Assembly (NCBI GenBank): GCA_029261055.1
Contig: JAJDCA010000018.1
Coordinates: 18,197 to 82,196 of the forward strand
Length of the DNA stretch: 64,000 bases
Source of the DNA: Candidatus Omnitrophota bacterium
Lineage (GTDB): Bacteria; Omnitrophota; Gorgyraeia; Zapsychrales; Zapsychraceae
Direction: 5' to 3'
A program made the position numbers and the translations under genes. Positions within the stretch are counted from its first letter, which is position 1. Each line of letters starts with the position of its first letter. Positions 1-64,000 of the stretch are shown piece by piece. The notes under the pieces were generated by a model. It was given only the letters and a program-made list of their open reading frames with translations. It was not told the origin of the DNA and made no database searches.

Positions 1-586
1 CTTCCTTTATTTTCCCTTTATGGCGTCCTGCAATAACAATAGCCTCAGGTTCTGGAAAATCATAAGGGTAAGACCTGGCAAAAACACTAATCAACCGTCG
101 ATTTATACATCGAAAACCTGACGTTGGATCCGTGACCTTGCAATCCGTCAAGAAACTAATTAAATGCGCAAAGAAATTAATCCCGATACGTCGAATAAAA
201 GAAGATTGATACCCCAGATGCGGCGGAATAAACCGACTCCCAATAGTCATATCGGCTTCTTTATTAATCACTGGCTCAATAAGAGATTTAAGAAAAATAA
301 CATCATGCTGCCCATCTCCATCTACCTGAACAGCTAAATCAAAACCCTCTTCATAAGCAAACTGAAATCCTGTCTGCACGGCCCCGCCGATTCCCAGATT
401 AAAAGGATGTGTGATTAACTTAACCCCACTCTGCCTTGCCTCTTCGGCAGTAGCATCTTGTGACCCATCATTAACAACAAGAATATCTACCCCTAAAAGA
501 TTCAAAGAACGTATTTCATCAACAACATTTTGAATGTTACCTTGTTCATTGTAAGCTGGAATGATAATAAGAATTTTTTTGTTCAT
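1..586 (-). CDS. Glycosyltransferase family 2, polyprenyl-phosphate sugar transferase-like (DPM1/GtrB-like); C-terminus cut by window edge
   Basis: Reverse-strand translation from the ATG at 586: MNKKILIIIPAYNEQGNI...VVNDGSQD...QVDGDGQHD, the classic GT2 DxD and Q/DGD motifs. Start lies 2 bp from the stop of the next gene. Confidence 0.7.
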   Translation of the reverse strand, partial: MNKKILIIIPAYNEQGNIQNVVDEIRSLNLLGVDILVVNDGSQDATAEEARQSGVKLITHPFNLGIGGAVQTGFQFAYEEGFDLAVQVDGDGQHDVIFLKSLIEPVINKEADMTIGSRFIPPHLGYQSSFIRRIGINFFAHLISFLTDCKVTDPTSGFRCINRRLISVFARSYPYDFPEPEAIVIAGRHKGKIKE

Positions 587-587
587 A

Positions 588-1859
588 TCAATTCAACCCT
601 TTGATATTCACATAATAAAGATACTTCATGGCATAATCGATTAAATCAATATTTTCCTCTTTAATAATACGATCCGGCTCTACACCGCTAAAACTAAAAA
701 CAGTCCCATCCGGATGATACCCACGGCCTGTAATAAGTAACGCCATAGTGCCATCACTAAAATTGAACATACTCTTAAGCATCACCTGACCAGCCGTATT
801 GACGCCCATCACAATGGCCCTTTCACGACGTTGCATAGCCCCAGAAAATAACTCCGATGCACTCCCACTGCCTTTATTAACCAAAATCACCATGGGCCCT
901 TCATAATGAACCTTATCAAACATCTTCGGCACATCAAGCTCTGCTTTGGGCTGATTTTTTCTTTTAAAATAGACAAAATCTTCTCCAGCTGTCAAAAAAA
1001 ATGCAGACATCTCACGCGCCGCTAAAGGAGGCCCACCAGGATTACCTCGCAAATCCAAAACAAGTCCTTTAATGTCCCCACTATCATAAAAAAGCTTCAA
1101 ATGACGATAAAAATCCTCAGCCGTTTTACGGTTAAATTTAGGAATTTCAAGACAGTACAAACCAGGCCGTTGTGTAGGACACATAAAGACGGTTTGCTTA
1201 AAATACTCCTTAGGCTCTACCACTATTTTTTCAGTTCTGCCCTCTTCTTCTCTTAAATATTCAATCGTAACTGTTGTCCCCATAAGAGGCGTAAGCATGT
1301 CCTTAACATTATTTTCCTCAAGAGCTGTAACCTCTTGATAATCAATGGTTAATATAATATCGTCATTCCGTAATCCTTTCGCATAAGCATCTGCGCGCGG
1401 TTCTACATGAGTTACCTTATATCCCCTCTCTACAACCTCACCATCAATCCCCAAATCCTTACGCACCCCAAGGGCAGTCTGCTTGTATTTCTGCGCGGGT
1501 TTTGGCGGATAAAATTCGGAAAAAATATCTTCTTCAGACTTAAGATGCTCAATCAAAAAGGACGCACTTCGCCAGCGTACAAAGTCATTCGACTTTCCTT
1601 TTTCCTTTAATTGAGCGTAAATTTTCGTATTAAATTTTTCAATAAATTGATCATATTTAGCCCGCGGAACCGGCTTATAATAATGCTGATCCATGGTTTC
1701 ATAAACCTCTTCAAAAAAATCAAGGTATTGCTGATAATTTTTTTGCTCTCTGGTTTTGCGGAAAGATTCAATATGTTGGCAGGATGTGAGAATAACTAGA
1801 CAGGTCAAAACAAACATACCCTGAATAAAAGAAAATGTTTTACGCTTCATCTCAAACAT
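588..1859 (-). CDS. S41 family C-terminal processing peptidase (CtpA/tail-specific protease-like)
   Basis: ORF-track protein carries LVLDLRGNPGG (S41 signature) and PDZ-like region; N-terminal hydrophobic signal. Confidence 0.8.
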   Translation of the reverse strand: MFEMKRKTFSFIQGMFVLTCLVILTSCQHIESFRKTREQKNYQQYLDFFEEVYETMDQHYYKPVPRAKYDQFIEKFNTKIYAQLKEKGKSNDFVRWRSASFLIEHLKSEEDIFSEFYPPKPAQKYKQTALGVRKDLGIDGEVVERGYKVTHVEPRADAYAKGLRNDDIILTIDYQEVTALEENNVKDMLTPLMGTTVTIEYLREEEGRTEKIVVEPKEYFKQTVFMCPTQRPGLYCLEIPKFNRKTAEDFYRHLKLFYDSGDIKGLVLDLRGNPGGPPLAAREMSAFFLTAGEDFVYFKRKNQPKAELDVPKMFDKVHYEGPMVILVNKGSGSASELFSGAMQRRERAIVMGVNTAGQVMLKSMFNFSDGTMALLITGRGYHPDGTVFSFSGVEPDRIIKEENIDLIDYAMKYLYYVNIKGLN

Positions 1860-1900
1860 GGATGCATTATAACGAAATTATTAATAATTAATAATATTAT

Positions 1901-2647
1901 TTATGAATATACTACATTCAACAATGCCAATCCTTGTGGTTTAGCCGTAGGACCAGCATAAATACGATTTTTTTTGGATAAAATTTGTTTGATACTTCCT
2001 TTAGATAATTTTCCACTGCCGATTTCCAAAAGCGTCCCTACAATATTACGCACCATTTTGTACAAAAAGCCGTTCGCTTCAACTTCAATAAAAATATATT
2101 CTCCTCGTTTCTTGATATCGACACGCTTAATGGTGCGGACTGTCTCCGTAGGGTTAGATTTATTAGCACTTTGAAAAGATTTAAAATCTTTGCACCCGAC
2201 AAACACCTTCGCCTCTCCCCTCATTTTCTGAAAATTCAACTTATTCCGATAAAACAAACAAAAATGACGCTGCTGTGCCGGACGGACTTCACGATAAAGG
2301 ATTGTGTACCGATAAGCCTTAGATTTTACACTATATTGGGAATGAAACTCTAAAGGAACTTCTTCGACTTTTAATATGGCAACATCTGGTGGCAGGTTGG
2401 CATTAAGGGCATTGCGTATTTCCCGTAGAGACATAAGAGATTTTGTATGAAAATTGGCCACCTGGCCTAAGGCATGAACTCCGGCGTCTGTCCTTCCGGA
2501 ACCGATCAAACGAGTTTTTTCTTTAAAAATCGTGGTAAGGGCTTTTGTGATTTCGCCTTGAATCGTACGCACACCTTTAGGTTGAATTTGCCACCCATTA
2601 AAATCTGTTCCGTCATATTCAATAGTGAGTCTGATGTTACGCGGCAT
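1901..2647 (-). CDS. truA: tRNA pseudouridine(38-40) synthase
   Basis: GSGRTDAGVHALGQV catalytic-Asp motif of TruA; length 248 aa. Confidence 0.85.
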   Translation of the reverse strand: MPRNIRLTIEYDGTDFNGWQIQPKGVRTIQGEITKALTTIFKEKTRLIGSGRTDAGVHALGQVANFHTKSLMSLREIRNALNANLPPDVAILKVEEVPLEFHSQYSVKSKAYRYTILYREVRPAQQRHFCLFYRNKLNFQKMRGEAKVFVGCKDFKSFQSANKSNPTETVRTIKRVDIKKRGEYIFIEVEANGFLYKMVRNIVGTLLEIGSGKLSKGSIKQILSKKNRIYAGPTAKPQGLALLNVVYS

Positions 2648-3638
2648 CTTGCTTGATCAATTCTTCAGCAATTTGAATCGCATTTAAGGCAGCGCCTTTG
2701 CGGAGGTTGTCAGCCACAATCCAAAGGTTAAGACCATTATCAATAGTCTCATCTTCTCGAATACGGCCAACGAAGGTATCATCCTTGCCTTCAGCATCTA
2801 AAGGTACGGGATATTTATTTTGAGATAAATCATCAATCACGGTTACACCCGGCGCTTGACTTAATAATTCAAGAGCTTTTTCTCGGGTAATCTTTTTAGT
2901 CGTTTCAATATTAACTGATTCCGAATGCGCCTTTAACACAGGGACACGCACGCATGTCGCTGTGACTTTAACATTATCATCTTTCATAATCTTGCAGGTT
3001 TCTTGAACCATTTTGACTTCTTCTTTGGTATAAAAATTATCCTGAGGCACATCAATATGAGGAATTACGTTAAAGGCAATGGGATATTGAAATTTATCCG
3101 GTGGAAATGATCTATCTGCGGTTTGCTTTTCTAATTCAGCTATAGCTGGAGCCCCAGCTCCGGAAACAGACTGATAAGTCGAAACAACAACACGTTTGAT
3201 GGGCGCATAATCATGCAACGGTTTTAAAGCCACCACCATTTGAATCGTAGAACAATTTGGATTAGCAATAATCCCTTTATGTGACTTAATATCTTCCGGA
3301 TTAACTTCAGGAACAACCAAAGGCACATCAGGATCCATACGGAATTGGCTTGTATTATCAATCACCACACACCCATCTTTAACGGCATGCGGAACAAATT
3401 CTTTACTTATTGATGCTCCTGGAGAAAATAAACCGATATCAATACCTTTAAAAGCATCATGCGCCAGCTTTGTCGCTTTAATTTCCCGGCCTTGAAAATG
3501 ATACACCGGGCATTCATCAGGATTAGAAGACATTACACGTAATTCACCGACAGGAAAATTTCTTTCTTGAAGAATTTCTAACATGCACTGTCCAACAGCC
3601 CCTCTGATACCAACAATAGCTACATTATATTTTTTCAT
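2637..3638 (-). CDS. asd: Aspartate-semialdehyde dehydrogenase
   Basis: MKKYNVAIVGIRGAVGQ Rossmann N-terminus, NPNCSTI active-site Cys region. Start refined to the internal ATG at 3638, which abuts the upstream gene stop. Confidence 0.85.
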   Translation of the reverse strand: MKKYNVAIVGIRGAVGQCMLEILQERNFPVGELRVMSSNPDECPVYHFQGREIKATKLAHDAFKGIDIGLFSPGASISKEFVPHAVKDGCVVIDNTSQFRMDPDVPLVVPEVNPEDIKSHKGIIANPNCSTIQMVVALKPLHDYAPIKRVVVSTYQSVSGAGAPAIAELEKQTADRSFPPDKFQYPIAFNVIPHIDVPQDNFYTKEEVKMVQETCKIMKDDNVKVTATCVRVPVLKAHSESVNIETTKKITREKALELLSQAPGVTVIDDLSQNKYPVPLDAEGKDDTFVGRIREDETIDNGLNLWIVADNLRKGAALNAIQIAEELIKQDAA

Positions 3639-3639
3639 T

Positions 3640-4740
3640 TTATAAACCTGCCACGACCATATCGCCAATTTCTGAAGTCGAATATCCCATTTGCTCGACC
3701 AGCATAGATTTCATTTTCTTAATTGTCTCCCGCATAGCCGCTTCAACATTTTCAGCTGCTTTTACTTCTCCTAAACGTGCCAACATCATGTGAACCGTTG
3801 CAATCGCGGCAATAGGATTAATCACATTTTTTCCAGTAAACTGAGGCGCACTCCCATGAACCGGCTCAAACATACTCACACCTTCAGGATTAATGTTTCC
3901 ACTCGGCGCCACACCCATACCTCCTTGTGTCACCGCAGCCAAATCTGTAATGATATCCCCGAACATATTGCCTGTTACAATATAATTAAACCGTTCCGGA
4001 GACTCAATCATGTAAATACACATGGCATCCACATGCACATAATCTGTTTTAATATTTGAATATTCTTTAGCTACTTCGTTTAACGTTCTCTCCCATAAAT
4101 CATACACATACGTCAAAACATTCGTTTTCCCACAAAGCGTAAGCTTACCAATAAAACCCTGATCTATTTCTTCACGTGTTAACCCCGACCAAGGATTATC
4201 TTGATGCGCTGTCGTTATCGCCTGAAATGCAAACCGAATACATCGCTCTACCTGCTTACGGGAATAAATCATTTTCTGCACAGCAACCTCGTCCAAAGTT
4301 CCTTTATGCTCAAAGCTGCCTTCTCCCGTATAAAGCCCACCGGTATTCTCACGAACAACAACATAATTAATATCTTCCGGTTTTTTATTCTTGATCGGCG
4401 TGGCTATATTCTCATAAAGTTTCACGGGTCTCAAATTGATGTATTGCTCTAAATCAAACCTAAGCTTCAATAAAATTCCTTTTTCCAGAATACCAGGCTT
4501 TACATCCGGATGCCCGACCGCACCTAAATAAATCGCATCAAATTTCTTAAAATTTTCAACAGCTGAATCAGGAAGCACTTCGCCTGTTTTAAGATAATGC
4601 GCTCCACCAAAATCAAATGTTGTGGTTTCAACTTTAAACTGATACTTTTGTGAAACGGCATCCAACACCTTCAAACCTTCACGAACCACTTCTGGCCCTA
4701 TGCCATCCCCAGGAATTATTGCTATTTTGTAATTATTCAT
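3640..4740 (-). CDS. Isopropylmalate/isocitrate/tartrate dehydrogenase family protein (LeuB-like)
   Basis: N-terminal IAIIPGDGIGPEV; GSAPQFTGKNVINPIAAI and NLRP motifs typical of the beta-decarboxylating dehydrogenase family; 366 aa. The exact member (LeuB, IDH or tartrate DH) cannot be decided from sequence alone. Confidence 0.6.
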   Translation of the reverse strand: MNNYKIAIIPGDGIGPEVVREGLKVLDAVSQKYQFKVETTTFDFGGAHYLKTGEVLPDSAVENFKKFDAIYLGAVGHPDVKPGILEKGILLKLRFDLEQYINLRPVKLYENIATPIKNKKPEDINYVVVRENTGGLYTGEGSFEHKGTLDEVAVQKMIYSRKQVERCIRFAFQAITTAHQDNPWSGLTREEIDQGFIGKLTLCGKTNVLTYVYDLWERTLNEVAKEYSNIKTDYVHVDAMCIYMIESPERFNYIVTGNMFGDIITDLAAVTQGGMGVAPSGNINPEGVSMFEPVHGSAPQFTGKNVINPIAAIATVHMMLARLGEVKAAENVEAAMRETIKKMKSMLVEQMGYSTSEIGDMVVAGL

Positions 4741-4748
4741 ATTTATTT

Positions 4749-5993
4749 TTATTCTTGAAATTTCTTAACGATAACACTCGCATTATGCCCACCAAAACCA
4801 AGCGAATTGGACATCGCCGATGCAACCTCTACCTTTCTGGCTACATTTGGAACATAATCTAAATCACAATCAGGATCAGGATTATCACAATTAATCGTTG
4901 GCGGTATCATACTGTCCCGCATGGCCAAAACACAAGCAGCAAATTCAATACCTCCTGCCGCACCCAATAAATGTCCCGTCATAGATTTAATAGAACTAAT
5001 AGGAACTTTAGAAGCGTAATCTTTAAATACACTTTTAATCGCCATGGTTTCTACTTTATCATTAAGCTTTGTTGATGTCCCATGCGCATTAATGTAAGAA
5101 ATATCCTGCGGTTGCAATCCGGAATCCTGCAAAGCAAGACTCATAGCTCTCGAAGCTCCTTCTCCCGTAGATTCCGGAGCTGTAATGTGATACGCATCTG
5201 AGGTTCGTCCATATCCTACCAATTCAGCCAAAATAGGAGCTTTACGTTGTTTGGCATGTTCAAGTGTTTCCAATATAACAACGCCAGCGCCTTCCGCCAT
5301 AACAAAGCCATCACGATTTACATCAAAGGGGCGTGAAGCTTTTTGCGGTTCATCATTACGCTTTGATAAAGCTTTTAAGGCACAAAATCCGCCAACAGCT
5401 AAAGCTGTTGTCGCACTTTCCGTACCACCCGCAATCATAACATCTGCATCACCGTATTGAATACATCGAAAGGCATCGCCAATCGCATTCGTCGCTGTCG
5501 AACACGCGGTCGCCACACAAGTGGCCGGTCCTTTAGCGCCTGTTTCAATAGATACTTGCCCTGCCGCTTCATTAATAATAATTCGAGGAATAAAATGTGG
5601 AGCAATTCGCTTAGGCCCTTTTTCTAAATATTTAGAATACTCCTTTTCAAGCGTTCCAATACTCCCAATCCCTGATCCAATAAGAACCCCTACACGATTA
5701 GCATCAACCGCTTTCATATCTAACTGAGCTTTACTTACGGCTTCACGACTGGCAACAGAGGCAAATTGAACAAATCTTGCTAAATGACGAGCATGTTTGG
5801 AAGAAAAATAGTCTAACGGATCATAATCATTCACTTGACCTGCGATGCGGGAATCAAAGGCTGCCGCATCAAAACGCGTTATCGGACCAATCCCACTTTT
5901 TCCTTCTAAAAGAGAAGCCCAAAACTTCTCTACACCTATGCCAACAGGAGATATAACTCCCATCCCTGTAACAACAACCCTTCGCTTTTCCAT
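4749..5993 (-). CDS. fabF: 3-oxoacyl-ACP synthase II
   Basis: RRVVVTGMGVISPVG N-terminus, active-site Cys region ATACSTAT, HGTST and GHLLGAAG motifs. Start set at MEKRR (ATG 5993), preceded by AAGAGG. Confidence 0.85.
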   Translation of the reverse strand: MEKRRVVVTGMGVISPVGIGVEKFWASLLEGKSGIGPITRFDAAAFDSRIAGQVNDYDPLDYFSSKHARHLARFVQFASVASREAVSKAQLDMKAVDANRVGVLIGSGIGSIGTLEKEYSKYLEKGPKRIAPHFIPRIIINEAAGQVSIETGAKGPATCVATACSTATNAIGDAFRCIQYGDADVMIAGGTESATTALAVGGFCALKALSKRNDEPQKASRPFDVNRDGFVMAEGAGVVILETLEHAKQRKAPILAELVGYGRTSDAYHITAPESTGEGASRAMSLALQDSGLQPQDISYINAHGTSTKLNDKVETMAIKSVFKDYASKVPISSIKSMTGHLLGAAGGIEFAACVLAMRDSMIPPTINCDNPDPDCDLDYVPNVARKVEVASAMSNSLGFGGHNASVIVKKFQE

Positions 5994-6098
5994 AAAATAA
6001 CCTCTTGAATTAAGCCTCGCTTTGCTCGGCAATTTTAGTGGTAAGTAAAAGTTTTTCTTACAACTTACCTCTTATCACTTAACACTTTATAATACAAC

Positions 6099-6119
6099 GC
6101 CCCGATGTATTATCGGGGC
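6099..6119. terminator. Hairpin in the acpP-fabF spacer (possible partial terminator/attenuator)
   Basis: gccccgatgtattatcggggc sits directly after the acpP stop on the minus strand; the U-tract is weak. Confidence 0.3.
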
Positions 6120-6150
6120 ATAATAATAAAATTCATAAAAGAAAAAAACT

Positions 6151-6393
6151 TTACTCTTCTTTAGGCGCTTTTTCAGAAACATACTTCATTGCATCACCAA
6201 CTGTAGTCATTTTTTCAGCATCTTCATCAGGAATTTCAACATTAAACTCTTCTTCCAATGCCATAATAAGCTCAACAGTGTCTAATGAATCTGCACCGAG
6301 ATCATCGATAAAAGATGCTTCAGGTGTAACTTCGTCTGCTTTGACGCCTAATTGTTCTGCAATGATGGACTTGATTTTTTCTTCAACTGCCAT
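6151..6393 (-). CDS. acpP: Acyl carrier protein
   Basis: 80 aa; [20 protein letters not shown] phosphopantetheine-attachment motif; AGGAGG RBS upstream. Confidence 0.9.
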
Positions 6394-6486
6394 GGATTAT
6401 CCTCCTTAATTAAATACGACCTCGCAAAAAATGCTCGGTATTTATGTGTCGCGTCACGCGCGACGAGCCACTTTAAAATTAACTCA

Positions 6487-7227
6487 TTATATCGCCATAC
6501 CGCCATCTACGACGATTGTTTGTCCAGTAATGTAGCTGGCTTCTTCTGAAGCAAGAAACAAACATACATTAGAAATATCATCTGTCTTCCCTAAACGTCT
6601 CAATGGAATATTTTTAAGAATGCCATCTCGTGCGGCATCCTTTAACTGGGCTGTCATGTCGGTTTCAATATAGCCTGGGGCTACAGCATTAACCGTAATA
6701 CCTCGTGAAGCCATTTCAATGGCGACAGATTTCGTAAAACCAATCACGCCGGCCTTACTTGCGGCATAATTAGATTGACCAGTATTTCCTGTTATTCCAA
6801 TGATCGAGGATATATTAACTATCCTGCCTTTTTTGGCTCTCAGCATCACCTTTGTTACAACTTTTGTACAGTTAAAAACTCCTCGAAGATTCACATTCAT
6901 GACGTCATCCCAGTCACTTTCGCTCATCCGAAGGAGTAAATTATCCTTTGTGATGCCCGCATTGTTAATTAATATATCAATGGTCTTATATTTGTCAAGA
7001 ATTTTGTTGACGATTTCTTGTACTTTTTTAAGGTCGGTCACGTCGCAATCAAAGCTTTCAGCCCGATGCCCTGCAGAAATAATTTCATCGCGTATTTTGT
7101 CAGTCGATTCTTTATTCCGACCAACAACAATCACAATAGCCCCTTCTTTAGCAAAAGTTACGGCAATCGCCTTCCCTATGCCACGTGATGCTCCCGTGAC
7201 TAAAACAACTTGATCTTTAAATCTCAT
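6487..7227 (-). CDS. fabG: 3-oxoacyl-ACP reductase (SDR)
   Basis: VTGASRGIGKAIA Rossmann motif, NNAGI, YAASKAG catalytic motif; 246 aa; in a fabG-acpP-fabF arrangement. Confidence 0.8.
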   Translation of the reverse strand: MRFKDQVVLVTGASRGIGKAIAVTFAKEGAIVIVVGRNKESTDKIRDEIISAGHRAESFDCDVTDLKKVQEIVNKILDKYKTIDILINNAGITKDNLLLRMSESDWDDVMNVNLRGVFNCTKVVTKVMLRAKKGRIVNISSIIGITGNTGQSNYAASKAGVIGFTKSVAIEMASRGITVNAVAPGYIETDMTAQLKDAARDGILKNIPLRRLGKTDDISNVCLFLASEEASYITGQTIVVDGGMAI

Positions 7228-7655
7228 ATATCAATATCCTCATATTTCTGATTATTTTGATGAAAACCAGGGGCATTAACGACTTGTCCCTTTCTAACCA
7301 TAGATTCAAATTTTTTCTGCACAAAAAGTTTAATCGCCGCTCTTGTCAAAGGAATCAATAATAAAAACCCTAAAGCATCAGTCACAAATCCCGGTGTTAA
7401 TAATACAATCCCACCCACCAAAATCATTAATCCATCCAAAAGCTGAGCACTGGGCATCGCCCCACGATTAAGCTCAGATTGAATTTTACGTAAAATAAGA
7501 AAACCTTGCAAACGTGCAAGATAAGCACCTAAAACGCCGGTAAAAATAATTAAAAGCAGAGTATTCCCTGCGCCAATGTGTCCACCGACTTTAATTAGGA
7601 GAACGAGTTCTAAGGCAGGCAAAACTGTAAAAAGAATAACTAGGTAAGCAAACAT
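7224..7655 (-). CDS. fxsA: FxsA family inner-membrane protein
   Basis: 143 aa; hydrophobic N-terminus LELVLLIKVGGHIGAGNTLLLII and PGFVTDALGFLLLIP typical of FxsA. Confidence 0.55.
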   Translation of the reverse strand: MFAYLVILFTVLPALELVLLIKVGGHIGAGNTLLLIIFTGVLGAYLARLQGFLILRKIQSELNRGAMPSAQLLDGLMILVGGIVLLTPGFVTDALGFLLLIPLTRAAIKLFVQKKFESMVRKGQVVNAPGFHQNNQKYEDIDI

Positions 7656-7667
7656 CTCTCGAGAGCC

Positions 7668-9317
7668 TTAATAAAAATCCAAATCTTCATCTTCATCGAT
7701 AGCCATAAGGTCGGCCATATCTAATAAAGGCTGCTCCTGATGCAACATGCCTTCCCCTGTGACAATTTTCGGTTTTATAAAAATAACCAATTCACTTTTA
7801 TCATACAATTTATGAACATTACCAAAGGCTCGGCCCACAACAGGAACCTTACTTAAGAAAGGCAATCTTTTTTGTGTTTTTTCGTTTCTATCCTTAATCA
7901 ATCCCCCAATAACTATCGTCGCTCCGTCTTTAACGACAACGACAGTTTCCGCCTCTGAAGTTTCTACAACCGGAATTTTATTTACGTTGCCCACGCGATC
8001 TGTAACCGCACTAACTTCCGGTTTTATTTTCATAGTAATAAAATTGTCAGGATGAATAGTTGGTGTGACGTATAATTTAACTCCAACTTCAACAAAATTT
8101 ACAGTTTCAGAAGTTGTGGGTGCTCCTGCTGCTGGCGTTATTGTTGTTTCTGTAATATACGGTTCCGTAGAACCAACCAAAATTTTGGCATCCTGATTAT
8201 TGAGAACAGTAATCCTTGGATTAGAAAGAATATTTGTTTTACCTGCAGTCTCAATCGCTTCTATAAAAGCAGTATACCCTGAAGTATCTCCGTCACTTAA
8301 CGTACCGACGCTGATTTTACCTCTTTTATCACCGTCATCTAAATCATTAAAATCACTTGTAAGCCTCAGACTGTTTGTTTTTGAAATAATAGCTTCCCAG
8401 TCTATGCCCATTTTATATTCATCTTTAAGCAAAACCTGAATAATTTTTGCTTCGATAAGGACTTCTTTTTCTTTAACATCCAAAGCCATAATCAATCTTT
8501 CAATCTTCGACATTTTTCTAGGAATATCGGTTACGATCAATTTATTGGTACGCTCATCAACCTCAACCCTGCCTATATTCTTTGTTAAAGATTCCGCAAT
8601 CCTCTCTGACACATCTGCGGCTTTCGCGTAATAAAGTTCAAAAATTCTAGTCCTTCGCGGGACATCAACTTGACTGATAATTCCCTCTAATAAATCTACC
8701 TGTCCCAGTGTATCTTTAATGATAATCGAATTGGAACTCTTGTCGACGATAATTCGCCCTACAATACTTTTCATTTGATTAAGAATCCCGTTAATCTCTA
8801 CCGCGTCCGCATAAACCAATTGCACAATACGTGTTTCCAGATTTTCTCCGAATTTATATCCATACTTTAACTGAAAATCCTTTGCTGTCATAACACGAAT
8901 GCTACCGTTCTCCTCAACAAACGTTAAGTTATGCGATTCTAAAATCATACCTAACGCTTCTCGTACCTCAACCTCGTTAAGATAAATGCTCACCTTACCT
9001 TTCACATCTCGACCCGCCACAATATTCAAACCACTTTTCTTGGCAACCAACTTTAAGACATCAATGATATCCATATTTTTCAAATCCAACACATCTATCA
9101 TGATATCTTCTTGCGAAGGAGTACGCCTAAAACTAGAATGCCTCCCCTGCAAAGAATGCCCATTATCAATATTCCTTAACGCTGTGTTACTTTCAAAATA
9201 ATCTAAAGGGGAGTCTGCAGACAATCCATAACTACCTGCGGCATAGAGAGGGGGCGCTCCAAGAAAAAGACTACAAATACTTATTATCAATAAAAAAAAT
9301 ATTCTATTAATTGACAT
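7668..9317 (-). CDS. Secretin (type IV pilus PilQ / type II secretion GspD family)
   Basis: C-terminal secretin domain with VVVVKDGATIVIGGLIKDR...RLPFLSKVPVVGRAFG; N-terminal signal peptide. Confidence 0.75.
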   Translation of the reverse strand: MSINRIFFLLIISICSLFLGAPPLYAAGSYGLSADSPLDYFESNTALRNIDNGHSLQGRHSSFRRTPSQEDIMIDVLDLKNMDIIDVLKLVAKKSGLNIVAGRDVKGKVSIYLNEVEVREALGMILESHNLTFVEENGSIRVMTAKDFQLKYGYKFGENLETRIVQLVYADAVEINGILNQMKSIVGRIIVDKSSNSIIIKDTLGQVDLLEGIISQVDVPRRTRIFELYYAKAADVSERIAESLTKNIGRVEVDERTNKLIVTDIPRKMSKIERLIMALDVKEKEVLIEAKIIQVLLKDEYKMGIDWEAIISKTNSLRLTSDFNDLDDGDKRGKISVGTLSDGDTSGYTAFIEAIETAGKTNILSNPRITVLNNQDAKILVGSTEPYITETTITPAAGAPTTSETVNFVEVGVKLYVTPTIHPDNFITMKIKPEVSAVTDRVGNVNKIPVVETSEAETVVVVKDGATIVIGGLIKDRNEKTQKRLPFLSKVPVVGRAFGNVHKLYDKSELVIFIKPKIVTGEGMLHQEQPLLDMADLMAIDEDEDLDFY

Positions 9318-9331
9318 TATTCTTCTCGATA

Positions 9332-9856
9332 CTAATTTTTTAAAACAACCTGCTGCCCGTTATAATTAAAAATAACTTGACCTTCTCGAATATCTTCCAC
9401 AACAGCTTCTTTATATCGATCACCTACACGCAAAAAAAGCGTTTGTTTTGATGCTATATCTTCAACAATAGCCTCAGGATTATTATCTAAGACTATGCCC
9501 ACTAATTTTAAAGTTTGATTTAACTTTAGCACATTTTTTGGGGTTTTTATCACGTTTTTTTGAATTTTTTTCCGTGGAGGTGGCTTCGGAGGTGGAATTT
9601 GTTTCTTGGCAGGCAATAAAAACATATCTTTTGTCTGCAATTGTTGAGCGTAATCGCGATAAGATTTTGATACCCCGGAAGTTAATCGACTAACCGTTGA
9701 ATCCGTCTGCATCTCTTCATCTGTTTCTATCGAAGGATTTACCATAGGCTTATGCGTGTAAAAAATTTTGTACCCGAAATAAATGGACAGCCCAATAATC
9801 AAAAAAATAAAAAATTTATTAATACGCGACAATATGAAATTTTTATTATTTGTCAT
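9332..9856 (-). CDS. Membrane-anchored Pro-rich protein, possibly a PilP/GspC-like secretin partner
   Basis: One N-terminal TM helix, PPPKPPPRKK linker, C-terminal beta-rich domain; sits immediately upstream of the secretin gene. Homology is not verifiable here. Confidence 0.3.
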   Translation of the reverse strand: MTNNKNFILSRINKFFIFLIIGLSIYFGYKIFYTHKPMVNPSIETDEEMQTDSTVSRLTSGVSKSYRDYAQQLQTKDMFLLPAKKQIPPPKPPPRKKIQKNVIKTPKNVLKLNQTLKLVGIVLDNNPEAIVEDIASKQTLFLRVGDRYKEAVVEDIREGQVIFNYNGQQVVLKN

Positions 9857-9857
9857 A

Positions 9858-12032
9858 CTATTTTATCAATCTATTAATATACCCTTGATCAACATTATAC
9901 CCAAAAGATTTAGCTTTTAGGGCATCTTGCAAGGCTTTTTCTCTCTGATTTTTTGCTTTATAAATCAAAGATCTTTTATAATATACCAAACCGTTTTGAG
10001 AATTCAACTTTATTATATTATTATAATCTTTTAATACATCTTCCATCCGATTCATTGCTAAATAAATATTGGCTCTTTGCCAATAGGCCCCTTCAAACCT
10101 GGGATTCATTTGAATGACTTTATCATAATCCGCTAACGCGAGCTGATATTTCCTTGTATTAAAATACGCAATGCCCCTATTGTAATACGCCTCCCAAAAA
10201 TGGGGGTTTAACTTTAAGGCATTTTTATAATCCTCTAAAGCGAGGGCATATTTTTTCATTTCAACATAGGCCGTACCTCTATTGCTGTAGGCCTTGATAT
10301 ACGTCGGGTTGATTTCCAGGGCTTTATTGTAATCGGCTAAAGCCGCATCATACTGTCCTTGTATTTTGTAAATGACACCTCTATTGCTGTAAGCGTCCTC
10401 TAAACGTGGATTGATTTCAATCGCTTTGTCATAGTCCGCCAAAGCCAAATTATTTTGTCCCATATGCCGATAGGCATTGCCTCTATTATTGTAGGCCTCA
10501 TCAAAATCAGGATTAAGCATTAACGCTTGATTAAAATTTTCTAAAGCGGTGTTGTATTGTTTTTTTGCACCGTAAGCCACACCCCGATTATTGTAAGCCT
10601 TAGCATGTTGCGAATCGATCGTAAGCGCTTTTGTGAAATACTCAATCGCTTGATTAAAATTACCATGCCTCAAAAAAGCCCCGCCCAAATTCATATGCGG
10701 CCTCAGCCTATGAGGTGATTTTTTCAATACGTCCTGCCAAAGAGTTACGCCATCCTGCCAAACGCTATTTCTCTGAAATGTTAAAAATGAACATGTCCCT
10801 ACAATCAAACTCAATACAATGACATATTTTTTGTAATCTTTCATCACATGCCGTAATCCCACCACCAACGCTATGGCAAAACCAACCATCGGTAAATAAA
10901 GCTTGTGTTCAAATATAACGTGACGTCGGGGAATAAAATTAGGTGCCAGCGTGAAAACAAACCAAAACATACCAAAAGCCATAAGTGTATTATATTTTTT
11001 AAACCTGATCGCAGCGACTAAAACACCTATCCAAGTGATCAAACTCAAACTCGTTGATAAGTCAAAAATATTTTGCGATAAAGAAAAATCATAATCGGGA
11101 TTCAAACCTATGGGGAAAAAAGAAATCCGCAAAAAAACCATCATCACGCGAAATTGCGTAAGAACATATTTTCCAAAAGTAATAACGTCTCCTACATGAG
11201 ATTCGGACATCTTCTGCGCGAACAACATACTCTTAACATTAAATGAAAATACTGCAGGAATGATAAGACAAAATAATAGTATCGTCCCCCAACCATACAC
11301 AGACCTCCGAGGTCTGTGTGCGGTTTCAGATGGCCGCAAAAACATAAACTCAATTAACAAAATCATCAACGGCAATGTAATCACAATCTCTTTCGTAAAC
11401 ATGCCAAGCACACCTGCAACAACGGCCCCGATAAAAAAATAATATTTGTACAGACGTGCCGATGCATCCTCCCTACCTTTCATGTACAAACACACGGCAA
11501 GAAGATAGAACATCGTCGCTAATGAAGCAAAACGTTGTGTAACATACGTCACCGCTTGCGTCTGCACTGGATGAGCGACGAAGATCAAAGCGACAAACAA
11601 TGCGACGGTCGAACCGTAAACAGACCTCGGGGGTCTGTTTGTAATTTTTTGTTGCAAACAGACCCCCGAGGTCTGTTTACGGCTTAAATTCCCCACAAGC
11701 ATCCCCACCAGCCACCACACCAACACCCCGCTCATTAAGTGAATCACCACGTTCGTCACATGATATCCGAAAACATCCAATTGATGAAAATGATAATTAA
11801 GGGCAAAAGAATAAAATGCCACAAAACGGGACGGTTGACTGAGCATACCCCATATCGAATCAAGGTGTGTAACATCACGAATGGCAGGATTACTGACGAT
11901 AAATATCAAGTCGTCAAAAACAAACTCATTTCGAAAAGTATTTGAATAAAGACCGATACCTAAAAAACATATCAGTAAAATAGGAAGAATTCTTGAGATA
12001 AAAATATTACTTATTTGGGGTGACTTCATCAA
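9858..12032 (-). CDS. Paralog 1 of 12: polytopic membrane PMT/TMTC-like (DUF1736-type, putative GT-C glycosyltransferase) protein with C-terminal TPR repeats
   Basis: N-terminal FVFDD...SQPSRFVAFYSFALNYHFH followed by more than 8 hydrophobic helices, then tandem 34-aa TPR units (AYNNRG..Y...G.Y..AL.DY.KAL.INP). Start uncertain; the ORF overlaps the next paralog. Confidence 0.6.
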   Translation of the reverse strand: MMKSPQISNIFISRILPILLICFLGIGLYSNTFRNEFVFDDLIFIVSNPAIRDVTHLDSIWGMLSQPSRFVAFYSFALNYHFHQLDVFGYHVTNVVIHLMSGVLVWWLVGMLVGNLSRKQTSGVCLQQKITNRPPRSVYGSTVALFVALIFVAHPVQTQAVTYVTQRFASLATMFYLLAVCLYMKGREDASARLYKYYFFIGAVVAGVLGMFTKEIVITLPLMILLIEFMFLRPSETAHRPRRSVYGWGTILLFCLIIPAVFSFNVKSMLFAQKMSESHVGDVITFGKYVLTQFRVMMVFLRISFFPIGLNPDYDFSLSQNIFDLSTSLSLITWIGVLVAAIRFKKYNTLMAFGMFWFVFTLAPNFIPRRHVIFEHKLYLPMVGFAIALVVGLRHVMKDYKKYVIVLSLIVGTCSFLTFQRNSVWQDGVTLWQDVLKKSPHRLRPHMNLGGAFLRHGNFNQAIEYFTKALTIDSQHAKAYNNRGVAYGAKKQYNTALENFNQALMLNPDFDEAYNNRGNAYRHMGQNNLALADYDKAIEINPRLEDAYSNRGVIYKIQGQYDAALADYNKALEINPTYIKAYSNRGTAYVEMKKYALALEDYKNALKLNPHFWEAYYNRGIAYFNTRKYQLALADYDKVIQMNPRFEGAYWQRANIYLAMNRMEDVLKDYNNIIKLNSQNGLVYYKRSLIYKAKNQREKALQDALKAKSFGYNVDQGYINRLIK
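11297..11319. repeat. 23-bp perfect palindrome, site 2 of paralog 1
   Basis: acacagacctc c gaggtctgtgt; encodes HRPRRSVYG. Confidence 0.8.
11614..11682. repeat. In-frame hairpin cassette, site 1 of paralog 1 (27-bp perfect stem, 15-nt loop)
   Basis: ccgtaaacagacctcgggggtctgttt / gtaattttttgttgc / aaacagacccccgaggtctgtttacgg; encodes NRPPRSVYGS loop. Confidence 0.85.
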
Positions 12033-14616
12033 AATATCGTTGATTAACTTGATAACCTAAAGATTGTGCCATAAGGGCATCCTCAAGAGCTTTTTCATTA
12101 TCACCTTTACTCTTATACGCAAGCGACCGTGCAAAATACCCCATACCTATCGTAGGGTTGATCTTTAAAAATTGCGTAAATTCTTCAATCGCCAGGTCAA
12201 ACTCCCCTCTTTCCCCATAAATGTTCCCCTTATTAAGATAGGTCACATAATTATTAGGATCAATATCCACCGCCTTATTAAATTCTTCTAAGGCCAAATC
12301 ATACTGTTTTTGCATTTTATAAATAACACCGCGGTTATTATAGGCCATCGCGTATTGTGGATTTAGTTCAACCGCTTTTGTGTAATCCTGCAAAGCCTTA
12401 TCCAGCATACCTTTTGATTTGTACACGACACCACGATTATTGTAAATTTCGCTGGCGTTTGGATCTATTTCCAAAGCCTTATCACAATTGGCCAAGGCCA
12501 AATCATACTGTTTCGTAGACTCAAACAAAACACACCGATTACTGTAAGACTCCATATATGTAGGATCAATCTCCAAAGCCTTGTCAAAATCATTCAAGGC
12601 GTCTTCATACTGACCTCTCATTTTATAAATAACACCACGATTATTGTAGGCCATAACATACTGAGAATCAATCTGGATGGCTTTATTGTAGTCCAAAAGA
12701 GCCAAATCATATTCTCCCTTTTTCTCATAAATAACGCCGCGGTTATAATACGCCTCTGTAAACCTAGGGTTAATACTCAAGGCCTTCTTGTAATCTTCAA
12801 GGATCAAATCATACTGGCCGGTTTCTTCATAAAGATTACTGCGGTTGCTGTACGCTTCTTCAAAATCAGGGTCGATCGCTAATGCTTTGTTAAAATCTTT
12901 AAGAGCCAACCCATGATTACCTTTTTTTTGATACACAATTCCCCGATTATTGTATGTTTTCACATAACTTCCATTAAACTCCAACGCCTTATTGTAATCA
13001 TCTAATGCCAAATCATCCTTATCCAAAGCTTCATAAACCACACCCCGGTCATTGTAAATTTCCGCAATGCTTGAATCCAAAGACATAGCTTTATTCAAAT
13101 CGGCAAGTGCAAGGTCATATTGTTTTTTATGACGATACGCATTCCCTCGATGATTGTAGGCCATGGTGTATTGACCATCCATTTCAATCACTTGGGTAAA
13201 ATGATCAATGGCATCGTCATATCGATCATATTCCAAATAAGCACTGCCTAAATTAATTTTCGGCCGTAACCGATTCGGCGATTTCTTCAAGGCATCCTCC
13301 CATAATGTAATGGGTGTCTGCCAAACCTTATTTCTTTGATAAGTCAAATAAGACAATATGATAAGAAAAATGCTCATACCTACGACAAATTTTTTAACGT
13401 CGCGAACATACTGAAAAAAACCAACACTTAAAACTAAAGAAAACCCAACCATAGGCAAATAAAGCTTGTGTTCAAAAATAACATGCCGCCGGGGAATAAA
13501 ATTTGGCGCTAAAGCCAGAAAAAACCAAAAAATCCCAAAAGCAATTAATAAACGCCGGGCCTTTATCTTCACGGCAAAGAGGAGACTGCCCATTACTAAA
13601 AGAAAACTTAACAACGTAGGCCATTCAAAAAAACTTTGGGACAATGGAAAATCATAATCGATATTCTGCCCCATCGGGAAAACGGCAAGCCGCAGAAAGG
13701 TTACCATCACACGAAACTGTGTCATCACATATTTCCCAAACGTAATCGTATCTCCTATGTGCGATTCCGACATTCGAGATGCAAACAAAGCATCTGAAAT
13801 ATTAAAAGAAAATACCGCGGGGATAATAAGCAAAAAAACCAAAACAACACTTATCAAAATTTTATTAACATGCTTCTTCTTGCTTTGGGCATCATAAAAA
13901 AACAAACCCTCAATTAAAAGAATCATCAAAGGCAAAGTAATGACAATTTCCTTAGAAAACATACCTAAAACAGCCGCCACAGCCGCTCCGAAAAAATAAA
14001 ATACAGACCTGCGACGCTTAGCCACCAATCGTCCGCTATCAGGCGTCAATATTTTAACTTTTTCTGAAGGCTGATGCCTGATGCCTGATATCTGACGCAT
14101 ACGCCCACTCACATACAAACAGACCGCTAATAAATAAAACAAGGTCGCTAAAGAAGCAAATCGTTGCGTAATATACGTCACCGCCTGCGTCTGCACCGGA
14201 TGGGCTACGAATATCAAGGCCGCAAACAACGGAATACTCGAACCGCCTCCGAACCTCGGGGGTTCGGATTTCCGAACCCCCGAGGTTCGTTTACGGTTAA
14301 GCGTCTCCATAAGCATCTTCACAAACCACCACACAAGCGTGGCCGTTATTAAATGAATCAGCAAATTTGTCAAATGATACGCAAATGCATCCAATTTATG
14401 AAAATGATAATTCAACGCAAATGAATAAAAAGCAACAAAACGGGACGGCTGACTGAGAAGATTCCAAATTTCTTTAACATTGCCTAAATTCTGAATAGGC
14501 TTATTGTTAACAATAAAAGGAATGTCATCAAATTGAAATGTGCTATGCAGCGTATTAGAGTAAAGAACGGCTCCTAAAAGCCATATGAGAAGAATAGGCC
14601 AATATTTTTTAATCAT
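12007..14616 (-). CDS. Paralog 2: PMT/TMTC-like membrane domain + TPR repeats
   Basis: Same architecture; TFQFDD, SQPSRFVAFYSFALNYHFH; about 14 TPR units. Confidence 0.6.
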   Translation of the reverse strand: MIKKYWPILLIWLLGAVLYSNTLHSTFQFDDIPFIVNNKPIQNLGNVKEIWNLLSQPSRFVAFYSFALNYHFHKLDAFAYHLTNLLIHLITATLVWWFVKMLMETLNRKRTSGVRKSEPPRFGGGSSIPLFAALIFVAHPVQTQAVTYITQRFASLATLFYLLAVCLYVSGRMRQISGIRHQPSEKVKILTPDSGRLVAKRRRSVFYFFGAAVAAVLGMFSKEIVITLPLMILLIEGLFFYDAQSKKKHVNKILISVVLVFLLIIPAVFSFNISDALFASRMSESHIGDTITFGKYVMTQFRVMVTFLRLAVFPMGQNIDYDFPLSQSFFEWPTLLSFLLVMGSLLFAVKIKARRLLIAFGIFWFFLALAPNFIPRRHVIFEHKLYLPMVGFSLVLSVGFFQYVRDVKKFVVGMSIFLIILSYLTYQRNKVWQTPITLWEDALKKSPNRLRPKINLGSAYLEYDRYDDAIDHFTQVIEMDGQYTMAYNHRGNAYRHKKQYDLALADLNKAMSLDSSIAEIYNDRGVVYEALDKDDLALDDYNKALEFNGSYVKTYNNRGIVYQKKGNHGLALKDFNKALAIDPDFEEAYSNRSNLYEETGQYDLILEDYKKALSINPRFTEAYYNRGVIYEKKGEYDLALLDYNKAIQIDSQYVMAYNNRGVIYKMRGQYEDALNDFDKALEIDPTYMESYSNRCVLFESTKQYDLALANCDKALEIDPNASEIYNNRGVVYKSKGMLDKALQDYTKAVELNPQYAMAYNNRGVIYKMQKQYDLALEEFNKAVDIDPNNYVTYLNKGNIYGERGEFDLAIEEFTQFLKINPTIGMGYFARSLAYKSKGDNEKALEDALMAQSLGYQVNQRYFDEVTPNK
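14038..14098. repeat. Heptamer (ctgaNNN) repeat / inverted-repeat cassette, site 0 of paralog 2
   Basis: ctgatgc ctgatgc ctgatat ctgacgc preceded by an inverted copy (cgctatcaggcgtca); encodes PSEKVKILTPDSGRL. Confidence 0.55.
14249..14289. repeat. In-frame hairpin cassette, site 1 of paralog 2
   Basis: ccgaacctcgggggttcgga tt tccgaacccccgaggttcg; encodes SEPPRFGG. Confidence 0.8.
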
Positions 14617-16981
14617 GCATTAACTCCCAAATCTTTAAACGTTGTTGTTCGGCAGGAACAAAACCTGGTTTAAGCTCCAAAACTTTTTCAAAACTTTTTA
14701 AAGCCTCTGGATATTTCTCTAAATTTATAAAAACAATGCCCTTATTGTAATACACTTCCAGGAAATCAGGATTAATTTCTAAAGCCTTCGCATAATCCGC
14801 CAGCGCAGCCTCATATTCTTTTTTCTCCACATAAGCCGTGCCCCGATTACTGTACGCCTGCGCATAGTTAGGATTAAGCGCTATGGCTTGTGTGTAATCC
14901 GCCAGGGCTAAATCATATTGCCTCTTCTTTCCGTAAACAATGCCGCGGTTATAATAAACGGTTTCAAATCCAGAATCAAGCTCTAAGGCTTTATTGTAAT
15001 CTGCTAAGGCTAAATCAAGTTGGCCCATTTTTTCATACACAAGCCCACGATTACTGTAAGAACTTTTATCATCCGGATCAAACGCCAAAGCTTTTTGATA
15101 ATCCGTTAGCGCCTTATCAAACTTTCCCTGTTTTCCGTACACAATTCCCCTGTTCCCATAGGCTTTAGCATAGTTCGGATTAATCGCCAACGTCTTTTCA
15201 TACTCCTGTAAAGCTAAATCAAATCGGCCTTTTTTTTCATAAATAATCCCGATGTTATTGTACACTTCTTCCAGGCCGGAACGCGATGCCAGGGCTTTTT
15301 GATAATCCTTAAGGGCCAAATCATATTGGCCTCGCTGCCTAAAAATATTCCCACGATTATTAAAAATTTTGATGGAATCCGGTGTAAGCTCAAGCGCATG
15401 ATTAAAATCTGCCAGCGCCAAATCATACTGACCCATTTGATCGTACACAACGCCTCGATTACTGTAGGCCTCAGCATAATTGGGCTTAAGCTTTAAAGCC
15501 TGATTATGGTCGACGAGCGCAAGATCATACCGCCGCTTTTTTTCATGAACAACACCCCGATTTGTGTAGGCCTGCGCATAATATGGATTAAGACTTAAGG
15601 CCCGATCATAATGTTTAAACGCCAAAGAATATTCATTACCTTGAAAATACGCACTCCCCAAATTATTATGCGCCCTGGCTTTATTCGGCGATTTATGGAC
15701 GACGTCTTCCCACAAATTTATTTCATTACGCCAAACTTGATTTCTCTGAAACGTCAGATAAGACAATGTCACAATAATAAGACTAATCGTAACCATGCAC
15801 TTTTTAGGATTTTTAAAAATCTGAAACATCCCCCCACACATGAACAAGGCCGCCCCCACCATCGCCAAATAAAGTTTATGTTCAAAAATAACATGCCGCC
15901 GAGGAATAAAGTTTGGTGCCAAGGCAATAAAAAACCAAAACAGCCCAAAGGCCGCTAACATATTACGTTTGCGCAACCAGAATATCAACCACCCCATGAT
16001 GCCCAAAAGAAATACAAAACTCAAAAACGTCGATCCTTCAAAAAAAGTTTGAGACAACGGAAAATCATAATCTGCATTCTGCCCGATAGGAAAAAGGGTA
16101 AGTTTGATAAATGTCGTCATCACCCTAAACTGCGTCATCACATATTTACCAAATGTAATGACATCGCCGTAATGCGATTCCGACATCTTTTGTCCAAACA
16201 CTACGCCCTTAATGTTAAAAGAAAATACGGCCGGGACAATAAGACAGAATAATAAAATCGGAATCACATACCGTCGTTTTGCTTTTAGAAAAAAATACTC
16301 AATCAAGAGAATCATCAATGGCAAAGTGATAACGATTTCTTTGGTAAACATCCCTAATACCGCAGCAATCGCAGCACCTAAAAAATGTACAGACGCGATT
16401 AATCCTGCCTTGCCGGCAGGCAGGCGCGTCTCTACGCCTCGCCCTTTAATGTAAAAACACAACGAAAGCAAATAAAACATCGTTGCCAAAGAAGCAAACC
16501 GCTGTGTAATGTACGTCACCGCCTGCGTCTGCAACGGGTGCGCCACAAAAATCAACGCAACAAAAAGAGCAACACTCGAACCGTACACAAACCTCGGGGG
16601 TTTGTATGGGTTTAAACCCATACAAACCCCCGAGGTTTGTGTACGGTTACCGCGCTTCACAAGCATCCCCACCAACCACCACACCAACACCGCCGTGGTC
16701 AAATGAATCACCAAATTCGTCACGTGATACCAAAAAGCATCGTACTGATGCACATGATAATTCAGCGCAAACGAATAAAACGCTACAAACCGTGACGGCT
16801 GACTCAGCATATTCCAAAGACCAGAAACATTACTGATGTCTCGAATCGCCGGATTCCCCAGAATAAACTGATGATCATCAAAATGAAAAGCCTCGTGCAA
16901 CGTATTCGCATACACCACCGCACCTAAAAGGCAGATCAAAACCACCGGAAACCAATTTTTAATTTTTTGGGATATTACCAT
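14609..16981 (-). CDS. Paralog 3: PMT/TMTC-like membrane domain + TPR repeats
   Basis: AFHFDD, SQPSRFVAFYSFALNYHVH; TPR array. Confidence 0.6.
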   Translation of the reverse strand: MVISQKIKNWFPVVLICLLGAVVYANTLHEAFHFDDHQFILGNPAIRDISNVSGLWNMLSQPSRFVAFYSFALNYHVHQYDAFWYHVTNLVIHLTTAVLVWWLVGMLVKRGNRTQTSGVCMGLNPYKPPRFVYGSSVALFVALIFVAHPLQTQAVTYITQRFASLATMFYLLSLCFYIKGRGVETRLPAGKAGLIASVHFLGAAIAAVLGMFTKEIVITLPLMILLIEYFFLKAKRRYVIPILLFCLIVPAVFSFNIKGVVFGQKMSESHYGDVITFGKYVMTQFRVMTTFIKLTLFPIGQNADYDFPLSQTFFEGSTFLSFVFLLGIMGWLIFWLRKRNMLAAFGLFWFFIALAPNFIPRRHVIFEHKLYLAMVGAALFMCGGMFQIFKNPKKCMVTISLIIVTLSYLTFQRNQVWRNEINLWEDVVHKSPNKARAHNNLGSAYFQGNEYSLAFKHYDRALSLNPYYAQAYTNRGVVHEKKRRYDLALVDHNQALKLKPNYAEAYSNRGVVYDQMGQYDLALADFNHALELTPDSIKIFNNRGNIFRQRGQYDLALKDYQKALASRSGLEEVYNNIGIIYEKKGRFDLALQEYEKTLAINPNYAKAYGNRGIVYGKQGKFDKALTDYQKALAFDPDDKSSYSNRGLVYEKMGQLDLALADYNKALELDSGFETVYYNRGIVYGKKRQYDLALADYTQAIALNPNYAQAYSNRGTAYVEKKEYEAALADYAKALEINPDFLEVYYNKGIVFINLEKYPEALKSFEKVLELKPGFVPAEQQRLKIWELMHD
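16391..16432. repeat. ATTAAT-centred palindrome interrupted by a nested palindrome, site 0 of paralog 3
   Basis: agacgcgattaatc [ctgccttgccggcaggcagg] cgcgtct; encodes ETRL-PAGKAG-LIASV. Confidence 0.7.
16581..16646. repeat. 66-bp perfect palindrome, site 1 of paralog 3
   Basis: ccgtacacaaacctcgggggtttgtatgggttt|aaacccatacaaacccccgaggtttgtgtacgg; encodes GLNPYKPPRFVYG. Confidence 0.85.
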
Positions 16982-19499
16982 CTAATAATGCATTATCTAT
17001 TTTCTTACCCAACATTTTAAATTTTTGCAAATCTGCCTTTGCTTCTGACTCTCGGTTCTTTTGCTGATAAATACTCGCCCTGTTTTTGTACGCCATGGCA
17101 TAGTTGGGATTAATGGCCAGGGCCTTATTAAAATCTTCAAGGGCGCGCGCATATTTACCTTGTGACTTATAAATAGTCCCCCGATTATTATACGCGACAT
17201 AAAGCTGAGGATTAATTTCAACAGCCCGTGTAAAATCAGCCAAGGCTAAATCATCCTTGCCTTGCCTTTCATACACAGCGCCCCGATTAGTGTATGCCTT
17301 ATCATATTGCGGATTAATCACGATGGCCTGCGTTAAGTTTTCAAGCGCTAAATCATATTGCTGCTTTCGAATGTAAATAAGCCCACGATTATAATAGGCC
17401 TTATCGAGCTCCGGATTAATGGCCAAAGCTTTATTCAAGTCTTTCATCGCTAAATCATACTGTCCTTTCTTTCCATAAATAATGCCACGATTACTGTACG
17501 CCTCATCCAGTCGCGCATCAATTTCAATCGCCCTACTGTAATCAGCCAGCGCCATATCATCTTGATTTTGCACGGCATGCACGGCACCCCGGTTATTAAA
17601 CGCCATGGCATACTGCGGGTTCAACTCAACAGCTTTGCTGTAATCCTTCATCGCCAAATCATATTGCCCCTTCGCCTTGTACACAACCCCTCGATTATTG
17701 TAAACCTCTCCAATGCCCGGATTAATTTCTAAAGCCTTATTAAAATCTGCCAAGGCCAAATCATATCGCCCTGTCGCCTCATACACCATGCCCCTATTAC
17801 CGTAGACTTTGGCATACAATGGATTCAACGCAAGCGCCTTATTGTAATCATCCAAGGCCAAATCATACGACCCCTTCTTCTTATGAATAATGCCACGGTT
17901 GTGATACGCTTTATAAAAATACGGATTAATCTCTAACGCCTTATTAAAATCTTCCAAAGCCAAATCACTTTTATCGTCGGTACGATACACCGCCCCACGA
18001 TTGCTTCGCGCCCCATCCAAATCAGGATCAATTGCTAAGGCACGATTAAAATCTTTCAGCGCCAGCTCTTTTTGATTCGTTGCCCCATACACCGCCCCAC
18101 GATTATTGTAGGCATTCGCATCATCCGGCTCCATGGACACCGCTTTATCTAAATACACCATAGCCTTATCATACTGTCCCTGTTCAAAATACGCTCGTCC
18201 TAAATTAATTTGCGGACGCAATTTGTGGGGGGATTTCTGAACAACATCTTCCCAAAGCGTCACTTCATTCGTCCAAACTTTATTTCGTTGAAATGTTAAA
18301 TATGCCAACACACACACAATAATACTCAACACAACCGCACCTTTCTTAACATTTTTCATCAAACGAAATATGCCCATGCTCAACATTAAAGAAAAACCAA
18401 TCATCGGCAAATACAATTTATGTTCAAAAATAATATTTCTTCTTGGAATAAAATTAGGCAACAATGTAAGAAAAAACCAAAATATGCCAAAAGTAATCAA
18501 TGTGTAACGGGCCCGAATCTTAAAAGCAATGCCAAGCATAGCCCCTAATGCCAAAAAACTTAACAGTGTAGGAATTTCAAAGAAATGCTGTGACAAAGCA
18601 AAATCATATTCCACATTCTGCCCAATGGGAAAAAAAGAAAGTTTTACAAACGTCATCAACACCCTAAACTGCGTCATCACATATGTTCCAAACGTAATCA
18701 CATCCCCTGCATGCGATTCTGAAATCTTTGGAGCAAACAACATATCGGAAATATTAAATGAAAACAGCGCGGGGATAATCAATACAAATAGTAAAGCCGC
18801 GATTAATCGCGGCTCCTTAATTTTGCGTACCCCACCTAAAAACATACATTCAATCAAAAGGACCGTTAAAGGCAATGTAATCACGATTTCTTTGGTGAAC
18901 ATGCCGAGGATAGCAGAAACAGCAGCGCCAAGAAAGTATACAGACGAGATTAATCGCGTCTCTACGATCCTACCTTTAATGTAAAGACACACCGAGAGCA
19001 AATAAAACAACGTCGCCAACGACGCGAACCGCTGCGCGATGTACGTCACCGCCTGCGTCTGTACCGGATGCGCCACGAAAATCAGTGCGGTAAAAAGAGC
19101 AATAGTCGAACCGTAAACACACCCCGGGGGTGTGTATTTGGTATTTAACCTCATACACACCCCCGGGGTGTGTTTACGGTTACAAAGCCCCACAAGCATC
19201 CCCACAAACCACCACACAAGCATGGCCGTGATCAAATGAATCACGAAATTCGTCACATGATACCCAAACACATCCAACTGATGAAAATGATAATTCAGCG
19301 CGAATGAATAAAACGCCACAAAACGCGATGGCTGACTCAATAATTCCCCAATGCCCTTAATATTACCCAAATCTCGAATCGCAAAATTATCGATAATAAA
19401 AATATTATCATCAAACTGAAAATCACTATGGAAGGTATTAGAATAACTGATGATCCCTACCAGAATAATAATCGCCCACGCAAAAATTGGATACTTCAT
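16959..19499 (-). CDS. Paralog 4: PMT/TMTC-like membrane domain + TPR repeats
   Basis: DFQFDD, SQPSRFVAFYSFALNYHFH; TPR array. Start placed at MKYPIFAW (19499) to avoid a 44-bp overlap; the ORF-track start is 19547. Confidence 0.55.
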   Translation of the reverse strand: MKYPIFAWAIIILVGIISYSNTFHSDFQFDDNIFIIDNFAIRDLGNIKGIGELLSQPSRFVAFYSFALNYHFHQLDVFGYHVTNFVIHLITAMLVWWFVGMLVGLCNRKHTPGVCMRLNTKYTPPGCVYGSTIALFTALIFVAHPVQTQAVTYIAQRFASLATLFYLLSVCLYIKGRIVETRLISSVYFLGAAVSAILGMFTKEIVITLPLTVLLIECMFLGGVRKIKEPRLIAALLFVLIIPALFSFNISDMLFAPKISESHAGDVITFGTYVMTQFRVLMTFVKLSFFPIGQNVEYDFALSQHFFEIPTLLSFLALGAMLGIAFKIRARYTLITFGIFWFFLTLLPNFIPRRNIIFEHKLYLPMIGFSLMLSMGIFRLMKNVKKGAVVLSIIVCVLAYLTFQRNKVWTNEVTLWEDVVQKSPHKLRPQINLGRAYFEQGQYDKAMVYLDKAVSMEPDDANAYNNRGAVYGATNQKELALKDFNRALAIDPDLDGARSNRGAVYRTDDKSDLALEDFNKALEINPYFYKAYHNRGIIHKKKGSYDLALDDYNKALALNPLYAKVYGNRGMVYEATGRYDLALADFNKALEINPGIGEVYNNRGVVYKAKGQYDLAMKDYSKAVELNPQYAMAFNNRGAVHAVQNQDDMALADYSRAIEIDARLDEAYSNRGIIYGKKGQYDLAMKDLNKALAINPELDKAYYNRGLIYIRKQQYDLALENLTQAIVINPQYDKAYTNRGAVYERQGKDDLALADFTRAVEINPQLYVAYNNRGTIYKSQGKYARALEDFNKALAINPNYAMAYKNRASIYQQKNRESEAKADLQKFKMLGKKIDNALLDGNIPKN
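18942..18961. repeat. 20-bp ATTAAT palindrome (1 mismatch), site 0 of paralog 4
   Basis: agacgagattaatcgcgtct; encodes ETRLISSV. Confidence 0.6.
19111..19179. repeat. In-frame hairpin cassette, site 1 of paralog 4 (27-bp perfect stem)
   Basis: ccgtaaacacaccccgggggtgtgtat / 15-nt loop / atacacacccccggggtgtgtttacgg. Confidence 0.85.
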
Positions 19500-19503
19500 T
19501 AAA

Positions 19504-22026
19504 TTATTTAGATTGAATATTTTCAAGGTAAGTCTCATCCATAACAAAACCTAAGGCCTTTGCCGTACGGGCATCTTCTAAAGCCTTTTGCCGATCCCCT
19601 TTGGCTAAATAAATACGCGACCGCACATAATACCCCGCCCCAAAAGTAGGGTTAGCCTGTAAAAACACATCCACATCCTCAATCGCACGTTGATACTGCT
19701 TCAACTTCTCATACACGGTGGCTCTATTAAAAAGATAACTGTAATTCTGAGCATCAAATAACATAGCCTTTTGAAAATCTGCCAGGGCCAAATTCCATTG
19801 CTTTTTTACCTTGTAAACAGCCCCGCGGTTATTGTAAATTTCATGCAATTGCGGATTAATTTCCAACGCCTTCGTAAAATCAGCAATAGCCAAATCATAT
19901 TTTCCCTGCTCCTTGTAAACCACCCCACGATTACTGTAAGCTTCCACAAGATTAGGATTAACTTCTAAAGCTTTGCCATAATCTACAAGCGCACGATCAT
20001 ATTGCTTTTGCCGTTTGTACACAATACCCCGATTATTGTACGCCGTCGCATATTCAGGATTAATACGCAAAGCATGATTGTAATCGGCCAGAGCCAAATC
20101 CCATTGCCCTTTCATCTCATACACAATCCCCCGATTGTAATACCCATCCGCCATCTCCGCATTCAATGCCAAGGCCCTGCTGTAATCTGCCAAAGCTTCA
20201 TCCAGCTGCCCTTTAAGTTTATTAATCACCCCACGGTTACCATAAGCCTCAGCAAGATTTGGATTAATTTCAATCGCCTTATCATAATCAGCCAGAGCCT
20301 TATCATACTGCCCATTCATTTTATAAATAATGCCGCGATTGCTGTACACTTTGGCATATTTAGGATCAATATCCACGGCCTTATTCATATCCTTTAAAGC
20401 CAAATCATACCGACCTGTCTTTTCATAAATCACACCGCGATTGTAGTATGCCTCCTTGTAATTCGGATTAATCGATAGAGCCTTTTCATAATCGGCCAGG
20501 GCCAAATCCCATTGCCCGGCCTTCTCATAAATCACGCCACGATTGCTGTACACATCCTCTAAATAAGGATCGAGCTGCGTCGCCTTTTCATAATCCACCA
20601 AGGCCAAGTCATACAATCCCTTAGCCTCATACGCCACCCCTCGAGCACTGTACCCTTCGGCATAATCCGTATCAATATCCAATACCTTTTCAAAATGCTG
20701 CAAAGCCGTATCATACTGTTCATGCTTTAAATAGGCCGCCCCCAAATTTAAATGCGGACGCAATTTATGCGGTGATTTCTTAACGACATCCTCCCACAAT
20801 GTCACCTCATTCAGCCAAACCTTATTACGTTGATATGTCAAAAAAGATAAAACACAGACGATCAGACTTAAAGCCGCCACACATTTTCTAAAATTTTTAA
20901 AAAGACTAAAAAACCATGCCACTAAAAAAAGCGCCCCGCCCGCCATAGACAAATACAGTTTATGTTCAAATATCACATGCTGGCGCGGCACAAAATTCGG
21001 TGACAAAGTCAACAAAAACCAAAATATCCCAAACGAAATCCAAATATTACGCTGCTTAAATTTGAAAGCAGCCCCGATGACACCTAAGAGGACAATAAAA
21101 CTTACAAATACCGGCACCTCAAAGAAATTGTGCGACAGTGGAAAGTCATAATCCAGATTCTGTCCAATCGGGAAAAAAGACAATTTCAAAAATGTCGCCA
21201 TAACGCGAAACTGCGTAATAATGTATTTGCCAAATGTAATCACATCCCCTTGATGCGATAGCGAAGTTTTTTCCCCCAATAACATTCCTGAAATATCAAA
21301 CGAAAATATGGCAGGAACAATAAGAAAAAACAATAAAATCGGAATCACATACAGCTTTTTTGTCTTTAAAAAAAAATGCTCAATCAAAAGAATCATCAAC
21401 GGCAAGGTGATCACAATTTCTTTCGTGAACATGCCTAGGACAGCAGCAACTGCGGCTCCAAAAAAATGTACAAACGTAATTAATCGCGTCCCACCATAGC
21501 GGCCCTTTACGTAAAAGCACAACGAAAGCAAATAAAACAACGTCGCCAAAGACGCCATCCTCTGCGTAATGTACGTCACGGCTTGCGTCTGCACCGGATG
21601 CACCACAAAAATCAATGCGGCGAACAACGCGACGGTCGAACCGTAACCGTCTCCGAACCTCGGGGGTTCGGATTTCCGAACCCCCGAGGTTCGGAGACGG
21701 TTAAGCATCCTAACCAACCACCACACTAAACACGCCGTGATCAAATGAATCAAAAGATTCACGACATGATACCCCACCACATTCAACTCATGAAAATGAT
21801 GATTTAACGCAAAAGAATAAAACCCCACAAACCGCGACGGCTGACTCAGCATATCCCAAATAGGACCAATGCCTGCAATATTCTTTATGGCTGAATTCTG
21901 AACAATAAAAAGCTTATCATCAAACTGAAAAGGAACCTGAAATGTGTTGGAATAGACAACGATGCCTAAAAGGCATATCGCTAACAACGGAAGCACAATT
22001 TTTTTAAAATTTTTCTTTAATACCAT
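19504..22026 (-). CDS. Paralog 5: PMT/TMTC-like membrane domain + TPR repeats
   Basis: PFQFDD, SQPSRFVGFYSFALNHHFH; about 14 TPR units. Confidence 0.6.
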   Translation of the reverse strand: MVLKKNFKKIVLPLLAICLLGIVVYSNTFQVPFQFDDKLFIVQNSAIKNIAGIGPIWDMLSQPSRFVGFYSFALNHHFHELNVVGYHVVNLLIHLITACLVWWLVRMLNRLRTSGVRKSEPPRFGDGYGSTVALFAALIFVVHPVQTQAVTYITQRMASLATLFYLLSLCFYVKGRYGGTRLITFVHFFGAAVAAVLGMFTKEIVITLPLMILLIEHFFLKTKKLYVIPILLFFLIVPAIFSFDISGMLLGEKTSLSHQGDVITFGKYIITQFRVMATFLKLSFFPIGQNLDYDFPLSHNFFEVPVFVSFIVLLGVIGAAFKFKQRNIWISFGIFWFLLTLSPNFVPRQHVIFEHKLYLSMAGGALFLVAWFFSLFKNFRKCVAALSLIVCVLSFLTYQRNKVWLNEVTLWEDVVKKSPHKLRPHLNLGAAYLKHEQYDTALQHFEKVLDIDTDYAEGYSARGVAYEAKGLYDLALVDYEKATQLDPYLEDVYSNRGVIYEKAGQWDLALADYEKALSINPNYKEAYYNRGVIYEKTGRYDLALKDMNKAVDIDPKYAKVYSNRGIIYKMNGQYDKALADYDKAIEINPNLAEAYGNRGVINKLKGQLDEALADYSRALALNAEMADGYYNRGIVYEMKGQWDLALADYNHALRINPEYATAYNNRGIVYKRQKQYDRALVDYGKALEVNPNLVEAYSNRGVVYKEQGKYDLAIADFTKALEINPQLHEIYNNRGAVYKVKKQWNLALADFQKAMLFDAQNYSYLFNRATVYEKLKQYQRAIEDVDVFLQANPTFGAGYYVRSRIYLAKGDRQKALEDARTAKALGFVMDETYLENIQSK
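21647..21700. repeat. In-frame hairpin cassette, site 1 of paralog 5 (26-bp perfect stem, tt loop)
   Basis: ccgtctccgaacctcgggggttcgga tt tccgaacccccgaggttcggagacgg. Confidence 0.85.
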
Positions 22027-23989
22027 TTAAATACCCATCTTTAACCGGATAATCTAAAGACTTTGCCTTTTGCGCGTCACGATAGGCCCTGCGAAAATTC
22101 CCCTGCGATTTATAAAACAAAGACCGGTTAAAATACACCTCTTTTAAACTCGGGTCAATAGATAAGGCCTTGTCATAATCAGCCAACGCTTGGGCATATT
22201 GTTTTTTCTGGCTGTAAGCAATGCCTCTATTTCCATACACCTCAGCATACTGAGGATCAATATTTAAGGCCTCCCTGTAATCAGACAGAGCTGCATCATA
22301 TTGCCCTTTCTTTTCATAAAAAATACCTCTGTTATTGTAAGCCTCTTTAAGGTTCACATTGACTTTACGATAATCTTCAAATGCCAGATCATACCGCCCC
22401 TGCCGGTCATAAATACCAGCGCGGCTTACGTAAGCCTTGGTGTAATTCGATTTAATCTTTAATGTTTTATTAAATTCCTCCAGGGCTAAATCATATTGCC
22501 CTCTTCTCTCATACACAAGCCCCCGCCCGTAATAGGCCTTGAAATAATATTCAGGCAGCCTTTCCCGTTTTAAATCTTCATTCATATTATGCCGTAAAAA
22601 ATAGGCACAACGGTCTAAGACTTTATTCAAATGTTTCTCAGCGGCATCATATTTGCCTTCTCTTAAATACCCAATACCCAAATTCAAATGCCCACGTAAC
22701 TTATCCGGAGACTTTTTGACCACATCCCCCCAAAGCGTTACCCCGTTTTTCCACACCTGATTCCGCTTGTACGCCAGAAAAGAAAACAACACAACAATAA
22801 TACTCAAAGCGGCCATACATTTTCTTTTATCTTTAAATACACTGAACATCCCCATACATAAAGCCAGCGAAAGCCCCACAAGGGGCAAATAAAGTTTATG
22901 TTCAAAAATCACATGTCTTCGGGGAACAAAATTAGGCGTTAATGTCAGCAAAAACCATAATAAGCCAAAAGCGATTAACCTATGCCGGCGCTTGAGTTTT
23001 AAAGCCAACAAAAATACACTCAACAAAGCCATAAAACTCAACAATACTGGCCATTCAAAAAGATGATGCGATAAGGGAAAATCATAATCAAAGTTCTGCC
23101 CCAACGGCACAAAAAATAATCTAAAAAATGTGGCCAACACCCGAAACTGCGTCAAAATATACGGACCAAAAGTGATCATCTCAATATCATGCGAAGCCGA
23201 AGACCTTACCCCTGATAATATTCCCAAAAACCGAAATGAAAACACAGCGGGAATAATCAAAAAAAACAAACCTACCGGTGCAACAATAAATTTCCGAAAC
23301 CTCTTCTGCCCCTCAAAAAAGAAAACCTCCACCAAAAGAATCATCAACGGCAGAGTAATCACAATCTCCTTGCAAAACATACCAAGGACAGATGCAATGG
23401 CAGCCCCAATAAAACACAACACCGTCCCTTGCCTTCCCAGCCTTCCCTTAATGTAAAAGCACAACGAAAGCAAATAAAACAACGTTGCGAGCGACGCAAA
23501 CCTCTGCGTAATGTACGTCACCGCCTGCGTCTGCACCGGATGCGCCACAAAAATCAACGCGGCGAACAGCGCGACGATCGAACCGTAAACGAACCTCGGG
23601 GGTTCGGATTTCCGAACCCCCGAGGTTCGGAGACGGTTAAGCATCCTAACCAACCACCACACCAATACAGCCGTGACCAAATGAATCACAAAATTCGTCA
23701 GATGATACCCAAACACATCCATCCCATGAACATGATGATTCAACGCGAACGAATAAAACACCACAAACCGCGATGGCTGACTCAACATATCCCACATCGC
23801 CCGCAAATTCGTAATATCCCTTATCGCAGGATTACTTGTAATAAAAAACTCATCATCAAATTGAAAAAAATGCTGGAAGGTGTCTGAATAGACAAAAAAA
23901 CCTAAAAGGCAGATCAATAATACAGAAAAAATCTTGCCAACACTGCTTCGCCAGGAACAGATCGGTACCATAATGTCGAAGTATACCAT
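22004..23989 (-). CDS. Paralog 6: PMT/TMTC-like membrane domain + shorter TPR array
   Basis: FFQFDD, SQPSRFVVFYSFALNHHVH; 661 aa. Confidence 0.6.
   Translation of the reverse strand: MVYFDIMVPICSWRSSVGKIFSVLLICLLGFFVYSDTFQHFFQFDDEFFITSNPAIRDITNLRAMWDMLSQPSRFVVFYSFALNHHVHGMDVFGYHLTNFVIHLVTAVLVWWLVRMLNRLRTSGVRKSEPPRFVYGSIVALFAALIFVAHPVQTQAVTYITQRFASLATLFYLLSLCFYIKGRLGRQGTVLCFIGAAIASVLGMFCKEIVITLPLMILLVEVFFFEGQKRFRKFIVAPVGLFFLIIPAVFSFRFLGILSGVRSSASHDIEMITFGPYILTQFRVLATFFRLFFVPLGQNFDYDFPLSHHLFEWPVLLSFMALLSVFLLALKLKRRHRLIAFGLLWFLLTLTPNFVPRRHVIFEHKLYLPLVGLSLALCMGMFSVFKDKRKCMAALSIIVVLFSFLAYKRNQVWKNGVTLWGDVVKKSPDKLRGHLNLGIGYLREGKYDAAEKHLNKVLDRCAYFLRHNMNEDLKRERLPEYYFKAYYGRGLVYERRGQYDLALEEFNKTLKIKSNYTKAYVSRAGIYDRQGRYDLAFEDYRKVNVNLKEAYNNRGIFYEKKGQYDAALSDYREALNIDPQYAEVYGNRGIAYSQKKQYAQALADYDKALSIDPSLKEVYFNRSLFYKSQGNFRRAYRDAQKAKSLDYPVKDGYLNGIKEKF
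23590..23629. repeat. In-frame hairpin cassette, site 1 of paralog 6
   Basis: cgaacctcgggggttcgga tt tccgaacccccgaggttcg. Confidence 0.8.
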
Positions 23990-24105
23990 GCAGCTAAAAC
24001 ATAAAATAGAAAAATTTCAGAAGCTGTTAGGATAGAACAAACTCGTGTTTAGCATCGGGGAATTTCATGCTACAGCCCTCTTCCTTCAATAGCATCTCTC
24101 CGCTC

Positions 24106-26655
24106 TCAATGATAATCTGCTTCCACCGGGTACCCCAGAGACTTAGCTTTTTGAAGATCGGCGAGGGCTTGTTTTTTGTGGCCTAAGATAGAATGAGTTA
24201 GGGAACGTTGGTAATAAATCTTTGAAAAATTTGGGTTAATCGATAAAGCTTTATTGTAATCCGCCAAGGCCAATCGATACTGTTTGCGTCGCATGTACAC
24301 GACGCCCCGGTTACTGTAGGTGCCGGTGTAATAGGGGTTAATTTTGAGCGCCCGATTAAAATCGACAAGCGCTAAATCTTCTTCCCCTTTAATGCCATAC
24401 ACAATGCCGCGATTATTGTACGCTTCGGCGTAATTAGGATGCACCGCAATGGCTTTAGTGTAATGGGTGATGGCCACATCATATTGTTCGACTTGCCTAA
24501 ATACATTGCCGATATTGTAATACGCCTCCGCAAAGTTTGGACTAATGGACAATGCCATTTGAAAATCATTTAAGGCTAACTGAAACTGACCTAATTTCTT
24601 GTACACAAGTCCGCGATTGCTGTAGGCCTTTACGTACCGTGGATTAAGCGCCAGGGCTTTGTTGTAATCCGCTAAAGCCAATTCATGACTCCCCTGCATT
24701 TCGTACAGGATGCCGCGGTTATTGTAAAGCCCGGCCTCCTTGGGAGCGATCGACAATCCTTTATTGTAATCAATCAAGGCTAAATCATATTTACGCTGTG
24801 TCCTGTAAATATTGCCCCGATTATTGTACAGCTGTATTTTGTGAGGATTAATTTCCAGGGCCTTATTAAAATCAGCCAGGGCTAAATCATATTTACGCTG
24901 TTTGTCATAAATCACACCGCGATTACCTAAAGCCGCCACAAATCCAGGATTAATTTCCAGGGCCTTATTGTAATCTGCAATCGCTAAATCCGGCATCCCC
25001 TTGGCGTCATAACACAGCGCGCGGGAATTGTACGCTTCCAGATAAGTCGAATTCATACGTAAGGCCTTGCTTAAATCTTTAATCGCCAAATCATATTGCC
25101 CTTTAACCTTGTACACTAGCCCGCGATTAATGTAACCTTCAATGTAATTCTTATTGTACTTAACGGCATTGTTGTAACTTTGAAACGCCAAATCATACAT
25201 CTCCGCCTGATAATAGGCATTACCCATATTATTGTGCGACCGCGGCTTTCGGGGAGATTTACTAATAATGTCTCTCCACAATTTTACGGGTGTTTCCCAA
25301 ATTTTATTGCGTTGGACCGTTAAGTACGACAAAGTAAGGAAAATAATACTCATAACCGTTAAGAATTTCTTAAAGTTTTTCATGAGGTGATGCAGACCAA
25401 CGGACACCGCCAGAGAAAAACCCACCATTGGAAGATACATTTTATGTTCAAAAATAATATGCCGCCGTGGTACAAAATTTGGCGACAGTGTGAGAAAAAA
25501 CCAAAATATTCCGAAAGCACTTAATCCATACAGTATCTTTTTTTCTCTTTGTGTTGCGATCTGCGCACGCGTTAAATGATATCCACTTTTCGGTTTACCT
25601 GATCGTGAAAAAAGGTTACCCACTACCGCCAGCTTGACAGCACCTAAGAAAATCGCCAACAATAGGCTAAAACTAAAAAACACCGCTGGCTCAAAAAAGC
25701 TCTTTGACAAAGCGTAATCGTAGTCGACATTTTGGCCAATGGGTAAAATACACAATTTCAAAAATGTCATCATCACCCTAAACTGCGTAATAAAATAATT
25801 TCCAAACGTAATCACATCACCGGCATGGGAAGCCGAATATTTTATGCCAAACAGTTGGCCCATAAAATTAAATGAAAATATGAACGGAATAATCGCCATA
25901 AAAATGACAATGGGACTAAAATACAACAACTTCATCATGCCACGTGCCGTCTTTTTATTTTTCTTAGGCTTTTGAAGAAAAGCCCATTCCACAAGGATAA
26001 TCGTCAATGGCAGCGTAATCACAATTTCCTTGGTAAACATGCCGAGAACAGCGGCAATGGCTGCACCGACAAAATACAATACTGACCACGGATCACTGAC
26101 CACTGACCACTTATTACGCCCCTTAATGTAAAGACACAGGGACAACAAATAAAACAAGGTCGCCAAAGACGCCATCCGCTGCGTAATGTACGTCACCGCC
26201 TGCGTCTGCGCCGGGTGACACACAAAAATTAACGCCGCACACAGCGCAACGATCGAACCGTGTACAAACCCCCGAGGTTTGTATGCGGTTTTGTACCGCA
26301 TACAAACCTCGGGGGTTTGTACACGGTTAAGACTCTCCACTAACATCCCCACCAACCACCACACCAACACGGCATTCATCAAATGAATCACCATATTCGT
26401 GACATGATATCCAAAAGTATCCAACTGATGGAAATGGTAATTGACAGCAAAAGAAAAGAATCCAATAAACCGTGATGGCTGACTCAACATATCCCACATC
26501 GGCTTAATATCCATCACATCTTTAATGGTAGGATTATTGATAATAAAAATAAAATCATCAAACTGAAAGGAATGATGGAAGGTCTGCGAATACACCGTAA
26601 GGCCTACGAGGCAAATGAGCAATACGGGCAAGAATCGTGATAATTTTTTAATCAT
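24106..26655 (-). CDS. Paralog 7: PMT/TMTC-like membrane domain + TPR repeats
   Basis: SFQFDD, SQPSRFIGFFSFAVNYHFH; TPR array. Confidence 0.6.
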   Translation of the reverse strand: MIKKLSRFLPVLLICLVGLTVYSQTFHHSFQFDDFIFIINNPTIKDVMDIKPMWDMLSQPSRFIGFFSFAVNYHFHQLDTFGYHVTNMVIHLMNAVLVWWLVGMLVESLNRVQTPEVCMRYKTAYKPRGFVHGSIVALCAALIFVCHPAQTQAVTYITQRMASLATLFYLLSLCLYIKGRNKWSVVSDPWSVLYFVGAAIAAVLGMFTKEIVITLPLTIILVEWAFLQKPKKNKKTARGMMKLLYFSPIVIFMAIIPFIFSFNFMGQLFGIKYSASHAGDVITFGNYFITQFRVMMTFLKLCILPIGQNVDYDYALSKSFFEPAVFFSFSLLLAIFLGAVKLAVVGNLFSRSGKPKSGYHLTRAQIATQREKKILYGLSAFGIFWFFLTLSPNFVPRRHIIFEHKMYLPMVGFSLAVSVGLHHLMKNFKKFLTVMSIIFLTLSYLTVQRNKIWETPVKLWRDIISKSPRKPRSHNNMGNAYYQAEMYDLAFQSYNNAVKYNKNYIEGYINRGLVYKVKGQYDLAIKDLSKALRMNSTYLEAYNSRALCYDAKGMPDLAIADYNKALEINPGFVAALGNRGVIYDKQRKYDLALADFNKALEINPHKIQLYNNRGNIYRTQRKYDLALIDYNKGLSIAPKEAGLYNNRGILYEMQGSHELALADYNKALALNPRYVKAYSNRGLVYKKLGQFQLALNDFQMALSISPNFAEAYYNIGNVFRQVEQYDVAITHYTKAIAVHPNYAEAYNNRGIVYGIKGEEDLALVDFNRALKINPYYTGTYSNRGVVYMRRKQYRLALADYNKALSINPNFSKIYYQRSLTHSILGHKKQALADLQKAKSLGYPVEADYH
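26082..26110. repeat. Direct repeat cactgacca x3, site 0 of paralog 7
   Basis: actgaccacggatcactgaccactgaccac; encodes WSVVSDPWSV. Confidence 0.55.
26258..26326. repeat. In-frame hairpin cassette, site 1 of paralog 7 (32-bp perfect stem)
   Basis: ccgtgtacaaacccccgaggtttgtatgcggt tttgt accgcatacaaacctcgggggtttgtacacgg. Confidence 0.85.
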
Positions 26656-26690
26656 GCTTTATACCAATTCCAATAAATAATTACCAAAAA

Positions 26691-26766
26691 TTACTCTCGG
26701 TTTTCTCGAACGCTTTTACGAAAGAGACAACTCTGGTAGGATTGTCTCCTAGAATGCCGAGAGTAA
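26691..26766. promoter_or_regulatory. Compound hairpin in the 121-bp spacer between paralogs 8 and 7
   Basis: Outer arms ttactctcgg / ccgagagtaa flank an inner hairpin gagacaactctggtaggattgtctc. Confidence 0.35.
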
Positions 26767-26776
26767 ATCAGAAAAA

Positions 26777-28585
26777 TTATTTGTTGGATTTGGTTTCACT
26801 AAATATACCATTATTTAATGGCTTTGGTATTAACTGCTTGAGCACAAGCTTCCGATTGTAATGGGCCGCTGAAAATTGTGGATCAATTTGAATCGCTTTA
26901 TCAAAATCCTGCAAAGCCTTTTCCGCCTGATTCTGCATAAAAAATACAACCCCTCGACTGACATATGCCTCGGTTAAATAAACATCTAATTCCAAAGCCT
27001 TATTTAAATCGAACAATGCTTTGCCGAGCTGCCCTTGATCTTTGTAAACAATACCCCGATTGGCATACCCTTGAGCATAACTGGGATTAAGTTTAAGACC
27101 ATTGGAGTAATACATCAATGCCTTATCATAGTCTTTTTTACGTGCATACACCTGCCCCAGACTTGTATGCGCTTTAAAATATTTTGGGTTCAATTTTAAG
27201 GATTGCGTAAAATACTCAATAGCGACATCGTCTTCTCCTTTAAGCATGTACGCATATCCCAAATTATGATGCGCTCTTGATTTGTGCGGTGACTTTTGGA
27301 TTACATCCGTCCACAAAGTAATATCGTCCTTCCAAACTTTATTACGTTGAATTGTTAAATAAGAAAATAAACCAAGAATAATCAACATCGTTACGATAAA
27401 TTGCTTTCGATTCTTGATTAAATGATGCAAACCTACACTTACGACAATAGCAAACCCGACCATCGCCAAATAAAGTTTATGTTCATAAATAATATGCCGC
27501 CGGGGAATTAAGTTTGGCGCGAGTGTCAGAAAAAACCAAAATAGGCCAAACGCCACAAGCGAATACCGCCGCCGTATCTTTACCGCCACACCCAATAGGA
27601 CTGCAAGCAGCGCAAAACTTAATAATGTCGCCCGTTCAAACAAACTCTGAGACAAAGCAAAATCATAATCAAAATTCTGTCCAATGGGAAATACGGCTAA
27701 TTTCAAAAACGTTACAAATACACGTGCTTGAGTGAAAAAATATTTCCCAAATGTAATCACCTCCCCTTCGTGCGAGGCCGATATTTTGGGCGCAAATAAT
27801 AAACCTGAAAAATTGAATGAAAACAGGGCGGGGATGATCAAACAGAACAGTAATAAAACCGTAAACGAACCTCGTAGGTTCGGATTTCCGAACCTACGAG
27901 GTTCGTTTACGGTTAACTCCACCAAAATAATAGCTAAAGGCAACGTGATCACAATTTCTTTCGTGAACATGCCGAGGACGGCAGCCAACGCAGCTCCAAA
28001 GAAATGTACAGACGCGATTAATCGCGTCTCTACTCCTCGCCCCTTAATGTAAAGACACACCGAAAGCAAATAAAACAACGTCGCCAACGACGCCATCCGC
28101 TGCGCAATGTACGTCACCGCCTGCGTCTGCACCGGGTGACACACAAAAATCAACGCAGCACACAAAGCGACCGTCGAACCATGTACAAACCCCCGAGGTT
28201 TGTATGCGGTTTTGTACCGCATACAAACCTCGGGGGTTTGTACACGGTTAAGACTCCTCACAATCATCCCCACCAACCACCACACGAGCAAGGCATTCAT
28301 CAAATGGATCACCAAATTCGTGACATGATACCCCAACACATCCAACTGATGAAAATGATAATTCACGGCAAACGAAAGGAATCCCACAAACCGTGACGGC
28401 TGGCTCAACATATCCCACATCAACCCCACACGCGACACATCCTTAATCGCTGGGTTATTCACAATAAATGCGTAATCATCAAAATGGAAAGAATGCTGGA
28501 AGGTTTGAGAATAGACAACAATGCCTAAGAGGAAAATACATAAAATAGAAAAAAATTTACTGACCTTAATAGAAAAGAATCTCAT
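26777..28585 (-). CDS. Paralog 8: PMT/TMTC-like membrane domain + short TPR array
   Basis: SFHFDD, SQPSRFVGFLSFAVNYHFH; 602 aa. Confidence 0.6.
   Translation of the reverse strand: MRFFSIKVSKFFSILCIFLLGIVVYSQTFQHSFHFDDYAFIVNNPAIKDVSRVGLMWDMLSQPSRFVGFLSFAVNYHFHQLDVLGYHVTNLVIHLMNALLVWWLVGMIVRSLNRVQTPEVCMRYKTAYKPRGFVHGSTVALCAALIFVCHPVQTQAVTYIAQRMASLATLFYLLSVCLYIKGRGVETRLIASVHFFGAALAAVLGMFTKEIVITLPLAIILVELTVNEPRRFGNPNLRGSFTVLLLFCLIIPALFSFNFSGLLFAPKISASHEGEVITFGKYFFTQARVFVTFLKLAVFPIGQNFDYDFALSQSLFERATLLSFALLAVLLGVAVKIRRRYSLVAFGLFWFFLTLAPNLIPRRHIIYEHKLYLAMVGFAIVVSVGLHHLIKNRKQFIVTMLIILGLFSYLTIQRNKVWKDDITLWTDVIQKSPHKSRAHHNLGYAYMLKGEDDVAIEYFTQSLKLNPKYFKAHTSLGQVYARKKDYDKALMYYSNGLKLNPSYAQGYANRGIVYKDQGQLGKALFDLNKALELDVYLTEAYVSRGVVFFMQNQAEKALQDFDKAIQIDPQFSAAHYNRKLVLKQLIPKPLNNGIFSETKSNK
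27857..27914. repeat. In-frame hairpin cassette, site 2 of paralog 8 (28-bp perfect stem)
   Basis: aaccgtaaacgaacctcgtaggttcgga tt tccgaacctacgaggttcgtttacggtt; encodes NEPRRFGNPNLRGSF. Confidence 0.85.
28010..28029. repeat. 20-bp perfect ATTAAT palindrome, site 0 of paralog 8
   Basis: agacgcgattaatcgcgtct; encodes ETRLIASV. Confidence 0.75.
28183..28243. repeat. In-frame hairpin cassette, site 1 of paralog 8 (same type as paralog 7)
   Basis: gtacaaacccccgaggtttgtatgcggt tttgt accgcatacaaacctcgggggtttgtac. Confidence 0.85.
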
Positions 28586-28688
28586 TGTTTAAAGTTTAGA
28601 GATTCTGCTTATGATGTCAAGAAGAAATACGGCCAGAACTCCCCGAAAGCCCTAAAATAAACGGCAGTTGCGTGATAGGCAAATAGAA

Positions 28689-30611
28689 TTAATTTTGTGC
28701 TGCCACCGCTTTTTCGCGATTATCTTTAGCTTCTTGATTGGTAGGGTCGATTTGCAGGGCTTTATCAAAATCTTCAATAGCTAAATCAAGGCGGCCGCTG
28801 AGGCCGTGGGTCGCGCCGCGGTTGTTGTACGCCTGCAGGTAATTCGGCTTAATGGCTAAAGCTTGCGTGTAATCTTTAATGGCTAAATCGTATTTTTCCT
28901 TTAATCTTAATGTGTTTGCTCTATTGTAATAAGCTTCAGCGTAGTTGGGCTTAATCCTGATGGCACGGCTAAAATCAGCAATGGCCAGATTGTGGCGCGC
29001 CTGCAATCCATACACAAAACCGCGGTTATTAAATGCCTCATAATAATCACGATTAATTGTCACCGCCTTTGTAAAATCCGTAACGGCTTGATCGTAATCA
29101 TGCAGCTGATGATGCACATTGCCTCTATTATTGTAGGCCTCAGAATATTCGGGGTTAATGATGAGCGCCTGATCCAAATAATGCTTCGCCTGGGCATAGG
29201 CCCCGCGACTTAAATACGCGCAACCCAAATTAAAATGCGGTCGCGCTTTTTGGGGCGACTTCGCTACGACATCTGCCCACAAGGCCACTGGATCAGCCCA
29301 AATTTTATTACGTTGCACCGTCAAATAGGCAAAGACGGCAATGATCACGCAACATACTGCTACGTACTTTTTAATATTCTTCATCACCGCAAAAAGCCCT
29401 GCGCTTAGCGCAATAGAAAACCCGACTAACGGCAAATAAAGTTTGTGCTCAAAAATAATATTACGCCGCGGAATAAAATTGGGTGTCAGTGTCAGAAGAA
29501 ACCAAAATAGGCCAAAAGCCACCAGAGGATGCCGTTTGCGTATTTTCCAGGCAGCCACCAGGAGGCTGAAAATCAGGACGATGCTCAACAGAACCGACCA
29601 TTCAAAAATACTTTGCGACAAAGCAAAATCATAATCCAAATTTTGCCCGATGGGAAAAAGCGTTAGGCGAATAAACGTCGCCAACACACGAAACTGCGTT
29701 AGGACGTAAGGCCAAAACGTAATCACATCCCCAACGTGCGACTCCGACATTTTTGCTCCAAATAATAATCCGGAAATATTAAAAGAAAATACGGCGGGAA
29801 TGATTAGACAAAACAACAGTAGACAAACCGTAAACGAACCTCGTAGGTTCGGAAATCCGAACCTACGAGGTTCGTTTAGGGTTAACTCCACCCAAATAAT
29901 AGTCAACGGCAACGTAATCACAATTTCTTTAGTAAACATACCCAGAATAGCGGCAACGGCAGCTCCAAGAAAATAAGGAATACGTCTCCAAGTTTTAGTC
30001 ATCCGTCGTTTGTCATCAGTCGCCAGTATTTTGGCTTTTTCTGAAAGCTGAAGACTGACGTCTGATAGCTGATGGCTAACACGTCCCTTCATGTAAAGAC
30101 ACACCACCAACAAATAAAACATCGTCGCCAAAGATGCAAATCGCTGCGTAATGTACGCTACGGCTTGAGTCTGTACAGGATGACACAAAAAAATCAACGC
30201 GGCAAACAACGCGACGGTCGAACCGTAAACACACCCCGGGGGTCTGTTTACGGTACAAGACCTCAAACAGACCCCCGGGGTGTGTTTACGGTTACTAGCC
30301 CCAACAAGCATCCCCCCCAACCACCAGACCAACAGAGCATTAATCACATGAATCACGACATTCGTCATATGGTACCCAAACACATCCAGCCCATGAAAAT
30401 AATAATTCAACGCAAACGAATAAAAGGCCACAAACCTCGACGGCTGCTCCAAATATGTCGCAATCGATTTGACATTCCCTAAACTCCGAATACTTTCATT
30501 AGTGACAATAAAAACTTGATCATCAAATTGGAAAGGCGCCTGCAATGTATTGGCATACATCCATCCCCCTATGATCACAATAAGGGCGATGGCTAAAAAT
30601 TTCTTAATCAT
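28689..30611 (-). CDS. Paralog 9: PMT/TMTC-like membrane domain + TPR repeats
   Basis: PFQFDD, EQPSRFVAFYSFALNYYFH. Start refined to MIKKF (ATG 30611), preceded by GGAGG. Confidence 0.6.
   Translation of the reverse strand: MIKKFLAIALIVIIGGWMYANTLQAPFQFDDQVFIVTNESIRSLGNVKSIATYLEQPSRFVAFYSFALNYYFHGLDVFGYHMTNVVIHVINALLVWWLGGMLVGASNRKHTPGVCLRSCTVNRPPGCVYGSTVALFAALIFLCHPVQTQAVAYITQRFASLATMFYLLVVCLYMKGRVSHQLSDVSLQLSEKAKILATDDKRRMTKTWRRIPYFLGAAVAAILGMFTKEIVITLPLTIIWVELTLNEPRRFGFPNLRGSFTVCLLLFCLIIPAVFSFNISGLLFGAKMSESHVGDVITFWPYVLTQFRVLATFIRLTLFPIGQNLDYDFALSQSIFEWSVLLSIVLIFSLLVAAWKIRKRHPLVAFGLFWFLLTLTPNFIPRRNIIFEHKLYLPLVGFSIALSAGLFAVMKNIKKYVAVCCVIIAVFAYLTVQRNKIWADPVALWADVVAKSPQKARPHFNLGCAYLSRGAYAQAKHYLDQALIINPEYSEAYNNRGNVHHQLHDYDQAVTDFTKAVTINRDYYEAFNNRGFVYGLQARHNLAIADFSRAIRIKPNYAEAYYNRANTLRLKEKYDLAIKDYTQALAIKPNYLQAYNNRGATHGLSGRLDLAIEDFDKALQIDPTNQEAKDNREKAVAAQN
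29826..29883. repeat. In-frame hairpin cassette, site 2 of paralog 9 (same type as paralog 8 site 2; 1 mismatch)
   Basis: aaccgtaaacgaacctcgtaggttcgga aa tccgaacctacgaggttcgtttagggtt. Confidence 0.8.
30005..30083. repeat. Heptamer ctgaNNN repeat / inverted-repeat cassette, site 0 of paralog 9
   Basis: ...tcatcagtcgccag tattttggcttttt ctgaaag ctgaaga ctgacgt ctgatag ctgatgg...; encodes SEKAKILATDDKRR. Confidence 0.55.
30223..30291. repeat. In-frame hairpin cassette, site 1 of paralog 9 (27-bp stem, loop acggtacaagacctc)
   Basis: ccgtaaacacaccccgggggtctgttt ... aaacagacccccggggtgtgtttacgg. Confidence 0.85.
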
Positions 30612-32631
30612 TCGGTAAAACCTCCATGGCCTTACGCACCCAAGCACGTTGTTGCTGAGCTTTAGCGTAACCGGGATCAATCGCTAAAGCACGGTTGTAA
30701 TCTTCCAAGGCCAAGGCGTATTGTTTTTGGTGTGCATAAATATTACCCCGGTTAAAATACGCTTCTTTAAAATTCAGATTAATCGCAATCGCCTTATTGT
30801 AATCCCACAAAGCTAAATCCTGCAACTGTTGCGCCGCAAAAATACCACCACGATTGCTGTAAGCTTGCGCGTTACGCGGATCTATTTTAATCGCAGCACC
30901 ATAATCTTTAAGGGCCTTTTCATATTGCCCTAAAGAAAAATACACATTCGCCCGGTTAACGTATCGACTGGCATTCGCCGGATTCAAAACAATCGCCGCA
31001 TCAAAATCGACCAAAGCCAAATCATATTTCTTTTGTATCTGATAAATGACCCCCCGGTTATTATGTGCAATAGCCGATTCCGAATCAATCAAAAGCGCCT
31101 GCGTAAAATCAGCCAAAGCTAAATCATAACGTCGTTCCATTTGATAAACAGATCCCCGATTATTGTAGGCCGACACATTATTGGGATTAAGCATCAAAGC
31201 TTGATTGAGATGCGTCAAAGCCAAACCCGTATCCCTCCTCTGCAAATAATACACCTTCCCTAAATTATTATGCGGCCGCGATTTGTGCGGCGACTTTTGT
31301 ACCACATCTTCCCACAACGTAATTTCATTGTTCCAAACTTTATTTCGCTGAAACGTCAAACACGAAAAAATAATAATCACACCAGACACAACGGAAACAA
31401 ACATTCTGGAATTTCTAATTAAAGAATACATCCCTGCTGTCAACGCCAAACACAGCCCAACGCTTGGCAAATACATGCGATGTTCAAATATGACATCCGC
31501 AATCGGAATAAAACTGGACTCCACCGACAGCGTAAGGAAAAACCAAATAATGCCTAGTGTCACAAGCTTATTACGTGTACGCATCCAAATCGCAAATCCA
31601 AATAACACAATACATGTCAGCATACTTAACAAAGTCGGCCATTCAAAAATACTGTACGCCAAAGGAAAGTCATAATCAAGATTCTGTCCAACTGGAAACA
31701 GGAATAATTTTAAATACGTTACCAGCACTTTAAACTGCGTCAAAAAGTACACCGATCGTGTCATTGTCGCCACGCCACTGGCTTCAGACATACTTTCCTG
31801 AGCCAACACTCCCGACAAATTAAACGAATACAAACAAGGAATAATTACAGCAAATGACAATATCAAAACAATGTAATACCATGGGACATCAATAATTCTT
31901 TTCGATCCTTCCCTCCTAAAAAAATAAAACTCCAACACAAGAATCATAAACGGCAGCGTAAACACAATTTCCTTACTGAACATACCCAGCACAGCCGCGA
32001 TCGCAGCTCCCACAAAACGTACAGACGCGATTAATCGCGTCTCTGCACATCGTCCTTTCATGTAAAGACACACCGAAAGCAAATAAAACATCGTTCCCAA
32101 CAGCGTAAACCGCTGCGCAATGTACGTCACCGCCTGCGTCTGCACGGGGTGACACAAAAAAATAAACGTTGCACACAGAGCGACGGTCGAACCGTAAACA
32201 CACCTCGGGGGTGTGTTTTTGATTTTTCGCCGTAAACACACCCCCGAGGTGTGTTTACGGTTAATGCTCCGAACACCCATCCCCACCAACCACCACACAA
32301 GCAAAGCATTAATCACATGAATCCCCACATTCACCACATGATACCCAAACACATCCAACTTATGAAAATGGTAATTCACCGCAAAACTCAAATACGGAAT
32401 CAAGCGTCGCGCCGACACCCCGAGTGTATGATCCATCAAATGCTTCGTCGTATTGGTCCATGCAATTGCAATATTAAAAACATCCCTGATCTGCGGATTT
32501 TCCACAATGACACGCGTATCATCAAAATGGAAAGAACTATGAAAAGTGTTAGCGTAAATAGCTCCGCCTAAAATACAAATAATGAATACAAAAAATAATT
32601 TGTTAATTCTCATATTTAAATATTTAATCAT
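30604..32631 (-). CDS. Paralog 10: PMT/TMTC-like membrane domain + TPR repeats (divergent N-terminal motif SFHFDDTRVIVENPQIRD)
   Basis: Same architecture; shares long near-identical stretches with paralog 11 (SVESSFIPIADVIFEHRMYLPSVGLCLA). Start uncertain: 32631, 32613 or 32685. Confidence 0.55.
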   Translation of the reverse strand: MIKYLNMRINKLFFVFIICILGGAIYANTFHSSFHFDDTRVIVENPQIRDVFNIAIAWTNTTKHLMDHTLGVSARRLIPYLSFAVNYHFHKLDVFGYHVVNVGIHVINALLVWWLVGMGVRSINRKHTSGVCLRRKIKNTPPRCVYGSTVALCATFIFLCHPVQTQAVTYIAQRFTLLGTMFYLLSVCLYMKGRCAETRLIASVRFVGAAIAAVLGMFSKEIVFTLPFMILVLEFYFFRREGSKRIIDVPWYYIVLILSFAVIIPCLYSFNLSGVLAQESMSEASGVATMTRSVYFLTQFKVLVTYLKLFLFPVGQNLDYDFPLAYSIFEWPTLLSMLTCIVLFGFAIWMRTRNKLVTLGIIWFFLTLSVESSFIPIADVIFEHRMYLPSVGLCLALTAGMYSLIRNSRMFVSVVSGVIIIFSCLTFQRNKVWNNEITLWEDVVQKSPHKSRPHNNLGKVYYLQRRDTGLALTHLNQALMLNPNNVSAYNNRGSVYQMERRYDLALADFTQALLIDSESAIAHNNRGVIYQIQKKYDLALVDFDAAIVLNPANASRYVNRANVYFSLGQYEKALKDYGAAIKIDPRNAQAYSNRGGIFAAQQLQDLALWDYNKAIAINLNFKEAYFNRGNIYAHQKQYALALEDYNRALAIDPGYAKAQQQRAWVRKAMEVLPND
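32023..32042. repeat. 20-bp perfect ATTAAT palindrome, site 0 of paralog 10
   Basis: agacgcgattaatcgcgtct. Confidence 0.75.
32192..32260. repeat. In-frame hairpin cassette, site 1 of paralog 10 (27-bp perfect stem)
   Basis: ccgtaaacacacctcgggggtgtgttt / 15-nt loop / aaacacacccccgaggtgtgtttacgg. Confidence 0.85.
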
Positions 32632-34516
32632 ATCCACCCATACAATCTGCGTACATACTTTCAAGCATTTTACCCTTACGATCAATCTCTTTGACTTTAA
32701 CAGTGTTACCCAACGCTTGACAAGTATTCACAAGATGAAGATAAGATTTCTTGAAATCAGGATTTATTTTTAAAGCCTTTTTGTAATATTTCATTGCCAA
32801 TGCATGTTGATGTTTGGCGCCATAAATTAACCCAATATTATCGTAAGTCGTCGTCAAATTGGGATTTAACTTAACCGCCATTTCGTAATCAGCCAAGGCT
32901 TTGTCATACTGCTGCGTAAGATGATATGCCGTCCCTCGATTATTGTACGTTACGGCAGATGTTGGGTTTAAAACCAATGCCCGATCATAATCTCTAATGG
33001 CCAAACCATACCTCCCCTTTTTCTCAAAAAAATGCCCTCTATTGGTGTATGCTTTAACATGGTAAGGATCAATATGTAAGGCCTTATTGAAATGCGCTAG
33101 TGCTAAATCATATTTACTTTCTTTCAAATACGCGGCCCCTAAAATACCGTGACCTCTTGCTTTATTTGGCGATTTTTTCACCACATCTTCCCACAACGTC
33201 ATTTCATTGTTCCAAACTTTGTTTCGCTGAAACGTTAAATAAGAAAAAACAATCACAATCACACACGCAACCGTTACAAGCGCTCTGGAATTTTTTATGA
33301 AAACTAACAGCCCAGCTGTAAACGCCAAACACAGCCCAACGCTTGGCAAATACATGCGATGTTCAAATATGACATCCGCGATCGGAATAAAACTGGACTC
33401 CACCGACAACGTCAGAAAAAACCAAATAATGCCCAACGAAACAAGGCGATGACGTGAAAACAATTTTACGGCTGCACCTAACAATACAACGCACATCATC
33501 ATACTCAAAAAAGTCGACCATTCAAAAATACTTTGCGCCAAAGGAAAATCATAATCAAGATTTTGCCCGACTGGAAACAGGAATAACTTTAAATAAGCCA
33601 ACACCACTTTAAACTGCGTCAAAAAATAAACCGACCGCGTCATCGCCGCCACGCCACTGGATTCAGACACACTTTCCTGAGCCAACACTCCCGACAAATT
33701 AAACGAATACAAACAAGGAACAATTACAGCAAATGACAATATCAAAACAATGTAATACCACGGAACATCAATAATTCTTTTCGATCCTTCCTTTCTAAAA
33801 AAATAAAACTCCAACACAAGAATCATAAACGGCAGCGTAAACACAATTTCCTTACTGAACATACCCAGCACAGCCGCGACAGCAGCCCCCACAAAACGTA
33901 CAGACGCGATTAATCGCGTCTCTGCACATCGTCCTTTCATGTAAAGACACACCGAAAGCAAATAAAACATCGCCCCCAACAACGTAAACCGCTGCGCAAT
34001 GTACGTCACCGCCTGCGTCTGCAGAGGATGACACAGAAAAATCAAGGCTGCACACAAAGCGACTGTCGAACCGTAAACGAACCTCGGGGGTTCGGATTTC
34101 GGGAATTCAGATTTCCGAACCCCCGAGGTTCGTTTACGGTTAAAAATCTTCACCACCATCCCCACCAACCACCACACAAGCAAAGCATTCACCACATGAA
34201 TCCCTACATTCACCACATGATACCCAAACACATCCAACTTATGAAAATGGTAATTCACCGCAAACGTCAAAAACGGAATAAGCCGTCGTGCAGACAACCC
34301 CTGCGTATGCTCAAGCAAATGCTTGGTGGTATCCATCCACACAACCTTAATATTTTGAATATTTCTAATCTGCGGATTCTCCACAATGACACGCGTGTCG
34401 TCAAAATGAAAAGTGCTGTGGAAGGTGTTGGCGTAAATAATAATGCCGAGGCAAACAAGAAAAATAGCAGGAAAAAACTTTTTAATCCCCTGACATAATG
34501 TTAGATGGACTTTCAT
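32624..34516 (-). CDS. Paralog 11: PMT/TMTC-like membrane domain + TPR repeats
   Basis: TFHFDDTRVIVENPQIRN; close duplicate of paralog 10 in the membrane domain. Start uncertain: 34516, 34555 or 34576. Confidence 0.55.
   Translation of the reverse strand: MKVHLTLCQGIKKFFPAIFLVCLGIIIYANTFHSTFHFDDTRVIVENPQIRNIQNIKVVWMDTTKHLLEHTQGLSARRLIPFLTFAVNYHFHKLDVFGYHVVNVGIHVVNALLVWWLVGMVVKIFNRKRTSGVRKSEFPKSEPPRFVYGSTVALCAALIFLCHPLQTQAVTYIAQRFTLLGAMFYLLSVCLYMKGRCAETRLIASVRFVGAAVAAVLGMFSKEIVFTLPFMILVLEFYFFRKEGSKRIIDVPWYYIVLILSFAVIVPCLYSFNLSGVLAQESVSESSGVAAMTRSVYFLTQFKVVLAYLKLFLFPVGQNLDYDFPLAQSIFEWSTFLSMMMCVVLLGAAVKLFSRHRLVSLGIIWFFLTLSVESSFIPIADVIFEHRMYLPSVGLCLAFTAGLLVFIKNSRALVTVACVIVIVFSYLTFQRNKVWNNEMTLWEDVVKKSPNKARGHGILGAAYLKESKYDLALAHFNKALHIDPYHVKAYTNRGHFFEKKGRYGLAIRDYDRALVLNPTSAVTYNNRGTAYHLTQQYDKALADYEMAVKLNPNLTTTYDNIGLIYGAKHQHALAMKYYKKALKINPDFKKSYLHLVNTCQALGNTVKVKEIDRKGKMLESMYADCMGGYD
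33902..33921. repeat. 20-bp perfect ATTAAT palindrome, site 0 of paralog 11
   Basis: agacgcgattaatcgcgtct. Confidence 0.75.
34069..34141. repeat. In-frame hairpin cassette with internal partial duplication, site 1 of paralog 11
   Basis: aaccgtaaacgaacctcgggggttcgga tttcgggaattcagattt tccgaacccccgaggttcgtttacggtt; encodes KSEFPKSEPP (duplicated KSEP). Confidence 0.8.
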
Positions 34517-36935
34517 TATTGATTTGATATCCCAAAGATTGCGCCTTAAAAGCATTTTGCTGGGCCTGGGAAGCATTCCCCATTGCTTTGTAAATTAAGG
34601 CACGCTGGTAATAGGCCCCAGCATATTTCGGATTGATCGTTAAAACTTTACCATAATCAGCCAAGGCAAGACGGTATTTTTTCAACTGAGTGTACACAAC
34701 GGCACGGTTGTAATACGCCTCCCAAAAATCCGGATTAATTTTAATCGCTTTATGAAAATCTTTCAAGGCCGCAGCATGCTGCTTCAAGGCCAACTGAACC
34801 AATCCTCTATTATTGTACGCTCTCAAATACGATGAATTAATTTTAATAGCCTGGCTGTAATTTTCCAAAGCCGCGGCGTAATCTTTTTTTAATGTGTACA
34901 CAAGCCCACGATTACTCAAAAATTCTTCCTTTTTATTAGGAGACTGCCTTAATGCCTGGGTGTAATCAACCAAAGCTAAATCATATTGCCCTTGCGCTTT
35001 GTACATATTGCCCCGGTTACTGTAAAACTGGGGCATGTCCGGATTAATCGTAATCGCCTGCTTAAAATCCGCCGTCGCCAAATCATATTGACGTTTAACT
35101 TTGCGAATAATCCCGCGATTACTGTACGCCGACGCTAACAAAGGATCATTTTTAATCGCTTTATTGTAATCACTCAACGCCTGATCATACCGCCTTTGAT
35201 CCTTGTAAAAATTCCCGCGATTATTGTACGACTCAGCATTGTTGGGATCCAATTGAATACTTTGATTAAAATCTGCCAAAGCCAAATCATGCAGCCCCTT
35301 CTTTTGATACACAACGCCACGATTGTCATACCCTTTAACATTGCCAGCATCCATTTCAATGGACTTCGTCAAATATTCAAGAGCCAAATCATATTCACCT
35401 CTGGCAAAATAGGAATATCCTAAATTAAGATACGGCCGCATCTTACCGGGAGATTTCCGAACAACATCACTCCACAAAGAAACTGCATTTTGCCACACCC
35501 TGTTTCTTTGAATCGTTAAAGAAGAATAGACACTCAAAATAATCAACATGCTAACCACACATTTCTTTTTATTATTAAAACTTAAATACAATAAACACGG
35601 TAATATCATACAAAACCCGATGGATGCTAAATACAATTTATGCTCAAAAATAATATGCCGCCTTGGCACCAAATTGGCTGCCATCGTCAGGAAAAACCAA
35701 AATATCCCAAAAGAAATCACCGCATGCCGATGCCTTAATCTCATTGCTAACATTACCAACCCCGTCAAAAAAACAAAACTCAACACAACCGGCCATTCAA
35801 AGATTCCTTGCGACAATGGAAAATCATAATCAAGATTTTGCCCGATGGGAAAAACCAATAAACGAATAAAAACCACAAAAACACGTGCTTGCGTTAAAAA
35901 ATATTTCCCAAACGTAATCACATCCCCCGCATGCGACGCCGACATCTTTGGCCCGAACAATATCCCGAAAACATTAAACGAAAAAACGGCGGGGATGATC
36001 AAACAAAACAATAATAAAAATACCCAACCGTAAACCGTAAACACACCCCGGGGGTCTGTTTGAGGTCTTGTACCGTAAACAGACCCCCGGGGTGTGTTTA
36101 CGGTTCCAGTCGATCGCAAAAACATAAACTCAACAAGTAAAATCATCAAAGGCAACGTAATCACAATTTCTTTGGTGAACATCCCAAGGACAGCAGCCAC
36201 CGCAGCTCCGAAGAAATAAAAAATGGGCCGCCAATTCTTAGACGTCAGTCGTCTGCTATCAGCTGTCAGTATTTTGTTTTTTTCTGAAGACTGATGACTG
36301 ATGGCTGATGACTGATAGCTAATACGTCCCTTTATGTAAAAACACAACGAAAGTAAATAAAACAATGTCGCCAAAGACGCAAACCGCTGACTAATGTACG
36401 TCACCGCCTGAGTCTGAACAGGATGGGCCACAAAAAGCAATGCGGCAAACAAACCGTAAACGAACCCAGAAAGTTTGCGTTCGCAAACTCTCACGGTTCG
36501 TTTACGGTTAAAAGTCTTCACCAACATCCCCACCAACCACCACACCAACAAAGAATTAACCACATGAATCACAAGATTCGTCACATGATACCCAAAAACA
36601 TTTAACCCATGAAAATGATAATTTAACGCAAAGGTGAGAAAAGCGACATAACGTGAAGGCTGGCCGAGAATACTGCCAAACGTAGTAATATTTTTGAAAT
36701 CTTTAATGTAAGAATTACCAGCAACAAATTTTACATCATCAAATTGAAAAGGACTGTGGAGGGTATTTGCATAAAGGGCAACACCAAGAAGGCCTATGAC
36801 AAAAAAATAGTGACAGAAACCGTTTTTTAAAAAACCTTCACTTATTTTCTTAAAAAAGGGTCTGTCACTATTTTTTTGGCTGAACAATTTTTTGGGCCAA
36901 TCTCTTAATTCAAATAATTTTTTAACTCTGTCCAA
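34482..36935 (-). CDS. Paralog 12: PMT/TMTC-like membrane domain + TPR repeats
   Basis: PFQFDD, GQPSRYVAFLTFALNYHFH; about 12 TPR units; long N-terminal extension. Confidence 0.6.
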   Translation of the reverse strand: MDRVKKLFELRDWPKKLFSQKNSDRPFFKKISEGFLKNGFCHYFFVIGLLGVALYANTLHSPFQFDDVKFVAGNSYIKDFKNITTFGSILGQPSRYVAFLTFALNYHFHGLNVFGYHVTNLVIHVVNSLLVWWLVGMLVKTFNRKRTVRVCERKLSGFVYGLFAALLFVAHPVQTQAVTYISQRFASLATLFYLLSLCFYIKGRISYQSSAISHQSSEKNKILTADSRRLTSKNWRPIFYFFGAAVAAVLGMFTKEIVITLPLMILLVEFMFLRSTGTVNTPRGSVYGTRPQTDPRGVFTVYGWVFLLLFCLIIPAVFSFNVFGILFGPKMSASHAGDVITFGKYFLTQARVFVVFIRLLVFPIGQNLDYDFPLSQGIFEWPVVLSFVFLTGLVMLAMRLRHRHAVISFGIFWFFLTMAANLVPRRHIIFEHKLYLASIGFCMILPCLLYLSFNNKKKCVVSMLIILSVYSSLTIQRNRVWQNAVSLWSDVVRKSPGKMRPYLNLGYSYFARGEYDLALEYLTKSIEMDAGNVKGYDNRGVVYQKKGLHDLALADFNQSIQLDPNNAESYNNRGNFYKDQRRYDQALSDYNKAIKNDPLLASAYSNRGIIRKVKRQYDLATADFKQAITINPDMPQFYSNRGNMYKAQGQYDLALVDYTQALRQSPNKKEEFLSNRGLVYTLKKDYAAALENYSQAIKINSSYLRAYNNRGLVQLALKQHAAALKDFHKAIKINPDFWEAYYNRAVVYTQLKKYRLALADYGKVLTINPKYAGAYYQRALIYKAMGNASQAQQNAFKAQSLGYQINNESPSNIMSGD
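36035..36103. repeat. In-frame hairpin cassette, site 2 of paralog 12 (the paralog 9 site-1 element in inverted orientation)
   Basis: ccgtaaacacaccccgggggtctgttt gaggtcttgtaccgt aaacagacccccggggtgtgtttacgg; the loop is the reverse complement of the loop at 30250..30264. Confidence 0.85.
36241..36325. repeat. Heptamer ctgaNNN repeat with inverted copy, site 0 of paralog 12
   Basis: gtcagtcgtctgctatcagctgtcag tattttgttttttt ctgaaga ctgatga ctgatgg ctgatga ctgatag; encodes SEKNKILTADSRRL. Confidence 0.6.
36452..36509. repeat. Nested-palindrome cassette, site 1 of paralog 12
   Basis: aaccgtaaacgaacc cagaaagtttgcgttcgcaaactctca cggttcgtttacggtt. Confidence 0.75.
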
Positions 36936-37402
36936 GTTTTTTTGCCAATAATACCATCGGCCTTAAGTTCATGCTCTTTCTGAAATTTCTTAATAGCTCC
37001 ACGGGATTTACTCCCAAGTTTACCATCAATTGACCCCTCATAATACCCAGCATTTTTCAAAGCCGCCTGAACTTTTTTGGCACTCACAGCCACGCGAATA
37101 ATACGCAAACCATCTTTTTGGGCTTGTAATTTCGAAGGAGTCATTTTTAATCCTCTCCCTTCATAACTAGCCTCTTCAATCGGCTCAATAATCGGACCTG
37201 AATCCATACCTTCCACCTGACCAGCCAATTCCCGGACTTCATATCTCAATTCTTCAATCACCCGATCACGTTCGTCCACCTTCCGTTCTAACTGAGCAAC
37301 CTTAACCTGTACATTATTTGGTCCTACAGGCGGCATTGCTGTTGAACACCCCGCCGCTAATACCCCTACAATCATAACTCCGAATAATAATTTCCACTTC
37401 AT
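36905..37402 (-). CDS. Lipoprotein with coiled-coil and C-terminal peptidoglycan-binding (PG_binding_1-like) domain
   Basis: Signal and lipobox LAAGC; C-terminus GYYEGSIDGKLGSKSRGAIKKFQKEHELKADGIIGKKTW. Start ATG 37402 is preceded by an AAGGAG RBS. Confidence 0.6.
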   Translation of the reverse strand: MKWKLLFGVMIVGVLAAGCSTAMPPVGPNNVQVKVAQLERKVDERDRVIEELRYEVRELAGQVEGMDSGPIIEPIEEASYEGRGLKMTPSKLQAQKDGLRIIRVAVSAKKVQAALKNAGYYEGSIDGKLGSKSRGAIKKFQKEHELKADGIIGKKTWTELKNYLN

Positions 37403-37463
37403 ATCATTTCTCCTTTTTGTTTTCATTAATCTGAGGCGTATTTTTGGTGCCGACAGGAAAGGT

Positions 37464-39278
37464 TTATCCTTTCTTGTACGGCGAAAAAGCATCGCTCCAG
37501 TTGTAATCTGTTTCTAAAAGTAACGCCGATTGAATAAAAGCTAAATGAGAATACCCTTGAGGAAAATTCCCCGTTAACCGTCGGGTAGAAATTTCCACAT
37601 CTTCAGAAAATAATTTCAAATGATTCGCACAACTGCGAATATTGTCAAACATCTCTCGCGCTTTTTGCTCTTCTCCAATCAAATACAAAGCATTGATCAT
37701 CCAAAACGTACACACAATAAATGCATTCTCAGGCGCTCCAAATTCATCTTCGGCCACGTAACGAAATGTAAAATTATTCTTTACCAAATGCTTGTAATAC
37801 TCTTTTACCGTGCTAATCATGCGTGGATCCGTCGATGGCAAAAAACCGTAATGAAACATCAGCAAATTCGAAGCATCATAAATATCCGAACCGTAATACA
37901 TAGTAAAGGCTTGTAATTTTTCATTCCACCCATTTTTTAGAATATCCACTTTGATATCTTCGGCCATCTGCGTCCATTCCTTTACATATTGCGTTTTATT
38001 TACAAATTTTGCAATTTTCACCGCTCGGTCAATGGCCACCCAATTCATCATCTTTGAATGCACGTAATGCTGCATGGCCTCGCGCCGCTCCCAAATACCA
38101 CTGTCCTTTTCTTGCCAAATATCTCGCACACGATTAACGAGTGAACGTGTCATCGTCCAAATTTCTTCATTCACCTGAAAACTTGCGCGTTTGTTAATAA
38201 CAAAATACGTGTAAATGGTCTCAATAAGTTCCCCGTAAAGATCATTTTGTTTTTGCAGGTACGCTTCATTTCCAATGCGCACAGGAGCAGAATTTTTATA
38301 TCCGGGAAGATGGTCTAAAATACGTTCCGTCAAATCTTCTTCGCCATTAATGCCATACATGACACGAATATCTTCATGCTTTAATTGCATACGATTCAAA
38401 ATAAATTCAATAAACCCATCCGCCGACTGAATATGCCCGATGCGCACGTACAAATCAATGATCATCGCTGCATCCCGAATCCAACAATACCGGTAATCCC
38501 AATTACGATCCTTACCGATGATCTCCGGCAACGACGTGGTGACCGCCGCCAGGACAGCCCCTGTTCTTTGATACATCAATAGTTTTAATGTAACCGCAGA
38601 ACGCAAAACCTCTTCTTTGTATTTTTTAGGATACCGCGTCTTTTGTACCCAATCTAACCAATAAGACTTTGTTTTTTCATATTCCAAAAATAATTTATCA
38701 TTTTCCACAGGTTCCAATTTTTCGTGATACGAAAGCAAAAAATAAGAATATTCTTCCAACTCAATAGGCTCGCCATCCAAAACTTTTTGATAATCCAAAT
38801 TGCTGTACACGTAAAAACTATTGTAATGGCCCTTCCCTTCCTGAGACATTATTTTAATGTAATCATTTTGAATTTTACATATCGCATCGCTAAGGGCATA
38901 ATTGGGCTTCGGAATTAATTCCACTTTGATTTTTGGTTTCCCAGAAATCACTTTCAATTTCCGGTGAAGCTCCGATGGACAATAATAATTTCCACGGCTC
39001 GTTTCAAAGCGGGGCATGTAATCATTCACCTCAAAAATACCATCTTTAGTTGTAAAAATTGTTTTTAAAATAGCCGTGTGAATAATGTAATCTTGCTTCA
39101 CGGCTACCGTATCTACACCCGTTATTTTAAAATACCCCCCATTATTTTCATCAAGGATCCGCCCAAAAACAGAAGCCGAATCAAAATAAGGCAGACATAA
39201 CCATTCAACGCTACATTCAGAATTCACCAAAGCGGCACTGGAACAGTTGCCGATAATACCGTAATCATAATTATTCAT
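37464..39278 (-). CDS. Glycoside hydrolase family 15 (glucoamylase/trehalase-like)
   Basis: N-terminus MNNYDYGIIGNCSSAALV...EWLCLPYFDSASVFGRIL typical of GH15-related proteins; 604 aa. Confidence 0.65.
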   Translation of the reverse strand: MNNYDYGIIGNCSSAALVNSECSVEWLCLPYFDSASVFGRILDENNGGYFKITGVDTVAVKQDYIIHTAILKTIFTTKDGIFEVNDYMPRFETSRGNYYCPSELHRKLKVISGKPKIKVELIPKPNYALSDAICKIQNDYIKIMSQEGKGHYNSFYVYSNLDYQKVLDGEPIELEEYSYFLLSYHEKLEPVENDKLFLEYEKTKSYWLDWVQKTRYPKKYKEEVLRSAVTLKLLMYQRTGAVLAAVTTSLPEIIGKDRNWDYRYCWIRDAAMIIDLYVRIGHIQSADGFIEFILNRMQLKHEDIRVMYGINGEEDLTERILDHLPGYKNSAPVRIGNEAYLQKQNDLYGELIETIYTYFVINKRASFQVNEEIWTMTRSLVNRVRDIWQEKDSGIWERREAMQHYVHSKMMNWVAIDRAVKIAKFVNKTQYVKEWTQMAEDIKVDILKNGWNEKLQAFTMYYGSDIYDASNLLMFHYGFLPSTDPRMISTVKEYYKHLVKNNFTFRYVAEDEFGAPENAFIVCTFWMINALYLIGEEQKAREMFDNIRSCANHLKLFSEDVEISTRRLTGNFPQGYSHLAFIQSALLLETDYNWSDAFSPYKKG

Positions 39279-39283
39279 AACGA

Positions 39284-39360
39284 CCCCTTAATGGGCATGA
39301 TAAATCATGCCCCTACAAACGACACTCCTCGTACGGGCATGATTTATCATGCCCCTAAAA
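39284..39360. repeat. Two intergenic REP-like hairpins (gggcatgat NN atcatgccc) between GH15 and the BatC-like gene
   Basis: ccccttaatGGGCATGATaaATCATGCCCctac ... cgtacGGGCATGATttATCATGCCCctaaaa. Confidence 0.75.
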
Positions 39361-39371
39361 TAATTTTCTAT

Positions 39372-40346
39372 TTACCAATCCTTTAAAACCCGTTGCGCCT
39401 TTCCTTTTCGACGATAAAAGTTTAATAATCCTTTGGGTTCTTCACTCTGTTGATACCCATTTAATAACATTTGAGCTTCTTTTTCTGTCAATCCTTCGAT
39501 AATCTCAGGACTCTGTCCTTCTTTAGAGTCAGAACTTTGTTCTTCGGCAGACTCAGAACCCTGCTCTTTGTCTCCTTCATTTTCAGAGCCTTCTTCTCCT
39601 TGACTCTTTTGAGATTCTTCCTGCTCTGATTCTTGCTGTCCCGATTCTTGCTCTTGCTGCTTTTCGCCGTCTTGACTTTCTTGAGATTGTGGAGAGTTTT
39701 CTTCTTGCTCTTTTTTCTCTTGTTGAGAAGACTGATCTTGCTGGGACTTATTCTCTTGACCTTCTTTGTCTTCTTGCTGATCTTCTTGCGATTGTTTGTT
39801 TTGTTTTTGTCCTTGCTGTTGCTTTTGTTGTTGCTGTTTAACCTTTAAACGCTCAATTTCTTCTAAAACAAAATCATAATTCGATTTGGCATCTTCATCT
39901 TGAGGATCAATTTTTAAGGCATTGTCATACTGTGTTGTCGCATCTTCTAATAACGAAATGGCATTTTCAATCTTGTCATTTTCTTGTGAAGCGCCTAATT
40001 TGTAAAGTGCATTCCCTAAATTGTAATGCCCTTTTTCTTTTAGAATCTTATCTTCGGAAAGAAGAGATTTTTGCAGACGATAAATGGCCCTTTGATATTC
40101 TCCCTGCTTGTACAAAGCCGTTCCAAGGTCGAAGTTAATAATATCAGATTCCGAATCTTTTTCTACAGCTTGCTGATATTTTTCAAATGCCCCTGCGTAG
40201 TCCCCTTTTTCATACAATACATTACCTTCTTTAACGTTTTTCGCAGGCGAAGCAAATCCTAGGGTTGGAAAAAGAAATAAAAAACAAAGATGCAAGATGC
40301 AAGATGCAAGATACAACCAAATTTGACTATTATTTTTTTCTCTCAT
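39372..40346 (-). CDS. BatC-like TPR protein with acidic Q/E/K-rich C-terminal tail
   Basis: Signal peptide; TPR units (GDYAGAFEKYQQAVEKD...); low-complexity QQQKQQQGQKQNKQSQEDQQEDKEGQE tail; sits at the end of the MoxR-vWA operon. Confidence 0.55.
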   Translation of the reverse strand: MREKNNSQIWLYLASCILHLCFLFLFPTLGFASPAKNVKEGNVLYEKGDYAGAFEKYQQAVEKDSESDIINFDLGTALYKQGEYQRAIYRLQKSLLSEDKILKEKGHYNLGNALYKLGASQENDKIENAISLLEDATTQYDNALKIDPQDEDAKSNYDFVLEEIERLKVKQQQQKQQQGQKQNKQSQEDQQEDKEGQENKSQQDQSSQQEKKEQEENSPQSQESQDGEKQQEQESGQQESEQEESQKSQGEEGSENEGDKEQGSESAEEQSSDSKEGQSPEIIEGLTEKEAQMLLNGYQQSEEPKGLLNFYRRKGKAQRVLKDW

Positions 40347-40361
40347 TTTTTCTCTTATCTC

Positions 40362-41378
40362 TTACTTCTTGCTTCTTGTTTTTTTTGACCGTTCATCTCT
40401 CCTAGCCCCCAAACACGTTTCCCCCACCAACAATAAAAGGGCTAAAGCCAAAGGAATTTGAAACCGTTCGTAATATTTTTTCTCTCGTTTACTTTCAATA
40501 TCCCGTTTCTCCAACTTCGCTAACTCACGCTCGTAAATCAAATCTAAACCAAATTGCGCACCGCCAGCCTTAACGTAAGCACCACCGGTCGTCAAAGCGA
40601 TTTGCTGTAACAACTTTTCATTAAGTCGTGATTTAACGTAATTCCCTTGTTCATCTTTAAGAAATTCGCCATTACCGATTTGAATCAACTCTCCTTCTTG
40701 CGTCCCAATGCCCACCGTGTAAATTTTAATCCCCTCTTCTTTGGCCTTCTGCGCGACCTTCAAAGGTTCACCTTCCAAATTATCGCCGTCCGTCACCACA
40801 ATAATGGCCTTGTATTGATTCGATGTTTTGTCATACCCCTTCATGGCCTCGGTAACCGCCTTAGCAATATTGGTTCCCCCAACCGGAATAATGTCCGGGG
40901 CTAAATCATTAAGGCTTAGCATAAAACCATTGTAATCTACCGTTAACGGGCACAACAAAAAAGCATCTCCGGCAAAGGCCATCAAACCGATGCGATCCCC
41001 TTTCAATTTACGCAACAAATCTTTTACGGCTAATTTCGTTCGCTCCAGCCGATTTGGTTTCACATCCTGCGTCAACATACTTTTCGAAACATCCACCACC
41101 ACCAAAATATCAATCCCCTTACGTTTAACCTCTTCCCATTCAAAACCCCATCGCGGACGGCTTAGAGCCAGAATCGAAAACACAATCACAGCCAACAAAA
41201 GAATATTCTTCCACCGCCATCGTGAAACGTCAAAACCCAAAGCAACATCTTTAATAAGCTTAGTTTCCACAAAGCGTCCCATGATTTTTTTCCGACGGCT
41301 CACAGCCTTAAACAGCAAAAACCCCACCACCGGCACAAACCACAATAAATGTAATAATTGTCCCTGAACAAAATTCAT
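40362..41378 (-). CDS. vWA domain membrane protein (BatB-like)
   Basis: N-terminal TM helices; VVDVSKSM MIDAS-like motif. Confidence 0.7.
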   Translation of the reverse strand: MNFVQGQLLHLLWFVPVVGFLLFKAVSRRKKIMGRFVETKLIKDVALGFDVSRWRWKNILLLAVIVFSILALSRPRWGFEWEEVKRKGIDILVVVDVSKSMLTQDVKPNRLERTKLAVKDLLRKLKGDRIGLMAFAGDAFLLCPLTVDYNGFMLSLNDLAPDIIPVGGTNIAKAVTEAMKGYDKTSNQYKAIIVVTDGDNLEGEPLKVAQKAKEEGIKIYTVGIGTQEGELIQIGNGEFLKDEQGNYVKSRLNEKLLQQIALTTGGAYVKAGGAQFGLDLIYERELAKLEKRDIESKREKKYYERFQIPLALALLLLVGETCLGARRDERSKKTRSKK

Positions 41379-41396
41379 AATTTAAAAACCATTAAC

Positions 41397-41442
41397 GCAC
41401 CTCGTAGGTGTAATCGCACCTACGAGGTGCGTTTATTTACGG
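41397..41442. terminator. Intergenic hairpin between the two vWA genes (17-bp perfect stem)
   Basis: aacgcacctcgtaggtg taatcg cacctacgaggtgcgtt followed by tatttacgg; shares the CCTCGTAGG core with the site-2 cassettes. Confidence 0.4.
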
Positions 41443-42489
41443 TATTTTGAAAAATACTGTATTAACTAAAACAATTTCTAAAACCAACAATATTAACGCT
41501 GCTATTAAAAACATCCCAAACAATTCTTCATACTGAAAGTACCCGTACTCTTCAATCTCAATTTTTTCCATGGCATCAATAGCGTCATAAATCTCACGCA
41601 AAGACTTTTCATCTGTAGCACGAAAATATTGACCATCTGTAATCTGAGCTACTTCTTTAAGCATTTCCTCATCTAATCCAAAACGCGCAGGCTTGTAAAC
41701 CTTACGTCCCTTCCTATCTATCCCAACAGGATAAGGAACTGCCCCGTTAGTTCCGGCTCCGATGGTGTAAATTTTAATATCCAACGCCTTTGCTACACCA
41801 GCCATGGAAATAGGGTCAACTTTTGCTACCGTATTAACCCCATCCGTTAATAAAATAATAATTTTACTTTTAGCATCACTCGTTTTTAATCGTGCTACGG
41901 ATGAAGCAATAGCCGAACCCACAGCCGTACCATCATGAATTTGCCCTAATTCCACACGATCCAAATTTTCAATCAACCAGCTGAAATCTGTTGTCAAAGG
42001 GCACACCGTGTAAGCTAAACTAGCAAAGACAATAAGACCAATACGATCATGTTCCCTATTTCTAATAAATTCTTTAACTACGCTCTTAACAATTTCTAAG
42101 CGATTCACTCGTTCTTTTTTAATAAAAAAATCCTCGGATGCCATACTACTAGAAGAATCAATCGCCAGCACAATATCAACCCCCTCTGCTGTATGAACCG
42201 TCTCCTCCAATACAGACCGCGGCCCAGCCAACGCAACGACAAACAATGCTAAAGCTAGCAAGCGCACCCCAAAAGGAATCCACCCTAACCGAATTTTCCA
42301 TGATGGATCAACCGCCCCCAACAAATCCCCAGATGGAAACCGAAACGTCGAAACCTTCTGCCGTCTACGAAAAATAAAGACGCCTCCTAAAATAATTGGG
42401 AGTAGTAATAACATTAAGGGGCTTTTAAATACCATTGTTTTTCTAGAAGCAAGAGGCAAGAAACAAGAAGCAGAAAAACAAAGGAACAA
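41437..42489 (-). CDS. vWA domain membrane protein (BatA-like)
   Basis: LAIDSSSSM MIDAS motif; N- and C-terminal TM helices. Confidence 0.7.
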   Translation of the reverse strand: MFLCFSASCFLPLASRKTMVFKSPLMLLLLPIILGGVFIFRRRQKVSTFRFPSGDLLGAVDPSWKIRLGWIPFGVRLLALALFVVALAGPRSVLEETVHTAEGVDIVLAIDSSSSMASEDFFIKKERVNRLEIVKSVVKEFIRNREHDRIGLIVFASLAYTVCPLTTDFSWLIENLDRVELGQIHDGTAVGSAIASSVARLKTSDAKSKIIILLTDGVNTVAKVDPISMAGVAKALDIKIYTIGAGTNGAVPYPVGIDRKGRKVYKPARFGLDEEMLKEVAQITDGQYFRATDEKSLREIYDAIDAMEKIEIEEYGYFQYEELFGMFLIAALILLVLEIVLVNTVFFKIP

Positions 42490-42568
42490 GATGTAGAGAA
42501 AAAAACTAATTAACTAATTTCTTTACTTCTCTGACCTCTTACCTCTTTGCTTCTTACTTCTCTGCCTC

Positions 42569-43102
42569 TTACTTCTCAACTTCTCGTCTCTGTTTCGTTT
42601 CCTCTACAAGCTTCTTCGCCAATCCAAACCCCTTCTCCGCCTCTTCCGGTGGCGGGGCGTATTTGGCGAATTTGACCATGTCGCAGCAGGTTAAAAAATC
42701 TTTCAGAGATTCTTTCTGATTTGTATTAAGTTTTGGTGAATATTGCAATGAAAGCAAAAACTCTTCCGTCGTCATCTCTGGCGCGCGAATGGAAAAACGA
42801 TCCTCAATGTAATGGCGTACAATGTCGGACAAACGCTGGTAGTACTCCACCATTTTTCCCTGTGCCAAAAGATTTTCTTTTTGCAACTGGGCTAATAATT
42901 CAAAAGCCTTAATCCACGGAGGCTTGACGTCGACTTGCGGAACTGCAGCAGGTTTATTTTTGTATTTTTTCCACCAATAAAAAACCGCTCCCCCTACGGC
43001 TACCAACAAAAGGAAAATAAACAAATAACCCCAGCCAAATTCTAATGGCAAACCCACCGGGGCTTTTACATCTCTAAGTTCTTGGGCGTAAGCTGTTGTC
43101 AT
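42569..43102 (-). CDS. DUF4381-like small membrane protein of Bat/MoxR operons
   Basis: 177 aa with a single TM helix; lies between the DUF58 and vWA genes as in canonical MoxR-DUF58-DUF4381-vWA operons. Assignment is by context and architecture only. Confidence 0.4.
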   Translation of the reverse strand: MTTAYAQELRDVKAPVGLPLEFGWGYLFIFLLLVAVGGAVFYWWKKYKNKPAAVPQVDVKPPWIKAFELLAQLQKENLLAQGKMVEYYQRLSDIVRHYIEDRFSIRAPEMTTEEFLLSLQYSPKLNTNQKESLKDFLTCCDMVKFAKYAPPPEEAEKGFGLAKKLVEETKQRREVEK

Positions 43103-43109
43103 AAATAGT

Positions 43110-43169
43110 CGCTCGTCGCGCGTGTCGCGTGACTCGTTTTTTACGAGCCACGCGTCACGAGCGACGAGC
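43110..43169. repeat. Imperfect GC-rich hairpin (gtcgcgtgactcg...acgagccacgcg family) in the DUF58-DUF4381 spacer
   Basis: gctcgtcgcgcgtgtcgcgtgactcgt ttttttt acgagccacgcgtcacgagcgacgagc; a related motif (tgtgtcgcgtcacgcgcgacgagcc) sits at 6444..6468 in the fabG-acpP spacer. Confidence 0.5.
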
Positions 43170-43173
43170 CCCT

Positions 43174-44067
43174 TTATCCTTTCCTTTTCCGTCTCTTTAA
43201 AAAGAATTTCACCATCGCATCTACGTACGGCACGTCGGTTGACATGTCCATAAAATCCATGCCGATGGAATTAAATAATTTTTCCCGTTGTGCCAACCGC
43301 CTTTGATTGCTCACCCGGTATTGATTACGCACCCCCGCATCGGATGTATCAATATGAAATAAACTTCCACTTTCCGCATCATGTAATGCCAGAACGCCAC
43401 AATTCGGCAATTCTTTTTCCCGAGGATCATTCAGCGTAACTGCAATCATGTCGTGCCGTTTGTTGGCCGTCGTCAGTCGCTTTTTCAAAACAGGCCATGT
43501 ATTGACGCCGACAAAAAAATCTGAAATCAAAAATGAAATAGTTTTACGTGTGGTCACACGATTGAGATATTCCAAGGCATGCACAATATCGGTACCTTGA
43601 CCTTCTGGCTCAAAATACAATACCTCACGGATGACACGCAAAACATGTTTTAAGCCTTTCCGTGGAGCAATAAATTTCTCAATTTTGTCCGTAAAAATAA
43701 TCAGTCCAACCTTGTCATTATTACGAATCGCTGACGTAGCTAAAACGGCCGACACTTCCGCCGCCAACTGACTCTTCAACGCATGCGTTGAAGCAAACCG
43801 GCTGGACTGCGAAACATCCACCAAAATCATCACAGTCAGTTCCCGCTCCTCAACAAACTTCTTCACAAACGGCCGCCCATGCCGGGCTGTTACGTTCCAA
43901 TCAATCGTACGAATATCATCCCCAGGCTGGTATTCCCGCACCTCATCAAACTCAATTCCCTGCCCCTTAAACACACTGTGATACTGCCCGGCAAACACAT
44001 CCGAAACCATGCGCCCCGTCGTAATCTCAATCTGTTTAACCTTTTGTAATATTTCTTTTGGAATCAT
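43174..44067 (-). CDS. DUF58 domain protein (MoxR-associated)
   Basis: EFDEVREYQPGDDIRTIDWNVTAR motif typical of DUF58. Confidence 0.7.
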   Translation of the reverse strand: MIPKEILQKVKQIEITTGRMVSDVFAGQYHSVFKGQGIEFDEVREYQPGDDIRTIDWNVTARHGRPFVKKFVEERELTVMILVDVSQSSRFASTHALKSQLAAEVSAVLATSAIRNNDKVGLIIFTDKIEKFIAPRKGLKHVLRVIREVLYFEPEGQGTDIVHALEYLNRVTTRKTISFLISDFFVGVNTWPVLKKRLTTANKRHDMIAVTLNDPREKELPNCGVLALHDAESGSLFHIDTSDAGVRNQYRVSNQRRLAQREKLFNSIGMDFMDMSTDVPYVDAMVKFFLKRRKRKG

Positions 44068-45146
44068 TTGTCTAAGAATTCTTTTTCAATTTCTTCAACC
44101 GCAGGTAAAGAGGATTTTAAATTATCTGGTAAAGCACGTGTCAATTCATATTCAGACACTCCTATCGGTTTAGTAAACCCCCTTAATGAATACTCAGCAA
44201 CAATTTTGTTTTTATCCTGACAAAGAATAAGGCCAATAGTCTGGTTGTCTGCCTTCTGCTTTAATTTATCATCAACCACATTACAATAAAAATTCATCTT
44301 ACCGGCATAATCAGGTTTAAATGTCCCCTTTTTTAAATCAATGACAATAAAACATCTTAATGTAAGATGATAAAATAAAAGATCAATGTAAAAATCACTA
44401 TCTCCAATGTCCAAGTGGTACTGCCTGCCGACAAATGAAAATCCTTGCCCAAGTTCAAGTAAAAATTTTTCCAAATGTCGTACAAGACCTGTTTCAAGCT
44501 CCCTTTCATGAAAAGGTTCTTCAAGGGTCAAAAAATCAAATATGTAAGGATCTTTAAGAGTTTGTTTAGCAAGATCAGATTGAAATGCTGGTAAACGTTG
44601 CTCAAAATTTGTAATGGCTTGTCCTCCACGCTCATAGGTTTGATTATCAATCATCAATTGAAGGACATTCCGGCTCCATCCTTCTTTTATGGTCATATTC
44701 ATGTACCATAATCTAGCTGAAAAATTCTTAATCTTAGAAATTAATAATACATTATGCCCCCAAGGCAATTTTGCAACAGCCTGTTGCACTTTTGCAGAAA
44801 TGCTACTCGGATCTAATATTTTTTGTGTTTTCTTAATTTTTGCAACAGGCTGTTGCAAAATTGATAAATCTGGATATTCACGGGCAAATCGTATCATGTA
44901 CCCGATGTTCCTTTCTGAAAATCCCTTAATTTCGGGTAATTCATTTCGAAGATCTTTTGATAAATTTGGAATAATACCCGTGCCCCACCCTTCCATTTTT
45001 TGCCGCTTTTCAATCATCTGCCCAATATCCCAATAAAGATAGATTAATTCCGCATTAACAGACAAGGCCGCTTTGGTCTGCGCTGTTTGAATCCTACTTT
45101 TAATTTGCACTAAAAAACTTTGATATTCTTTTTTTGAAATTTTCAT
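44064..45146 (-). CDS. DUF1016/YhcG-family PD-(D/E)XK nuclease-like protein, embedded inside the MoxR operon
   Basis: N-terminus ...AELIYLYWDIGQMI...GWGTGIIPNLSKDL...GFSERNIGYMIRFAREYP (DUF1016_N pattern); C-terminus D..(E/D)LK-like region DLKKGTFKPDYAGKMNFY. Overlaps the DUF58 start by 4 bp and lies 20 bp from the MoxR stop. Confidence 0.55.
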   Translation of the reverse strand: MKISKKEYQSFLVQIKSRIQTAQTKAALSVNAELIYLYWDIGQMIEKRQKMEGWGTGIIPNLSKDLRNELPEIKGFSERNIGYMIRFAREYPDLSILQQPVAKIKKTQKILDPSSISAKVQQAVAKLPWGHNVLLISKIKNFSARLWYMNMTIKEGWSRNVLQLMIDNQTYERGGQAITNFEQRLPAFQSDLAKQTLKDPYIFDFLTLEEPFHERELETGLVRHLEKFLLELGQGFSFVGRQYHLDIGDSDFYIDLLFYHLTLRCFIVIDLKKGTFKPDYAGKMNFYCNVVDDKLKQKADNQTIGLILCQDKNKIVAEYSLRGFTKPIGVSEYELTRALPDNLKSSLPAVEEIEKEFLDK

Positions 45147-45165
45147 TTACAACAACCTCTTGTTA

Positions 45166-46161
45166 TTACGGCACTTCCACTTCATCTAATATTTTCTTAA
45201 TAATATCTTCCGGCGTCTTTTCCTCAGCTTCGGCTTCGTAGGTGATGATGACACGATGCCGAAGAACATCCATGCCGATGGATTTAACGTCCTGCGGGGT
45301 GACGTAACCTCGCCCCTGCACGAATGCGTAGGCCTTGGCGGCAATCGCTAAATTAATCGTCCCTCGCGGGGAAGCGCCGTATTGGATGAGGTCTTTAATG
45401 TCTTCAAGATTGTATTTCTCCGGATGTCGCGTGGCCTCAACAATGTCGACGATGTATTTTTGCACTTTTTCATCCACATAAATTTCATCGACCACTTCAC
45501 GTGCCCGCAAAATATCTTCCGGCTTAATAATTTTCTGCACATCTGTTTTGGCCTTCGTAAAAGACATGCGCTTGAGAATCTCGAGTTCTTCCTCTTTGGT
45601 CGGATATTCAATTTTGAGTTTAAACATAAATCGATCGACCTGCGCTTCAGGTAAAGGGTATGTCCCTTCCTGTTCAATCGGATTTTGCGTCGCTAAAACC
45701 ATAAACGGTTCATCCAATTTCATCGTCTCCTCCCCAATCGTCACTTGCCGCTCCTGCATGGATTCCAACAAAGCACTTTGCACTTTAGCCGGCGCGCGGT
45801 TAATCTCATCCGCCAAAATAATATTCGCAAAAATAGGCCCTTTTTTTACAGTAAACTCACTCTTCCTCTGATCATAAATCAGCGTCCCTACAATGTCCGC
45901 CGGCAGCATGTCCGGCGTAAACTGCAGGCGTTGAAACTTCGTTTGAATCGTCGACGAAAGCGTCTTGATTGACATCGTTTTAGCCAATCCCGGAACCCCT
46001 TCAAGCAAAATGTGCCCGTCTGCCAGAATACCAACAATCAATCGTTCCAACAAATACCTCTGCCCCACAATCACCTTCTGCGTCTCCAGCAAAAGTCCCT
46101 CAATAAATCCACTCGCCTTCTTCACCTTTTCATTAATCACCGTAATGTCACTGTGTGTCAT
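45166..46161 (-). CDS. MoxR-family AAA+ ATPase
   Basis: ILLEGVPGLAKT Walker A; QNPIEQEGTYPLPEAQVDRF; 331 aa. Confidence 0.85.
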   Translation of the reverse strand: MTHSDITVINEKVKKASGFIEGLLLETQKVIVGQRYLLERLIVGILADGHILLEGVPGLAKTMSIKTLSSTIQTKFQRLQFTPDMLPADIVGTLIYDQRKSEFTVKKGPIFANIILADEINRAPAKVQSALLESMQERQVTIGEETMKLDEPFMVLATQNPIEQEGTYPLPEAQVDRFMFKLKIEYPTKEEELEILKRMSFTKAKTDVQKIIKPEDILRAREVVDEIYVDEKVQKYIVDIVEATRHPEKYNLEDIKDLIQYGASPRGTINLAIAAKAYAFVQGRGYVTPQDVKSIGMDVLRHRVIITYEAEAEEKTPEDIIKKILDEVEVP

Positions 46162-46183
46162 AATTACTCCTCCTTTAAAATAA

Positions 46184-46212
46184 CTGTACGGGCGGTTCGC
46201 GAACCGCCCCTA
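46184..46212. repeat. REP-like GC-core hairpin between the moxR start and the upstream gene stop
   Basis: gtacgggcggttcgcgaaccgcccctac; a sister of the copy at 52722. Confidence 0.7.
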
Positions 46213-46224
46213 CTCCAATTTTTT

Positions 46225-47229
46225 TCATATCTTAAACCCCTGATCCACCAACTCCTGATTCAAAAACCGTCCCTCGGCGGCAACTTTGTGTGCGTCTGTC
46301 TCGCCGGGCAAATAGAAAATGTCAGCTAGCGGGCGATCATATTTGTCGTAGCCGTAGGTTTTGATTACCAAAAATTTAACATTTTTTAGCTGATTTTCTA
46401 CAAATTTTTTTGCTTTTTGCCCCTCTACTGTCTTTAATTCTGGAGCGTAAACATCACGAAGCCTGAGCCGCTGGGTGGACATGTTGTGAAATCCTAAATC
46501 AATATTCACACGAATGGTGTCTCCGTCGGTAATCTTGTCAATAAAGGCTTTGTAGGTGAATGTTTTATTCTTTGCCGTGGTGGTTCGTTTAAAGCGGTAG
46601 CCATCTTCTCCTGTCTTCGTACACACGAGAATATCCTTGGCTTTGGGCTGCGTGATGCCTGTGAGTGACTTGTATGCATAAAACTTAAACCCACAGTCTA
46701 CCTGCAAAACGCCATTAACGATTTTAAGGAAATAATGGTACAACTGCCCGCGAACAAGCTTCAAGGGTTCTGAAGAAATATTTATTTGGGAATGAAAAGA
46801 TCTGGAAGACGCATATTTTTCCGCACGAACAATTTGTCTAAGCTGACGGGTGTTAAGATTTTCTTTGACAATGCGTTCTTCCAACTTCCGGCGCATTTTT
46901 AAATCTTCGACCCTAAGCAAAGTACGGTAGTGATCCCAATTAAAGAGTCGACGCGCGCCGACTTTTGGATACTGCCGGTAAAATTTGAGCGCATTAAACA
47001 GTGTTGCACGGTCAACCTGCGTATCTTGACTCAAGCGATTGACCACAGCCTCCCCGTACCCAGCCCGCACTTTATTCTGCAAAAGATCCCTGGCAATATG
47101 CTGCCCAACCTTCCAATACATTGCCGCCGTCGCCTGCTCTACAGCCTTGCGTCCAACGGCGATCTCATCTTTTACAGACTTCAGAAGCTTATTGTAAGTC
47201 GACAATGCTTTTGACATTTTAAAAAGCAC
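46225..47229 (-). CDS. Fusion protein: DUF1016_N-like domain + staphylococcal-nuclease (SNase/thermonuclease) domain
   Basis: N-terminus ...AAMYWKVGQHIARDL...GYGEAVVNRLSQD...FYRQYPK parallels the DUF1016 N-domain of the 44064..45146 gene; C-terminus DGDTIRVN...LRLRDVYAPE...YDRPLADIF matches SNase catalytic motifs. Confidence 0.5.
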   Translation of the reverse strand: MLFKMSKALSTYNKLLKSVKDEIAVGRKAVEQATAAMYWKVGQHIARDLLQNKVRAGYGEAVVNRLSQDTQVDRATLFNALKFYRQYPKVGARRLFNWDHYRTLLRVEDLKMRRKLEERIVKENLNTRQLRQIVRAEKYASSRSFHSQINISSEPLKLVRGQLYHYFLKIVNGVLQVDCGFKFYAYKSLTGITQPKAKDILVCTKTGEDGYRFKRTTTAKNKTFTYKAFIDKITDGDTIRVNIDLGFHNMSTQRLRLRDVYAPELKTVEGQKAKKFVENQLKNVKFLVIKTYGYDKYDRPLADIFYLPGETDAHKVAAEGRFLNQELVDQGFKI

Positions 47230-47235
47230 CCCAGA

Positions 47236-47263
47236 AAAAAGTACGTACGCGCGTACGTACTTT
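47236..47263. repeat. 28-bp perfect palindrome between the SNase-fusion gene and the MNT gene
   Basis: aaaagtacgtacgcgcgtacgtactttt. Confidence 0.7.
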
Positions 47264-47586
47264 TAAAACACATTTTTATTCTTTTCTTTCACGTAAAATA
47301 TTTTCCCACATTGATCAATATGAGTTTTAAAGGCAGGATTCGTGGTGGTCGCATAATCAACTACGTCAAAAAAATACGGCAAATTTGTTTCTTCCTCTAA
47401 AATGGCTTTAACTTTAGCTGTAACATCAAGATTAATGTCCCCTTTGAGAGCTAGGTCAACGTCCGACCCTTTTTTGTGTGTATTCACAGCCCGAGAACCA
47501 AAAATGAGCACACTTTCTATTTCGTCAAATTGACGAAAAATATTTTTGACCTGAATAATTTCCTGCTCTGTTAAACCAAAATTCAT
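47263..47586 (-). CDS. Nucleotidyltransferase (MntA-like antitoxin, Pol-beta superfamily)
   Basis: IFGSRAVNTHKKGSDVDLAL = GS...D.D nucleotidyltransferase motif; 107 aa. Confidence 0.7.
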   Translation of the reverse strand: MNFGLTEQEIIQVKNIFRQFDEIESVLIFGSRAVNTHKKGSDVDLALKGDINLDVTAKVKAILEEETNLPYFFDVVDYATTTNPAFKTHIDQCGKIFYVKEKNKNVF

Positions 47587-47595
47587 TTTATTGAT

Positions 47596-47997
47596 TCATT
47601 CCGACTTTAAGGATTTAAAAAAACCATGCGTTTCCTGAATCACTTTAAAATATTTTTCCTTAATAAGATCCACGGCCTCCTGCACTCTGGCCTCATCGTA
47701 GGTATGCGTCATCAAATTACGCTTTTCAAGCATCTCAAGCCATGCCGTACCATCTGGAATGTATTGCGCCTGGTACGCTTGCTTAATAGTATCACGCGGA
47801 CTTGTAGCCGTGATACCGTTAAACTCCAAATAATCTTTCAACGTTTTCCAGGCAAGTTCAAAGGTAAATTCAAATGTTTGAATAAGGCCTGCCCGAATAA
47901 GTTTATCATTACCGGCTTCCCGTTCAACAGCCTCACACAATTGCCGAAAAGCCTTGTCAAAATTTACAAATCGTTGTTGCCATCGAAGTTCTGTCAT
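47596..47997 (-). CDS. HEPN-domain protein (HepT / HI0074-family nucleotidyltransferase substrate-binding toxin)
   Basis: 133 aa; R..MTHTYDE HEPN-like motif; located immediately upstream of the MNT gene. Confidence 0.65.
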   Translation of the reverse strand: MTELRWQQRFVNFDKAFRQLCEAVEREAGNDKLIRAGLIQTFEFTFELAWKTLKDYLEFNGITATSPRDTIKQAYQAQYIPDGTAWLEMLEKRNLMTHTYDEARVQEAVDLIKEKYFKVIQETHGFFKSLKSE

Positions 47998-48019
47998 AAA
48001 ATACCTACCTCACTTTTTC

Positions 48020-51000
48020 TCACTCAAAAAACACATCCACCCGCGCGATTTTTTTGCTGCGGACATCTTCGGCATAAGGAGCCGGGATTGATGGTGATGA
48101 AAATACAACTGGCTTTTTGCGGTCTGCATAGTGCAGCTGAATTTCTCTCACTTCCGCTTTATTAGGACCAAATGTGTCTTTGCGATTAGGATTGTGGTAA
48201 ACAACAAGAATGTGACCTAAAAATTTGAAGGCGTACGTATTTTCCGGCAAATCGCCGACAGCCTTGTTTGTAAATAACCATGCCGCTAAAGCCGGTTGAA
48301 AATTCAGAACAAGTTTTTTCTCGGGACTCAACGTAAACGGATTTTTTCCAACATTCATCATCAACCACATGTGCACAAATTCGGCGGTACTTCCGGAAAG
48401 ACGCGCCACAAACCCACGCCCATGCAAAGCCGCATCATCATTGGCACTACTGACAATAAAGGAAGAATTTTCTAACACACTACGCCCGTACGTCTCCGGA
48501 TTCAAAAAGGGAACAAACACATGACGAAAATTTTCATAAAATTCTTCATACAATTCAGAACGCAAAATCTCTAACATAAATTTGTATTCCATGTGCATCC
48601 AAATTGATTCGTTTTCTAACCAACCCCGAGGGAAAATACGCATGCGTCCGATTTCATCGGTTTCGCTGTTCAAATCAGCATTCAATTTGTACATCTTTAA
48701 CTTCTTGTCAAAAAGGTGACTATCCCTCACTTGCCGGTACAACTCTTTAGCCTTGTCATGATTCGTTTCTACTCTTAAGGCATGGACATACCCCTCCAAA
48801 AACAACGGCAGCGCATGTTTTTTAAACTGCGTCGGACGAACATAAACACCTGCGTCCTGATTAGTTTTGTCCAGACTTTGATACTCTGTAATGTCATGAT
48901 AAAAATACGTGGCCATCAAACCGTTGTCGGCCTTGGCCTGATCAACAGCCTTATTAACTCTGTCGATGACTAAACTGAGAAAGTTTTTAATCTCGGTAAC
49001 CTTCATAGCTTTTTCTGCCCCATCAATACCCTGACGGACACATTGGCGGTAACGCTCTTTGACATCATTAGCTTTATTCCAATACGCCTGCGGATCAGCT
49101 TCCAAAGATAAAATATGATTCAACCCGGAAACAAAGGTGGCCAGCTCTTCAAAAACCAAAATTTCCTCATTGTCTTCACAAGAAAGCTGCTTCAATGATT
49201 CGAGCAAAAACACACTAAAACGCTTCACTTCTAATGTTTCAGAAATGGCGGATCCCATGAGCCCCGGCAATCCGTTAAGCGAATCGCACCAGTTTGGCTT
49301 GTCAGCTTCCATCTCAACCCCGACGCCACTTGGATCTAAAGAAGAAATTTTATTTGCAATGAGACAAAGAAGCTTACATGCAAGATGCGTGTAATACACA
49401 GCCCCTTCCCCATTTCTTGTTTTCAACATGTGCCCATTATTTTCATCTGATTTTTCCTTAGACGCACATGCTACCGACTTGTATTGACGCACCCCGTGAT
49501 CTGTTAGCATGTAACGCTGATCACGCGGCAAAACATAATGGTCATTGTGGTAAAAATAAAACGGCTTTTTCTCAAGAAGCAATGACTTTAAATTTTCCGG
49601 ATAAAGCGTGAAATAACTGATGACCATGTCCATGTTGTATTTCCAATGGTCCGACCAAAAACCTTCACCATGATCTGCCAATTCCTGCTTACGGCACACT
49701 TCAAGGATGCGGCTCAGAAATTCCTTTACGCTTCCCTGCACAGAAAAATCATTTTCTGAAATAAAAAGAAGCAAATCTCCCGGAAGAAAAGTTTTTGTTA
49801 AAAATTCTTTCAATTTTGGCTGATCCTCTTCACCAAAATATGTCTGCAAAATACTTTTGCACTTTTCCTGATCCTCCACGGAAAAAGCCGTCCCCTTAAC
49901 CACAAGAGGATTGTACCCATCCGCCTGCACCAAATTCAAAAAACTAATCATATGATTGTCACCTACATCACCGTTAAACCAGACATCGTTGCGCCGATTC
50001 TGATTCACGTCACGGTAATTCCCATTACCCTGTGAATAATACGTCGCGGCAACAAAGAAATAATTGTAATCCCGTTCCAGATCTCCATGTTTTCGACTGT
50101 ACACGTTAAACGCCACATGCCCGTCATTGGTCTTCAACGAAACAGGAAGTCCTCCTCGCAAAATATTATCGAGGAACGTGTGCCCGCAATATTTGTCAAA
50201 CTCAGGCGAAGAACTGTGCGTTAACGCAAAACTTTTGATATCGTCAATGATCTCTTTATTTCTTTGCGCCTTATTCGCCAAAAAATCACCCGCCACAATA
50301 TTGTCCACAACCGCGTTTAACTGCTCAACACTCCGGGCAAACCCCAACACAGAAAAAATATCTTTCTTCGCCTTAGGGGCTACGGTAAAACGTCCGTAAC
50401 TCATGGCTGCCGGCGTACGATTGTCGGTCAATTGTTTGTCTGGTAAAGAAAAATCATCTTTCAGAAAATTAAGCGGAGCAATAAAATCATGGGCTTCGCC
50501 AAATACACGGGAAGCCTCGACAATAGGCTGCAATAATTTATCCCCCGACGCGTCCGGATCAAAACTAAAAAAGAAATTCCCTTCGGCGATCGGTGTTACC
50601 CGAGGCTTGTCAGACACTTCAACGTTCAGCTGAAAATACGGCGCCTTATTCTCAATATTACGCACCTTCACCCAGGCTTCAACCGTACGGGCAATAAATT
50701 TATTAAGCTCATCCGTAAGTCCAAACGGTACAATTAAAGGCAAACCATCGACCAATTCAATATCACGCTGTACAGTCCCTGTATTTTCTACCGTCAAGTG
50801 GCGAACCAGCCCGGCATACGGTTCATCCGGCAGGGTAAAATAATTAACCTTCACGGTTAAGCCTAAATCATGATTCACTTCTGTCAGCGTCAAATCATGC
50901 GCGGTCATGGACATGGTTTGTTTTGTGTCAAAATTTGTCCCGGTTAAATGCCGTTGAAATGGTTCCCAGTAAACAGGGTCACCCTTGCCGGAAGACACCT

Positions 51001-51277
51001 TAATAAAAGTACGAAATCCCTGCAACGCTGTGATCCGGTAAGACTTATTGGCCGGCTGAAATTCCATAATTGCATTATTCTTCGCTTCAATCCCGCAACT
51101 GGCAATACATTGCCCACGATTGACATAAAACGCCCACATCGGAATTCCCCACAATCCGGCAATGCCTGGAAAAAAGTTACTAAACGGTTTGCTCTCATTG
51201 TAATTTTCAATAACAAAACATCCCTTGTCGTCTAATTGATACTGTGCTTCTTGGGATGGTGATTTTTTCTTATTCAT
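48020..51277 (-). CDS. Large (1085 aa) uncharacterized protein, possibly a glycoside hydrolase/phosphorylase-like enzyme
   Basis: Long intact ORF with no signal peptide and no motifs I can place confidently; neighbours are GH15 and CE4 genes. Confidence 0.25.
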   Translation of the reverse strand: MNKKKSPSQEAQYQLDDKGCFVIENYNESKPFSNFFPGIAGLWGIPMWAFYVNRGQCIASCGIEAKNNAIMEFQPANKSYRITALQGFRTFIKVSSGKGDPVYWEPFQRHLTGTNFDTKQTMSMTAHDLTLTEVNHDLGLTVKVNYFTLPDEPYAGLVRHLTVENTGTVQRDIELVDGLPLIVPFGLTDELNKFIARTVEAWVKVRNIENKAPYFQLNVEVSDKPRVTPIAEGNFFFSFDPDASGDKLLQPIVEASRVFGEAHDFIAPLNFLKDDFSLPDKQLTDNRTPAAMSYGRFTVAPKAKKDIFSVLGFARSVEQLNAVVDNIVAGDFLANKAQRNKEIIDDIKSFALTHSSSPEFDKYCGHTFLDNILRGGLPVSLKTNDGHVAFNVYSRKHGDLERDYNYFFVAATYYSQGNGNYRDVNQNRRNDVWFNGDVGDNHMISFLNLVQADGYNPLVVKGTAFSVEDQEKCKSILQTYFGEEDQPKLKEFLTKTFLPGDLLLFISENDFSVQGSVKEFLSRILEVCRKQELADHGEGFWSDHWKYNMDMVISYFTLYPENLKSLLLEKKPFYFYHNDHYVLPRDQRYMLTDHGVRQYKSVACASKEKSDENNGHMLKTRNGEGAVYYTHLACKLLCLIANKISSLDPSGVGVEMEADKPNWCDSLNGLPGLMGSAISETLEVKRFSVFLLESLKQLSCEDNEEILVFEELATFVSGLNHILSLEADPQAYWNKANDVKERYRQCVRQGIDGAEKAMKVTEIKNFLSLVIDRVNKAVDQAKADNGLMATYFYHDITEYQSLDKTNQDAGVYVRPTQFKKHALPLFLEGYVHALRVETNHDKAKELYRQVRDSHLFDKKLKMYKLNADLNSETDEIGRMRIFPRGWLENESIWMHMEYKFMLEILRSELYEEFYENFRHVFVPFLNPETYGRSVLENSSFIVSSANDDAALHGRGFVARLSGSTAEFVHMWLMMNVGKNPFTLSPEKKLVLNFQPALAAWLFTNKAVGDLPENTYAFKFLGHILVVYHNPNRKDTFGPNKAEVREIQLHYADRKKPVVFSSPSIPAPYAEDVRSKKIARVDVFFE

Positions 51278-51323
51278 TTAATTCCCTTTCTAATTAACTA
51301 TTGTAGCCACTATTACTTTTTCT

Positions 51324-52106
51324 CTAATAAGGCTTTTTCGCTTTCCTAAACAAATTGTAATACCCAGAAAATTTAGCCCAAAGTTTGATCGGATGCTGAT
51401 CCCGATCACGCATACTTACACGATTTAACTCAAATACATCTTTATTAAAACGATCATACCCTCGATTCGTTGCACAAGCCCCTTTGTACCCGGCTTCTTT
51501 CAGCAGCCCCTTAACCTCCTCGCTGAATCCACCTATGGGGTAGGCAAAATAATCAATATCCGTCCCCAGCTCCCTTTCTAAAACACGCTTACTTTCAAAA
51601 ATTTCTTCCATTTGTAAAGCAACAGGTTTGTCCGGCAAATACATATGTTCATGCGTATGACTCCCGATGGACACATCATGCACCATCATATGTTTGATTT
51701 GAGCCCATGACATAAACCCTTCGGTATTCACCAGACCGGAAGGAACAAAAATAATCGCAGGAAATTGAAATTTGCGCAACACCCGAAAAGCCTGCATGTA
51801 ATTATCTTCATTTGCATCATCAAATGTAATCACAACGGTCTTTTTGGGTAACGTCTGCCCTGCCGTCGTGGCCGTGACCAACGCATCCAAACTAATCACA
51901 TTGTAATCATGCCGCTTCAAATACGCCATCTGCTTTTCAAAAACTTCCGGCGTCACCGTATTTGCTTCTGCCTGTTCAACGTGGTCAATATGGTGGTACA
52001 TCAAAATAGGAACAACATATTTATCCGAAAGCCAAACGTAAAAACCACCGCTGGCGAGAAGAATAATGACAAGAAATCCTAATAAAACTTTCTTAAAATT
52101 TACCAT
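51324..52106 (-). CDS. Polysaccharide deacetylase (CE4 family)
   Basis: ITFDDANEDNY and HTHEHMYL motifs; N-terminal TM helix. Start moved to ATG 52106 so that the tandem REP-like repeats are intergenic. Confidence 0.7.
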   Translation of the reverse strand: MVNFKKVLLGFLVIILLASGGFYVWLSDKYVVPILMYHHIDHVEQAEANTVTPEVFEKQMAYLKRHDYNVISLDALVTATTAGQTLPKKTVVITFDDANEDNYMQAFRVLRKFQFPAIIFVPSGLVNTEGFMSWAQIKHMMVHDVSIGSHTHEHMYLPDKPVALQMEEIFESKRVLERELGTDIDYFAYPIGGFSEEVKGLLKEAGYKGACATNRGYDRFNKDVFELNRVSMRDRDQHPIKLWAKFSGYYNLFRKAKKPY

Positions 52107-52130
52107 TTTGAATTGGGTTTGATAAATCAA

Positions 52131-52236
52131 ACCCCTACGCCCCATGTAAATTTGCCCTACGTACAGGCATGATTCATCATGCCCCTTATTGTAAACCTGC
52201 CCTACGTACGGGCATGATTCATCATGCCCCTTATTG
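52131..52236. repeat. Tandem (about 45-bp period) REP-like hairpin repeats between the CE4 deacetylase and YqeY genes
   Basis: gccctacgtacaggcatgattcatcatgccccttattg then gccctacgtacgggcatgattcatcatgccccttattg, preceded by a partial cccctacg. Confidence 0.75.
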
Positions 52237-52695
52237 ATTCAAAGCTGCCTTAACCAACCCACTAACAACCTTATTATCTGCACTACCGGCGGCTTTCGCC
52301 AAAACTACCTTCATCACCGTCCCCATGTCTTTCATCGAACCGGCACTGGTTTCTTTAATCGCTTCATCGACCAAGGCTTTTAGAGCATCCTCCGACATTT
52401 CTTCAGGCAAATACGACTTTAAAACAACGAGCTCTGCAGCTTCTTTTTCAACCAAATCCTTGCGTCCACCCTTTTCAAATTGTTCAATAGAATCCTGACG
52501 CTGCTTGATCTGTTTTTTAATCACAACAATCACATCGGCATCTTCCAATTTCGGCGGCTGCTCAGCCCCTGCTGTTCTTTTCTCAATAAGAATATTCTTG
52601 AGCTGTGCCCGTAAAAAACTCAACGTCCCCGACTTCACCGCATCCTTAGCCTTCATCGCCTGAATGTAATCCTTATTAATCTGTTCTTCTAACAT
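52231..52695 (-). CDS. GatB/YqeY domain protein
   Basis: MLEEQINKDYIQAMKAKD...LSFLRAQL is the typical YqeY start. Confidence 0.7.
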   Translation of the reverse strand: MLEEQINKDYIQAMKAKDAVKSGTLSFLRAQLKNILIEKRTAGAEQPPKLEDADVIVVIKKQIKQRQDSIEQFEKGGRKDLVEKEAAELVVLKSYLPEEMSEDALKALVDEAIKETSAGSMKDMGTVMKVVLAKAAGSADNKVVSGLVKAALNQ

Positions 52696-52721
52696 TTCAT
52701 CTCCTATGTTTACTGTACGGG

Positions 52722-52750
52722 CGGCTCGCGAGCCGCCCCTACGTTAAAGG
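52722..52750. repeat. REP-like GC-core hairpin (gggcggctcgcgagccgccc) with tacgg/cctacg flanks
   Basis: ctgtacGGGCGGCTCGCGAGCCGCCCctacg lies between the YqeY and DUF167 genes; a near-identical copy occurs at 46184..46212 (gtacgggcggttcgcgaaccgcccctac). Confidence 0.7.
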
Positions 52751-52963
52751 ACGTATCTTAATCACTTTTTCCCTAGATTTCAACCCCTTTGTAATCGTCA
52801 CCTGACGCTTACGCACATCGAAATGTTCGGCCAAAACCTTGATCAAAGCCTTATTCGCCTTACCATCCACCGCCGGCGCAGTCAAATAAACCTTCAACAC
52901 CTTATCTTCAACCTTAACTAAATCCCTCTTAGCTTGGGGGATAACTTTAATAGAATATTGCAT
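52739..52963 (-). CDS. DUF167 (YggU-like) protein
   Basis: 74 aa; KVYLTAPAVDGKANKALIKVLAEHF pattern. Confidence 0.65.
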   Translation of the reverse strand: MQYSIKVIPQAKRDLVKVEDKVLKVYLTAPAVDGKANKALIKVLAEHFDVRKRQVTITKGLKSREKVIKIRPLT

Positions 52964-52990
52964 GTTGGAAGGGTTTCAAAAGGAATCGTA

Positions 52991-53428
52991 TTATGGCGAA
53001 ATAATAAATTCTTCGTTCTCAGGCAAAATACGCACAAAATCTTTCACATTAAAAGTCAAAATTTGATCTACCTTTGCCTTCTGTGCAGCTGTCACAATAA
53101 GGGCATCATACATAACAGCGCCTGACAGGTTAAGATCAACCATTCTTTTCATTGCTGATTTGTAATCAGATAATGATAAATTAACGATTTTCGCGACACT
53201 TTCAATATTATCCCCAATAAGACGCTGTGCCATACCGGGTGATATTTTAGGACTCAATGGCATGGCTGTTAATACAGCAAATAACTCTGCCAAACTATGA
53301 TTGGAAAGCATAAGAGTAAACTCTTTCGCCTTTGCACGCTTGAACCACGGAAAAGCAAGATTGTGTTTTGGATGAGCCTTAACCATGGCCGCCACCATAA
53401 CAGAAGTGTCGAAACAAATCGTTTTCAT
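52991..53428 (-). CDS. PIN-domain toxin (VapC-like)
   Basis: ICFDTSVMV acidic start, 145 aa; 4-bp overlap with the upstream antitoxin gene. Confidence 0.65.
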   Translation of the reverse strand: MKTICFDTSVMVAAMVKAHPKHNLAFPWFKRAKAKEFTLMLSNHSLAELFAVLTAMPLSPKISPGMAQRLIGDNIESVAKIVNLSLSDYKSAMKRMVDLNLSGAVMYDALIVTAAQKAKVDQILTFNVKDFVRILPENEEFIISP

Positions 53429-53676
53429 AATCTTGTATCTTTCAAACGTGTTTTACGTAAAGACCCTACGGCATCTTCCAAATCTCCCGTTGCTTCTCCT
53501 TTAAATATAAGAACACCCTCTCTGCTACTCAAAGAATTTCCTGACTCAACACGCTTAATAATCACTTGATCCTCATGCTCCTCAATACCGACTCGTACAC
53601 CAGGCGCCAACCCAAGATCTTTGCGGATGTTCTGCGGAATAACAATCCTGCCAAATTTATCAATCACTGTGACCAT
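53425..53676 (-). CDS. AbrB/SpoVT-MazE-type antitoxin (VapB-like)
   Basis: FGRIVIPQNIRKDLGL swapped-hairpin motif; 83 aa. Confidence 0.65.
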   Translation of the reverse strand: MVTVIDKFGRIVIPQNIRKDLGLAPGVRVGIEEHEDQVIIKRVESGNSLSSREGVLIFKGEATGDLEDAVGSLRKTRLKDTRL

Positions 53677-53744
53677 GATTTCCCCTCCCCTCTAACTAGA
53701 AGTATAACATGCCAATTGGCAATATTCAATGGCAATTTTTAAAC

Positions 53745-56700
53745 TTAATTATCTCTACCTAATATAATCGGAAGCTCAGCCGCCGGGACAGGAGTTATTT
53801 GAAAAATGAACGGTGTCAGGCCGTTGAGAGGCTGCTGCAGATCAATGTTCGGCGTACAGCCGGCATCATCTTCGTCAAGGCAAGGAACAAATCCCTCAGG
53901 CCAATCAAACCCCACCGCATCCCCACTCGTCTGCAAATCCAGCCCAGCCGGGTTAAAATCAATCCCACCAGTCTTATTGGTAATCATGGAATCATCCTCC
54001 GATAACTCGACGGATTTGGGGATATCCAAATATTTAAAAACTTGGGGGATATCATCTTCATCTAACAGATGCTCATGCCACTCTCTGATAATTACTCTTT
54101 TTATTTTATCGAAATCATTTATTAAACCTGTTAACTTCTCTGACGCCTCAGAAACTTTTGTTAAGAGTTCTTCAGTTAAATCTGCATGAGCTTCAATTAC
54201 ATTTAATAACCAACTCAAAGATACAATAGGATTCACGAAATCCGACGCAATATTTTCTGGATTATCTGCCGTGTTAAAGACAGCCAATGCATTGTAAACT
54301 GGGTCAAAATCTTCGAAACCTTTTTCTAACTGCTTATTCTTTAAAATAACCCTAAATTGTTCGAACTGATCCCCTAGCGTCGTAGCCCTTTCTTTTACTG
54401 TTTTATTGTTTTCTTTTTTTTCATACGCTGCCCTTAATTGATGAACCGACAGCTCGATATTTTTCACCAAATCACGCATACCACCATTTAACCATTCGTT
54501 CATAACCTTAAAAAAATCACGACGTTTCTGCCCAGTGAACTCCCAATATTCACCTTTTTCATCTTTCTTTTTTACCATCATTAAAAAATTAGCGGATGTT
54601 TCTGCTTCCGATGACAATTTAAGAGAAGCCGGAATATTCCAATATGCTACATTACCCGCATCGCTGCTTTTAATTACACCTAAAACAATTTTTTTTATTT
54701 TATTAATATCGTTAAGCGGCTGCCTCAACTTGGGTAATCCTCGTTTAAAATTATTGATATTATCTATTAATATTTTTTTATTCTTCTTTTCTTTATCCTT
54801 TTGCTCCTCTATGTCTAACTTTACCATCACAAACCATGAAATTATCGACTCTTTTCTCCTTGGCAATATGCGCACAAAAGTATTTTGCAAGGCATTAAAA
54901 TCTTCACCCTGAGCACTAAGACCGTACCAGCGTTTTGGTACTATTCCCATCACCTTAACTATCTGATCTATTTGGTATGATATCTCCGGACCATCAACAT
55001 CCGAAGTCTCCAGCATCTCCTCTAAGCCAAGCATCAACACATTCACTTTTTTTAAATCATCCTTCATGCCCTTAACCCACTTTTTCTTGTAATCTATTTT
55101 TTGTGCCGATAACTTTGTCGTTTGCGCAGCCTCTTCCTTTTGTTTATTTACCATCATTGAAGGATTAACAGATGCTTTAACAGATCCTTCAATGTCAAGC
55201 TCTCGATAATTCTCAAGCACCGCCTTCATCTCATCAACATGCTCTTTTAGTTTCCCTGTTTCATACTTCTTTAACTGCTGCTCAATTTCCTCCTTTGACT
55301 TTTTCTTAAGTATCACCTTTTTTATTTTCTGAAGAGAGTCCGTCAAGAGCGATATCTTTTGAGATGTCTCGGAAAGAACGTCCCATGTAGATTGCTGTAA
55401 ACTTCCTGTTTGTTGAGAAACCCCCATTGCAAAAGCCAGCCCTGTAACAGCTTGCATTTCGTTATTATTTATTGCGTTAAATAACGGAACCAAAACGTTA
55501 TCTTTTTGAATACTTGTAGCGATATACATAAGCTTTTGCAACAAAATAGTTTGCGCACCTGCCATGCTTTTTATTTTTCCTTTCTTACTTTTCACTTCTC
55601 CATTTCTCAAAACTTCCTCAAGCTGATTTGTATTTTTTTGAATATCGCTAACCACAGGTGCAACTTTCTCTAGCCAGTCATCTTTAGCTGTGAGAAAGGT
55701 CTCTAATCTATCTCCTTCCAATTCAACAATGTTGCTTGCCATTGACAAATCATTCTCAACCATAGCAACTTCTACACCTTTTGACGAAATCACAGCCGCT
55801 TCTACTTTGTCCATATCATGATTAATAGACTCGGTCAATTTAGCTAAATCCACGAATGTTTCATTATATTGCATCATCGAAAAACCTGTCAGAGCCATTC
55901 CCCCCGAAAAATATTTCCGTGGGACGATTGTTTGGGTAACGGGGTCGTAGTCTTCGCGGATGGTGTCGTAGACGCCTTTTTTGAAGGCGTCGAGGTATTG
56001 TTGGTAAATTTTTTCGTTGGCGTTTTTGTCAGCAATGTCTACACCGTTGACTTTGTTTTGGCCGACGTAGTTTTTTCCCAGGAAACTCTCTTTGAGGTTG
56101 CGCTTGTACCATGTGGCGAGGATGAGGGAATGGTAAATTTGGCGGAGCTGGGTGAAGTTGGCGCCTTCGTTGACTTCTTGTTCGATTTCGGGGAGGATGA
56201 TATCGCGAATGATTGATGTTGTAATATTGGAATACGTAGGGGCAGCCCCCTGTGGCTGCCCTTTCACCGGGCGGGCACGGGGGCCCGCCCCTACGTTATT
56301 TGACATGGCGACATAATCCTCCTCCAACATGACCTTCAACCGCGACGCCACCACAAACGCCACATTGTCATACACGTAAACTTCTGCGGTCTCCGGCACG
56401 ATCCAAACCTTGTTAAAAGTGTCGACCGGCACATCAGTTATCCCGTACTTTGCATACGCCTCTTCGTGCACACGATCCCAAAATTCTCCCCCTAACGCAT
56501 CCTCCGGATACATCAACGTGGCGGTCAACTGCTTAAGCAAATAATCCTGAGCCAGAAGGTCCCGCCCCATTTCCGTATGTCCGAATTTCTCAGGAATAAC
56601 GCGATCAGCTTCATACGGTGAAAGGTTCACCCACAAATCTTCTTCAGGCACGGTCAATGCTGCCAAAAAATATTTAATCAGCTTATTGTATTCATCCTTC

Positions 56701-56963
56701 ACGGCCTCCCCGGCTAATCCCGCCTCGCCTTGCTCCATAAAAAAGTTAAACCGAAACGGATTCTCCGGAAATACCTTTACCCCCTTCATCATCGCAGGCG
56801 CAAACATTTCACTTGGCCGCACCATGGTCCCCGGCACCGGCATCATACTCTCTTGAGCCTGCACCTTTGGTAAAGGCCCCATCGTACCGAATGCAAATAC
56901 AAAAATTACACCCCACACGATGGCCCGAGAAAAACGCGCACATTTTATCCTAGGACTGTTCAC
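53745..56963 (-). CDS. Giant secreted protein A (paralog of 60561..64000), function unknown
   Basis: Signal peptide; shares long identical blocks with paralog B (LSPYEAD..IPE.FG.TEMGRDLLAQDYLLKQLTA.LMYPE); coiled-coil-rich centre; carries an in-frame REP-like insert at 56233..56295. Confidence 0.5.
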   Translation of the reverse strand: MNSPRIKCARFSRAIVWGVIFVFAFGTMGPLPKVQAQESMMPVPGTMVRPSEMFAPAMMKGVKVFPENPFRFNFFMEQGEAGLAGEAVKDEYNKLIKYFLAALTVPEEDLWVNLSPYEADRVIPEKFGHTEMGRDLLAQDYLLKQLTATLMYPEDALGGEFWDRVHEEAYAKYGITDVPVDTFNKVWIVPETAEVYVYDNVAFVVASRLKVMLEEDYVAMSNNVGAGPRARPVKGQPQGAAPTYSNITTSIIRDIILPEIEQEVNEGANFTQLRQIYHSLILATWYKRNLKESFLGKNYVGQNKVNGVDIADKNANEKIYQQYLDAFKKGVYDTIREDYDPVTQTIVPRKYFSGGMALTGFSMMQYNETFVDLAKLTESINHDMDKVEAAVISSKGVEVAMVENDLSMASNIVELEGDRLETFLTAKDDWLEKVAPVVSDIQKNTNQLEEVLRNGEVKSKKGKIKSMAGAQTILLQKLMYIATSIQKDNVLVPLFNAINNNEMQAVTGLAFAMGVSQQTGSLQQSTWDVLSETSQKISLLTDSLQKIKKVILKKKSKEEIEQQLKKYETGKLKEHVDEMKAVLENYRELDIEGSVKASVNPSMMVNKQKEEAAQTTKLSAQKIDYKKKWVKGMKDDLKKVNVLMLGLEEMLETSDVDGPEISYQIDQIVKVMGIVPKRWYGLSAQGEDFNALQNTFVRILPRRKESIISWFVMVKLDIEEQKDKEKKNKKILIDNINNFKRGLPKLRQPLNDINKIKKIVLGVIKSSDAGNVAYWNIPASLKLSSEAETSANFLMMVKKKDEKGEYWEFTGQKRRDFFKVMNEWLNGGMRDLVKNIELSVHQLRAAYEKKENNKTVKERATTLGDQFEQFRVILKNKQLEKGFEDFDPVYNALAVFNTADNPENIASDFVNPIVSLSWLLNVIEAHADLTEELLTKVSEASEKLTGLINDFDKIKRVIIREWHEHLLDEDDIPQVFKYLDIPKSVELSEDDSMITNKTGGIDFNPAGLDLQTSGDAVGFDWPEGFVPCLDEDDAGCTPNIDLQQPLNGLTPFIFQITPVPAAELPIILGRDN
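56233..56295. repeat. 63-bp REP-like double hairpin inserted in-frame inside giant protein A
   Basis: tacgtaGGGGCAGCCccctgtGGCTGCCCtttcaccGGGCGGGCacgggGGCCCGCCCctacg has the same tacg/ctacg flanks as the intergenic REP-like family; it encodes GAGPRARPVKGQPQGAAPTY, which is absent at the equivalent position of paralog B. Confidence 0.7.
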
Positions 56964-56989
56964 ACGGTAAGTATAACATTTAATATTAC

Positions 56990-57871
56990 TTATTGACGTG
57001 GATTTCCCGCCAACTCTGAAACAGCAGGGGGCATCTGTAGATGAATATCCCGCTGCGGGAATGGGATGGTGATGTCGGCTTTGCGGAATGCGGCATCAAT
57101 GGCGTAGTTCATTTCACTGTGAACCGTGGGTTTGCGCGCAGGATCATTGATCCAGGCTAAGAGGTCAAAATCTAATGAGGAATCCCCAAACGCACAAAAT
57201 TTAACTTGCGGGGCAGGATCCTTTAATACTTCCGGATGTTCTGCCGCCACGGAAAGGAGCACTTCTTTTACTTTCGGAACATCTGATCCGTACGCCACAC
57301 CGACCGGACAATGGATGCGCAGGCGAGTGTCTTCACGCGACCAGTTCACGACCTGACTTTCAATCAGTTGAGAATTGGGGACAATAATCGTGACATTATC
57401 CATGGTCATCACAATGGTGGCCCGCATGCTAATTTTCAAAACCCGCCCGAAGCGGCCCTCGACCTCGATCAAGTCTCCGACAGAAACCGGCCTTTCCACC
57501 AACAAAATTAAACCGGAAATAAAATTAGATGTAATATTTTTTAGTCCAAAACCGATGCCCACGCTTAAAAACCCAAAAACAACCGCCAGACTGCCCAGAT
57601 TAAGCCCTATCGTCTGCGCCGCCACAATAACTCCCAGGGCAATAACAGTGTAATGGACAAAACGTTTCACCGTGTAAATCAGACCGGTTTCCATCTGAAA
57701 TTTTTTCGTCAGATTCACCTCGACCGCCCGCTGAAGAATACGCGAAATAACCAGGGCAACCCACACAATGCCCAATGATACAAAAAGCCCACTGAGCGTA
57801 ACAGGCGATTCGCCTACTTGCAGAATAGGATAATTAATCCATTTAATCATCATTTCCCAATTAAATTCCAT
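56990..57871 (-). CDS. Mechanosensitive ion channel, MscS family
   Basis: Three TM helices followed by a beta domain; GDLIEVEGRFGRVLKISMRATIV. Confidence 0.75.
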   Translation of the reverse strand: MEFNWEMMIKWINYPILQVGESPVTLSGLFVSLGIVWVALVISRILQRAVEVNLTKKFQMETGLIYTVKRFVHYTVIALGVIVAAQTIGLNLGSLAVVFGFLSVGIGFGLKNITSNFISGLILLVERPVSVGDLIEVEGRFGRVLKISMRATIVMTMDNVTIIVPNSQLIESQVVNWSREDTRLRIHCPVGVAYGSDVPKVKEVLLSVAAEHPEVLKDPAPQVKFCAFGDSSLDFDLLAWINDPARKPTVHSEMNYAIDAAFRKADITIPFPQRDIHLQMPPAVSELAGNPRQ

Positions 57872-57913
57872 AATGGTGGCTCCTTTTTAAATTTAAGGCA
57901 GGATCAGTTGTAA

Positions 57914-59053
57914 TTATTTTATAAACTTTCCATCCCACAGCTGGAGAAAAAAATCTTTCCAAGGAAGGATATGGATATTATTAACAACACGCGGACGCTG
58001 TTCCAAAGAAACGATGACATAATGTGACAGTTTATGCTCTTCCTGCAACGCTTTGATACCGCGCATATCTTTAGGTGTAATATTTTGCTTGGCCTTGACT
58101 TCCACAGCCAGAGCGTCATTGACAATAAAGTCTACTTCAAACCCTGATTTCGACCTCCAATAGCAAAGCTCTCCGAAAGAGTGATAATCAATAAAAGATT
58201 TTAATTCATGCGCCATGTATGTTTCAAAAGCATCCCCGAATTCAGGAGATTTTTCTTTAAAAGGAGATTTATTTTGTAAAAATCGGACAACCCCGCCGTC
58301 AAAAAAATAAAATTTTGAAGTACTGATCGGCTTTCGCTTGATACTTTTTTTCCACGCAGGAACGTCAAAACCAATCAAGGTGTCGCGTAGAATTTGAAAA
58401 TATTCCTGAACGGTGCTGCTGGGGACTTGTGCATCATTGGCAATGCTGGTGTAATTGATTAATAAACCGTTGCACAAAGCAGCCACTTGTAAAAAACGAC
58501 TGAAAGCAGGAACATTACGTGTTAGCCCTTCTGTGGCTATCTCTTCTTTTAAATAATCTCCGGCGTACGCCTGCAAATCTTCTTCAGGAGCATCAGAAAA
58601 ATAAATAGATGGAAGTAACCCATAATTGAGCGCCTTTAATAAATCAAAATGCTCCTTAAGTTCATTAAAAATAAACGGATGCAAATGGCACGAACGCGCC
58701 CTTCCCCCCAGTAAATTCACTCCTCCTCTGCGTAATTTTCGCGCACTCGATCCGGTCAATAAAAAATGGATGCCATGTAGCTCAATCAATCGATGCACTT
58801 CATCCAAAAGCGAGGGCAGTTTCTGAATTTCATCAATAACAATGATCTTGTCTTGTGACTGAATTTCCTGCTCTAATCTTTTCGGGTTTTGGTTCAATAA
58901 AAGGTAGGTTTCGCTGTCTAAAAGGTCATAAATTCTGCAATCATGAAAATGCTTTCTAATCAGCCAGGACTTTCCGGTCTGCCTAGGTCCAAACAAAAAT
59001 AATGATTTCTTATTAAGCGATTTGCGAAGATCAACACATCTTTGAATATCCAT
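57914..59053 (-). CDS. AAA ATPase with DUF4143-type C-terminal domain
   Basis: LFLFGPRQTGKSW Walker A; start placed at MDIQ (ATG 59053), which has GGAGG 5 nt upstream. Confidence 0.65.
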   Translation of the reverse strand: MDIQRCVDLRKSLNKKSLFLFGPRQTGKSWLIRKHFHDCRIYDLLDSETYLLLNQNPKRLEQEIQSQDKIIVIDEIQKLPSLLDEVHRLIELHGIHFLLTGSSARKLRRGGVNLLGGRARSCHLHPFIFNELKEHFDLLKALNYGLLPSIYFSDAPEEDLQAYAGDYLKEEIATEGLTRNVPAFSRFLQVAALCNGLLINYTSIANDAQVPSSTVQEYFQILRDTLIGFDVPAWKKSIKRKPISTSKFYFFDGGVVRFLQNKSPFKEKSPEFGDAFETYMAHELKSFIDYHSFGELCYWRSKSGFEVDFIVNDALAVEVKAKQNITPKDMRGIKALQEEHKLSHYVIVSLEQRPRVVNNIHILPWKDFFLQLWDGKFIK

Positions 59054-59254
59054 AAATGCCTCCAATCAGCAACTAATCCGGTGATTATCCTAACAATCAC
59101 CGGGTTAATTGTCAATTAAATATTTTATTATTTCATTATTACGCCTTTTCACTTACTTTGGTACACGTTTTATTAAATTTATGATTGACTTTATGGCACG
59201 TTTAGTATATTTTATGGTTGACTATTGACGACTTTAAATAAAGAAAGAAACAAC

Positions 59255-60622
59255 ATGTTTAATAGAGCGATAATTAAGGAATTAGAGTCTTGGGCAAAGA
59301 AAGTATCCCGAAAACCTCTTATTTTACGTGGAGCTCGCCAAGTCGGCAAAACAACCGCCGTAGAAATATTTGCCAAACAGTTTAAGCAGTACATTTATTT
59401 AAATCTTGATCTGGCCGCCGACCGTGATTTATTTGAAAAAGGCTACCCTATTGAAGAACTGATTCAGGCCATATTCTTTCAAAAAGATAAAAAATACGGC
59501 ATAAAGAATACATTAATATTTATTGATGAAATACAAAATTCTCCCCAGGCCGTTTCCTCATTGCGATATTTTTATGAGCACACAAACGATCTGTTTATTA
59601 TCGCAGCCGGGTCATTGTTAGAGTCATTAATAGACACTCACATAAGCTTTCCGGTCGGACGTGTAGAATATCTTTACATGAAACCATTAACATTTTATGA
59701 ATATCTCGAGGCTATTGAAGATAACGCCTGCCTCAAAGCCGTAAAAGAAATCCCCTGCCCACGCATTGCTCAGGAAAAACTAATAAAAAAGTTTTATCAA
59801 TACACCCTCATAGGTGGAATGCCTGAGGTAGTGCGCACTTATGTTGAAACCGGAGGGTTGCAAGAGTTAAAATCTATCTATGAATCCTTATTGCGATCAT
59901 ATCTTGACGATGTCGAAAAGTACGCGCGTAGCAAATCCATCGCACCGCTCATCCGACACGCCATCGAAAGTTCTTTTTATGAAGCCGGCAGCAGAATACG
60001 ATTTGAAGGATTTGGAAAATCATCTTACAAATCACGCGAGATGTCCGAAGCCCTTAAAACACTCGAAAAAGCCATGTTGATTCATTTAATGTATCCATCA
60101 ACCGCTGTAAAGCTTCCCATTATTGCTGATCATAAAAAATCCCCAAGACTGCATATCCTCGATACAGGTCTGGTTAATTATTTTGTTGGTTTACAAAAAG
60201 AGATTTTCGGCACACAGGATTTACACAGTATTTATGCCGGAAAAATTGCTGAACACATCGTAGGGCAAGAGCTTTTGGCTCATTGTCAAAATCTTAATGA
60301 AAAAGTACAATTCTGGGTCAGAGAAAAAAAGCAGTCCAATGCCCAAGTAGATTACATTATTTCATTTGAAAAATATGTGATACCTATTGAAGTAAAACTG
60401 GGAAGCTCCGGACGTTTGCGTTCTTTGCACGAATTTATCGACCGGGCCCCGCATAATTATGCGGTAAGGGTGTATGCAGGAGAGTTAAAAATTGATGCTG
60501 TAAAAACCCTTAAAGGAAAACCTTTCTTTCTCCTAAATCTTCCTTTTTATTTGGTAGGATCTATCCGACAGTATCTAGCCTGGTTCTTAGAAAATACTCC
60601 CGCTCATCCATCCAAAAACTGA
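59255..60622 (+). CDS. AAA ATPase with DUF4143-type C-terminal domain
   Basis: LILRGARQVGKTT Walker A, IFIDEIQ Walker B; the ORF track begins at a TTG (59225), so the first ATG (59255) is taken as start. Confidence 0.65.
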   Translation: MFNRAIIKELESWAKKVSRKPLILRGARQVGKTTAVEIFAKQFKQYIYLNLDLAADRDLFEKGYPIEELIQAIFFQKDKKYGIKNTLIFIDEIQNSPQAVSSLRYFYEHTNDLFIIAAGSLLESLIDTHISFPVGRVEYLYMKPLTFYEYLEAIEDNACLKAVKEIPCPRIAQEKLIKKFYQYTLIGGMPEVVRTYVETGGLQELKSIYESLLRSYLDDVEKYARSKSIAPLIRHAIESSFYEAGSRIRFEGFGKSSYKSREMSEALKTLEKAMLIHLMYPSTAVKLPIIADHKKSPRLHILDTGLVNYFVGLQKEIFGTQDLHSIYAGKIAEHIVGQELLAHCQNLNEKVQFWVREKKQSNAQVDYIISFEKYVIPIEVKLGSSGRLRSLHEFIDRAPHNYAVRVYAGELKIDAVKTLKGKPFFLLNLPFYLVGSIRQYLAWFLENTPAHPSKN

Positions 60623-63600
60623 TATCGTGCGAGAAGGTGTTGCTATTGTCAAGAGGTAAGGTATCCGCAAAACCAAGAAGCTGGGGTAAATTAACAGGTA
60701 ACACGCGAAGAATAATCGGCAAGAATCCCAACACCCTCATACTCAAATCCACATCCTGATCCATCATCGGCAACGGCACCCCATTCCCATCGCGCTTAAT
60801 CTCCAAATCCAACATCGCCGAATCAAGATTAATCCCCCCGACGACCTCAGCTTTGTCAATGGGTTCGGCGTCGGCAAGAACGGCCAAATCATCCTTCTTA
60901 CCGTCAAAAAGCTTAAGAATATCATTTAAATCCTGGACGCTCAGTCCTGACGGCGTTAAAACATTCTTAAATGTTGCAATAATATTGCTAATTGTTTTCT
61001 GATCATAAAATTTAAAATTAGGTTTCTTGAGCCCCGCTGATATTATTTCATTCTCAAATATTTTCAGCATTTCAGAATACGAGAGACTATTCACTATTGA
61101 GCGCCCCCTTCTCACGTCATTTTCCAGTTCACTTGTTAAATCTTTCATCACACCCCATACATCCTCCGCCTTTTTTTTCTTATCCCCCGACAACTCATTA
61201 ATATGTCGCTCAATTTTCTCTGCTTCCTCCACCGCCATGGATGAATCAAAACGAGATTTAAAATCCTTTATTTCTTTCAAACTATCCTCAGTAAGCGTTC
61301 CTTGAGACTGAAGTTCGTTTTCAACGTCCTGAACTAATTTCTTATTTTCCTCCTTATTATCCTCCCCCAAATTAATTTCTTTCTTACCAATGCTAAGAAA
61401 GCCATCTCCTTTTTTAACAACCATTTTCACCTTTTCAGAGAAAACCTTCTTAGGCCCTTGATAATTGACATCTCTAGAACCTCTCCTTTGAGAAGAAGTA
61501 TCTCTATCTCTTATCGATCCTAAATGACGCTCAACGTTAACGGTAATGAAAAACGGAGTCTCTGTTAAAAAAGTCACAGTCTCTTCCTGGGAAATCATGG
61601 CATCATCAGCTGCAAGCATTTCAATCCCTGCAAAGACAACAAATAAAGTTTTATCGAAGCGATCTGGAACGTATGTAATTTTAACCTGCATGGATCTCGT
61701 AATATCCTTAATGAACTTTACCATGAACTCATCCCTAGACCTTACATCCATGTCTAACTTACCCATATCGTGACTTTCAGATTGTGTAATAATATCACCT
61801 TTTGCATCTTTAAAAAAATGTTGTACTCTACCCGTCTCTTTATTAACCTGCTTTTCTATTGACCATATTAAGTTTTTACCTTTAAAAATTTCAAATTTAT
61901 ACCCTTCACTTTCATTCATTGGCACTTTCTTTGCTACAGCGATCCTCTCATTATTTTTATTGAGATAAATAATTTCACCATTTTCCTCCATAACCACACC
62001 CTTTTTCGTGCCATTATCAGTAAGATTAAAGCCGTACTTTTCACCTCTAAATACTGGATTATTCAATGAAAAATTTCTTCCTAACTCAGGAGCACTTGCA
62101 TTTTCGACTATTTTAACCTCTGGCACATGATGATAATAACTTGCCGAATTCACACCCACCAATATCACTCCTGCAGCAATCCCAACAATTGCAACTATAT
62201 TCATCAAACTCAGCATGGCTAAATCATAGTTCTCATCTAAACTTTCAGGCATCTCGTCTAATGCCTGCTCAGCGAGCGTTTTTACATCCGATTTTTTACT
62301 CTTATTCTTAATGGACGTAAACGTAAACTCAAACCGAGCTTGAACAAAGTCATTTGATTGTTCTTTAAATTGACCATAAATATTGATCAATTCCTGCAGA
62401 TCATTTAGCGTAAAAGTCCCGTTCTCCAAACCGTCCAAAACAATCGAAGATATGGAGGCTGCCGTTGTTTCAACATCTTCAAATCTTAAGGCCTTATGCA
62501 TCCGTTGCACGACAGTAAGCCCCTTAAGCTTTGGCCTGGTACCCTTTAAATTAAAGTAGTCAATAATCGTCGAGGGCGCTTTCGTGTAAAGACCCTCTTC
62601 TGCATATTTTGCCCCCTTGTCTGTAAACTGTATGGTTTCCAGTGTTTTCTGATTTATAACCATAATAATATCTTCTGCTATTGAATCCCGCCCCATATTT
62701 GTACTCAAAACGGACCTTGCGCGTGAAAACACTTCATACTCACTCCCATTGAACGAAAATTCCTCCTTCTTCTTATTAGCCACCGCCTTCAACAAAGGCT
62801 CCGCTAATTGTTCATGACTTAATCCTTGCTCCTTCACATATTCCGTATGTTTGTCTAAAACATCCTGTAAATTTTCGCCATACTTTACAAGACCTTTTCG
62901 CCGTGCATACGTTTCAAGCTCTTCCCTGGAAACCATAGAGTCGTCTTGATCCTCCGTTAAAAATGGAGCTCTTTTTACTTCTTCTACCAAATAAGCATTG
63001 TCACTAGAAATTCCCGAAAGTCTAACTTCCACTACAAGCGCGTCGTCTTTTGCTGATGTAATCGCAGCCTTATTTGCAAAACTTAACATGCTAGGATTAA
63101 AAATATTGCTGCCAAGAGCTACACTCATTCCTCCCGAGAAATATTTGCGTGGGACGATTTGCTGGCTGGTTGGATCGTAGTCTTCCTTAATGTAGTCGTA
63201 CACGCCTTTTTTGAAGGATTCGACGTACTGATTGTAAATTTTTTGATTAATTTGTTTGTCTTGTGTATCTACGCCTTTGGTTTTATTTTGATCAACGTAC
63301 ACTTGTCCCAATAAAGTCCGAGAATTTTCAACTCCTACGGTTAATTTTTTCTTGTACCAGGTAGCTAAAATGACGGAATGATAAATTTGACGGAGGATGG
63401 CAAATGTCTCACCTTCATTGACTTCACGTTCGATTTCAGGAATGAGAATTTCACGAATTACGTCCGAAGAAACGCCACTGATAATTTCTGTATTATTCTG
63501 ATTTAAATAATCCAAACCATATTGTTCGCTGCCTAAATTTTTCTCCATGGCCACGTAGTCTTCTTCCAACATGACCTTAAGATGACTATCCACCAAATAC

Positions 63601-64000
63601 GCCGTTGCACTTTCTTCGTGTTCATACACCGCTGCTTTTTCAGGTACAATCCAAATTTTATTAAACGTGTTCATCGGGATGTCGGTGGTGCCAAATTTTG
63701 CGTATGCTTTTTCATGCACACGCGTCCAAAATGTTTCGCCTAATTCTTCTTCGGGATACATCAAACTGGCAGTCAATTGTTTAAGCAAATAATCTTGCGC
63801 AAGAAGGTCTCGGCCCATTTCGGTATCTCCAAAACCTTCGGGAATAATGCGGTCGGCTTCATACGGACTAAGGTTGACCCACATCTCTTTTTCCGGCACA
63901 GTTAATCCGGCCATGAAATATTTAATCAGCGTATTCGCCTCCGCCTTTAAAGCATCGCCTTCTAAATGGGTATCCCCTTTATTAATAATAAAATCAAACA
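60561..64000 (-). CDS. Giant secreted protein B (paralog of A); N-terminus lies beyond the window
   Basis: The reading frame stays open from 63914 to 64000 and the translation (..EANTLIKYFMAGLTVPEKEMWVNLSPYEAD) aligns to residues about 65-100 of paralog A. Confidence 0.5.
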   Translation of the reverse strand, partial: FDFIINKGDTHLEGDALKAEANTLIKYFMAGLTVPEKEMWVNLSPYEADRIIPEGFGDTEMGRDLLAQDYLLKQLTASLMYPEEELGETFWTRVHEKAYAKFGTTDIPMNTFNKIWIVPEKAAVYEHEESATAYLVDSHLKVMLEEDYVAMEKNLGSEQYGLDYLNQNNTEIISGVSSDVIREILIPEIEREVNEGETFAILRQIYHSVILATWYKKKLTVGVENSRTLLGQVYVDQNKTKGVDTQDKQINQKIYNQYVESFKKGVYDYIKEDYDPTSQQIVPRKYFSGGMSVALGSNIFNPSMLSFANKAAITSAKDDALVVEVRLSGISSDNAYLVEEVKRAPFLTEDQDDSMVSREELETYARRKGLVKYGENLQDVLDKHTEYVKEQGLSHEQLAEPLLKAVANKKKEEFSFNGSEYEVFSRARSVLSTNMGRDSIAEDIIMVINQKTLETIQFTDKGAKYAEEGLYTKAPSTIIDYFNLKGTRPKLKGLTVVQRMHKALRFEDVETTAASISSIVLDGLENGTFTLNDLQELINIYGQFKEQSNDFVQARFEFTFTSIKNKSKKSDVKTLAEQALDEMPESLDENYDLAMLSLMNIVAIVGIAAGVILVGVNSASYYHHVPEVKIVENASAPELGRNFSLNNPVFRGEKYGFNLTDNGTKKGVVMEENGEIIYLNKNNERIAVAKKVPMNESEGYKFEIFKGKNLIWSIEKQVNKETGRVQHFFKDAKGDIITQSESHDMGKLDMDVRSRDEFMVKFIKDITRSMQVKITYVPDRFDKTLFVVFAGIEMLAADDAMISQEETVTFLTETPFFITVNVERHLGSIRDRDTSSQRRGSRDVNYQGPKKVFSEKVKMVVKKGDGFLSIGKKEINLGEDNKEENKKLVQDVENELQSQGTLTEDSLKEIKDFKSRFDSSMAVEEAEKIERHINELSGDKKKKAEDVWGVMKDLTSELENDVRRGRSIVNSLSYSEMLKIFENEIISAGLKKPNFKFYDQKTISNIIATFKNVLTPSGLSVQDLNDILKLFDGKKDDLAVLADAEPIDKAEVVGGINLDSAMLDLEIKRDGNGVPLPMMDQDVDLSMRVLGFLPIILRVLPVNLPQLLGFADTLPLDNSNTFSHDISFWMDEREYFLRTRLDTVG

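Follow-up and report, generated by a model that had tools for sequence, protein, structure and literature searches.

In-frame palindromes in a tandem array of twelve putative GT-C/TPR glycosyltransferase genes from Candidatus Omnitrophota

Organization and origin of the array

Twelve intact paralogous genes lie in tandem on the minus strand between positions 9858 and 36935 of the 64-kb stretch of Candidatus Omnitrophota DNA analyzed here (hereafter the window). They encode proteins of 602–869 aa, each predicted to combine a GT-C membrane domain (N-domain) with C-terminal TPRs. These ORFs had been recognized in the initial annotation, whose coordinates proved exact. The paralogs are PAR1 (9858–12032; 724 aa, 8 TPR units), PAR2 (12007–14616; 869 aa, 12 units), PAR3 (14609–16981; 790 aa, 10 units), PAR4 (16959–19547; 862 aa by longest ORF, 12 units), PAR5 (19504–22026; 840 aa, 12 units), PAR6, also P0001 (22004–23989; 661 aa, 6 units), and PAR7 (24106–26655; 849 aa, 11 units). 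PAR8 (P0002; 26777–28585; 602 aa), the copy used for modeling, has four TPR units according to the HMM and five helix pairs in the model. PAR9 (P0003; 28689–30680; 5 units) measures 663 aa by its longest ORF and 640 aa from the publicly annotated start at 30611. PAR10 (P0022; 30604–32685; 693 aa by longest ORF, 6 units) and PAR11 (P0012; 32624–34576; 650 aa by longest ORF, 4 units), with annotated starts at 32631 and 34516, form the "SVESS..EHR" subfamily. PAR12 (34482–36935; 817 aa by longest ORF, 9 units) is the first gene of the array. The repeat number, earlier put at 7–15, is thus 4–12 by the unit HMM, or 5–13 if the degenerate first helix pair of the model is included.

The genes are tightly packed, with only three spacers (116, 121, and 103 bp), within the 103–121 bp previously given. 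Overlaps of 8–44 bp, as described before, occur at five junctions, but three others overlap by 62–95 bp when longest ORFs are considered; if the publicly annotated starts of PAR9–11 are used instead, these three overlaps measure 8, 8, and 35 bp. The motif ATGATTAA recurs at several junctions. All twelve proteins can be aligned end to end, showing 45–53% identity to the first copy. As an N-domain profile search matches every copy (12/12), the array is far from a chance assemblage. In DNA, the copies differ by approximately 40–50% over most of their length. The long identical stretches noted earlier between neighboring copies are real but short, the longest exact matches being 85 bp (PAR10/11), 75 bp (PAR7/8), and 73 bp (PAR5/6); copies this diverged rule out an assembly collapse. 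PAR10 and PAR11 have a mosaic structure, with near-identical membrane domains and unrelated TPRs.

Directly upstream of the array, a minus-strand gene (36905–37492) encodes a PG_binding_1 coiled-coil lipoprotein, a conserved neighbor of the gene family in five related loci carrying one or two GT-C/TPR copies each. At the other end, a membrane-anchored ORF of 174 aa with a weak GspC-like match (9332–9856, minus strand) starts one base past the PAR1 stop, and a secretin gene of the GspD/PilQ type occupies 7668–9317 on the same strand. The proposed secretin/pilus-like module therefore stands as regards the adjacent secretin, but no pilus genes accompany it and no prepilin signal motif occurs in any frame of the window; among related loci, the secretin is linked in only 3 of 86. 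Nine kilobases and eight housekeeping genes separate the array from a GT2 gene (1–586, minus strand), the 3' part of which extends beyond the window start. Its N-terminal 195 aa match PF00535 (E = 8e-23) and, best of all, PpgS (E = 9e-31), in agreement with the earlier suggestion that it is a candidate polyprenyl-phospho-sugar synthase, which could form the donor.

In relatives, the conserved locus comprises GH15, the PG-binding lipoprotein, one or two GT-C/TPR copies, and the GspC-like ORF. In L084, an independent assembly from another sample, a single GT-C/TPR gene, the positional counterpart of PAR12, lies between orthologs of both flanking genes, the ortholog of the 174-aa ORF following it. 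Small arrays of two to five copies are found in 22 of 83 loci. This comparison, together with a neighbor-joining tree of simple construction and without support values, shows that tandem duplications specific to this lineage expanded a conserved locus into the array. The array also holds members of a second subfamily, PAR10 and PAR11.

The membrane domain and its TPR extension

Residues D40, D41, R69, H154-P155, K214-E215, E375-H376, and Y379 (PAR1 numbering) are invariant among the 12 paralogs, and their equivalents are invariant or nearly so in alignments of 78 and 34 sequences. The Asp-Asp pair of the first extracytoplasmic loop (D36 and D37 in PAR8) is invariant in all three sets. Both loop motifs of the initial annotation were reexamined: FxFDD is present in 12 of 12 copies, but SQPSRFV, thought to be in all of them, is found in ten, PAR10 and PAR11 having ARRLIP in its place together with a 10-aa insertion.

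The model of the PAR8 N-domain (pLDDT 90.5, pTM 0.91) has a polytopic fold of the GT-C type, and its structural matches at ranks 1–3 are protein O-mannosyltransferases and oligosaccharyltransferases. In the full-length model (pLDDT 91.3, pTM 0.90) the TM11 helix continues into the TPR solenoid; a Foldseek search of the PDB with this model returned TPR proteins only. The model helices, the charges of the loops, and analogy together suggest 11 transmembrane helices, a cytoplasmic N-terminus, and a putatively catalytic Asp-Asp pair in the first periplasmic loop. The TM7–TM8 loop, at the position of the MIR domain, is approximately 63 residues long and is modeled as one short helix, a beta bridge, and an amphipathic helix; no Pfam match to MIR was obtained with the paralogs (12 full-length proteins; five N-domains at E ≤ 10).

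None of the 12 array N-domains matches PF08409, PF13231, or PF02366, the Pfam families expected by the initial annotation (five N-domains were scanned at E ≤ 10, and all 34 N-domains of the profile alignment at E ≤ 1). PF08409 is likewise absent among the 25 of 33 matched families listed for the 12 full-length proteins at E ≤ 0.01. Among the 34 N-domains of the profile alignment, a single one matches PMT_2 (1.1e-5) and PMT (0.006); we take it to be that of homolog P0041, which carries PF13231. No NCBIfam model places the N-domain in a GT-C family, and a profile search of the PDB with the N-domain gave no match at E ≤ 10. The earlier TMTC/PMT-like assignment thus keeps its DD loop, its TMTC-like motifs, and the TPRs that follow the membrane domain, but not its Pfam families. 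From the models, we infer a GT-C fold for the N-domain, with motifs resembling those of TMTC, although sequence models place it in no GT-C family. The N-domain belongs to a large family: a search at E ≤ 1e-3 retrieves 39,077 cluster representatives, and members are nearly always annotated solely as "tetratricopeptide repeat protein."

All 12 paralogs have strong TPR matches in Pfam. TPRs also dominated the first profile search of the PDB, in which the OGT TPR domain was retrieved at E = 7e-95. The ladder Asn is present in 83 of 99 TPR units. Divergence peaks in the TPR region, where identity is 33–53%, versus 41–94% across segments of the membrane domain.

The array proteins resemble eukaryotic TMTC1–4 in their GT-C domain, their predicted 11 transmembrane helices with an N-terminus facing the cytoplasm, and their C-terminal TPRs on the far side of the membrane. 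The TMTC motif set M1–M7 includes DD, SHKSYRP, RxD, KE(T/Q)xxT, DW, and ERxxY (PMC7801869). Compared by eye, the DD of the first loop is exact and KEIVIT is close: the K-E-x-x-x-T of loop EL3 resembles M4. SQPSRFV is similar to M2 (SHKSYRP), as is E-H-[KR]-x-Y, before TM10, to M7, whereas equivalents of RxD and DW are uncertain. Unlike TMTC1–4, the array copies have no PF08409 match and carry 4–12 TPRs; as their host is a bacterium, the enzymes would face the periplasm and use a bacterial polyprenyl donor. Differences from the PMT family (GT39; Pmt1/2/4, POMT1/2) are larger: identity is 9–13%, no copy has a PMT or PMT_2 Pfam match, and C-terminal TPRs stand in place of the MIR domain. The GT-C plus C-terminal TPR architecture is shared, by published description only, with TfpW, the pilin D-arabinofuranosyl transferase of Pseudomonas aeruginosa, which glycosylates a protein. 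However, tfpW is a single gene directly downstream of pilA, whereas the array, in a window devoid of pilin motifs, neighbors a PG-binding lipoprotein gene, a GspC-like ORF, and a secretin gene.

Palindromes within the coding sequences

Each of the 12 paralogs contains, in frame within the TM2–TM3 loop (site 1), a near-perfect palindrome of 58–73 nt, and four of them, PAR1, PAR8, PAR9, and PAR12, contain a second copy in another loop (site 2), for a total of 16 copies. The cytoplasmic location of these loops follows from the predicted topology. Seven site-1 palindromes are 73 nt long, in PAR1 (11612–11684), PAR4 (19109–19181), PAR7 (26256–26328; RNA fold −67.6 kcal/mol), PAR8 (28177–28249; encoding residues 113–137, a low-confidence loop of the model), PAR9 (30221–30293), PAR10 (32190–32262; an ACACACC variant), and PAR11 (34069–34141; a CGAACC variant with an internal duplication). 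That of PAR3 (16579–16648) is 70 nt long, with fully complementary 35-nt arms and an RNA fold of −65 kcal/mol. The remainder, of 58 nt, lie in PAR2 (14241–14298), PAR5 (21645–21702), PAR6 (23581–23638), and PAR12 (36452–36509), the last being the most decayed copy. At site 2, in-frame palindromes are found in PAR8 (27857–27914; TM6–TM7 loop, in a reading frame different from that of site 1), PAR9 (29826–29883), and PAR12 (36033–36105), and PAR1 carries a single unit of 35 nt (11291–11325). The site-1 element of PAR9 and the site-2 element of PAR12 are identical over 73 of 73 nt in opposite orientations.

Of the 41 matches to the palindrome pattern in the window, 40 fall within the array, compared with a chance expectation of 0.22. 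Fold energies range from −39 to −68 kcal/mol (z −8 to −17), and compensatory changes affect 14 of 26 stem pairs. G-U pairs occupy only 4 of 442 cells; these four wobble mismatches are all G-U on the sense strand, none being A-C. The symmetry of the palindromes is that of double-stranded DNA. A related palindrome (41385–41445) lies outside the array, in the intergenic spacer between two VWA/Bat genes. A second palindrome family, (C/G)AGACGCGATTAATCGCGTCTC, encodes "ETRLIAS" in the TM4–TM5 loop at 28009–28030 and recurs at 18941–18962, 32022–32043, and 33901–33922. GTAG-ended REP-like hairpins of the classic type are also present in spacers of the window. The recurrent insertion "HQxSEKxKIL..." of PAR2, PAR9, and PAR12 was considered as a third hairpin; as its signal is not significant (z −0.8 to −2.6), we treat it as a shared indel.

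The palindrome is absent from homologs in 83 other loci (0 of 118 homologous genes). L084 has both hairpin sites as in the array, with compensatory differences, and single 35-nt units occur in intergenic DNA of the loci L085 and L086. No copy was found in viral contigs, and Rfam has no match in the whole window. Turnover is faster for the palindromes than for the genes that harbor them. PAR10 and PAR11 are 92–100% identical around the element and approximately 60% identical at the element itself. Synonymous-codon identity reaches 0.71 and 0.60 on the two hairpin flanks versus 0.49–0.54 elsewhere, and is flat (0.47–0.52) across 19 hairpin-free loci. Instead of conversion initiated by the hairpin, this homogenization could partly reflect co-insertion of the flank with the element, or selection on a target sequence. 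The borders of the hairpins show no consistent target-site duplication, and the window encodes neither a transposase nor a RAYT. Hairpins of the attC or DGR type were also considered and rejected: the termini do not fit attC core sites, and the window encodes neither an integrase nor a reverse transcriptase.

These palindromes resemble REP/RPE-type elements and seem to act as seeds for gene conversion. Rickettsia palindromic elements (RPEs) insert in frame in protein-coding genes and add a peptide segment that the protein survives. Like RPEs and REPs, the array elements are short palindromic repeats in frame within genes, and their single unit is, as in REPs, also extragenic. They are shorter than these known repeats (58–73 nt vs about 100–150 nt) and far more perfect. 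They also differ in that, in this window, they cluster at homologous loops of one paralog family instead of being scattered over unrelated genes, and in having homogenized flanks with neither a RAYT or transposase in the window nor a consistent target duplication.

Function, gene conversion, and alternative readings

We favor, with a probability of about 60%, an explanation in which the locus is a genuine array of 12 GT-C/TPR glycosyltransferase paralogs with REP-like hairpins acting in gene conversion. Each paralog would be an inner-membrane GT-C glycosyltransferase whose last helix runs into a periplasmic, OGT-like TPR solenoid of 4–12 repeats. The enzyme would accept, on the periplasmic side, a sugar linked to a polyprenyl-phosphate carrier and pass it to envelope or secreted proteins chosen by its own TPR domain. 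If each TPR domain selects its own acceptors, twelve copies would provide twelve acceptor specificities. By analogy with TMTC and TfpW, glycosylation of proteins with TPR-selected acceptors is the most likely function. Among the readings offered by the initial annotation, the multi-substrate one is favored by the data, since it is in the TPR regions that the proteins diverge most (33–53% identity). Gene conversion between paralogs probably starts at the hairpins; it would even out some 100–150 bp on each flank and carry the element from copy to copy.

Alternatively, the array enzymes may be GT-C transferases that modify a nonprotein acceptor, such as lipid A/LPS core, peptidoglycan, lipoglycan, or exopolysaccharide, as do ArnT, Emb/Aft, and PimE, in which case the TPRs would be a scaffold for docking to envelope machinery. 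We consider this unlikely: the top structural matches, at ranks 1–3, are enzymes acting on proteins, the OGT-type TPRs retain the Asn ladder, a peptide-binding feature, and TMTC and TfpW, the only characterized enzymes with a GT-C domain and C-terminal TPRs, both act on proteins. A multitude of protein acceptors would also account for twelve diverged TPR domains more readily than a single glycan. The hairpins, for their part, might be selected as RNA elements of a long polycistronic transcript (RNase III sites, mRNA stabilizers, or translation pauses for membrane insertion), their peptides being incidental. Their perfect 28- to 35-bp duplex stems are long enough for RNase III, their folds reach −68 kcal/mol, their position after the first membrane helices is conserved in all 12 genes, one site-2 copy precedes a T-run and has a terminator-like score, and the four wobble mismatches are all G-U on the sense strand. 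Yet such mismatches are few, the symmetry is that of DNA, and one and the same element functions in both orientations and in two different frames. Single units reside in ordinary intergenic DNA elsewhere, the 118 homologous genes dispense with the hairpin, Rfam recognizes none, and cleavage within every ORF would destroy the message, so that selection for RNA structure appears quite unlikely.

The initial annotation also saw the array as a diversifying or phase-variable glycosylation locus, that is, one programmed for high-frequency switching of expression or gene content. Twelve similar tandem genes, mosaics such as PAR10/11, and recombinogenic palindromes in every copy are what such a locus might show. 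This reading fared poorly and is very unlikely: simple-sequence tracts are only 7–10 nt long with none at gene starts, and within the 64 kb there is neither a transposase or reverse transcriptase nor a recombinase such as an invertase or integrase. None of the 12 ORFs is disrupted, their junctions are translationally coupled, the divergence is old (approximately 50% protein identity, exact DNA matches ≤85 bp), and promoter-like sites are no commoner than in shuffled sequence, the promoter/terminator scan of the three array spacers giving equal counts. An artefact of assembly or amplification would have to be considered for any metagenome-assembled contig, tandem paralogs being a classic place of misassembly. 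It is hardly credible here, as copies differing by approximately 40–50% in DNA are not collapsed or shuffled by assemblers, reading frames are intact, the independent L084 assembly has the same flanks and both hairpin sites, and the single unit is present on independent JGI contigs.

Beyond the favored explanation of an array in which REP-like hairpins act in gene conversion, the palindromes could themselves be what drives the array. Breaks at hairpins or cruciforms, within codons of the cytoplasmic loops, would repeatedly trigger conversion between paralogs, catalytic-domain segments would be reshuffled against differing TPR specificity domains, and every new duplicate would receive a hairpin by copying. 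We regard this extension as unlikely; if true, it would constitute a self-propagating, palindrome-driven system diversifying a periplasmic protein-glycosylation repertoire.

The N-domain belongs to a very large family of bacterial membrane domains that current domain libraries do not recognize. Its modeled GT-C fold and TMTC-like motifs suggest that proteins are widely glycosylated in the periplasm of Omnitrophota and of several other phyla, a process as yet unstudied there, and would provide a clear counterpart in bacteria to the TMTC enzymes of eukaryotes. Translated palindromes of 60–75 nt at the same site of twelve paralogs, with homogenized synonymous flanks, offer a compact natural case of repeats shaping a gene family; they extend the coding palindromes of Rickettsia to a distant phylum and link them to gene conversion. 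On the practical side, hairpins of such strength can cause PCR, cloning, and sequencing to fail on these genes.

A twelve-gene array encoding GT-C/TPR proteins

ORF calling on the window identified 12 consecutive minus-strand ORFs of 602–869 aa, in exact agreement with the coordinates of the initial annotation (9858-36935). These paralogs, from PAR1 (9858..12032) to PAR12 (34482..36935), can be aligned end to end and are 45–53% identical to the first copy (alignment A1). They have a common layout, in which a short N-terminus leads into a polytopic domain of approximately 400–475 residues extending up to a conserved QRN, and then into TPRs. The F-x-F-D-D loop motif is invariant in all of them. 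The SQPSRFV... motif, previously attributed to every copy, is present in ten; in PAR10 and PAR11, a 10-residue insertion and ARRLIP stand in its place. Three spacers of 116, 121, and 103 bp were confirmed. The remaining junctions overlap, by the 8–44 bp reported, once the start codons of the public annotation are adopted, which for PAR9–11 (P0003, P0022, and P0012) lie 18–23 codons further downstream. Several junctions have in common a start/stop motif, ATGATTAA, typical of translational coupling. The 121-nt PAR7-PAR8 spacer (26663-26794) consists entirely of an AT-rich imperfect inverted repeat with 44-nt arms (75% complementary), and a comparable repeat lies at 36800-36878, close to the probable start of PAR12. 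Both are possible regulatory or terminator structures.

Physical overlaps excluded, the longest exact DNA matches among the copies measure 73–85 bp, which argues that the copies are old and that assembly collapse cannot explain the array. The window, from a Candidatus Omnitrophota bacterium, is a segment of a 98,963-bp NCBI contig. As only the five shorter window paralogs (PAR6, 8, 9, 10, and 11) figured among the top matches of a search of 5.8 billion proteins, the larger genes of this contig may be absent from the public record or differently annotated there. PAR5, the query protein itself, was not among these matches, and PAR7 probably occurs only in another library, as P0121.

TPR matches are very strong in the 12 paralogs (Pfam TPR_1 down to E 6e-106), and the NCBIfam matches are to TPR families only. 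A unit HMM recognized 4–12 TPR units per paralog and the full-length model of PAR8 reveals one additional degenerate helix pair, so that the 7–15 units initially proposed were too many. At the sequence level, no library used recognizes the membrane domain. Five isolated N-domains matched no Pfam family even at E ≤ 10, and the N-domain profile matched no PDB chain at E ≤ 10. Among 34 N-domains scanned against Pfam at E ≤ 1, a single one, taken to be homolog P0041, which bears PF13231, matched PMT_2 (1.1e-5) and PMT (0.006). These scans did not bear out the DUF1736/PMT assignment made earlier. As membership of Pfam DUF1736, PMT, and PMT_2 was tested by sequence and not found, we treat the proteins as forming a bacterial GT-C/TPR family that is TMTC-like, and not as members of these three.

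According to the predicted structure (full-length pLDDT 91.3, pTM 0.90, on a par with the N-domain model), the membrane domain almost certainly adopts a GT-C fold, its closest solved folds being those of PMTs. For the TPR part, the nearest matches are OGT and SPINDLY, and no solved chain matches both domains of the full-length model together. The helix-A asparagine is retained in 83 of 99 TPR units; in OGT, the asparagine ladder of the TPRs binds substrate peptides. Model helices and loop charges suggest 11 TM helices, an N-terminus on the inner side, and periplasmic TPRs. TMTC and TfpW have the same domain architecture. The TMTC motif set includes DD, SHKSYRP, KE(T/Q)xxT in EL3, and ERxxY (Eisenhaber et al., PMC7801869). 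The first-loop DD is common to this set and to the invariant residues of the paralogs, and the other three motifs resemble, respectively, their SQPSR, K209-E-x-x-x-T214, and E368-H-[KR]-x-Y372 ahead of the tenth helix. The array is real, with 12 genes, a predicted GT-C fold, conserved catalytic-type residues, and OGT-like TPRs.

TMTC1-4 and TfpW glycosylate proteins. On this pattern, the enzymes would face the periplasm and use a polyprenyl-phosphate sugar as donor, and their TPR domains would select the proteins to be glycosylated. The acceptor is probably a protein. With 33–53% identity among the copies, the twelve diverged TPR domains would correspond to multiple acceptors. The GT2 fragment noticed at 1-586 is genuine, its best match being the polyprenyl-phospho-sugar synthase PpgS (E 9e-31); it is a reasonable candidate for the donor synthase, not tightly linked to the array.

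Translated palindromes in the membrane domain

By itself, the enzyme array is a moderately interesting expansion; the surprising part is a set of translated palindromes absent from the initial annotation. Certain peptides, among them TSGVRKSEPPRF and HTPGVCMR..TPPGCVYG, recur in the variable loops of the paralogs. The underlying DNA is a near-perfect palindrome of 58–73 nt with arms of 28–35 nt and conserved termini (AACCGT...ACGGTT). In each of the 12 genes it occupies the same in-frame site, past membrane-spanning helix 2 (site 1), and four genes carry a further copy in the TM6-TM7 loop, read in another frame. Four genes have a palindrome of a second, 22-nt family (GAGACGCGATTAATCGCGTCTC, 'ETRLIAS') in their TM4-TM5 loops. 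Across the window, a half-element pattern gave 41 matches where 0.22 would be expected; 40 of them lie within the array, and the remaining one corresponds to a related hairpin in a spacer between genes. Since the TM2-TM3 loop has only ~8–15 residues in homologs devoid of the element, the palindrome is an insertion, and the loops that it encodes are the sole low-confidence parts of both the N-domain and the full-length models. In the TM4-TM5 loop, the non-adjacent PAR2, PAR9, and PAR12 share an insertion of ~85–105 nt, 'HQxSEKxKILTxD..' (13990-14076, 29970-30074, and 36210-36296), 76% identical among copies, with CATCAG-type short repeats at its start and no significant hairpin.

The palindromes have predicted stabilities of −39 to −68 kcal/mol (z-scores −8 to −17) and match no Rfam family. 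In an alignment of 17 copies, compensatory double changes affect 14 of 26 stem pairs and G-U occurs in only 4 of 442 cells. This substitution pattern is that of a symmetric DNA palindrome rather than of a one-strand RNA structure.

The elements are mobile or copied. The first-loop copy of PAR9 (73 nt) and the second-loop copy of PAR12 are reverse complements of each other, with 73/73 identical positions, in host proteins only about 50% identical. PAR10 and PAR11, mutually closest, are 92–100% identical in DNA on either side of the site and ~60% at the element, where their variants differ. The flanks of the elements are also homogenized. Over the 66 paralog pairs, synonymous-codon identity reaches 0.71 across the 44 codons that precede site 1, 0.84 within the element, and 0.60–0.61 across the 50 codons that follow, compared with 0.47–0.54 elsewhere in the genes; it stays level, at 0.47–0.52, in 19 loci without hairpins. 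Between PAR7 and PAR8 and between PAR5 and PAR6, DNA identity peaks at 93–100% over ~200 bp with the hairpin at the center. Identity between PAR10 and PAR11 falls sharply at the membrane/TPR junction, from over 90% to about 50%, indicating that domain-level mosaics exist. Breaks induced by the hairpins could seed conversion between paralogs, a proposal for which we consider the odds even. The hairpin loops would be cytoplasmic and might be tolerated owing to their distance from the active face.

Relatives and origin of the palindromes

Hairpins with arms of at least 16 nt number 15 in the 12 genes of the window, against none in 118 family genes from 83 other loci. In the relative L084 (ENA), both loop sites carry perfect hairpins whose terminal stem shows compensatory changes. 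In a metagenome scan, the 35-nt unit turned up singly in ordinary intergenic DNA among unrelated genes, starting at a stop codon in one locus (L086) and upstream of a gene in another (L085). REP-like hairpins also occupy five spacers of the window (39288-39359, 43108-43169, 46177-46222, 52166-52228, and 52709-52748), several with GTAGGGGC...GCCCGTAC-type ends, which carry the GTAG head typical of REPs. Among these hairpins (z −3.4 to −9.8 folded as DNA), two sequence families recur across different spacers. A GC-rich GTAG-ended palindrome at 56234-56296 is in frame in a minus-strand ORF (53745-56963, 1072 aa) unrelated to the GT-C/TPR genes and without Pfam match, and encodes ...VGAGPRARPVKGQPQGAAPTY...; in-frame insertion is thus not confined to the GT-C/TPR genes.

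The hairpins resemble Rickettsia palindromic elements (RPEs) and REPs, and we estimate the probability of a REP/RPE-like origin at about 0.7. They differ from these in size, in how perfect they are, in being concentrated at homologous loops of a single paralog family, and in the accompanying conversion signal. We found no paper on the GT-C/TPR family or on these elements in Omnitrophota.

Expansion and surroundings of the array

The N-domain alone retrieved 39,077 cluster representatives at E ≤ 1e-3 (18,092 at E ≤ 1e-10), mostly from Omnitrophota and also from Bacteroidota, Nitrospirota, Desulfobacterota, and Latescibacterota MAGs. Nearly all carry only the annotation 'tetratricopeptide repeat protein'; 'protein O-mannosyl-transferase' appears in a few JGI records. 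Among 83 related loci, each of at most 21 kb, a limit that bounds the detectable array size, 61 carry one copy, 13 two, five three, two four, and two five. Tandem clustering is a habit of this family, and twelve copies form the largest array seen. Arrays of 4–5 copies in 12–21 kb (L017, L034, L022, and L059) are in some cases broken by contig ends, so bigger arrays may exist in other genomes; L017 and L059 show divergent orientation.

L084 shares the flanks of the array: a GH15 gene, a PG_binding_1 lipoprotein gene (57% identical to its window counterpart), a single GT-C/TPR gene, and an ortholog of the 174-aa ORF located after PAR1 in the window succeed one another there. Five loci have the PG-binding lipoprotein gene ahead of the family gene, which is present in one or two copies at each. 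In a neighbor-joining tree, PAR1–9 form a pure clade, PAR12 branches just outside it beside homologs P0004 and P0009, and PAR10/11 belong to a separate 'SVESS...EHR' subfamily common to many other genomes. By synteny and tree, the array is a lineage-specific expansion at a conserved locus, second subfamily included, and grew from one or two copies.

Downstream of the array lie a weakly GspC-like ORF (E 9e-5, far under the family cutoff), a GspD/PilQ-type secretin, and, beyond it, FxsA followed by housekeeping genes. The description of a pilus-like module was overstated, as the secretin is linked to the family in only 3 of 86 loci and the window contains no prepilin motif. Upstream, a complete Bat/MoxR operon (39372-46161) encodes a MoxR AAA_3 ATPase, DUF58, DUF4381, BatA, a VWA protein, and a BatC-like TPR protein. 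Between MoxR and DUF58, the operon is interrupted by a YhcG/DUF1016 nuclease gene (44064-45146), and a second DUF1016 gene, DUF1016-SNase, lies at 46225-47229. Three large ORFs of 1085, 1072, and 1117 aa (48020-51277, 53745-56963, and 60561-63914), matching no Pfam family at E ≤ 1e-3, might encode envelope or surface proteins and be possible targets of glycosylation.

Follow-up and report, generated by a model that had tools for sequence, protein, structure and literature searches.

REP-doublet-like palindromic cassettes in the loops of a tandem membrane-protein gene family of Omnitrophota

In an array of 12 tandem paralogs from Omnitrophota (G1-G12), every gene carries a near-perfect DNA palindrome of 58-73 nt in-frame at the same loop position (site 1) of the encoded membrane protein, and the question raised by this locus is what is kept there: a peptide, a nucleic-acid structure or the DNA element itself. 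REPs are extragenic by definition and are mobilised by RAYT Y1 transposases, and to our knowledge palindromic DNA carried in-frame in proteins is textbook matter for Rickettsia only. The array was analysed together with its surroundings in a 64-kb stretch of DNA, the whole of which is referred to as the window, and the cassettes were compared with homologous loci and with known families of small repeats.

The gene array and its cassettes

In each encoded protein, a multi-pass membrane domain containing an FxFDD motif forms the N-terminal part and a TPR domain the C-terminal part, and the paralogs are 55-75% identical to one another at the nucleotide level. The membrane domain gave no Pfam match, and a PDB sequence search and a Foldseek search with an AlphaFold model were dominated by matches to the TPR domain and did not identify the membrane fold; from the source annotations ('protein O-mannosyl-transferase') and the FxFDD motif, it is a putative glycosyltransferase domain. 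Three loops (sites 1, 2 and 3) are occupied, each directly after a membrane helix, and according to helix order and the positive-inside rule they are probably cytoplasmic. Site 1 is flanked by ..LVWWLVGML.. on one side and by ..ALFAALIFVxHPVQTQAVTY on the other, and in the model of G5 the cassette loop is a coil with a pLDDT of about 72 (overall mean pLDDT, 91).

Hairpins at the homologous loop of all 12 paralogs had been described in an earlier note made from the letters of this DNA, and inverted repeats were indeed recovered in 12 of 12 ORFs (Table 1), each of which is intact and open, so that the reading frame is kept as the note had said. The coordinates in the note were off by no more than a few bases, and the stems proved slightly longer than it gave; its statement that all cassettes are perfectly paired had to be given up, since the stems of G2 and G6 are each interrupted by a 3-nt internal mismatch and the G12 cassette has decayed. 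The palindromic DNA does lie in-frame, but it is not a simple insertion: the cassette stands in place of about 11 loop residues seen in homologs and supplies nearly the whole loop. About 110 homologs in other Omnitrophota have an unrelated loop of 29-38 aa in which the cassette is absent.

Site 2 is occupied in four paralogs and empty in eight. With one intergenic doublet, the window holds 17 copies in total, 16 of which are in-frame in the one gene family. The sub-loop polarity of the G7 site-1 cassette is inverted (CCCGA first) relative to 9 of the 11 other site-1 cassettes; G8 has the same polarity as G7, and the G12 core is too decayed for polarity to be scored.

Table 1. Positions of the gene array and of the cassettes in the window (dG, folding energy of the cassette RNA)
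Feature	Positions	Strand	Description
Array of 12 tandem paralogs hosting cassettes (G1-G12)	9858..36935	-	Omnitrophota
G1 site-1 cassette	11612..11684		73 nt, peptide SRKQTSGVCLQQKITNRPPRSVYG; 28 bp perfect stem (31 bp with 1 mismatch); dG -57.3 kcal/mol
G2 site-1 cassette	14241..14298		58 nt; 19 bp perfect stem; outer arms chimeric, A-type (GTAAAC) and B-type (GGAGGC)
G3 site-1 cassette	16579..16648		70-nt perfect palindrome; dG -64.0 kcal/mol
G4 site-1 cassette	19109..19181		73 nt, CCGGG core; 29 bp perfect stem
G5 site-1 cassette	21644..21703		60-nt perfect palindrome, B-type arms, 29 bp stem; followed by ACGGTT duplication
G6 site-1 cassette	23581..23638		58 nt; chimeric B/A arms; 19 bp perfect stem
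G7 site-1 cassette	26256..26328		73 nt; 34 bp perfect stem; dG -66.7 kcal/mol
G8 site-1 cassette	28177..28249		29 bp perfect stem (34 bp with 1 mismatch); 72/73 nt identical to G7 cassette
G9 site-1 cassette	30221..30293		73 nt; 29 bp perfect stem; exact reverse complement of G12 site-2 cassette
G10 site-1 cassette	32190..32262		73 nt; 29 bp perfect stem; subtype unlike that of G11
G11 site-1 cassette	34069..34141		73 nt (58-nt type plus 15 central nt); 28 bp perfect stem
G12 site-1 cassette	36452..36509		Decayed core; arms still 89% complementary; dG -38.6 kcal/mol
G1 site-2 monomer hairpin	11290..11326		Peptide ETAHRPRRSVYGW
G8 site-2 cassette	27857..27914		58 nt, TCGTA core; other open frame, giving LTVNEPRRFGNPNLRGSFTV
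G9 site-2 cassette	29826..29883		Inverted orientation; 98% identical to G8 site-2 cassette
G12 site-2 cassette	36033..36105		73 nt; reverse complement of G9 site-1, different frame, giving TVNTPRGSVYGTRPQTDPRGVFTV
Intergenic doublet, same element family	41391..41436		AACGCACC-TCGTA-GGTG .. CACC-TACGA-GGTGCGTT; spacer between two VWA-domain genes

The conserved unit is DNA rather than peptide

The elements are built from a hairpin of about 30 nt with the layout CCGTAAAC-NN-ACC / 5-nt loop / GGT-N'N'-GTTTACGG. In most copies, two such short hairpins stand in inverted orientation as a doublet, and the whole 58-73 nt folds as one long stem (34+5+34 nt in the 73-nt form and 28+2+28 nt in the 58-nt form). 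The core ACCYCGKRGGT was found 31 times in the window against 0.07 occurrences expected, and perfect stems of at least 12 bp were observed at 16 loci and at none in 20 shuffles, figures that exclude chance. Across 16 cassettes, 97.8% of the cells of the long stem are paired and 16 of the 28 stem pairs are altered on both sides, which was matched by 0 of 500 shuffles; the compensatory differences pointed out in the earlier note were thereby substantiated. The 8-bp local hairpins nested in each arm are 86.7% paired, and their NN positions covary. All 12 site-1 cassettes gave stable RNA folds (dG -39 to -67 kcal/mol, vs a median of -14.6 kcal/mol in the 27-kb array) and are by far the most stable structures of the array.

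Each cassette was re-coded synonymously 20,000 times, and the observed number of paired positions (24-35) was not reached by any re-coding of any cassette, the maxima being 19-29. The same element DNA is moreover read in two frames to give unrelated peptides, and both orientations are used. The conserved unit was thus shown to be DNA rather than peptide, and the argument that selection on a protein motif would not maintain such palindromes was sustained. The GC-rich core contains no stop codon in any frame, and a TAA in the arm closes one frame, which is never used; the other two are both in use, and at site 2 of G12 the orientation present is the sole stop-free one. Since only the two frames not closed by TAA were found in use, selection has retained in-frame, stop-free copies only.

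Cassette turnover and copies elsewhere

The longest identical runs between paralogs are the cassettes (75, 72 and 40 nt, vs at most 36 nt elsewhere), the run of 72 nt being shared by G5 and G6. The site-1 cassettes of G7 and G8 are identical at 72 of 73 nt, whereas their flanks are only 61-88% identical, and the site-1 cassette of G9 and the site-2 cassette of G12 are reverse complements over 73/73 nt, although they differ in loop, gene and reading frame. No two paralogs are closer than G10 and G11, yet these carry different cassette subtypes; both belong to a different subfamily, the remaining members of which are without cassettes, and their similarity to the window paralogs is limited to the stretch from site 1 to site 2. 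This conflict between the cassette relationships and the gene tree shows that cassettes have been exchanged or replaced, and they appear to have spread among the paralogs via conversion or transposition. Inheritance and conversion between tandem paralogs explain the full occupancy at least as well as would an element that actively targets the locus, as put forward in the earlier note.

The proposal that the cassettes are small dispersed or mobile hairpin elements was supported by copies in the second loop, in a spacer (the intergenic doublet of Table 1), in other gene families and in other organisms. A peptide of the ferrochelatase P0122 is identical over 20/20 aa to the peptide of the G8 site-2 cassette (protein sequence only), and three to four copies of the element are present as DNA in two other genes (membrane and TPR) of L097, from a related organism. 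Site 1 is also filled in a 13th paralog (L098), which comes from the same sample. Among related loci, the cassette was found in the syntenic ortholog L002, which has perfect palindromes with outer arms distinguished by paired changes, but not in the approximately 110 homologs from other Omnitrophota. Intergenic monomers with the same arms are present in another metagenome (Ga0066640), extragenic same-core doublets adjoin terminators in the Omnitrophota MAG S014_49, and in CPR MAGs the ORFs for ATP synthase alpha and for GatB-like and UvrB-like proteins contain same-core palindromes in-frame. Logan contigs break at the cassettes, and cassette-bearing proteins were recovered in independent assemblies (an NCBI MAG, Logan contigs L001/L003 and an ENA sample).

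A pan-bacterial element was considered in view of core-doublet matches in Acidobacteriota, Chloroflexota and other phyla, and this reading was rejected as unsafe because an 11-mer within any hairpin automatically gives the doublet pattern. By our estimate, 11-nt core matches across phyla may partly be a chance sampling of hairpin stems in 185,000 genomes, and of the cross-phylum matches only the multi-copy families and the enrichment in Omnitrophota and CPR are meaningful. In L098, a peptidase M20 gene contains a single core match, which forms no hairpin and was discarded as due to chance. Full-text searching of the literature for the core 10-mers yielded unrelated primers and constructs only, and no paper was found that deals with palindromic repeats in Omnitrophota.

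No Y1/RAYT gene was found in the 64-kb window. In L097, a distance of 0.4 kb separates a cassette-bearing gene from a RAYT-like gene with a weak match (64 bits vs a cut-off of 80). Other Omnitrophota have syntenic, single homologs of this RAYT-like gene, and the flanks of Omnitrophota RAYT-like genes (L099-L103) contained other small hairpins and not the cassette family. In the Acidobacteriota MAG L021, about 35 nt separate a same-core doublet from a RAYT that scores above the NCBIfam cut-off, an adjacency seen only there. The case for an involvement of RAYT with the cassette family is circumstantial.

Origin of the cassettes

REPINs are inverted REP doublets that form hairpins and in which compensatory changes are common (PMC3337134, PMC3116915). 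The cassettes resemble them in that two short inverted palindromic units form one long hairpin, that the spacer is conserved solely for pairing, with frequent compensatory changes, that monomer and doublet forms exist, that no target-site duplication was seen, and that related copies lie in spacers beside terminators in other Omnitrophota. They differ in being carried in-frame in CDS (16/17 window copies) rather than predominantly outside genes, in being shorter (58-73 nt) than the 89-nt Pseudomonas REPIN, and in that no RAYT was seen linked to the cassette family in Omnitrophota (the window and the flanks of L099-L103).

RPEs are described in a review (PMC10969869, citing Ogata et al. 2000) as palindromic selfish DNA located in-frame in ORFs, the added peptide being tolerated. 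The analogy with them, already drawn in the earlier note, is apt: the cassettes likewise lie in-frame in ORFs and add a peptide while the gene is left undisrupted, and copies occur in genes and in spacers. Compared by description only, RPEs are about 100-150 bp long and are found in many unrelated genes of Rickettsia, whereas the cassettes are 58-73 nt long, belong to Omnitrophota, have a REP-doublet architecture and cluster in three loops encoded by a single tandem gene family, where two frames and both orientations occur. Cyanobacterial small dispersed repeats and ERIC, BOX and Correia elements, also compared by description only, are similarly very small, hairpin-forming, nestable and occasionally located within ORFs (general knowledge and a mention in PMC3116915), but they represent other sequence families in other phyla.

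Taken with the exchange among paralogs, these likenesses make it probable, at roughly 70%, that the cassettes are REP/REPIN-type mobile hairpins which were fixed in-frame in tolerant loops, as known from RPEs, and were exchanged among the paralogs. The elements would have become fixed inside coding sequence in the source lineage, in three short loops of the TPR-tailed membrane family, site 1 probably being occupied early in the lineage. Later, cassettes would have been exchanged between members of the array, and with copies at other places in the genome, by gene conversion or by template switching at the shared arms, possibly with a contribution from transposition. Recent origin or replacement of the copies, together with correction of imperfect palindromes by template switching, a known mutational process through which quasipalindromes become perfect (PMC7202029), would keep the arms complementary, and arm complementarity would then need no selection on structure. 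Against this reading count the replacement of loop sequence, where clean transposition would only insert, the confinement of 16 of the 17 window copies to one gene family, the absence of a Y1/RAYT gene from the window, and the flanks of L099-L103, in which the cassette family was not found. Further, the occupancy of site 1 in 13 of 13 paralogs (the 12 and L098) and in the syntenic ortholog could reflect selection for structure.

A broader proposal, which we regard as unlikely, is that REP/REPIN doublets are a regular source of loop segments in Omnitrophota and Patescibacteria (CPR) and are swapped between paralog loops, perhaps by the conserved single-copy RAYT-like transposase; the array would then be a cassette-swapping system that diversifies loops of a membrane enzyme family, and essential genes would perhaps have been entered as well.

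It is rather unlikely that the hairpins are selected mRNA or DNA structures, such as an RNase III/decay-control site, a point at which translation pauses once a membrane helix has been made, or a protein-binding site; the roles suggested in the earlier note (recombination hot spot, mRNA structure, loop diversification) are conjectural. The strong covariation would be expected of such structures, but it is predicted equally by arm correction or by replacement with fresh copies. Full occupancy of site 1 in the 12 paralogs, L098 and L002, stems that outrank all other structures of the array in stability, and the placement of the three occupied loops directly after membrane helices all fit this explanation; however, about 110 homologs function without such a stem, the G12 copy is decaying, and size, spacer, orientation and subtype vary freely. 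The same element is also present in unrelated genes and spacers, and an Rfam scan of the 64-kb window at gathering scores gave 0 matches.

A single ancient insertion before the expansion of the family, followed by vertical descent only with arms co-evolving by template switching, is quite unlikely and is largely contradicted by the exact reverse complementarity of G9 site 1 and G12 site 2, by the near-identity of the G7 and G8 cassettes (72/73) within flanks of 61-88% identity, by the differing subtypes of the closest paralogs G10 and G11 in a subfamily otherwise without cassettes, by the chimeric arms of G2 and G6, and by the occurrence of the peptide or element in ferrochelatase and other genes. 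In its favour, all copies have a common site and frame, the cassette is shared with L002, and quasipalindrome correction is an established process (PMC7202029).

Descent from a DDE-type insertion sequence as a classical MITE, bounded by terminal inverted repeats and a target-site duplication, is very improbable, and the MITE-like character suggested in the earlier note failed in this strict sense. The elements are short, non-coding, palindromic and present in several genes, but flanking direct repeats were found at 0 of the 15 copies examined, the entire element is the stem of two small hairpins with no unrelated core between inverted ends, and 58-73 nt is below the typical MITE size; no parent insertion sequence with cassette ends was seen in the window. 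That palindromy is a by-product of selection for Pro/Arg-rich peptides, which do look similar among paralogs, or an assembly artefact is already refuted by the re-coding and the use of one DNA in two frames to encode unrelated peptides, and independent assemblies yielded the same cassette-bearing proteins. A diversity-generating retroelement and phase variation were also considered, and no reverse transcriptase or simple-repeat tract was incidentally noticed in the array.

In this gene family of Omnitrophota with 12 members, whole loops are supplied by REP-doublet-like elements, and if the cassettes are REP/REPIN-type mobile hairpins, selfish DNA has been written into proteins in a little-studied phylum. 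The locus offers an unusually clear natural series from hairpin DNA to protein (empty site, monomer, doublet, nested and decayed copies), which is also informative on how the arms of a palindrome remain matched over time. Should either the transposase link or the cassette swapping prove true, REPIN biology would extend into coding sequence. For the annotation and assembly of uncultivated phyla, the cassettes serve as a warning: contigs break at them, and odd Pro/Arg/Gly peptides are repeat-derived.

Hairpins of other families are also present in-frame, at site 3 and within a 1072-aa ORF that is unrelated; nesting of hairpin repeats was observed in P0121 and at the third site of G3.

The paralog array and its site-1 palindromes

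Each of the 12 tandem paralogs (G1-G12) joins an N-terminal membrane domain, multi-pass and with an FxFDD motif, to a C-terminal TPR domain. The nearest relatives in the databases are Candidatus Omnitrophota TPR proteins, which some sources name 'protein O-mannosyl-transferase'. Nucleotide identity among them is 55-75%, and just 45-64% at third positions, the exception being G10/G11 (80-97%). An inverted repeat was found in 12/12 at one position (site 1, the loop after TM2), between ..LVWWLVGML.. and ..ALFAALIFVxHPVQTQAVTY, with perfect stems of 19-35 bp; this bears out the in-frame palindrome that an earlier note had placed at one loop of all 12 genes, with slightly corrected stem lengths. 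The G3 cassette is a perfect palindrome of 70 nt, and that of G12 is decayed (complementarity 89%). In the window, the core ACCYCGKRGGT was found 31 times vs 0.07 expected, and perfect stems of at least 12 bp occurred at 16 loci vs 0 in 20 shuffles. RNA folding gave -39 to -67 kcal/mol for the cassettes vs a median of -14.6 for 80-nt windows of the array.

The cassettes are 58, 60, 70 or 73 nt long, the differences being multiples of 3 except for the 60 nt of G5, which is the 58-nt type with the palindrome extended by one base per end. Both arms fold into small hairpins of their own (C-N-N-A-C-C, then TCGGG, CCGGG or TCGTA as the 5-nt loop, then G-G-T-N'-N'-G). The 73-nt form therefore consists of two inverted 34-nt hairpins around 5 nt of spacer, and the 58-nt form of two 28-nt units around 2 nt. 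In a covariation alignment of 16 cassettes (2 from a related organism), 97.8% of cells in the long stem were paired and 16/28 pairs were altered on both sides, a pairing matched by 0/500 shuffles, with slid registers yielding 24-49%. The local hairpins were paired in 86.7% of cells, with covariation at the NN positions. The long palindrome is held more strictly than the local hairpins; G9 at site 1 and G12 at site 2 have cassettes with a perfect long stem and mismatches in the local one.

Each cassette peptide was re-coded into 20,000 synonymous versions using the codon usage of the array. The observed complementary positions (24-35) exceeded the cassette's own re-coding maximum (19-29) in every case; DNA, not peptide, is the conserved level. 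This DNA is read in two frames, always AAC-CGT-AAA (NRK...VYG) at site 1 and ACC-GTA-AAC (TVN...FTV) at site 2, the second loop. The third frame, closed by TAA in CCGTAAAC, is never in use; the GC-rich core lacks stop codons in all frames.

Judging by helix order and the Lys/Arg-rich loops, rather than by a computed topology, the short loops of sites 1, 2 and 3 are probably cytoplasmic and lie on the opposite side from the FxFDD loop. AlphaFold models the cassette of G5 as coil at a pLDDT of about 72 (mean of the model, 91). The site-1 interval spans 29-38 aa (mode 33) in about 110 homologs, where it is unconserved in sequence and without a cassette, and 37-46 aa in the window paralogs; about 22 aa of the latter are left without the cassette, which has therefore taken the place of about 11 ancestral residues. 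At site 2, 14 codons of G3 and G5 are replaced by the element in G8 and G9. G7 has one more insertion, its fourth, of about 35 aa (AVVGNLFSRSGKPKSGYHLTRAQIATQREKKILYG; 25504-25635), which precedes the ..FGIFWFF.. helix and shows no evident palindrome; P0018 also carries an insertion at this point.

Copies at other places and turnover among paralogs

The cassette at site 1 of G9 (30221-30293) matches the reverse complement of that at site 2 of G12 (36033-36105) in 73/73 positions. The two differ in gene, loop, reading frame and orientation, and in G12 only the orientation in use is free of stops. Doublets fill site 2 of G8, G9 and G12, G1 has a monomer there, and the site is empty in the remaining 8 paralogs. 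With the cassette peptides as queries, two more proteins were found: P0122, a ferrochelatase with a linker that matches the site-2 peptide of G8 at 20/20 residues, and P0121, a TPR protein of another kind, which carries two copies. The contig of P0121 (L097) carries another copy inside a 526-aa membrane protein. In a syntenic ortholog from an ENA sample (L002; GH15, PG-binding gene, then paralog), sites 1 and 2 are perfect palindromes whose outer arms differ from those of the window through paired changes. The sample of the window also yielded a 13th paralog (L098), whose site-1 cassette is imperfect and has three cores. Spacer monomers with identical arms (AACCGTAAACCAACC-CCGGG-GGTTGGTTTACGG) occur in metagenome Ga0066640, one overlapping a stop codon, and same-core doublets lie 3' of genes, adjoining terminator hairpins, in the Omnitrophota MAG S014_49. 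Logan contigs of the source sample stop at cassettes, as repeats would make them.

Cassettes appear to have been exchanged among the tandem paralogs. Cassettes account for the longest stretches of identity between diverged paralogs (G7/G8, 75 nt; G5/G6, 72 nt; G2/G6, 40 nt), the maximum outside them being 36 nt. Cassette subtypes differ between G10 and G11, G7 and G8 share a sub-loop polarity opposite to that of nine other site-1 cassettes, and A-type (GTAAAC) and B-type (GTCTCC) arms are combined in G2 and G6. The C-terminal half of the membrane domain of G10 and G11 belongs to another subfamily ('SVESS..EHR'), and between sites 1 and 2 both are nearest to the window paralogs, which suggests, on few columns, a conversion tract there.

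Nature of the cassettes and the transposase question

The cassettes are best read as palindromic repeats of a REP/REPIN-like kind that became fixed in-frame in loops able to tolerate them. Their architecture is like that of REPINs (PMC3337134, PMC3116915), and Rickettsia palindromic elements represent the same phenomenon of in-frame fixation (PMC10969869). A functional role for the stems is possible and is required by nothing here; because quasipalindromes are perfected through template switching (PMC7202029), the arms can match without selection on structure.

No Y1 gene was found in the window. On L097 a frameshifted Y1 gene lies 0.4 kb from P0121 (contig coverage 2x); its best NCBIfam match, 'REP-associated tyrosine transposase' (RAYT), scores 64 bits, below the cut-off of 80. 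The gene falls in an Omnitrophota clade whose products, about 210 aa long, are encoded between the same two giant genes, the downstream one with a CLIPPER domain. This pattern suggests that the transposase has been domesticated and inherited vertically and is not an active IS200; the cassette hairpin family is absent from the flanks of this clade's genes. In an Acidobacteriota MAG with many same-core doublets, a RAYT above the cut-off lies about 35 nt from one. From this, a RAYT link of the cassettes is plausible, though circumstantial.

Other hairpin families and similar palindromes

Three further hairpin families, one nested, occupy site 3 (the loop after ..YxKGR). The GTAGAGACGCGATTAATCGCGTCTSTAC family encodes VETRLIASV, and in G3 it encloses a further hairpin (CCTGCC..GGCAGG); G2, G9 and G12 share a repeat of about 75 nt (SHQxSxxSxQxSEKxKILxxD), and G7 has WSVVSDPWSV. 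Hairpin-type peptides also occur at this loop in the homologs P0058 and P0111. The CGCGATTAATCGCG-type hairpin, usually a site-3 one, stands at site 2 of G4 (18795-18814; EPRLIAAL), and a second family is therefore present in more than one loop. A 1072-aa ORF unrelated to the paralogs, with no match in a Pfam search, contains an in-frame doublet of another REP-like type (ACGTAGGGGCGGGCCCCCGTGCCCGCCC..GGGCAGCCACAGGGGGCTGCCCCTACGT, peptide VGAGPRARPVKGQPQGAAPT). Given this doublet and the site-3 families, in-frame hairpin repeats are a general trait of the source genome, which is rich in REP-like spacers; further spacer families include GGGCATGATTxATCATGCCCC, GTCGCGTGAC/CGAGCC-type and AAAAGTACGTACGCGCGTACGTACTTTT, several being doublets 3' of genes.

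Coordinates of the array, hairpin loci and related records (L numbers, DNA records outside the window)
Feature	Position	Strand	Remark
Paralog array, n=12, tandem, same-strand	9858-36935	minus	products 602-869 aa
Intergenic doublet, cassette family	41391-41436
Site-3 hairpins	G3 16361-16450; G8 27980-28048; G10 31993-32061; G11 33872-33940
Site-3 hairpins	G2 13972-14112; G9 29949-30092; G12 36192-36335; G7 26050-26127
In-frame doublet, GTAGGGGC-type	56234-56296	minus	in ORF 53745-56963
Spacer single hairpins of the same type (GTACGGGCGGTTCGCGAACCGCCCCTAC)	46186-46213; 52715-52742
Further spacer hairpin families	39288-39359; 52146-52230; 43108-43169; 6433-6470; 47237-47264
Single Y1 (RAYT-like) gene	L099-L103; L097 6369-6830		about 210 aa; conserved synteny in Omnitrophota
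ORFs with ACCTCGGGGGT..ACCCCCGAGGT arms	L005 1306-2889; L042 3236-4795; L057 4160-5560; L051 1023-3278
Multi-copy same-core doublets	L021 and about 20 other loci of Acidobacteriota MAG MFD06229.bin.2.89; Vicinamibacterales SMAG_U11776; Anaerolineae AnMBR.bin235

The same 11-nt core occurs in multi-copy doublet families of unrelated phyla (for example, GAAATGACCTCGGGGGTCATTTTACG-N5-CGTAAAATGACCCCCGAGGTCATTTC); the shared core may reflect common descent, horizontal spread or convergence. A long ORF rich in Ala (..LTSGVAAxxxTPEV..) has the same core doublet at homologous positions in four Rhodobacterales genera (L008, L009, L012, L055), either as a palindrome conserved in-frame or as a coincidence of GC-rich coding sequence. 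Several ORFs of CPR/Patescibacteria MAGs carry ACCTCGGGGGT..ACCCCCGAGGT arms in-frame: ATP synthase alpha in two MAGs (L005 and L042, the latter titled Gammaproteobacteria) has the insert AHLGGEARFKSGGHPRGES between DTIINQ and PVICIYVAIGQK, and the arms are also in-frame in a GatB-like ORF (L057) and a UvrB-like ORF (L051), the latter with a Y1 transposase homolog 1.5 kb off.

Follow-up and report, generated by a model that had tools for sequence, protein, structure and literature searches.

How do perfect palindromes come to lie inside the reading frames of a tandem gene array, and do they serve the proteins that carry them? The question is raised by a 64-kb stretch of DNA from an Omnitrophota bacterium (the window), in which 12 tandem minus-strand paralogs (P1 to P12) encode PMT-like GT-C and TPR proteins whose variable loops, here called sites 1, 0 and 2, hold such repeats. 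The original prediction implied a cassette-based system for varying these loops. We consider it probable that permissive cytoplasmic loops have been colonised in frame by REP/SDR/RPE-like repeats, spread by gene conversion. The "hypervariable loops" are thus most likely tolerated selfish DNA and not a designed variation system, since the elements lodged in them are of a kind usually found between bacterial genes. The host genes are as follows.

P1: 9858-12032, minus strand
P2: 12007-14616, minus strand
P3: 14609-16981, minus strand
P4: 16959-19547, minus strand
P5: 19504-22026, minus strand
P6: 22004-23989, minus strand
P7: 24106-26655, minus strand
P8: 26777-28585, minus strand
P9: 28689-30680, minus strand
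P10: 30604-32685, minus strand
P11: 32624-34576, minus strand
P12: 34482-36935, minus strand

The host proteins and their variable loops

All 12 open frames are intact and keep every invariant catalytic residue. The proteins have a GT-C transmembrane fold, and the acidic FxFDD motif of the first extracytoplasmic loop (loop 1) has F33, D36 and D37 invariant in 57 sequences. With PMT/TMTC-type GT-C enzymes they share an acidic DD motif in their first outer loop, and with TMTC a C-terminal TPR domain. Unlike PMT/TMTC, the host genes form a 12-fold tandem array and have no Pfam match to PMT, PMT_2 or DUF1736 (hmmscan of the transmembrane domain alone, E ≤ 1), the only hit being a chance one to DUF6132. 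We class them as PMT-like glycosyltransferases of the GT-C type whose TPR domains lie in the periplasm; a polyprenyl-phosphate sugar would be the donor expected of this class. Directly upstream of the window lie GT2, DUF2304 and GT2 genes (L127), and the named matches of the window's FabF are all Omnitrophica or Omnitrophota (74–80% identity).

Throughout 57 homologues the transmembrane helices are essentially fixed in length, and length variation falls almost wholly in four loops: site 1, site 0, site 2 and CL4. The only substantial exception in an extracytoplasmic loop is a 10-aa insert in EL1 of P10/P11. Mean net charges are +1.8 (site 1), +3.2 (site 0), +3.0 (site 2) and +3.2 (CL4), which by the positive-inside rule predicts that the four loops are cytoplasmic; we take them to correspond to CL1–CL4 of the 11-TM PMT topology seen in the Pmt1/Pmt2 structure. 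Site 0 is accordingly the predicted second cytoplasmic loop (CL2) and site 2 the predicted third (CL3), an assignment that is supported, not proven. In the protein alignment, site 0 (between KGR and F.GAA, columns 229–266) and site 2 (after ..LIE.., columns 301–338) are each homologous across the paralogs, as the claim of homologous indel positions requires. The further proposal that the sites share the cytoplasmic face is likewise supported, not proven, by the invariant FxFDD loop 1 and the confinement of length variation to four positive loops. Each site comes directly after a helix pair.

Inserts on one face only, in genes that are all open and catalytically conserved, are what might be expected if interchangeable cassettes diversified the protein by varying its cytoplasmic surface, for example for different cytoplasmic partners or donors. 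However, restriction to one face is expected from purifying selection alone, because catalytic periplasmic loops and helices cannot accept insertions.

Families of repeat at the three sites

Every one of the 12 paralogs has a cassette at site 1.

P1 site 1: 11612-11684, minus strand, 73-nt cassette
P2 site 1: 14241-14298, minus strand, 58-nt cassette
P3 site 1: 16579-16648, minus strand, 70-nt cassette with perfect 35-nt arms
P4 site 1: 19109-19181, minus strand, 73-nt cassette
P5 site 1: 21645-21702, minus strand, 58-nt cassette
P6 site 1: 23581-23638, minus strand, 58-nt cassette
P7 site 1: 26256-26328, minus strand, 73-nt cassette
P8 site 1: 28177-28249, minus strand, 73-nt cassette
P9 site 1: 30221-30293, minus strand, 73-nt cassette, source or sister of the inverted P12 site-2 copy
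P10 site 1: 32190-32262, minus strand, 73-nt cassette, different from that of its sister P11
P11 site 1: 34069-34141, minus strand, 73-nt cassette
P12 site 1: 36452-36509, minus strand, 58-nt cassette, inner part turned over and still palindromic

At site 2, elements are found in five paralogs.

P1 site 2: 11291-11325, minus strand, single 35-nt hairpin unit AACCGCACACAGACCTCGGAGGTCTGTGTATGGTT (-21.3 kcal/mol, z -6.1)
P4 site 2: 18791-18818, minus strand, 28-nt element whose 20-nt core, AGCCGCGATTAATCGCGGCT at 18795-18814, is perfect
P8 site 2: 27857-27914, minus strand, 58-nt cassette with perfect 28-nt arms (100% complementary; -50.5 kcal/mol, z -12)
P9 site 2: 29826-29883, minus strand, 58-nt cassette with arms 96% complementary
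P12 site 2: 36033-36105, minus strand, 73-nt cassette (-68.8 kcal/mol)

The cassettes of sites 1 and 2, including the 73-nt cassette at P1 site 1, are one family (family a), a 35-nt hairpin unit usually dimerised to perfect palindromes of 58–73 nt (AACCGTAAAC-NNACC-YCGRG-GGTNN-...). The P1 site-2 unit, with a perfect stem of 11 and a loop of 1 at 11297-11319, is half of a full cassette. The P8 site-2 cassette reads LTVNEPRRFGNPNLRGSFTV, with the centre GTAG-GTTCGGAAATCCGAAC-CTAC, and differs from that of P9 at 3 of 60 aligned positions (the 58-nt cassette and two flanking bases). For the four elements of this family at site 2, predicted folding energies lie between -21 and -69 kcal/mol, with z between -6 and -12. 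Hairpin cassettes had been predicted at this site in P1, P8, P9 and P12, and all four are present, the limits in P12 being 36033-36105 and not 36035-36103. The remaining paralogs had been described as empty here, which does not hold for P4: its palindrome differs from the one at site 0 by a compensatory C/G change, and the same variant occurs in another metagenome contig (L087) flanked by GTAG/CTAC.

Site 0 carries two further families. The first (family b) is a 28-nt REP-type palindrome, GTAG-AGACGCGATTAATCGCGTCT-(C/G)TAC, which in the window copies consists of GTAG, the 20-mer and GTAC.

P1 site 0: 11448-11476, minus strand, decayed GTAG...GTAC element GTAGGGAGGATGCATCGGCACGTCTGTAC
P3 site 0: 16387-16435, minus strand, 28-nt GTAG palindrome interrupted by a 21-nt hairpin nested in it
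P4 site 0: 18938-18965, minus strand, 28-nt GTAG palindrome with 1 mismatch in its 20-nt core (18942-18961)
P5 site 0: 21468-21495, minus strand, diverged copy GGTGGGACGCGATTAATTACGTTTGTAC
P8 site 0: 28006-28033, minus strand, GTAGAGACGCGATTAATCGCGTCTGTAC, encoding VETRLIASV
P10 site 0: 32019-32046, minus strand, GCAGAGACGCGATTAATCGCGTCTGTAC
P11 site 0: 33898-33925, minus strand, identical to the P10 element

The 20-mer encodes ETRLIASV, as had been read from the sequence, and has 6 matches at up to three mismatches versus 0 in shuffles. A perfect copy had been claimed for P3, P4, P8, P10 and P11; it is perfect in P8 (28010-28029), P10 (32023-32042) and P11 (33902-33921), whereas P4 has its one mismatch and P3 is interrupted. 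The nested hairpin in P3 (CCTGCCTGCCGGCAAGGCAGG, 16404-16424) encodes LPAGKAG and has an intergenic relative in an Omnitrophota MAG (L002, 6267-6288). The diverged copy expected in P5 was found, and P1, said to be empty, has a decayed element. The palindrome occupies a loop of normal length, and so looks like a replacement rather than a simple insertion.

The second (family c) comprises heptamer-array inverted repeats, bringing the kinds of repeat in CL1–CL4 to at least three.

P2 site 0: 14025-14097, minus strand, (TCAGNNN)x4, AAAAAG..AAAATA centre and inverted CTGANNN units (hairpin z -2.1)
P7 site 0: 26081-26110, minus strand, TGGTCAG direct repeat, with two tandem units, one degenerate unit and one more
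P9 site 0: 29997-30074, minus strand, heptamer element (hairpin z -1.1)
P12 site 0: 36240-36317, minus strand, heptamer element with the clearest inverted partner (hairpin z -3.1)

The TCAGNNN pattern has 16 matches against 0.11 expected, which bears out the arrays with inverted partners proposed for P2, P9 and P12, as well as the direct repeat in P7. The hairpins of the three arrays are weak (z = -1.1 to -3.1), and the P7 repeat gave no hairpin on folding (z = -0.4).

In structure models, the peptides of the site-1 and site-2 cassettes are low-confidence loops (pLDDT <50 to 77, the fold being at 88–90). A confident helical extension is modelled for the peptide of the site-0 palindrome, and a helical extension with pLDDT 63–75 for the P9 heptamer peptide. 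Three paralogs conserve the heptamer peptide SEK.KIL..D. The ETRLIAS peptide is retained in a 13th paralog (P0071, in L004), where synonymous changes have destroyed the palindrome, and therefore a resident peptide can come under selection. The helix, the retention of the palindrome peptide in P0071 and the conserved heptamer peptide speak for protein-level diversification, and the predicted disorder at sites 1 and 2 speaks against it.

Behaviour of the cassettes as DNA

The cassette at P12 site 2 is an inverted copy of that at P9 site 1, identical at 73/73 positions, and is read in the +1 frame. The cassette reading frame at site 2 is one off from that at site 1; the P9 site-1 orientation put in the site-2 frame has two stop codons, and reading the P8/P9 site-2 variant in the site-1 frame brings up a stop codon. 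Only stop-free combinations of frame and orientation are present. Across these frames and orientations the same cassette DNA gives unrelated peptides. Across 27 arm pairs from 16 cassettes, arm pairing is 97.9%, with changes on both sides in 15 pairs; this level was reached by 0 of 500 shuffles, and slid controls collapse. Conservation in the cassettes is at the level of base pairing and not of codons. Unrelated peptides from identical DNA and the lack of codon conservation both weigh against protein-level diversification, which we hold to be quite improbable.

The window has 32 perfect hairpins with a stem of at least 9, versus 2.6 in shuffles, and the paralogs hold 20 of them in 42% of the window. 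Such hairpins might serve the host as nucleic acid, with coding as a by-product: as intragenic RNA terminators or attenuators, as RNase III or ribosome pause sites, or as DNA break or recombination hot spots driving gene conversion and module shuffling. The stems of 28–35 perfect pairs (-50 to -69 kcal/mol) and the position of each site after a helix pair fit such a role, and the P8/P9 site-2 cassettes and P10/P11 palindromes score as a hairpin with a T-rich tail on the coding strand. However, the T-tails are inconsistent among copies and the hairpins have no match in Rfam. G-U occurs in 4 of 432 cells of the cassette arms, no commoner than other mismatches, which argues against selection on RNA pairing. 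We regard a host role of this kind as unlikely.

The paralogs are mosaics: their backbones are 55–79% identical, while cassettes are 88–100% identical between non-sisters. The sisters P10/P11 are mutually nearest across the transmembrane domain (67–100% identity, mostly >80%) and differ exactly at site 1; P7/P8 similarity stops at site 0, and P8/P9 identity reaches 92–94% only around site 2. High-identity tracts start or stop at the sites, a coincidence that may also reflect recombination hot spots. The palindromes might alternatively be old, inherited vertically from the array ancestor, immobile, and kept symmetric by repair or template switching. Site 1 is filled in every paralog, there is no consistent target-site duplication at the 17 cassette junctions or the P3 nested insertion, and neither the 64-kb window nor about another 24 kb of sample SRR15505515 (L001, L004 and L127, of which only L001 and L127 overlap the window) yielded a transposase or RAYT. 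Against this stand the exact inverted copy at a non-homologous site, the different cassettes of sister paralogs, and the lack of a site-2 cassette in most paralogs and in 44 of 45 further homologues examined; we find vertical inheritance barely credible.

Under colonisation by selfish repeats, the elements would enter as DNA, and selection would retain only copies in length-tolerant, positively charged cytoplasmic loops, of which only those without a stop codon in frame would survive. Copies would then be spread or swapped among the paralogs by duplication and short-tract gene conversion, and residents would decay or be partly deleted. The encoded peptides would be passengers, presumably neutral. 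The nested P3 hairpin, the low-confidence peptides of sites 1 and 2 and the length tolerance of the four loops favour this reading. Against it count the normal loop length at site 0, the peptide kept in P0071, the terminator-like cassettes, and the lack of target-site duplications and of a transposase in the DNA scanned.

The same repeats elsewhere and their known relatives

Related repeats also lie between genes in the window itself.

41394-41433: intergenic repeat related to the core of the site-2 cassette (ACCTCGTAGGT...ACCTACGAGGT), flanked by two VWA/Bat genes
46186-46213: intergenic 28-nt GTAG-type REP GTAGGGGCGGTTCGCGAACCGCCCGTAC, with the architecture of the site-0 element
39288-39359: two intergenic 28-nt GTAG-type REPs (GGGCATGATAAATCATGCCC core) in an inverted, REPIN-like arrangement

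The inverted pair belongs to a GTAG family other than that of site 0, whose window copies are singletons and not in the inverted-doublet arrangement of REPINs/BIMEs. Every window copy of the AACCGT cassette and of the ATTAAT palindrome (7–8 of the site-0 type) is inside the paralogs, and therefore the case that they move in this genome is drawn from what is seen in other genomes and from the inverted copy. A cassette lies between genes in the Omnitrophota MAG, and sites 1 and 2 of a homologue from another metagenome (L003) hold the same cassette family. The REP GTAGGGGCGGTTCGCGAACCGCCCGTAC is in frame in GT-C/TPR genes of a further Omnitrophota genome (L005), where two adjacent homologues carry this GTAG REP in CL1 and CL5. 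Palindrome enrichment in this protein family thus recurs in a second genome with different palindromes; it could reflect more than tolerance, and it is a further point for a nucleic-acid role.

The site-0 palindrome occurs in at least 120 unrelated metagenome contigs (GC 0.26–0.56), with 136 copies among the matches listed, none of which is hosted by a homologue of the GT-C/TPR family. Outside the search pattern, GTAG is on the 5' side of 101 of these copies, CTAC on the 3' side of 90, and both flank 78. Among the same matches, single contigs carry 2–4 copies, 51 copies fall within open reading frames of 200 codons or more and 60 within frames of <100 codons, the two open frames of the 28-mer are used 27:24 in the 51 in-ORF copies, and compensatory variants (G/C or C/G) make up 4 of the 136. 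Genes hosting it in frame include GyrA, RecG, RecJ, CobA/HemD and a DNA methylase. That the same families are intergenic or in unrelated genes elsewhere counts against a host role at either the nucleic-acid or the protein level, and against vertical inheritance. Orthologous GyrA genes have two different 28-nt palindromes of equal length at one site, and therefore in-place symmetric turnover happens, a point for vertical inheritance. Heptamer arrays lie beside the 28-mer in 9/136 listed copies versus 7/621, a 6-fold enrichment (p = 6e-4).

A Y1/HUH protein is encoded at 8 of the 120 listed palindrome loci (0.8 Mb). All five of these proteins scanned against NCBIfam match NF047646, REP-associated tyrosine transposase, with E 1e-11 to 1e-16, under the 80-bit cutoff; it is the only NCBIfam match for four, and the fifth (L062) also matches YraN models in its C-terminal extension. 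The L093 protein matches Pfam Y1_Tnp (32.7 bits). Among the matches listed, the palindrome is inside the RAYT-like gene at 7 of the 8 loci, just after the HUH motif and in either frame. This association is again difficult to reconcile with immobile, inherited palindromes, and we infer RAYT-type single-strand hairpin transposition as the insertion mechanism of family (b). A bolder proposal, possible but in our opinion doubtful, is that 28-nt GTAG-N20-CTAC palindromes are cross-phylum ultra-small mobile elements that travel in their own RAYT-like gene after the HUH motif, insert into or overwrite loops of essential and membrane proteins in frame, are homogenised per genome, such that orthologous sites carry the genome's variant, and in Omnitrophota act jointly with the hairpin cassettes as recombination hot spots that shuffle modules among the tandem GT-C paralogs. 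If so, palindromes and cassettes together would be a repeat-driven generator of glycosyltransferase diversity.

Several known repeats resemble parts of this picture. Classical REPs are reportedly extragenic and flank a RAYT gene. Like REPs and REPINs, both the site-0 element and the repeats between the window's genes consist of GTAG plus a short palindrome, one inverted pair is present, and the same 28-mer is associated with RAYT-like genes, in other genomes only. Unlike classical REPs, this 28-mer is perfectly palindromic and lies in frame within host genes and within the RAYT-like gene itself, with the same sequence across very different genomes. Compared with a MITE, which has terminal inverted repeats and a target-site duplication, the window elements are inverted repeats throughout, and 17 cassette junctions have no consistent duplication. 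Cyanobacterial small dispersed repeats (SDRs, SDR1–8) are said to be hairpins of 21–27 nt with compensatory changes and nested insertions, embedded in heptamer (STRR) arrays, and reportedly confined to heterocystous cyanobacteria. By that description the site-0 element resembles them, as a hairpin of 28 nt with compensatory changes, a nested insertion (P3) and an association with heptamer arrays. The plasmid matches of the 28-mer are also all cyanobacterial (Nostoc, Calothrix, Halotia, Kovacikia). Unlike SDRs, it is not confined to heterocystous cyanobacteria, being found in Omnitrophota and on a Bacteroidota-like contig with a T9SS sorting domain (L057). PMC5861425 refers to the SDR study (Elhai et al., 2008, Genome Res 18:1484) and to a point on SDR5/HIP1.

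Rickettsia palindromic elements (RPEs) are about 100–150 bp long and in frame in many unrelated genes of one genome, each with a conserved peptide-coding frame (Ogata et al. 2000/2002, in the part of PMC10969869 that summarises them). As described there, they share with the window elements the character of palindromic selfish repeats in frame in protein genes, at fold-compatible positions and with several families per genome. The window elements differ from that account in being 20–73 nt long, in using two frames and both orientations, and in being concentrated in one 12-member family of an Omnitrophota host, only in cytoplasmic loops. Finally, direct repeats of TAACTGA and related heptamers occur in Beggiatoaceae, Cyanobacteria and Bacteroidetes, mostly intergenic and near start codons (MacGregor, 2015, PMC4679880). 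The window's arrays also contain CTGA, and both have a patchy cross-phylum spread and no known transfer mechanism (PMC4679880); unlike those heptamers, the TCAGNNN units have variable last bases, form an inverted repeat and are in frame within a gene.

Palindromic elements in the loops of the GT-C array

In each of the 12 tandem paralogs (P1–P12), a membrane domain of ~430 aa at the N-terminus is followed by TPR repeats at the C-terminus. The elements at three loop positions, site 1, site 0 and site 2 (loops CL1, CL2 and CL3), were inspected by codon-level read-out of the DNA beside the protein alignment. The array, its site-2 elements and the intergenic palindromes are as follows.

9858–36935, minus strand: 12 tandem paralogs of 602–869 aa
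11297–11319: site-2 hairpin of P1
18795–18814: perfect 20-nt palindrome AGCCGCGATTAATCGCGGCT at site 2 of P4
27857–27914: site-2 hairpin of P8
29826–29883: site-2 hairpin of P9
36033–36105: site-2 hairpin of P12
6440–6470: intergenic palindrome
39288–39359: intergenic palindrome
43108–43169: intergenic palindrome
46186–46213: intergenic palindrome
47237–47264: intergenic palindrome
52150–52235: intergenic palindrome
52715–52742: intergenic palindrome
56234–56296: intergenic palindrome

The four hairpins predicted at site 2 were all found, with the limits of that in P12 corrected from 36035–36103. Their arms are perfect or near-perfect, and predicted folding energies of −21 to −69 kcal/mol lie 6–12 SD under those of shuffled sequences. 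The original prediction erred in leaving site 2 empty in the other paralogs, as the P4 palindrome occupies it, and in leaving site 0 of P1 empty, where a decayed GTAG...GTAC element is present. At site 0, P8, P10 and P11 carry the ATTAAT-centred palindrome in perfect form, while P4 has it with one mismatch and P5 as a diverged copy (six matches at ≤3 mismatches in the window vs 0 in shuffles); the copy claimed for P3 is there but is interrupted by a nested 21-nt hairpin. The TCAGNNN arrays of P2, P9 and P12 and their inverted partner are confirmed (the pattern occurs 16 times vs 0.11 expected), with only weak self-complementarity (z −1.1 to −3.1). The direct repeat of P7 is a plain TGGTCAG repeat. 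Perfect hairpins with a stem of ≥9 number 32 in the window vs 2.6 in shuffles, 20 of them within paralogs, and Rfam assigned no family at its gathering score across the whole window. An assembly or adapter artefact was ruled out, since copies vary, decay and nest in intact genes, and the site-0 element also occurs on finished cyanobacterial plasmids.

Three kinds of element can be distinguished. One cassette family occupies site 1 of all 12 paralogs and site 2 of P8, P9 and P12, with a half unit in P1; its unit is a 35-nt hairpin, AACCGTAAAC-NNACC-YCGRG-GGTNN-GTTTACGGTT, which is mostly doubled into a palindrome of 58, 70 or 73 nt. A relative of the cassette core is intergenic (41394–41433). 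The site-0 palindrome is in full a 28-mer, GTAG + AGACGCGATTAATCGCGTCT + GTAC, whose architecture and length are shared by the intergenic repeats GTAG-GGGCGGTTCGCGAACCGCCC-GTAC and GTAG-GGGCATGATAAATCATGCCC-GTAC. The third kind measures 73–78 nt and has TCAGNNN heptamers and their inverted complement flanking an A-rich centre. Most intergenic spacers examined in the window hold a GC-rich palindrome; several of those listed belong to the 28-nt GTAG...GTAC repeats, which occur singly, as an inverted pair and as a direct pair, and there are further long palindromes unrelated to these repeats. The GGGCATGAT..ATCATGCCC repeat also occurs as a variant, GGGTTTGATAAATCAAACCC, at 52115–52134 in the first codons of a polysaccharide deacetylase ORF (51324–52145). 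This variant is either a further in-frame copy or the sign of a miscalled start codon.

The cassettes behave as DNA. The P12 site-2 cassette is an exact inverted copy (73/73) of the P9 site-1 cassette, and since the frame at site 2 is one off that at site 1, the peptides are unrelated (NRKRTSGV... vs TVNEPRRF...). Read in the frame of site 2, the P9 orientation would yield two stop codons, and the site-1 frame of the P8/P9 site-2 variant contains one; the combinations of frame and orientation found among the cassettes observed are all free of stops. Across 27 arm pairs from 16 distinct cassettes, 97.9% of positions are paired, both sides have changed in 15 pairs, and G-U occurs in 4 of 432 cells. 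These values were reached by 0 of 500 shuffles, and the signal is lost on sliding the partners. Strict Watson-Crick pairing without wobble points to DNA palindromy and not to selection on RNA structure. The loop elements are thus DNA-level entities, not peptide cassettes, and the peptides of sites 1 and 2 form low-confidence loops in predicted structures; protein-level diversification by cassettes is quite improbable.

A function of the hairpins as nucleic acid (terminator, RNase III site, pause site or recombination hot spot) is also unlikely, if less so: some copies carry terminator-like tails and high-identity tracts between paralogs end at the sites, but G-U pairs are lacking in the cassette arms and the elements occur in other contexts too. 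T-rich tails follow in-gene hairpins on the coding strand at 27863–27908, 29831–29878, 32023–32042 and 33902–33921, with intrinsic-terminator-like scores, and could cause premature termination within P8–P11.

The cassettes also conflict with the gene tree. DNA identity is 55–79% between paralog backbones and 88–100% between cassettes of non-sisters. P10 and P11 are mutual nearest neighbours over the membrane domain (67–100% identity, mostly >80%) except exactly at site 1, where P11 matches P2/P5/P6 (84–96%) and P10 matches P4/P1. The similarity of P7 and P8 ends at site 0, and P8 and P9 reach 92–94% identity around site 2 only. This conflict fits repeated insertion, short-tract gene conversion, or both; that the elements are purely vertical relics is scarcely credible.

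Loop topology and the origin of the insertions

Pfam assigned no family to the transmembrane domain of the paralogs. As TPR matches dominated both Foldseek with the full-length P8 model and a PDB-sequence profile search, the transmembrane domain was modelled alone. Topology was read from 57 aligned sequences, the 12 paralogs and 45 homologues from other genomes, in which the first-loop FxFDD motif never varies (57/57). Transmembrane helix lengths are essentially constant, as are the outer loops except for an insert in the first (EL1) of P10/P11; that insert apart, length variation is confined to site 1, site 0, site 2, the fourth loop CL4 and the N-terminus. In the protein alignment, sites 0 and 2 both fall at homologous columns, as had been supposed. 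Mean net charges are +1.8 for site 1, +3.2 for site 0, +3.0 for site 2 and +3.2 for CL4. PMT proteins (Pmt1/Pmt2 structure) have 11 helices, with the N-terminus inside and the C-terminus outside, and TM7 and TM8 are joined by a large outer loop. A cytoplasmic position of the four variable loops is indicated by this PMT topology, by the positive-inside rule and by the periplasmic location of the catalytic DD loop in GT-C enzymes, which supports the claim that the sites share one face. An alternative with TM5/6 as one helix, helix 279–298 spanning the membrane and site 2 outside is disfavoured, because the conserved TKE turn would then be buried, a +3 loop would lie outside, and the PMT topology would be contradicted.

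The P10/P11 subfamily has the sole substantial outer-face indel, 10 aa inserted into the first periplasmic loop (32392–32460 and 34271–34339), and also a VESS variant ahead of the FEH motif, as do the homologues P0007 and P0009. CL4 of P7 has a 30-aa insert (25540–25630) without palindrome or repeat, and CL4 inserts are found in two homologues of other genomes, P0022 and P0005, as well.

We consider it probable that selfish repeats of the REP, SDR (cyanobacterial small dispersed repeat) or RPE (Rickettsia palindromic element) kind colonised the cytoplasmic loops in frame and then spread among the paralogs. The repeats would arrive as DNA, selection would keep them only in cytoplasmic loops and in stop-free combinations of frame and orientation, and duplication and gene conversion would carry them through the tandem paralogs, with the encoded peptides as passengers. 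Striking "hypervariable cassettes" of a protein family can be the footprint of selfish DNA sieved by membrane-protein topology, a cautionary case in which insertions persist solely in cytoplasmic, positively charged, length-tolerant loops.

REP-RAYT systems (RAYT, REP-associated tyrosine transposase) and the SDR and heptamer repeats of cyanobacteria are known. PMC5861425 supports the cyanobacterial repeats in part, cross-phylum heptamer repeats have already been described (PMC4679880), and in-frame palindromic selfish DNA is known in Rickettsia (PMC10969869). Beyond Rickettsia, in-frame palindromes are here seen in an uncultured phylum, Omnitrophota, with elements as small as 21–28 nt. New are this host phylum and very small element size, the stacking of three element families in cytoplasmic loops encoded by a GT-C array of 12 genes, and one 28-nt palindrome common to Omnitrophota, cyanobacteria and other lineages that resides in RAYT-like and essential genes.

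The 28-nt palindrome and its relatives in other genomes

Metagenomes were scanned with the 20-nt core of the 28-mer, allowing two free positions. At least 136 copies were found in at least 120 contigs, with a GC content of 0.26–0.56 among the matches listed, to which the following counts also refer. Outside the search pattern, GTAG flanks at least 101 copies on the left and CTAC at least 90 on the right; at least 78 are perfect 28-nt palindromes, at least 10 have the GTAG...GTAC form of the window, and at least four are compensatory G/C or C/G variants, that of P4 site 2 among them. Open frames of ≥200 codons hold at least 51 copies (27 in the VETRLIASL frame, 24 in the RRDAINRVST frame) and frames of <100 codons at least 60. 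The hosts include GyrA, RecG, RecJ, CobA/HemD, a histidine kinase, a DNA methylase, an NB-ARC/TPR protein, a GT2 and a Bacteroidota-like T9SS-tailed protein; none of the 120 contigs encodes a GT-C family homologue. The share with a tandem heptamer array no more than 45 nt away is 9/136 for the copies and 7/621 for control positions (p = 6e-4), which mirrors the alternation of palindrome and heptamers at site 0. Copies on plasmids are from cyanobacteria only (Calothrix, Kovacikia, Halotia, Nostoc), one of them within an NRPS gene. A full-text literature search for the palindrome GCGATTAATCGC and its peptides returned nothing relevant.

Two rounds of tblastn over the 120 loci (0.8 Mb), the first with a RAYT query and the second with its best match, found Y1/HUH proteins in eight of the loci listed, with the motifs YFITICT, MPNHVHGIL and WQSRFxDHIIRNE. 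All five proteins scanned matched the NCBIfam REP-associated tyrosine transposase (E 1e-11 to 1e-16, under the equivalog cutoff), which was the only NCBIfam match in four; the fifth, L062, adds YraN models in a C-terminal extension. One Y1/HUH protein passed Pfam Y1_Tnp. In seven loci the palindrome sits inside the Y1/HUH gene, right behind the HUH motif, with both frames used:

L093, 3101–3739: palindrome-bearing RAYT-like gene
L122, 1963–2562: palindrome-bearing RAYT-like gene
L110, 2795–3442: palindrome-bearing RAYT-like gene
L048, 511–1173: RAYT-like gene with tandem palindrome copies
L062, 190–1137: palindrome-bearing RAYT-like gene; its transposase-like domain and a YraN-like nuclease domain share a stop-to-stop open frame
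L049: palindrome-bearing RAYT-like gene
L100: palindrome-bearing RAYT-like gene

Given this tie, the site-0 element is best classed as a REP-type repeat linked to a RAYT-like enzyme and unusually resident in the enzyme's own gene. A RAYT-like gene is absent both from the window and from a further ~24 kb of its sample (SRR15505515), of which only L001 and L127 overlap the window. The presence of an exact 28-nt REP-type palindrome in Omnitrophota, cyanobacterial plasmids and many metagenomic lineages is a testable lead, and offers a handle on inter-phylum spread of REP-like elements and their entry into coding sequence.

Palindromes may also be replaced in place. The GyrA of one locus (L075) has the 28-mer GTAGAGACGCGATTAATCGCGTCTCTAC at 4023–4050, in a blade-connecting loop. 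The pair failed as an insertion footprint, as the closest GyrA (L128, gene 581–1348, 73% identity) is not empty but has a different perfect 28-nt palindrome, GTAGAGACGGGGCATGCCCCGTCTCTAC, at the same codons, with equal outer arms and length and a different centre. Overwriting or symmetric remodelling at constant length is thus possible. Such turnover fits site 0, where the palindrome lies within a loop of ordinary length, and also a 13th paralog (P0071), in which the ETRLIAS peptide is retained and the palindrome erased by synonymous changes.

The cassette family is narrowly distributed: in a species-representative genome collection that lacks the source genome, its pattern had one match only, in an Omnitrophota MAG, where it is intergenic and lies directly 3' of a Tex-like gene. 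A syntenic locus from another metagenome (L003) encodes a homologue with the cassette family at sites 1 and 2; its orthology to P12 was rejected, as identity is 44.5%, no higher than with other paralogs. Two neighbouring homologues of a third Omnitrophota genome carry another GTAG palindrome (VGAVREPPL) in frame, with copies at site 1 and in the last cytoplasmic loop; there are no more than these three copies in 19.5 kb. The loops are thus recurrent sinks for each genome's own palindromes. For annotation, VETRLIASL, RRDAINRVST, VGAVREPPL and NRKRTSGVRKSEPPRF in proteins are to be read as translated repeats, not motifs.

Gene neighbourhood and host

The array is flanked as follows; outside it, all but one long ORF (≥150 aa) of the window are on the minus strand.

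Upstream: secretin and fatty-acid synthesis genes
Downstream: peptidoglycan-binding protein, GH15 enzyme and MoxR/DUF58/BatA-type operon

The host is an Omnitrophota bacterium: among named proteins, the window's FabF matches Candidatus Omnitrophica/Omnitrophota only (74–80% identity), and the paralogs have thousands of homologues, mostly in Omnitrophota. DNA just past window position 1 (L127, 3051–5918) carries GT2, DUF2304, methyltransferase and GT2 genes and a second secretin; the GT2/DUF2304/GT2 genes are plausible polyprenyl-phosphate-sugar donor genes for the array. Three ORFs of >1000 aa (48020–51277, 53745–56963 and 60561–63914) had no Pfam match at E ≤ 1e-5. The MoxR-DUF58-BatA/BatB operon is split by a YhcG/DUF1016 PD-(D/E)XK nuclease gene (44064–45146) that holds the palindrome TTTTGCAACAGGCTGTTGCAAAA twice (44766–44788 and 44838–44863), and two genes from it lies a second ORF with the DUF1016 N-terminal domain only (46225–47229).
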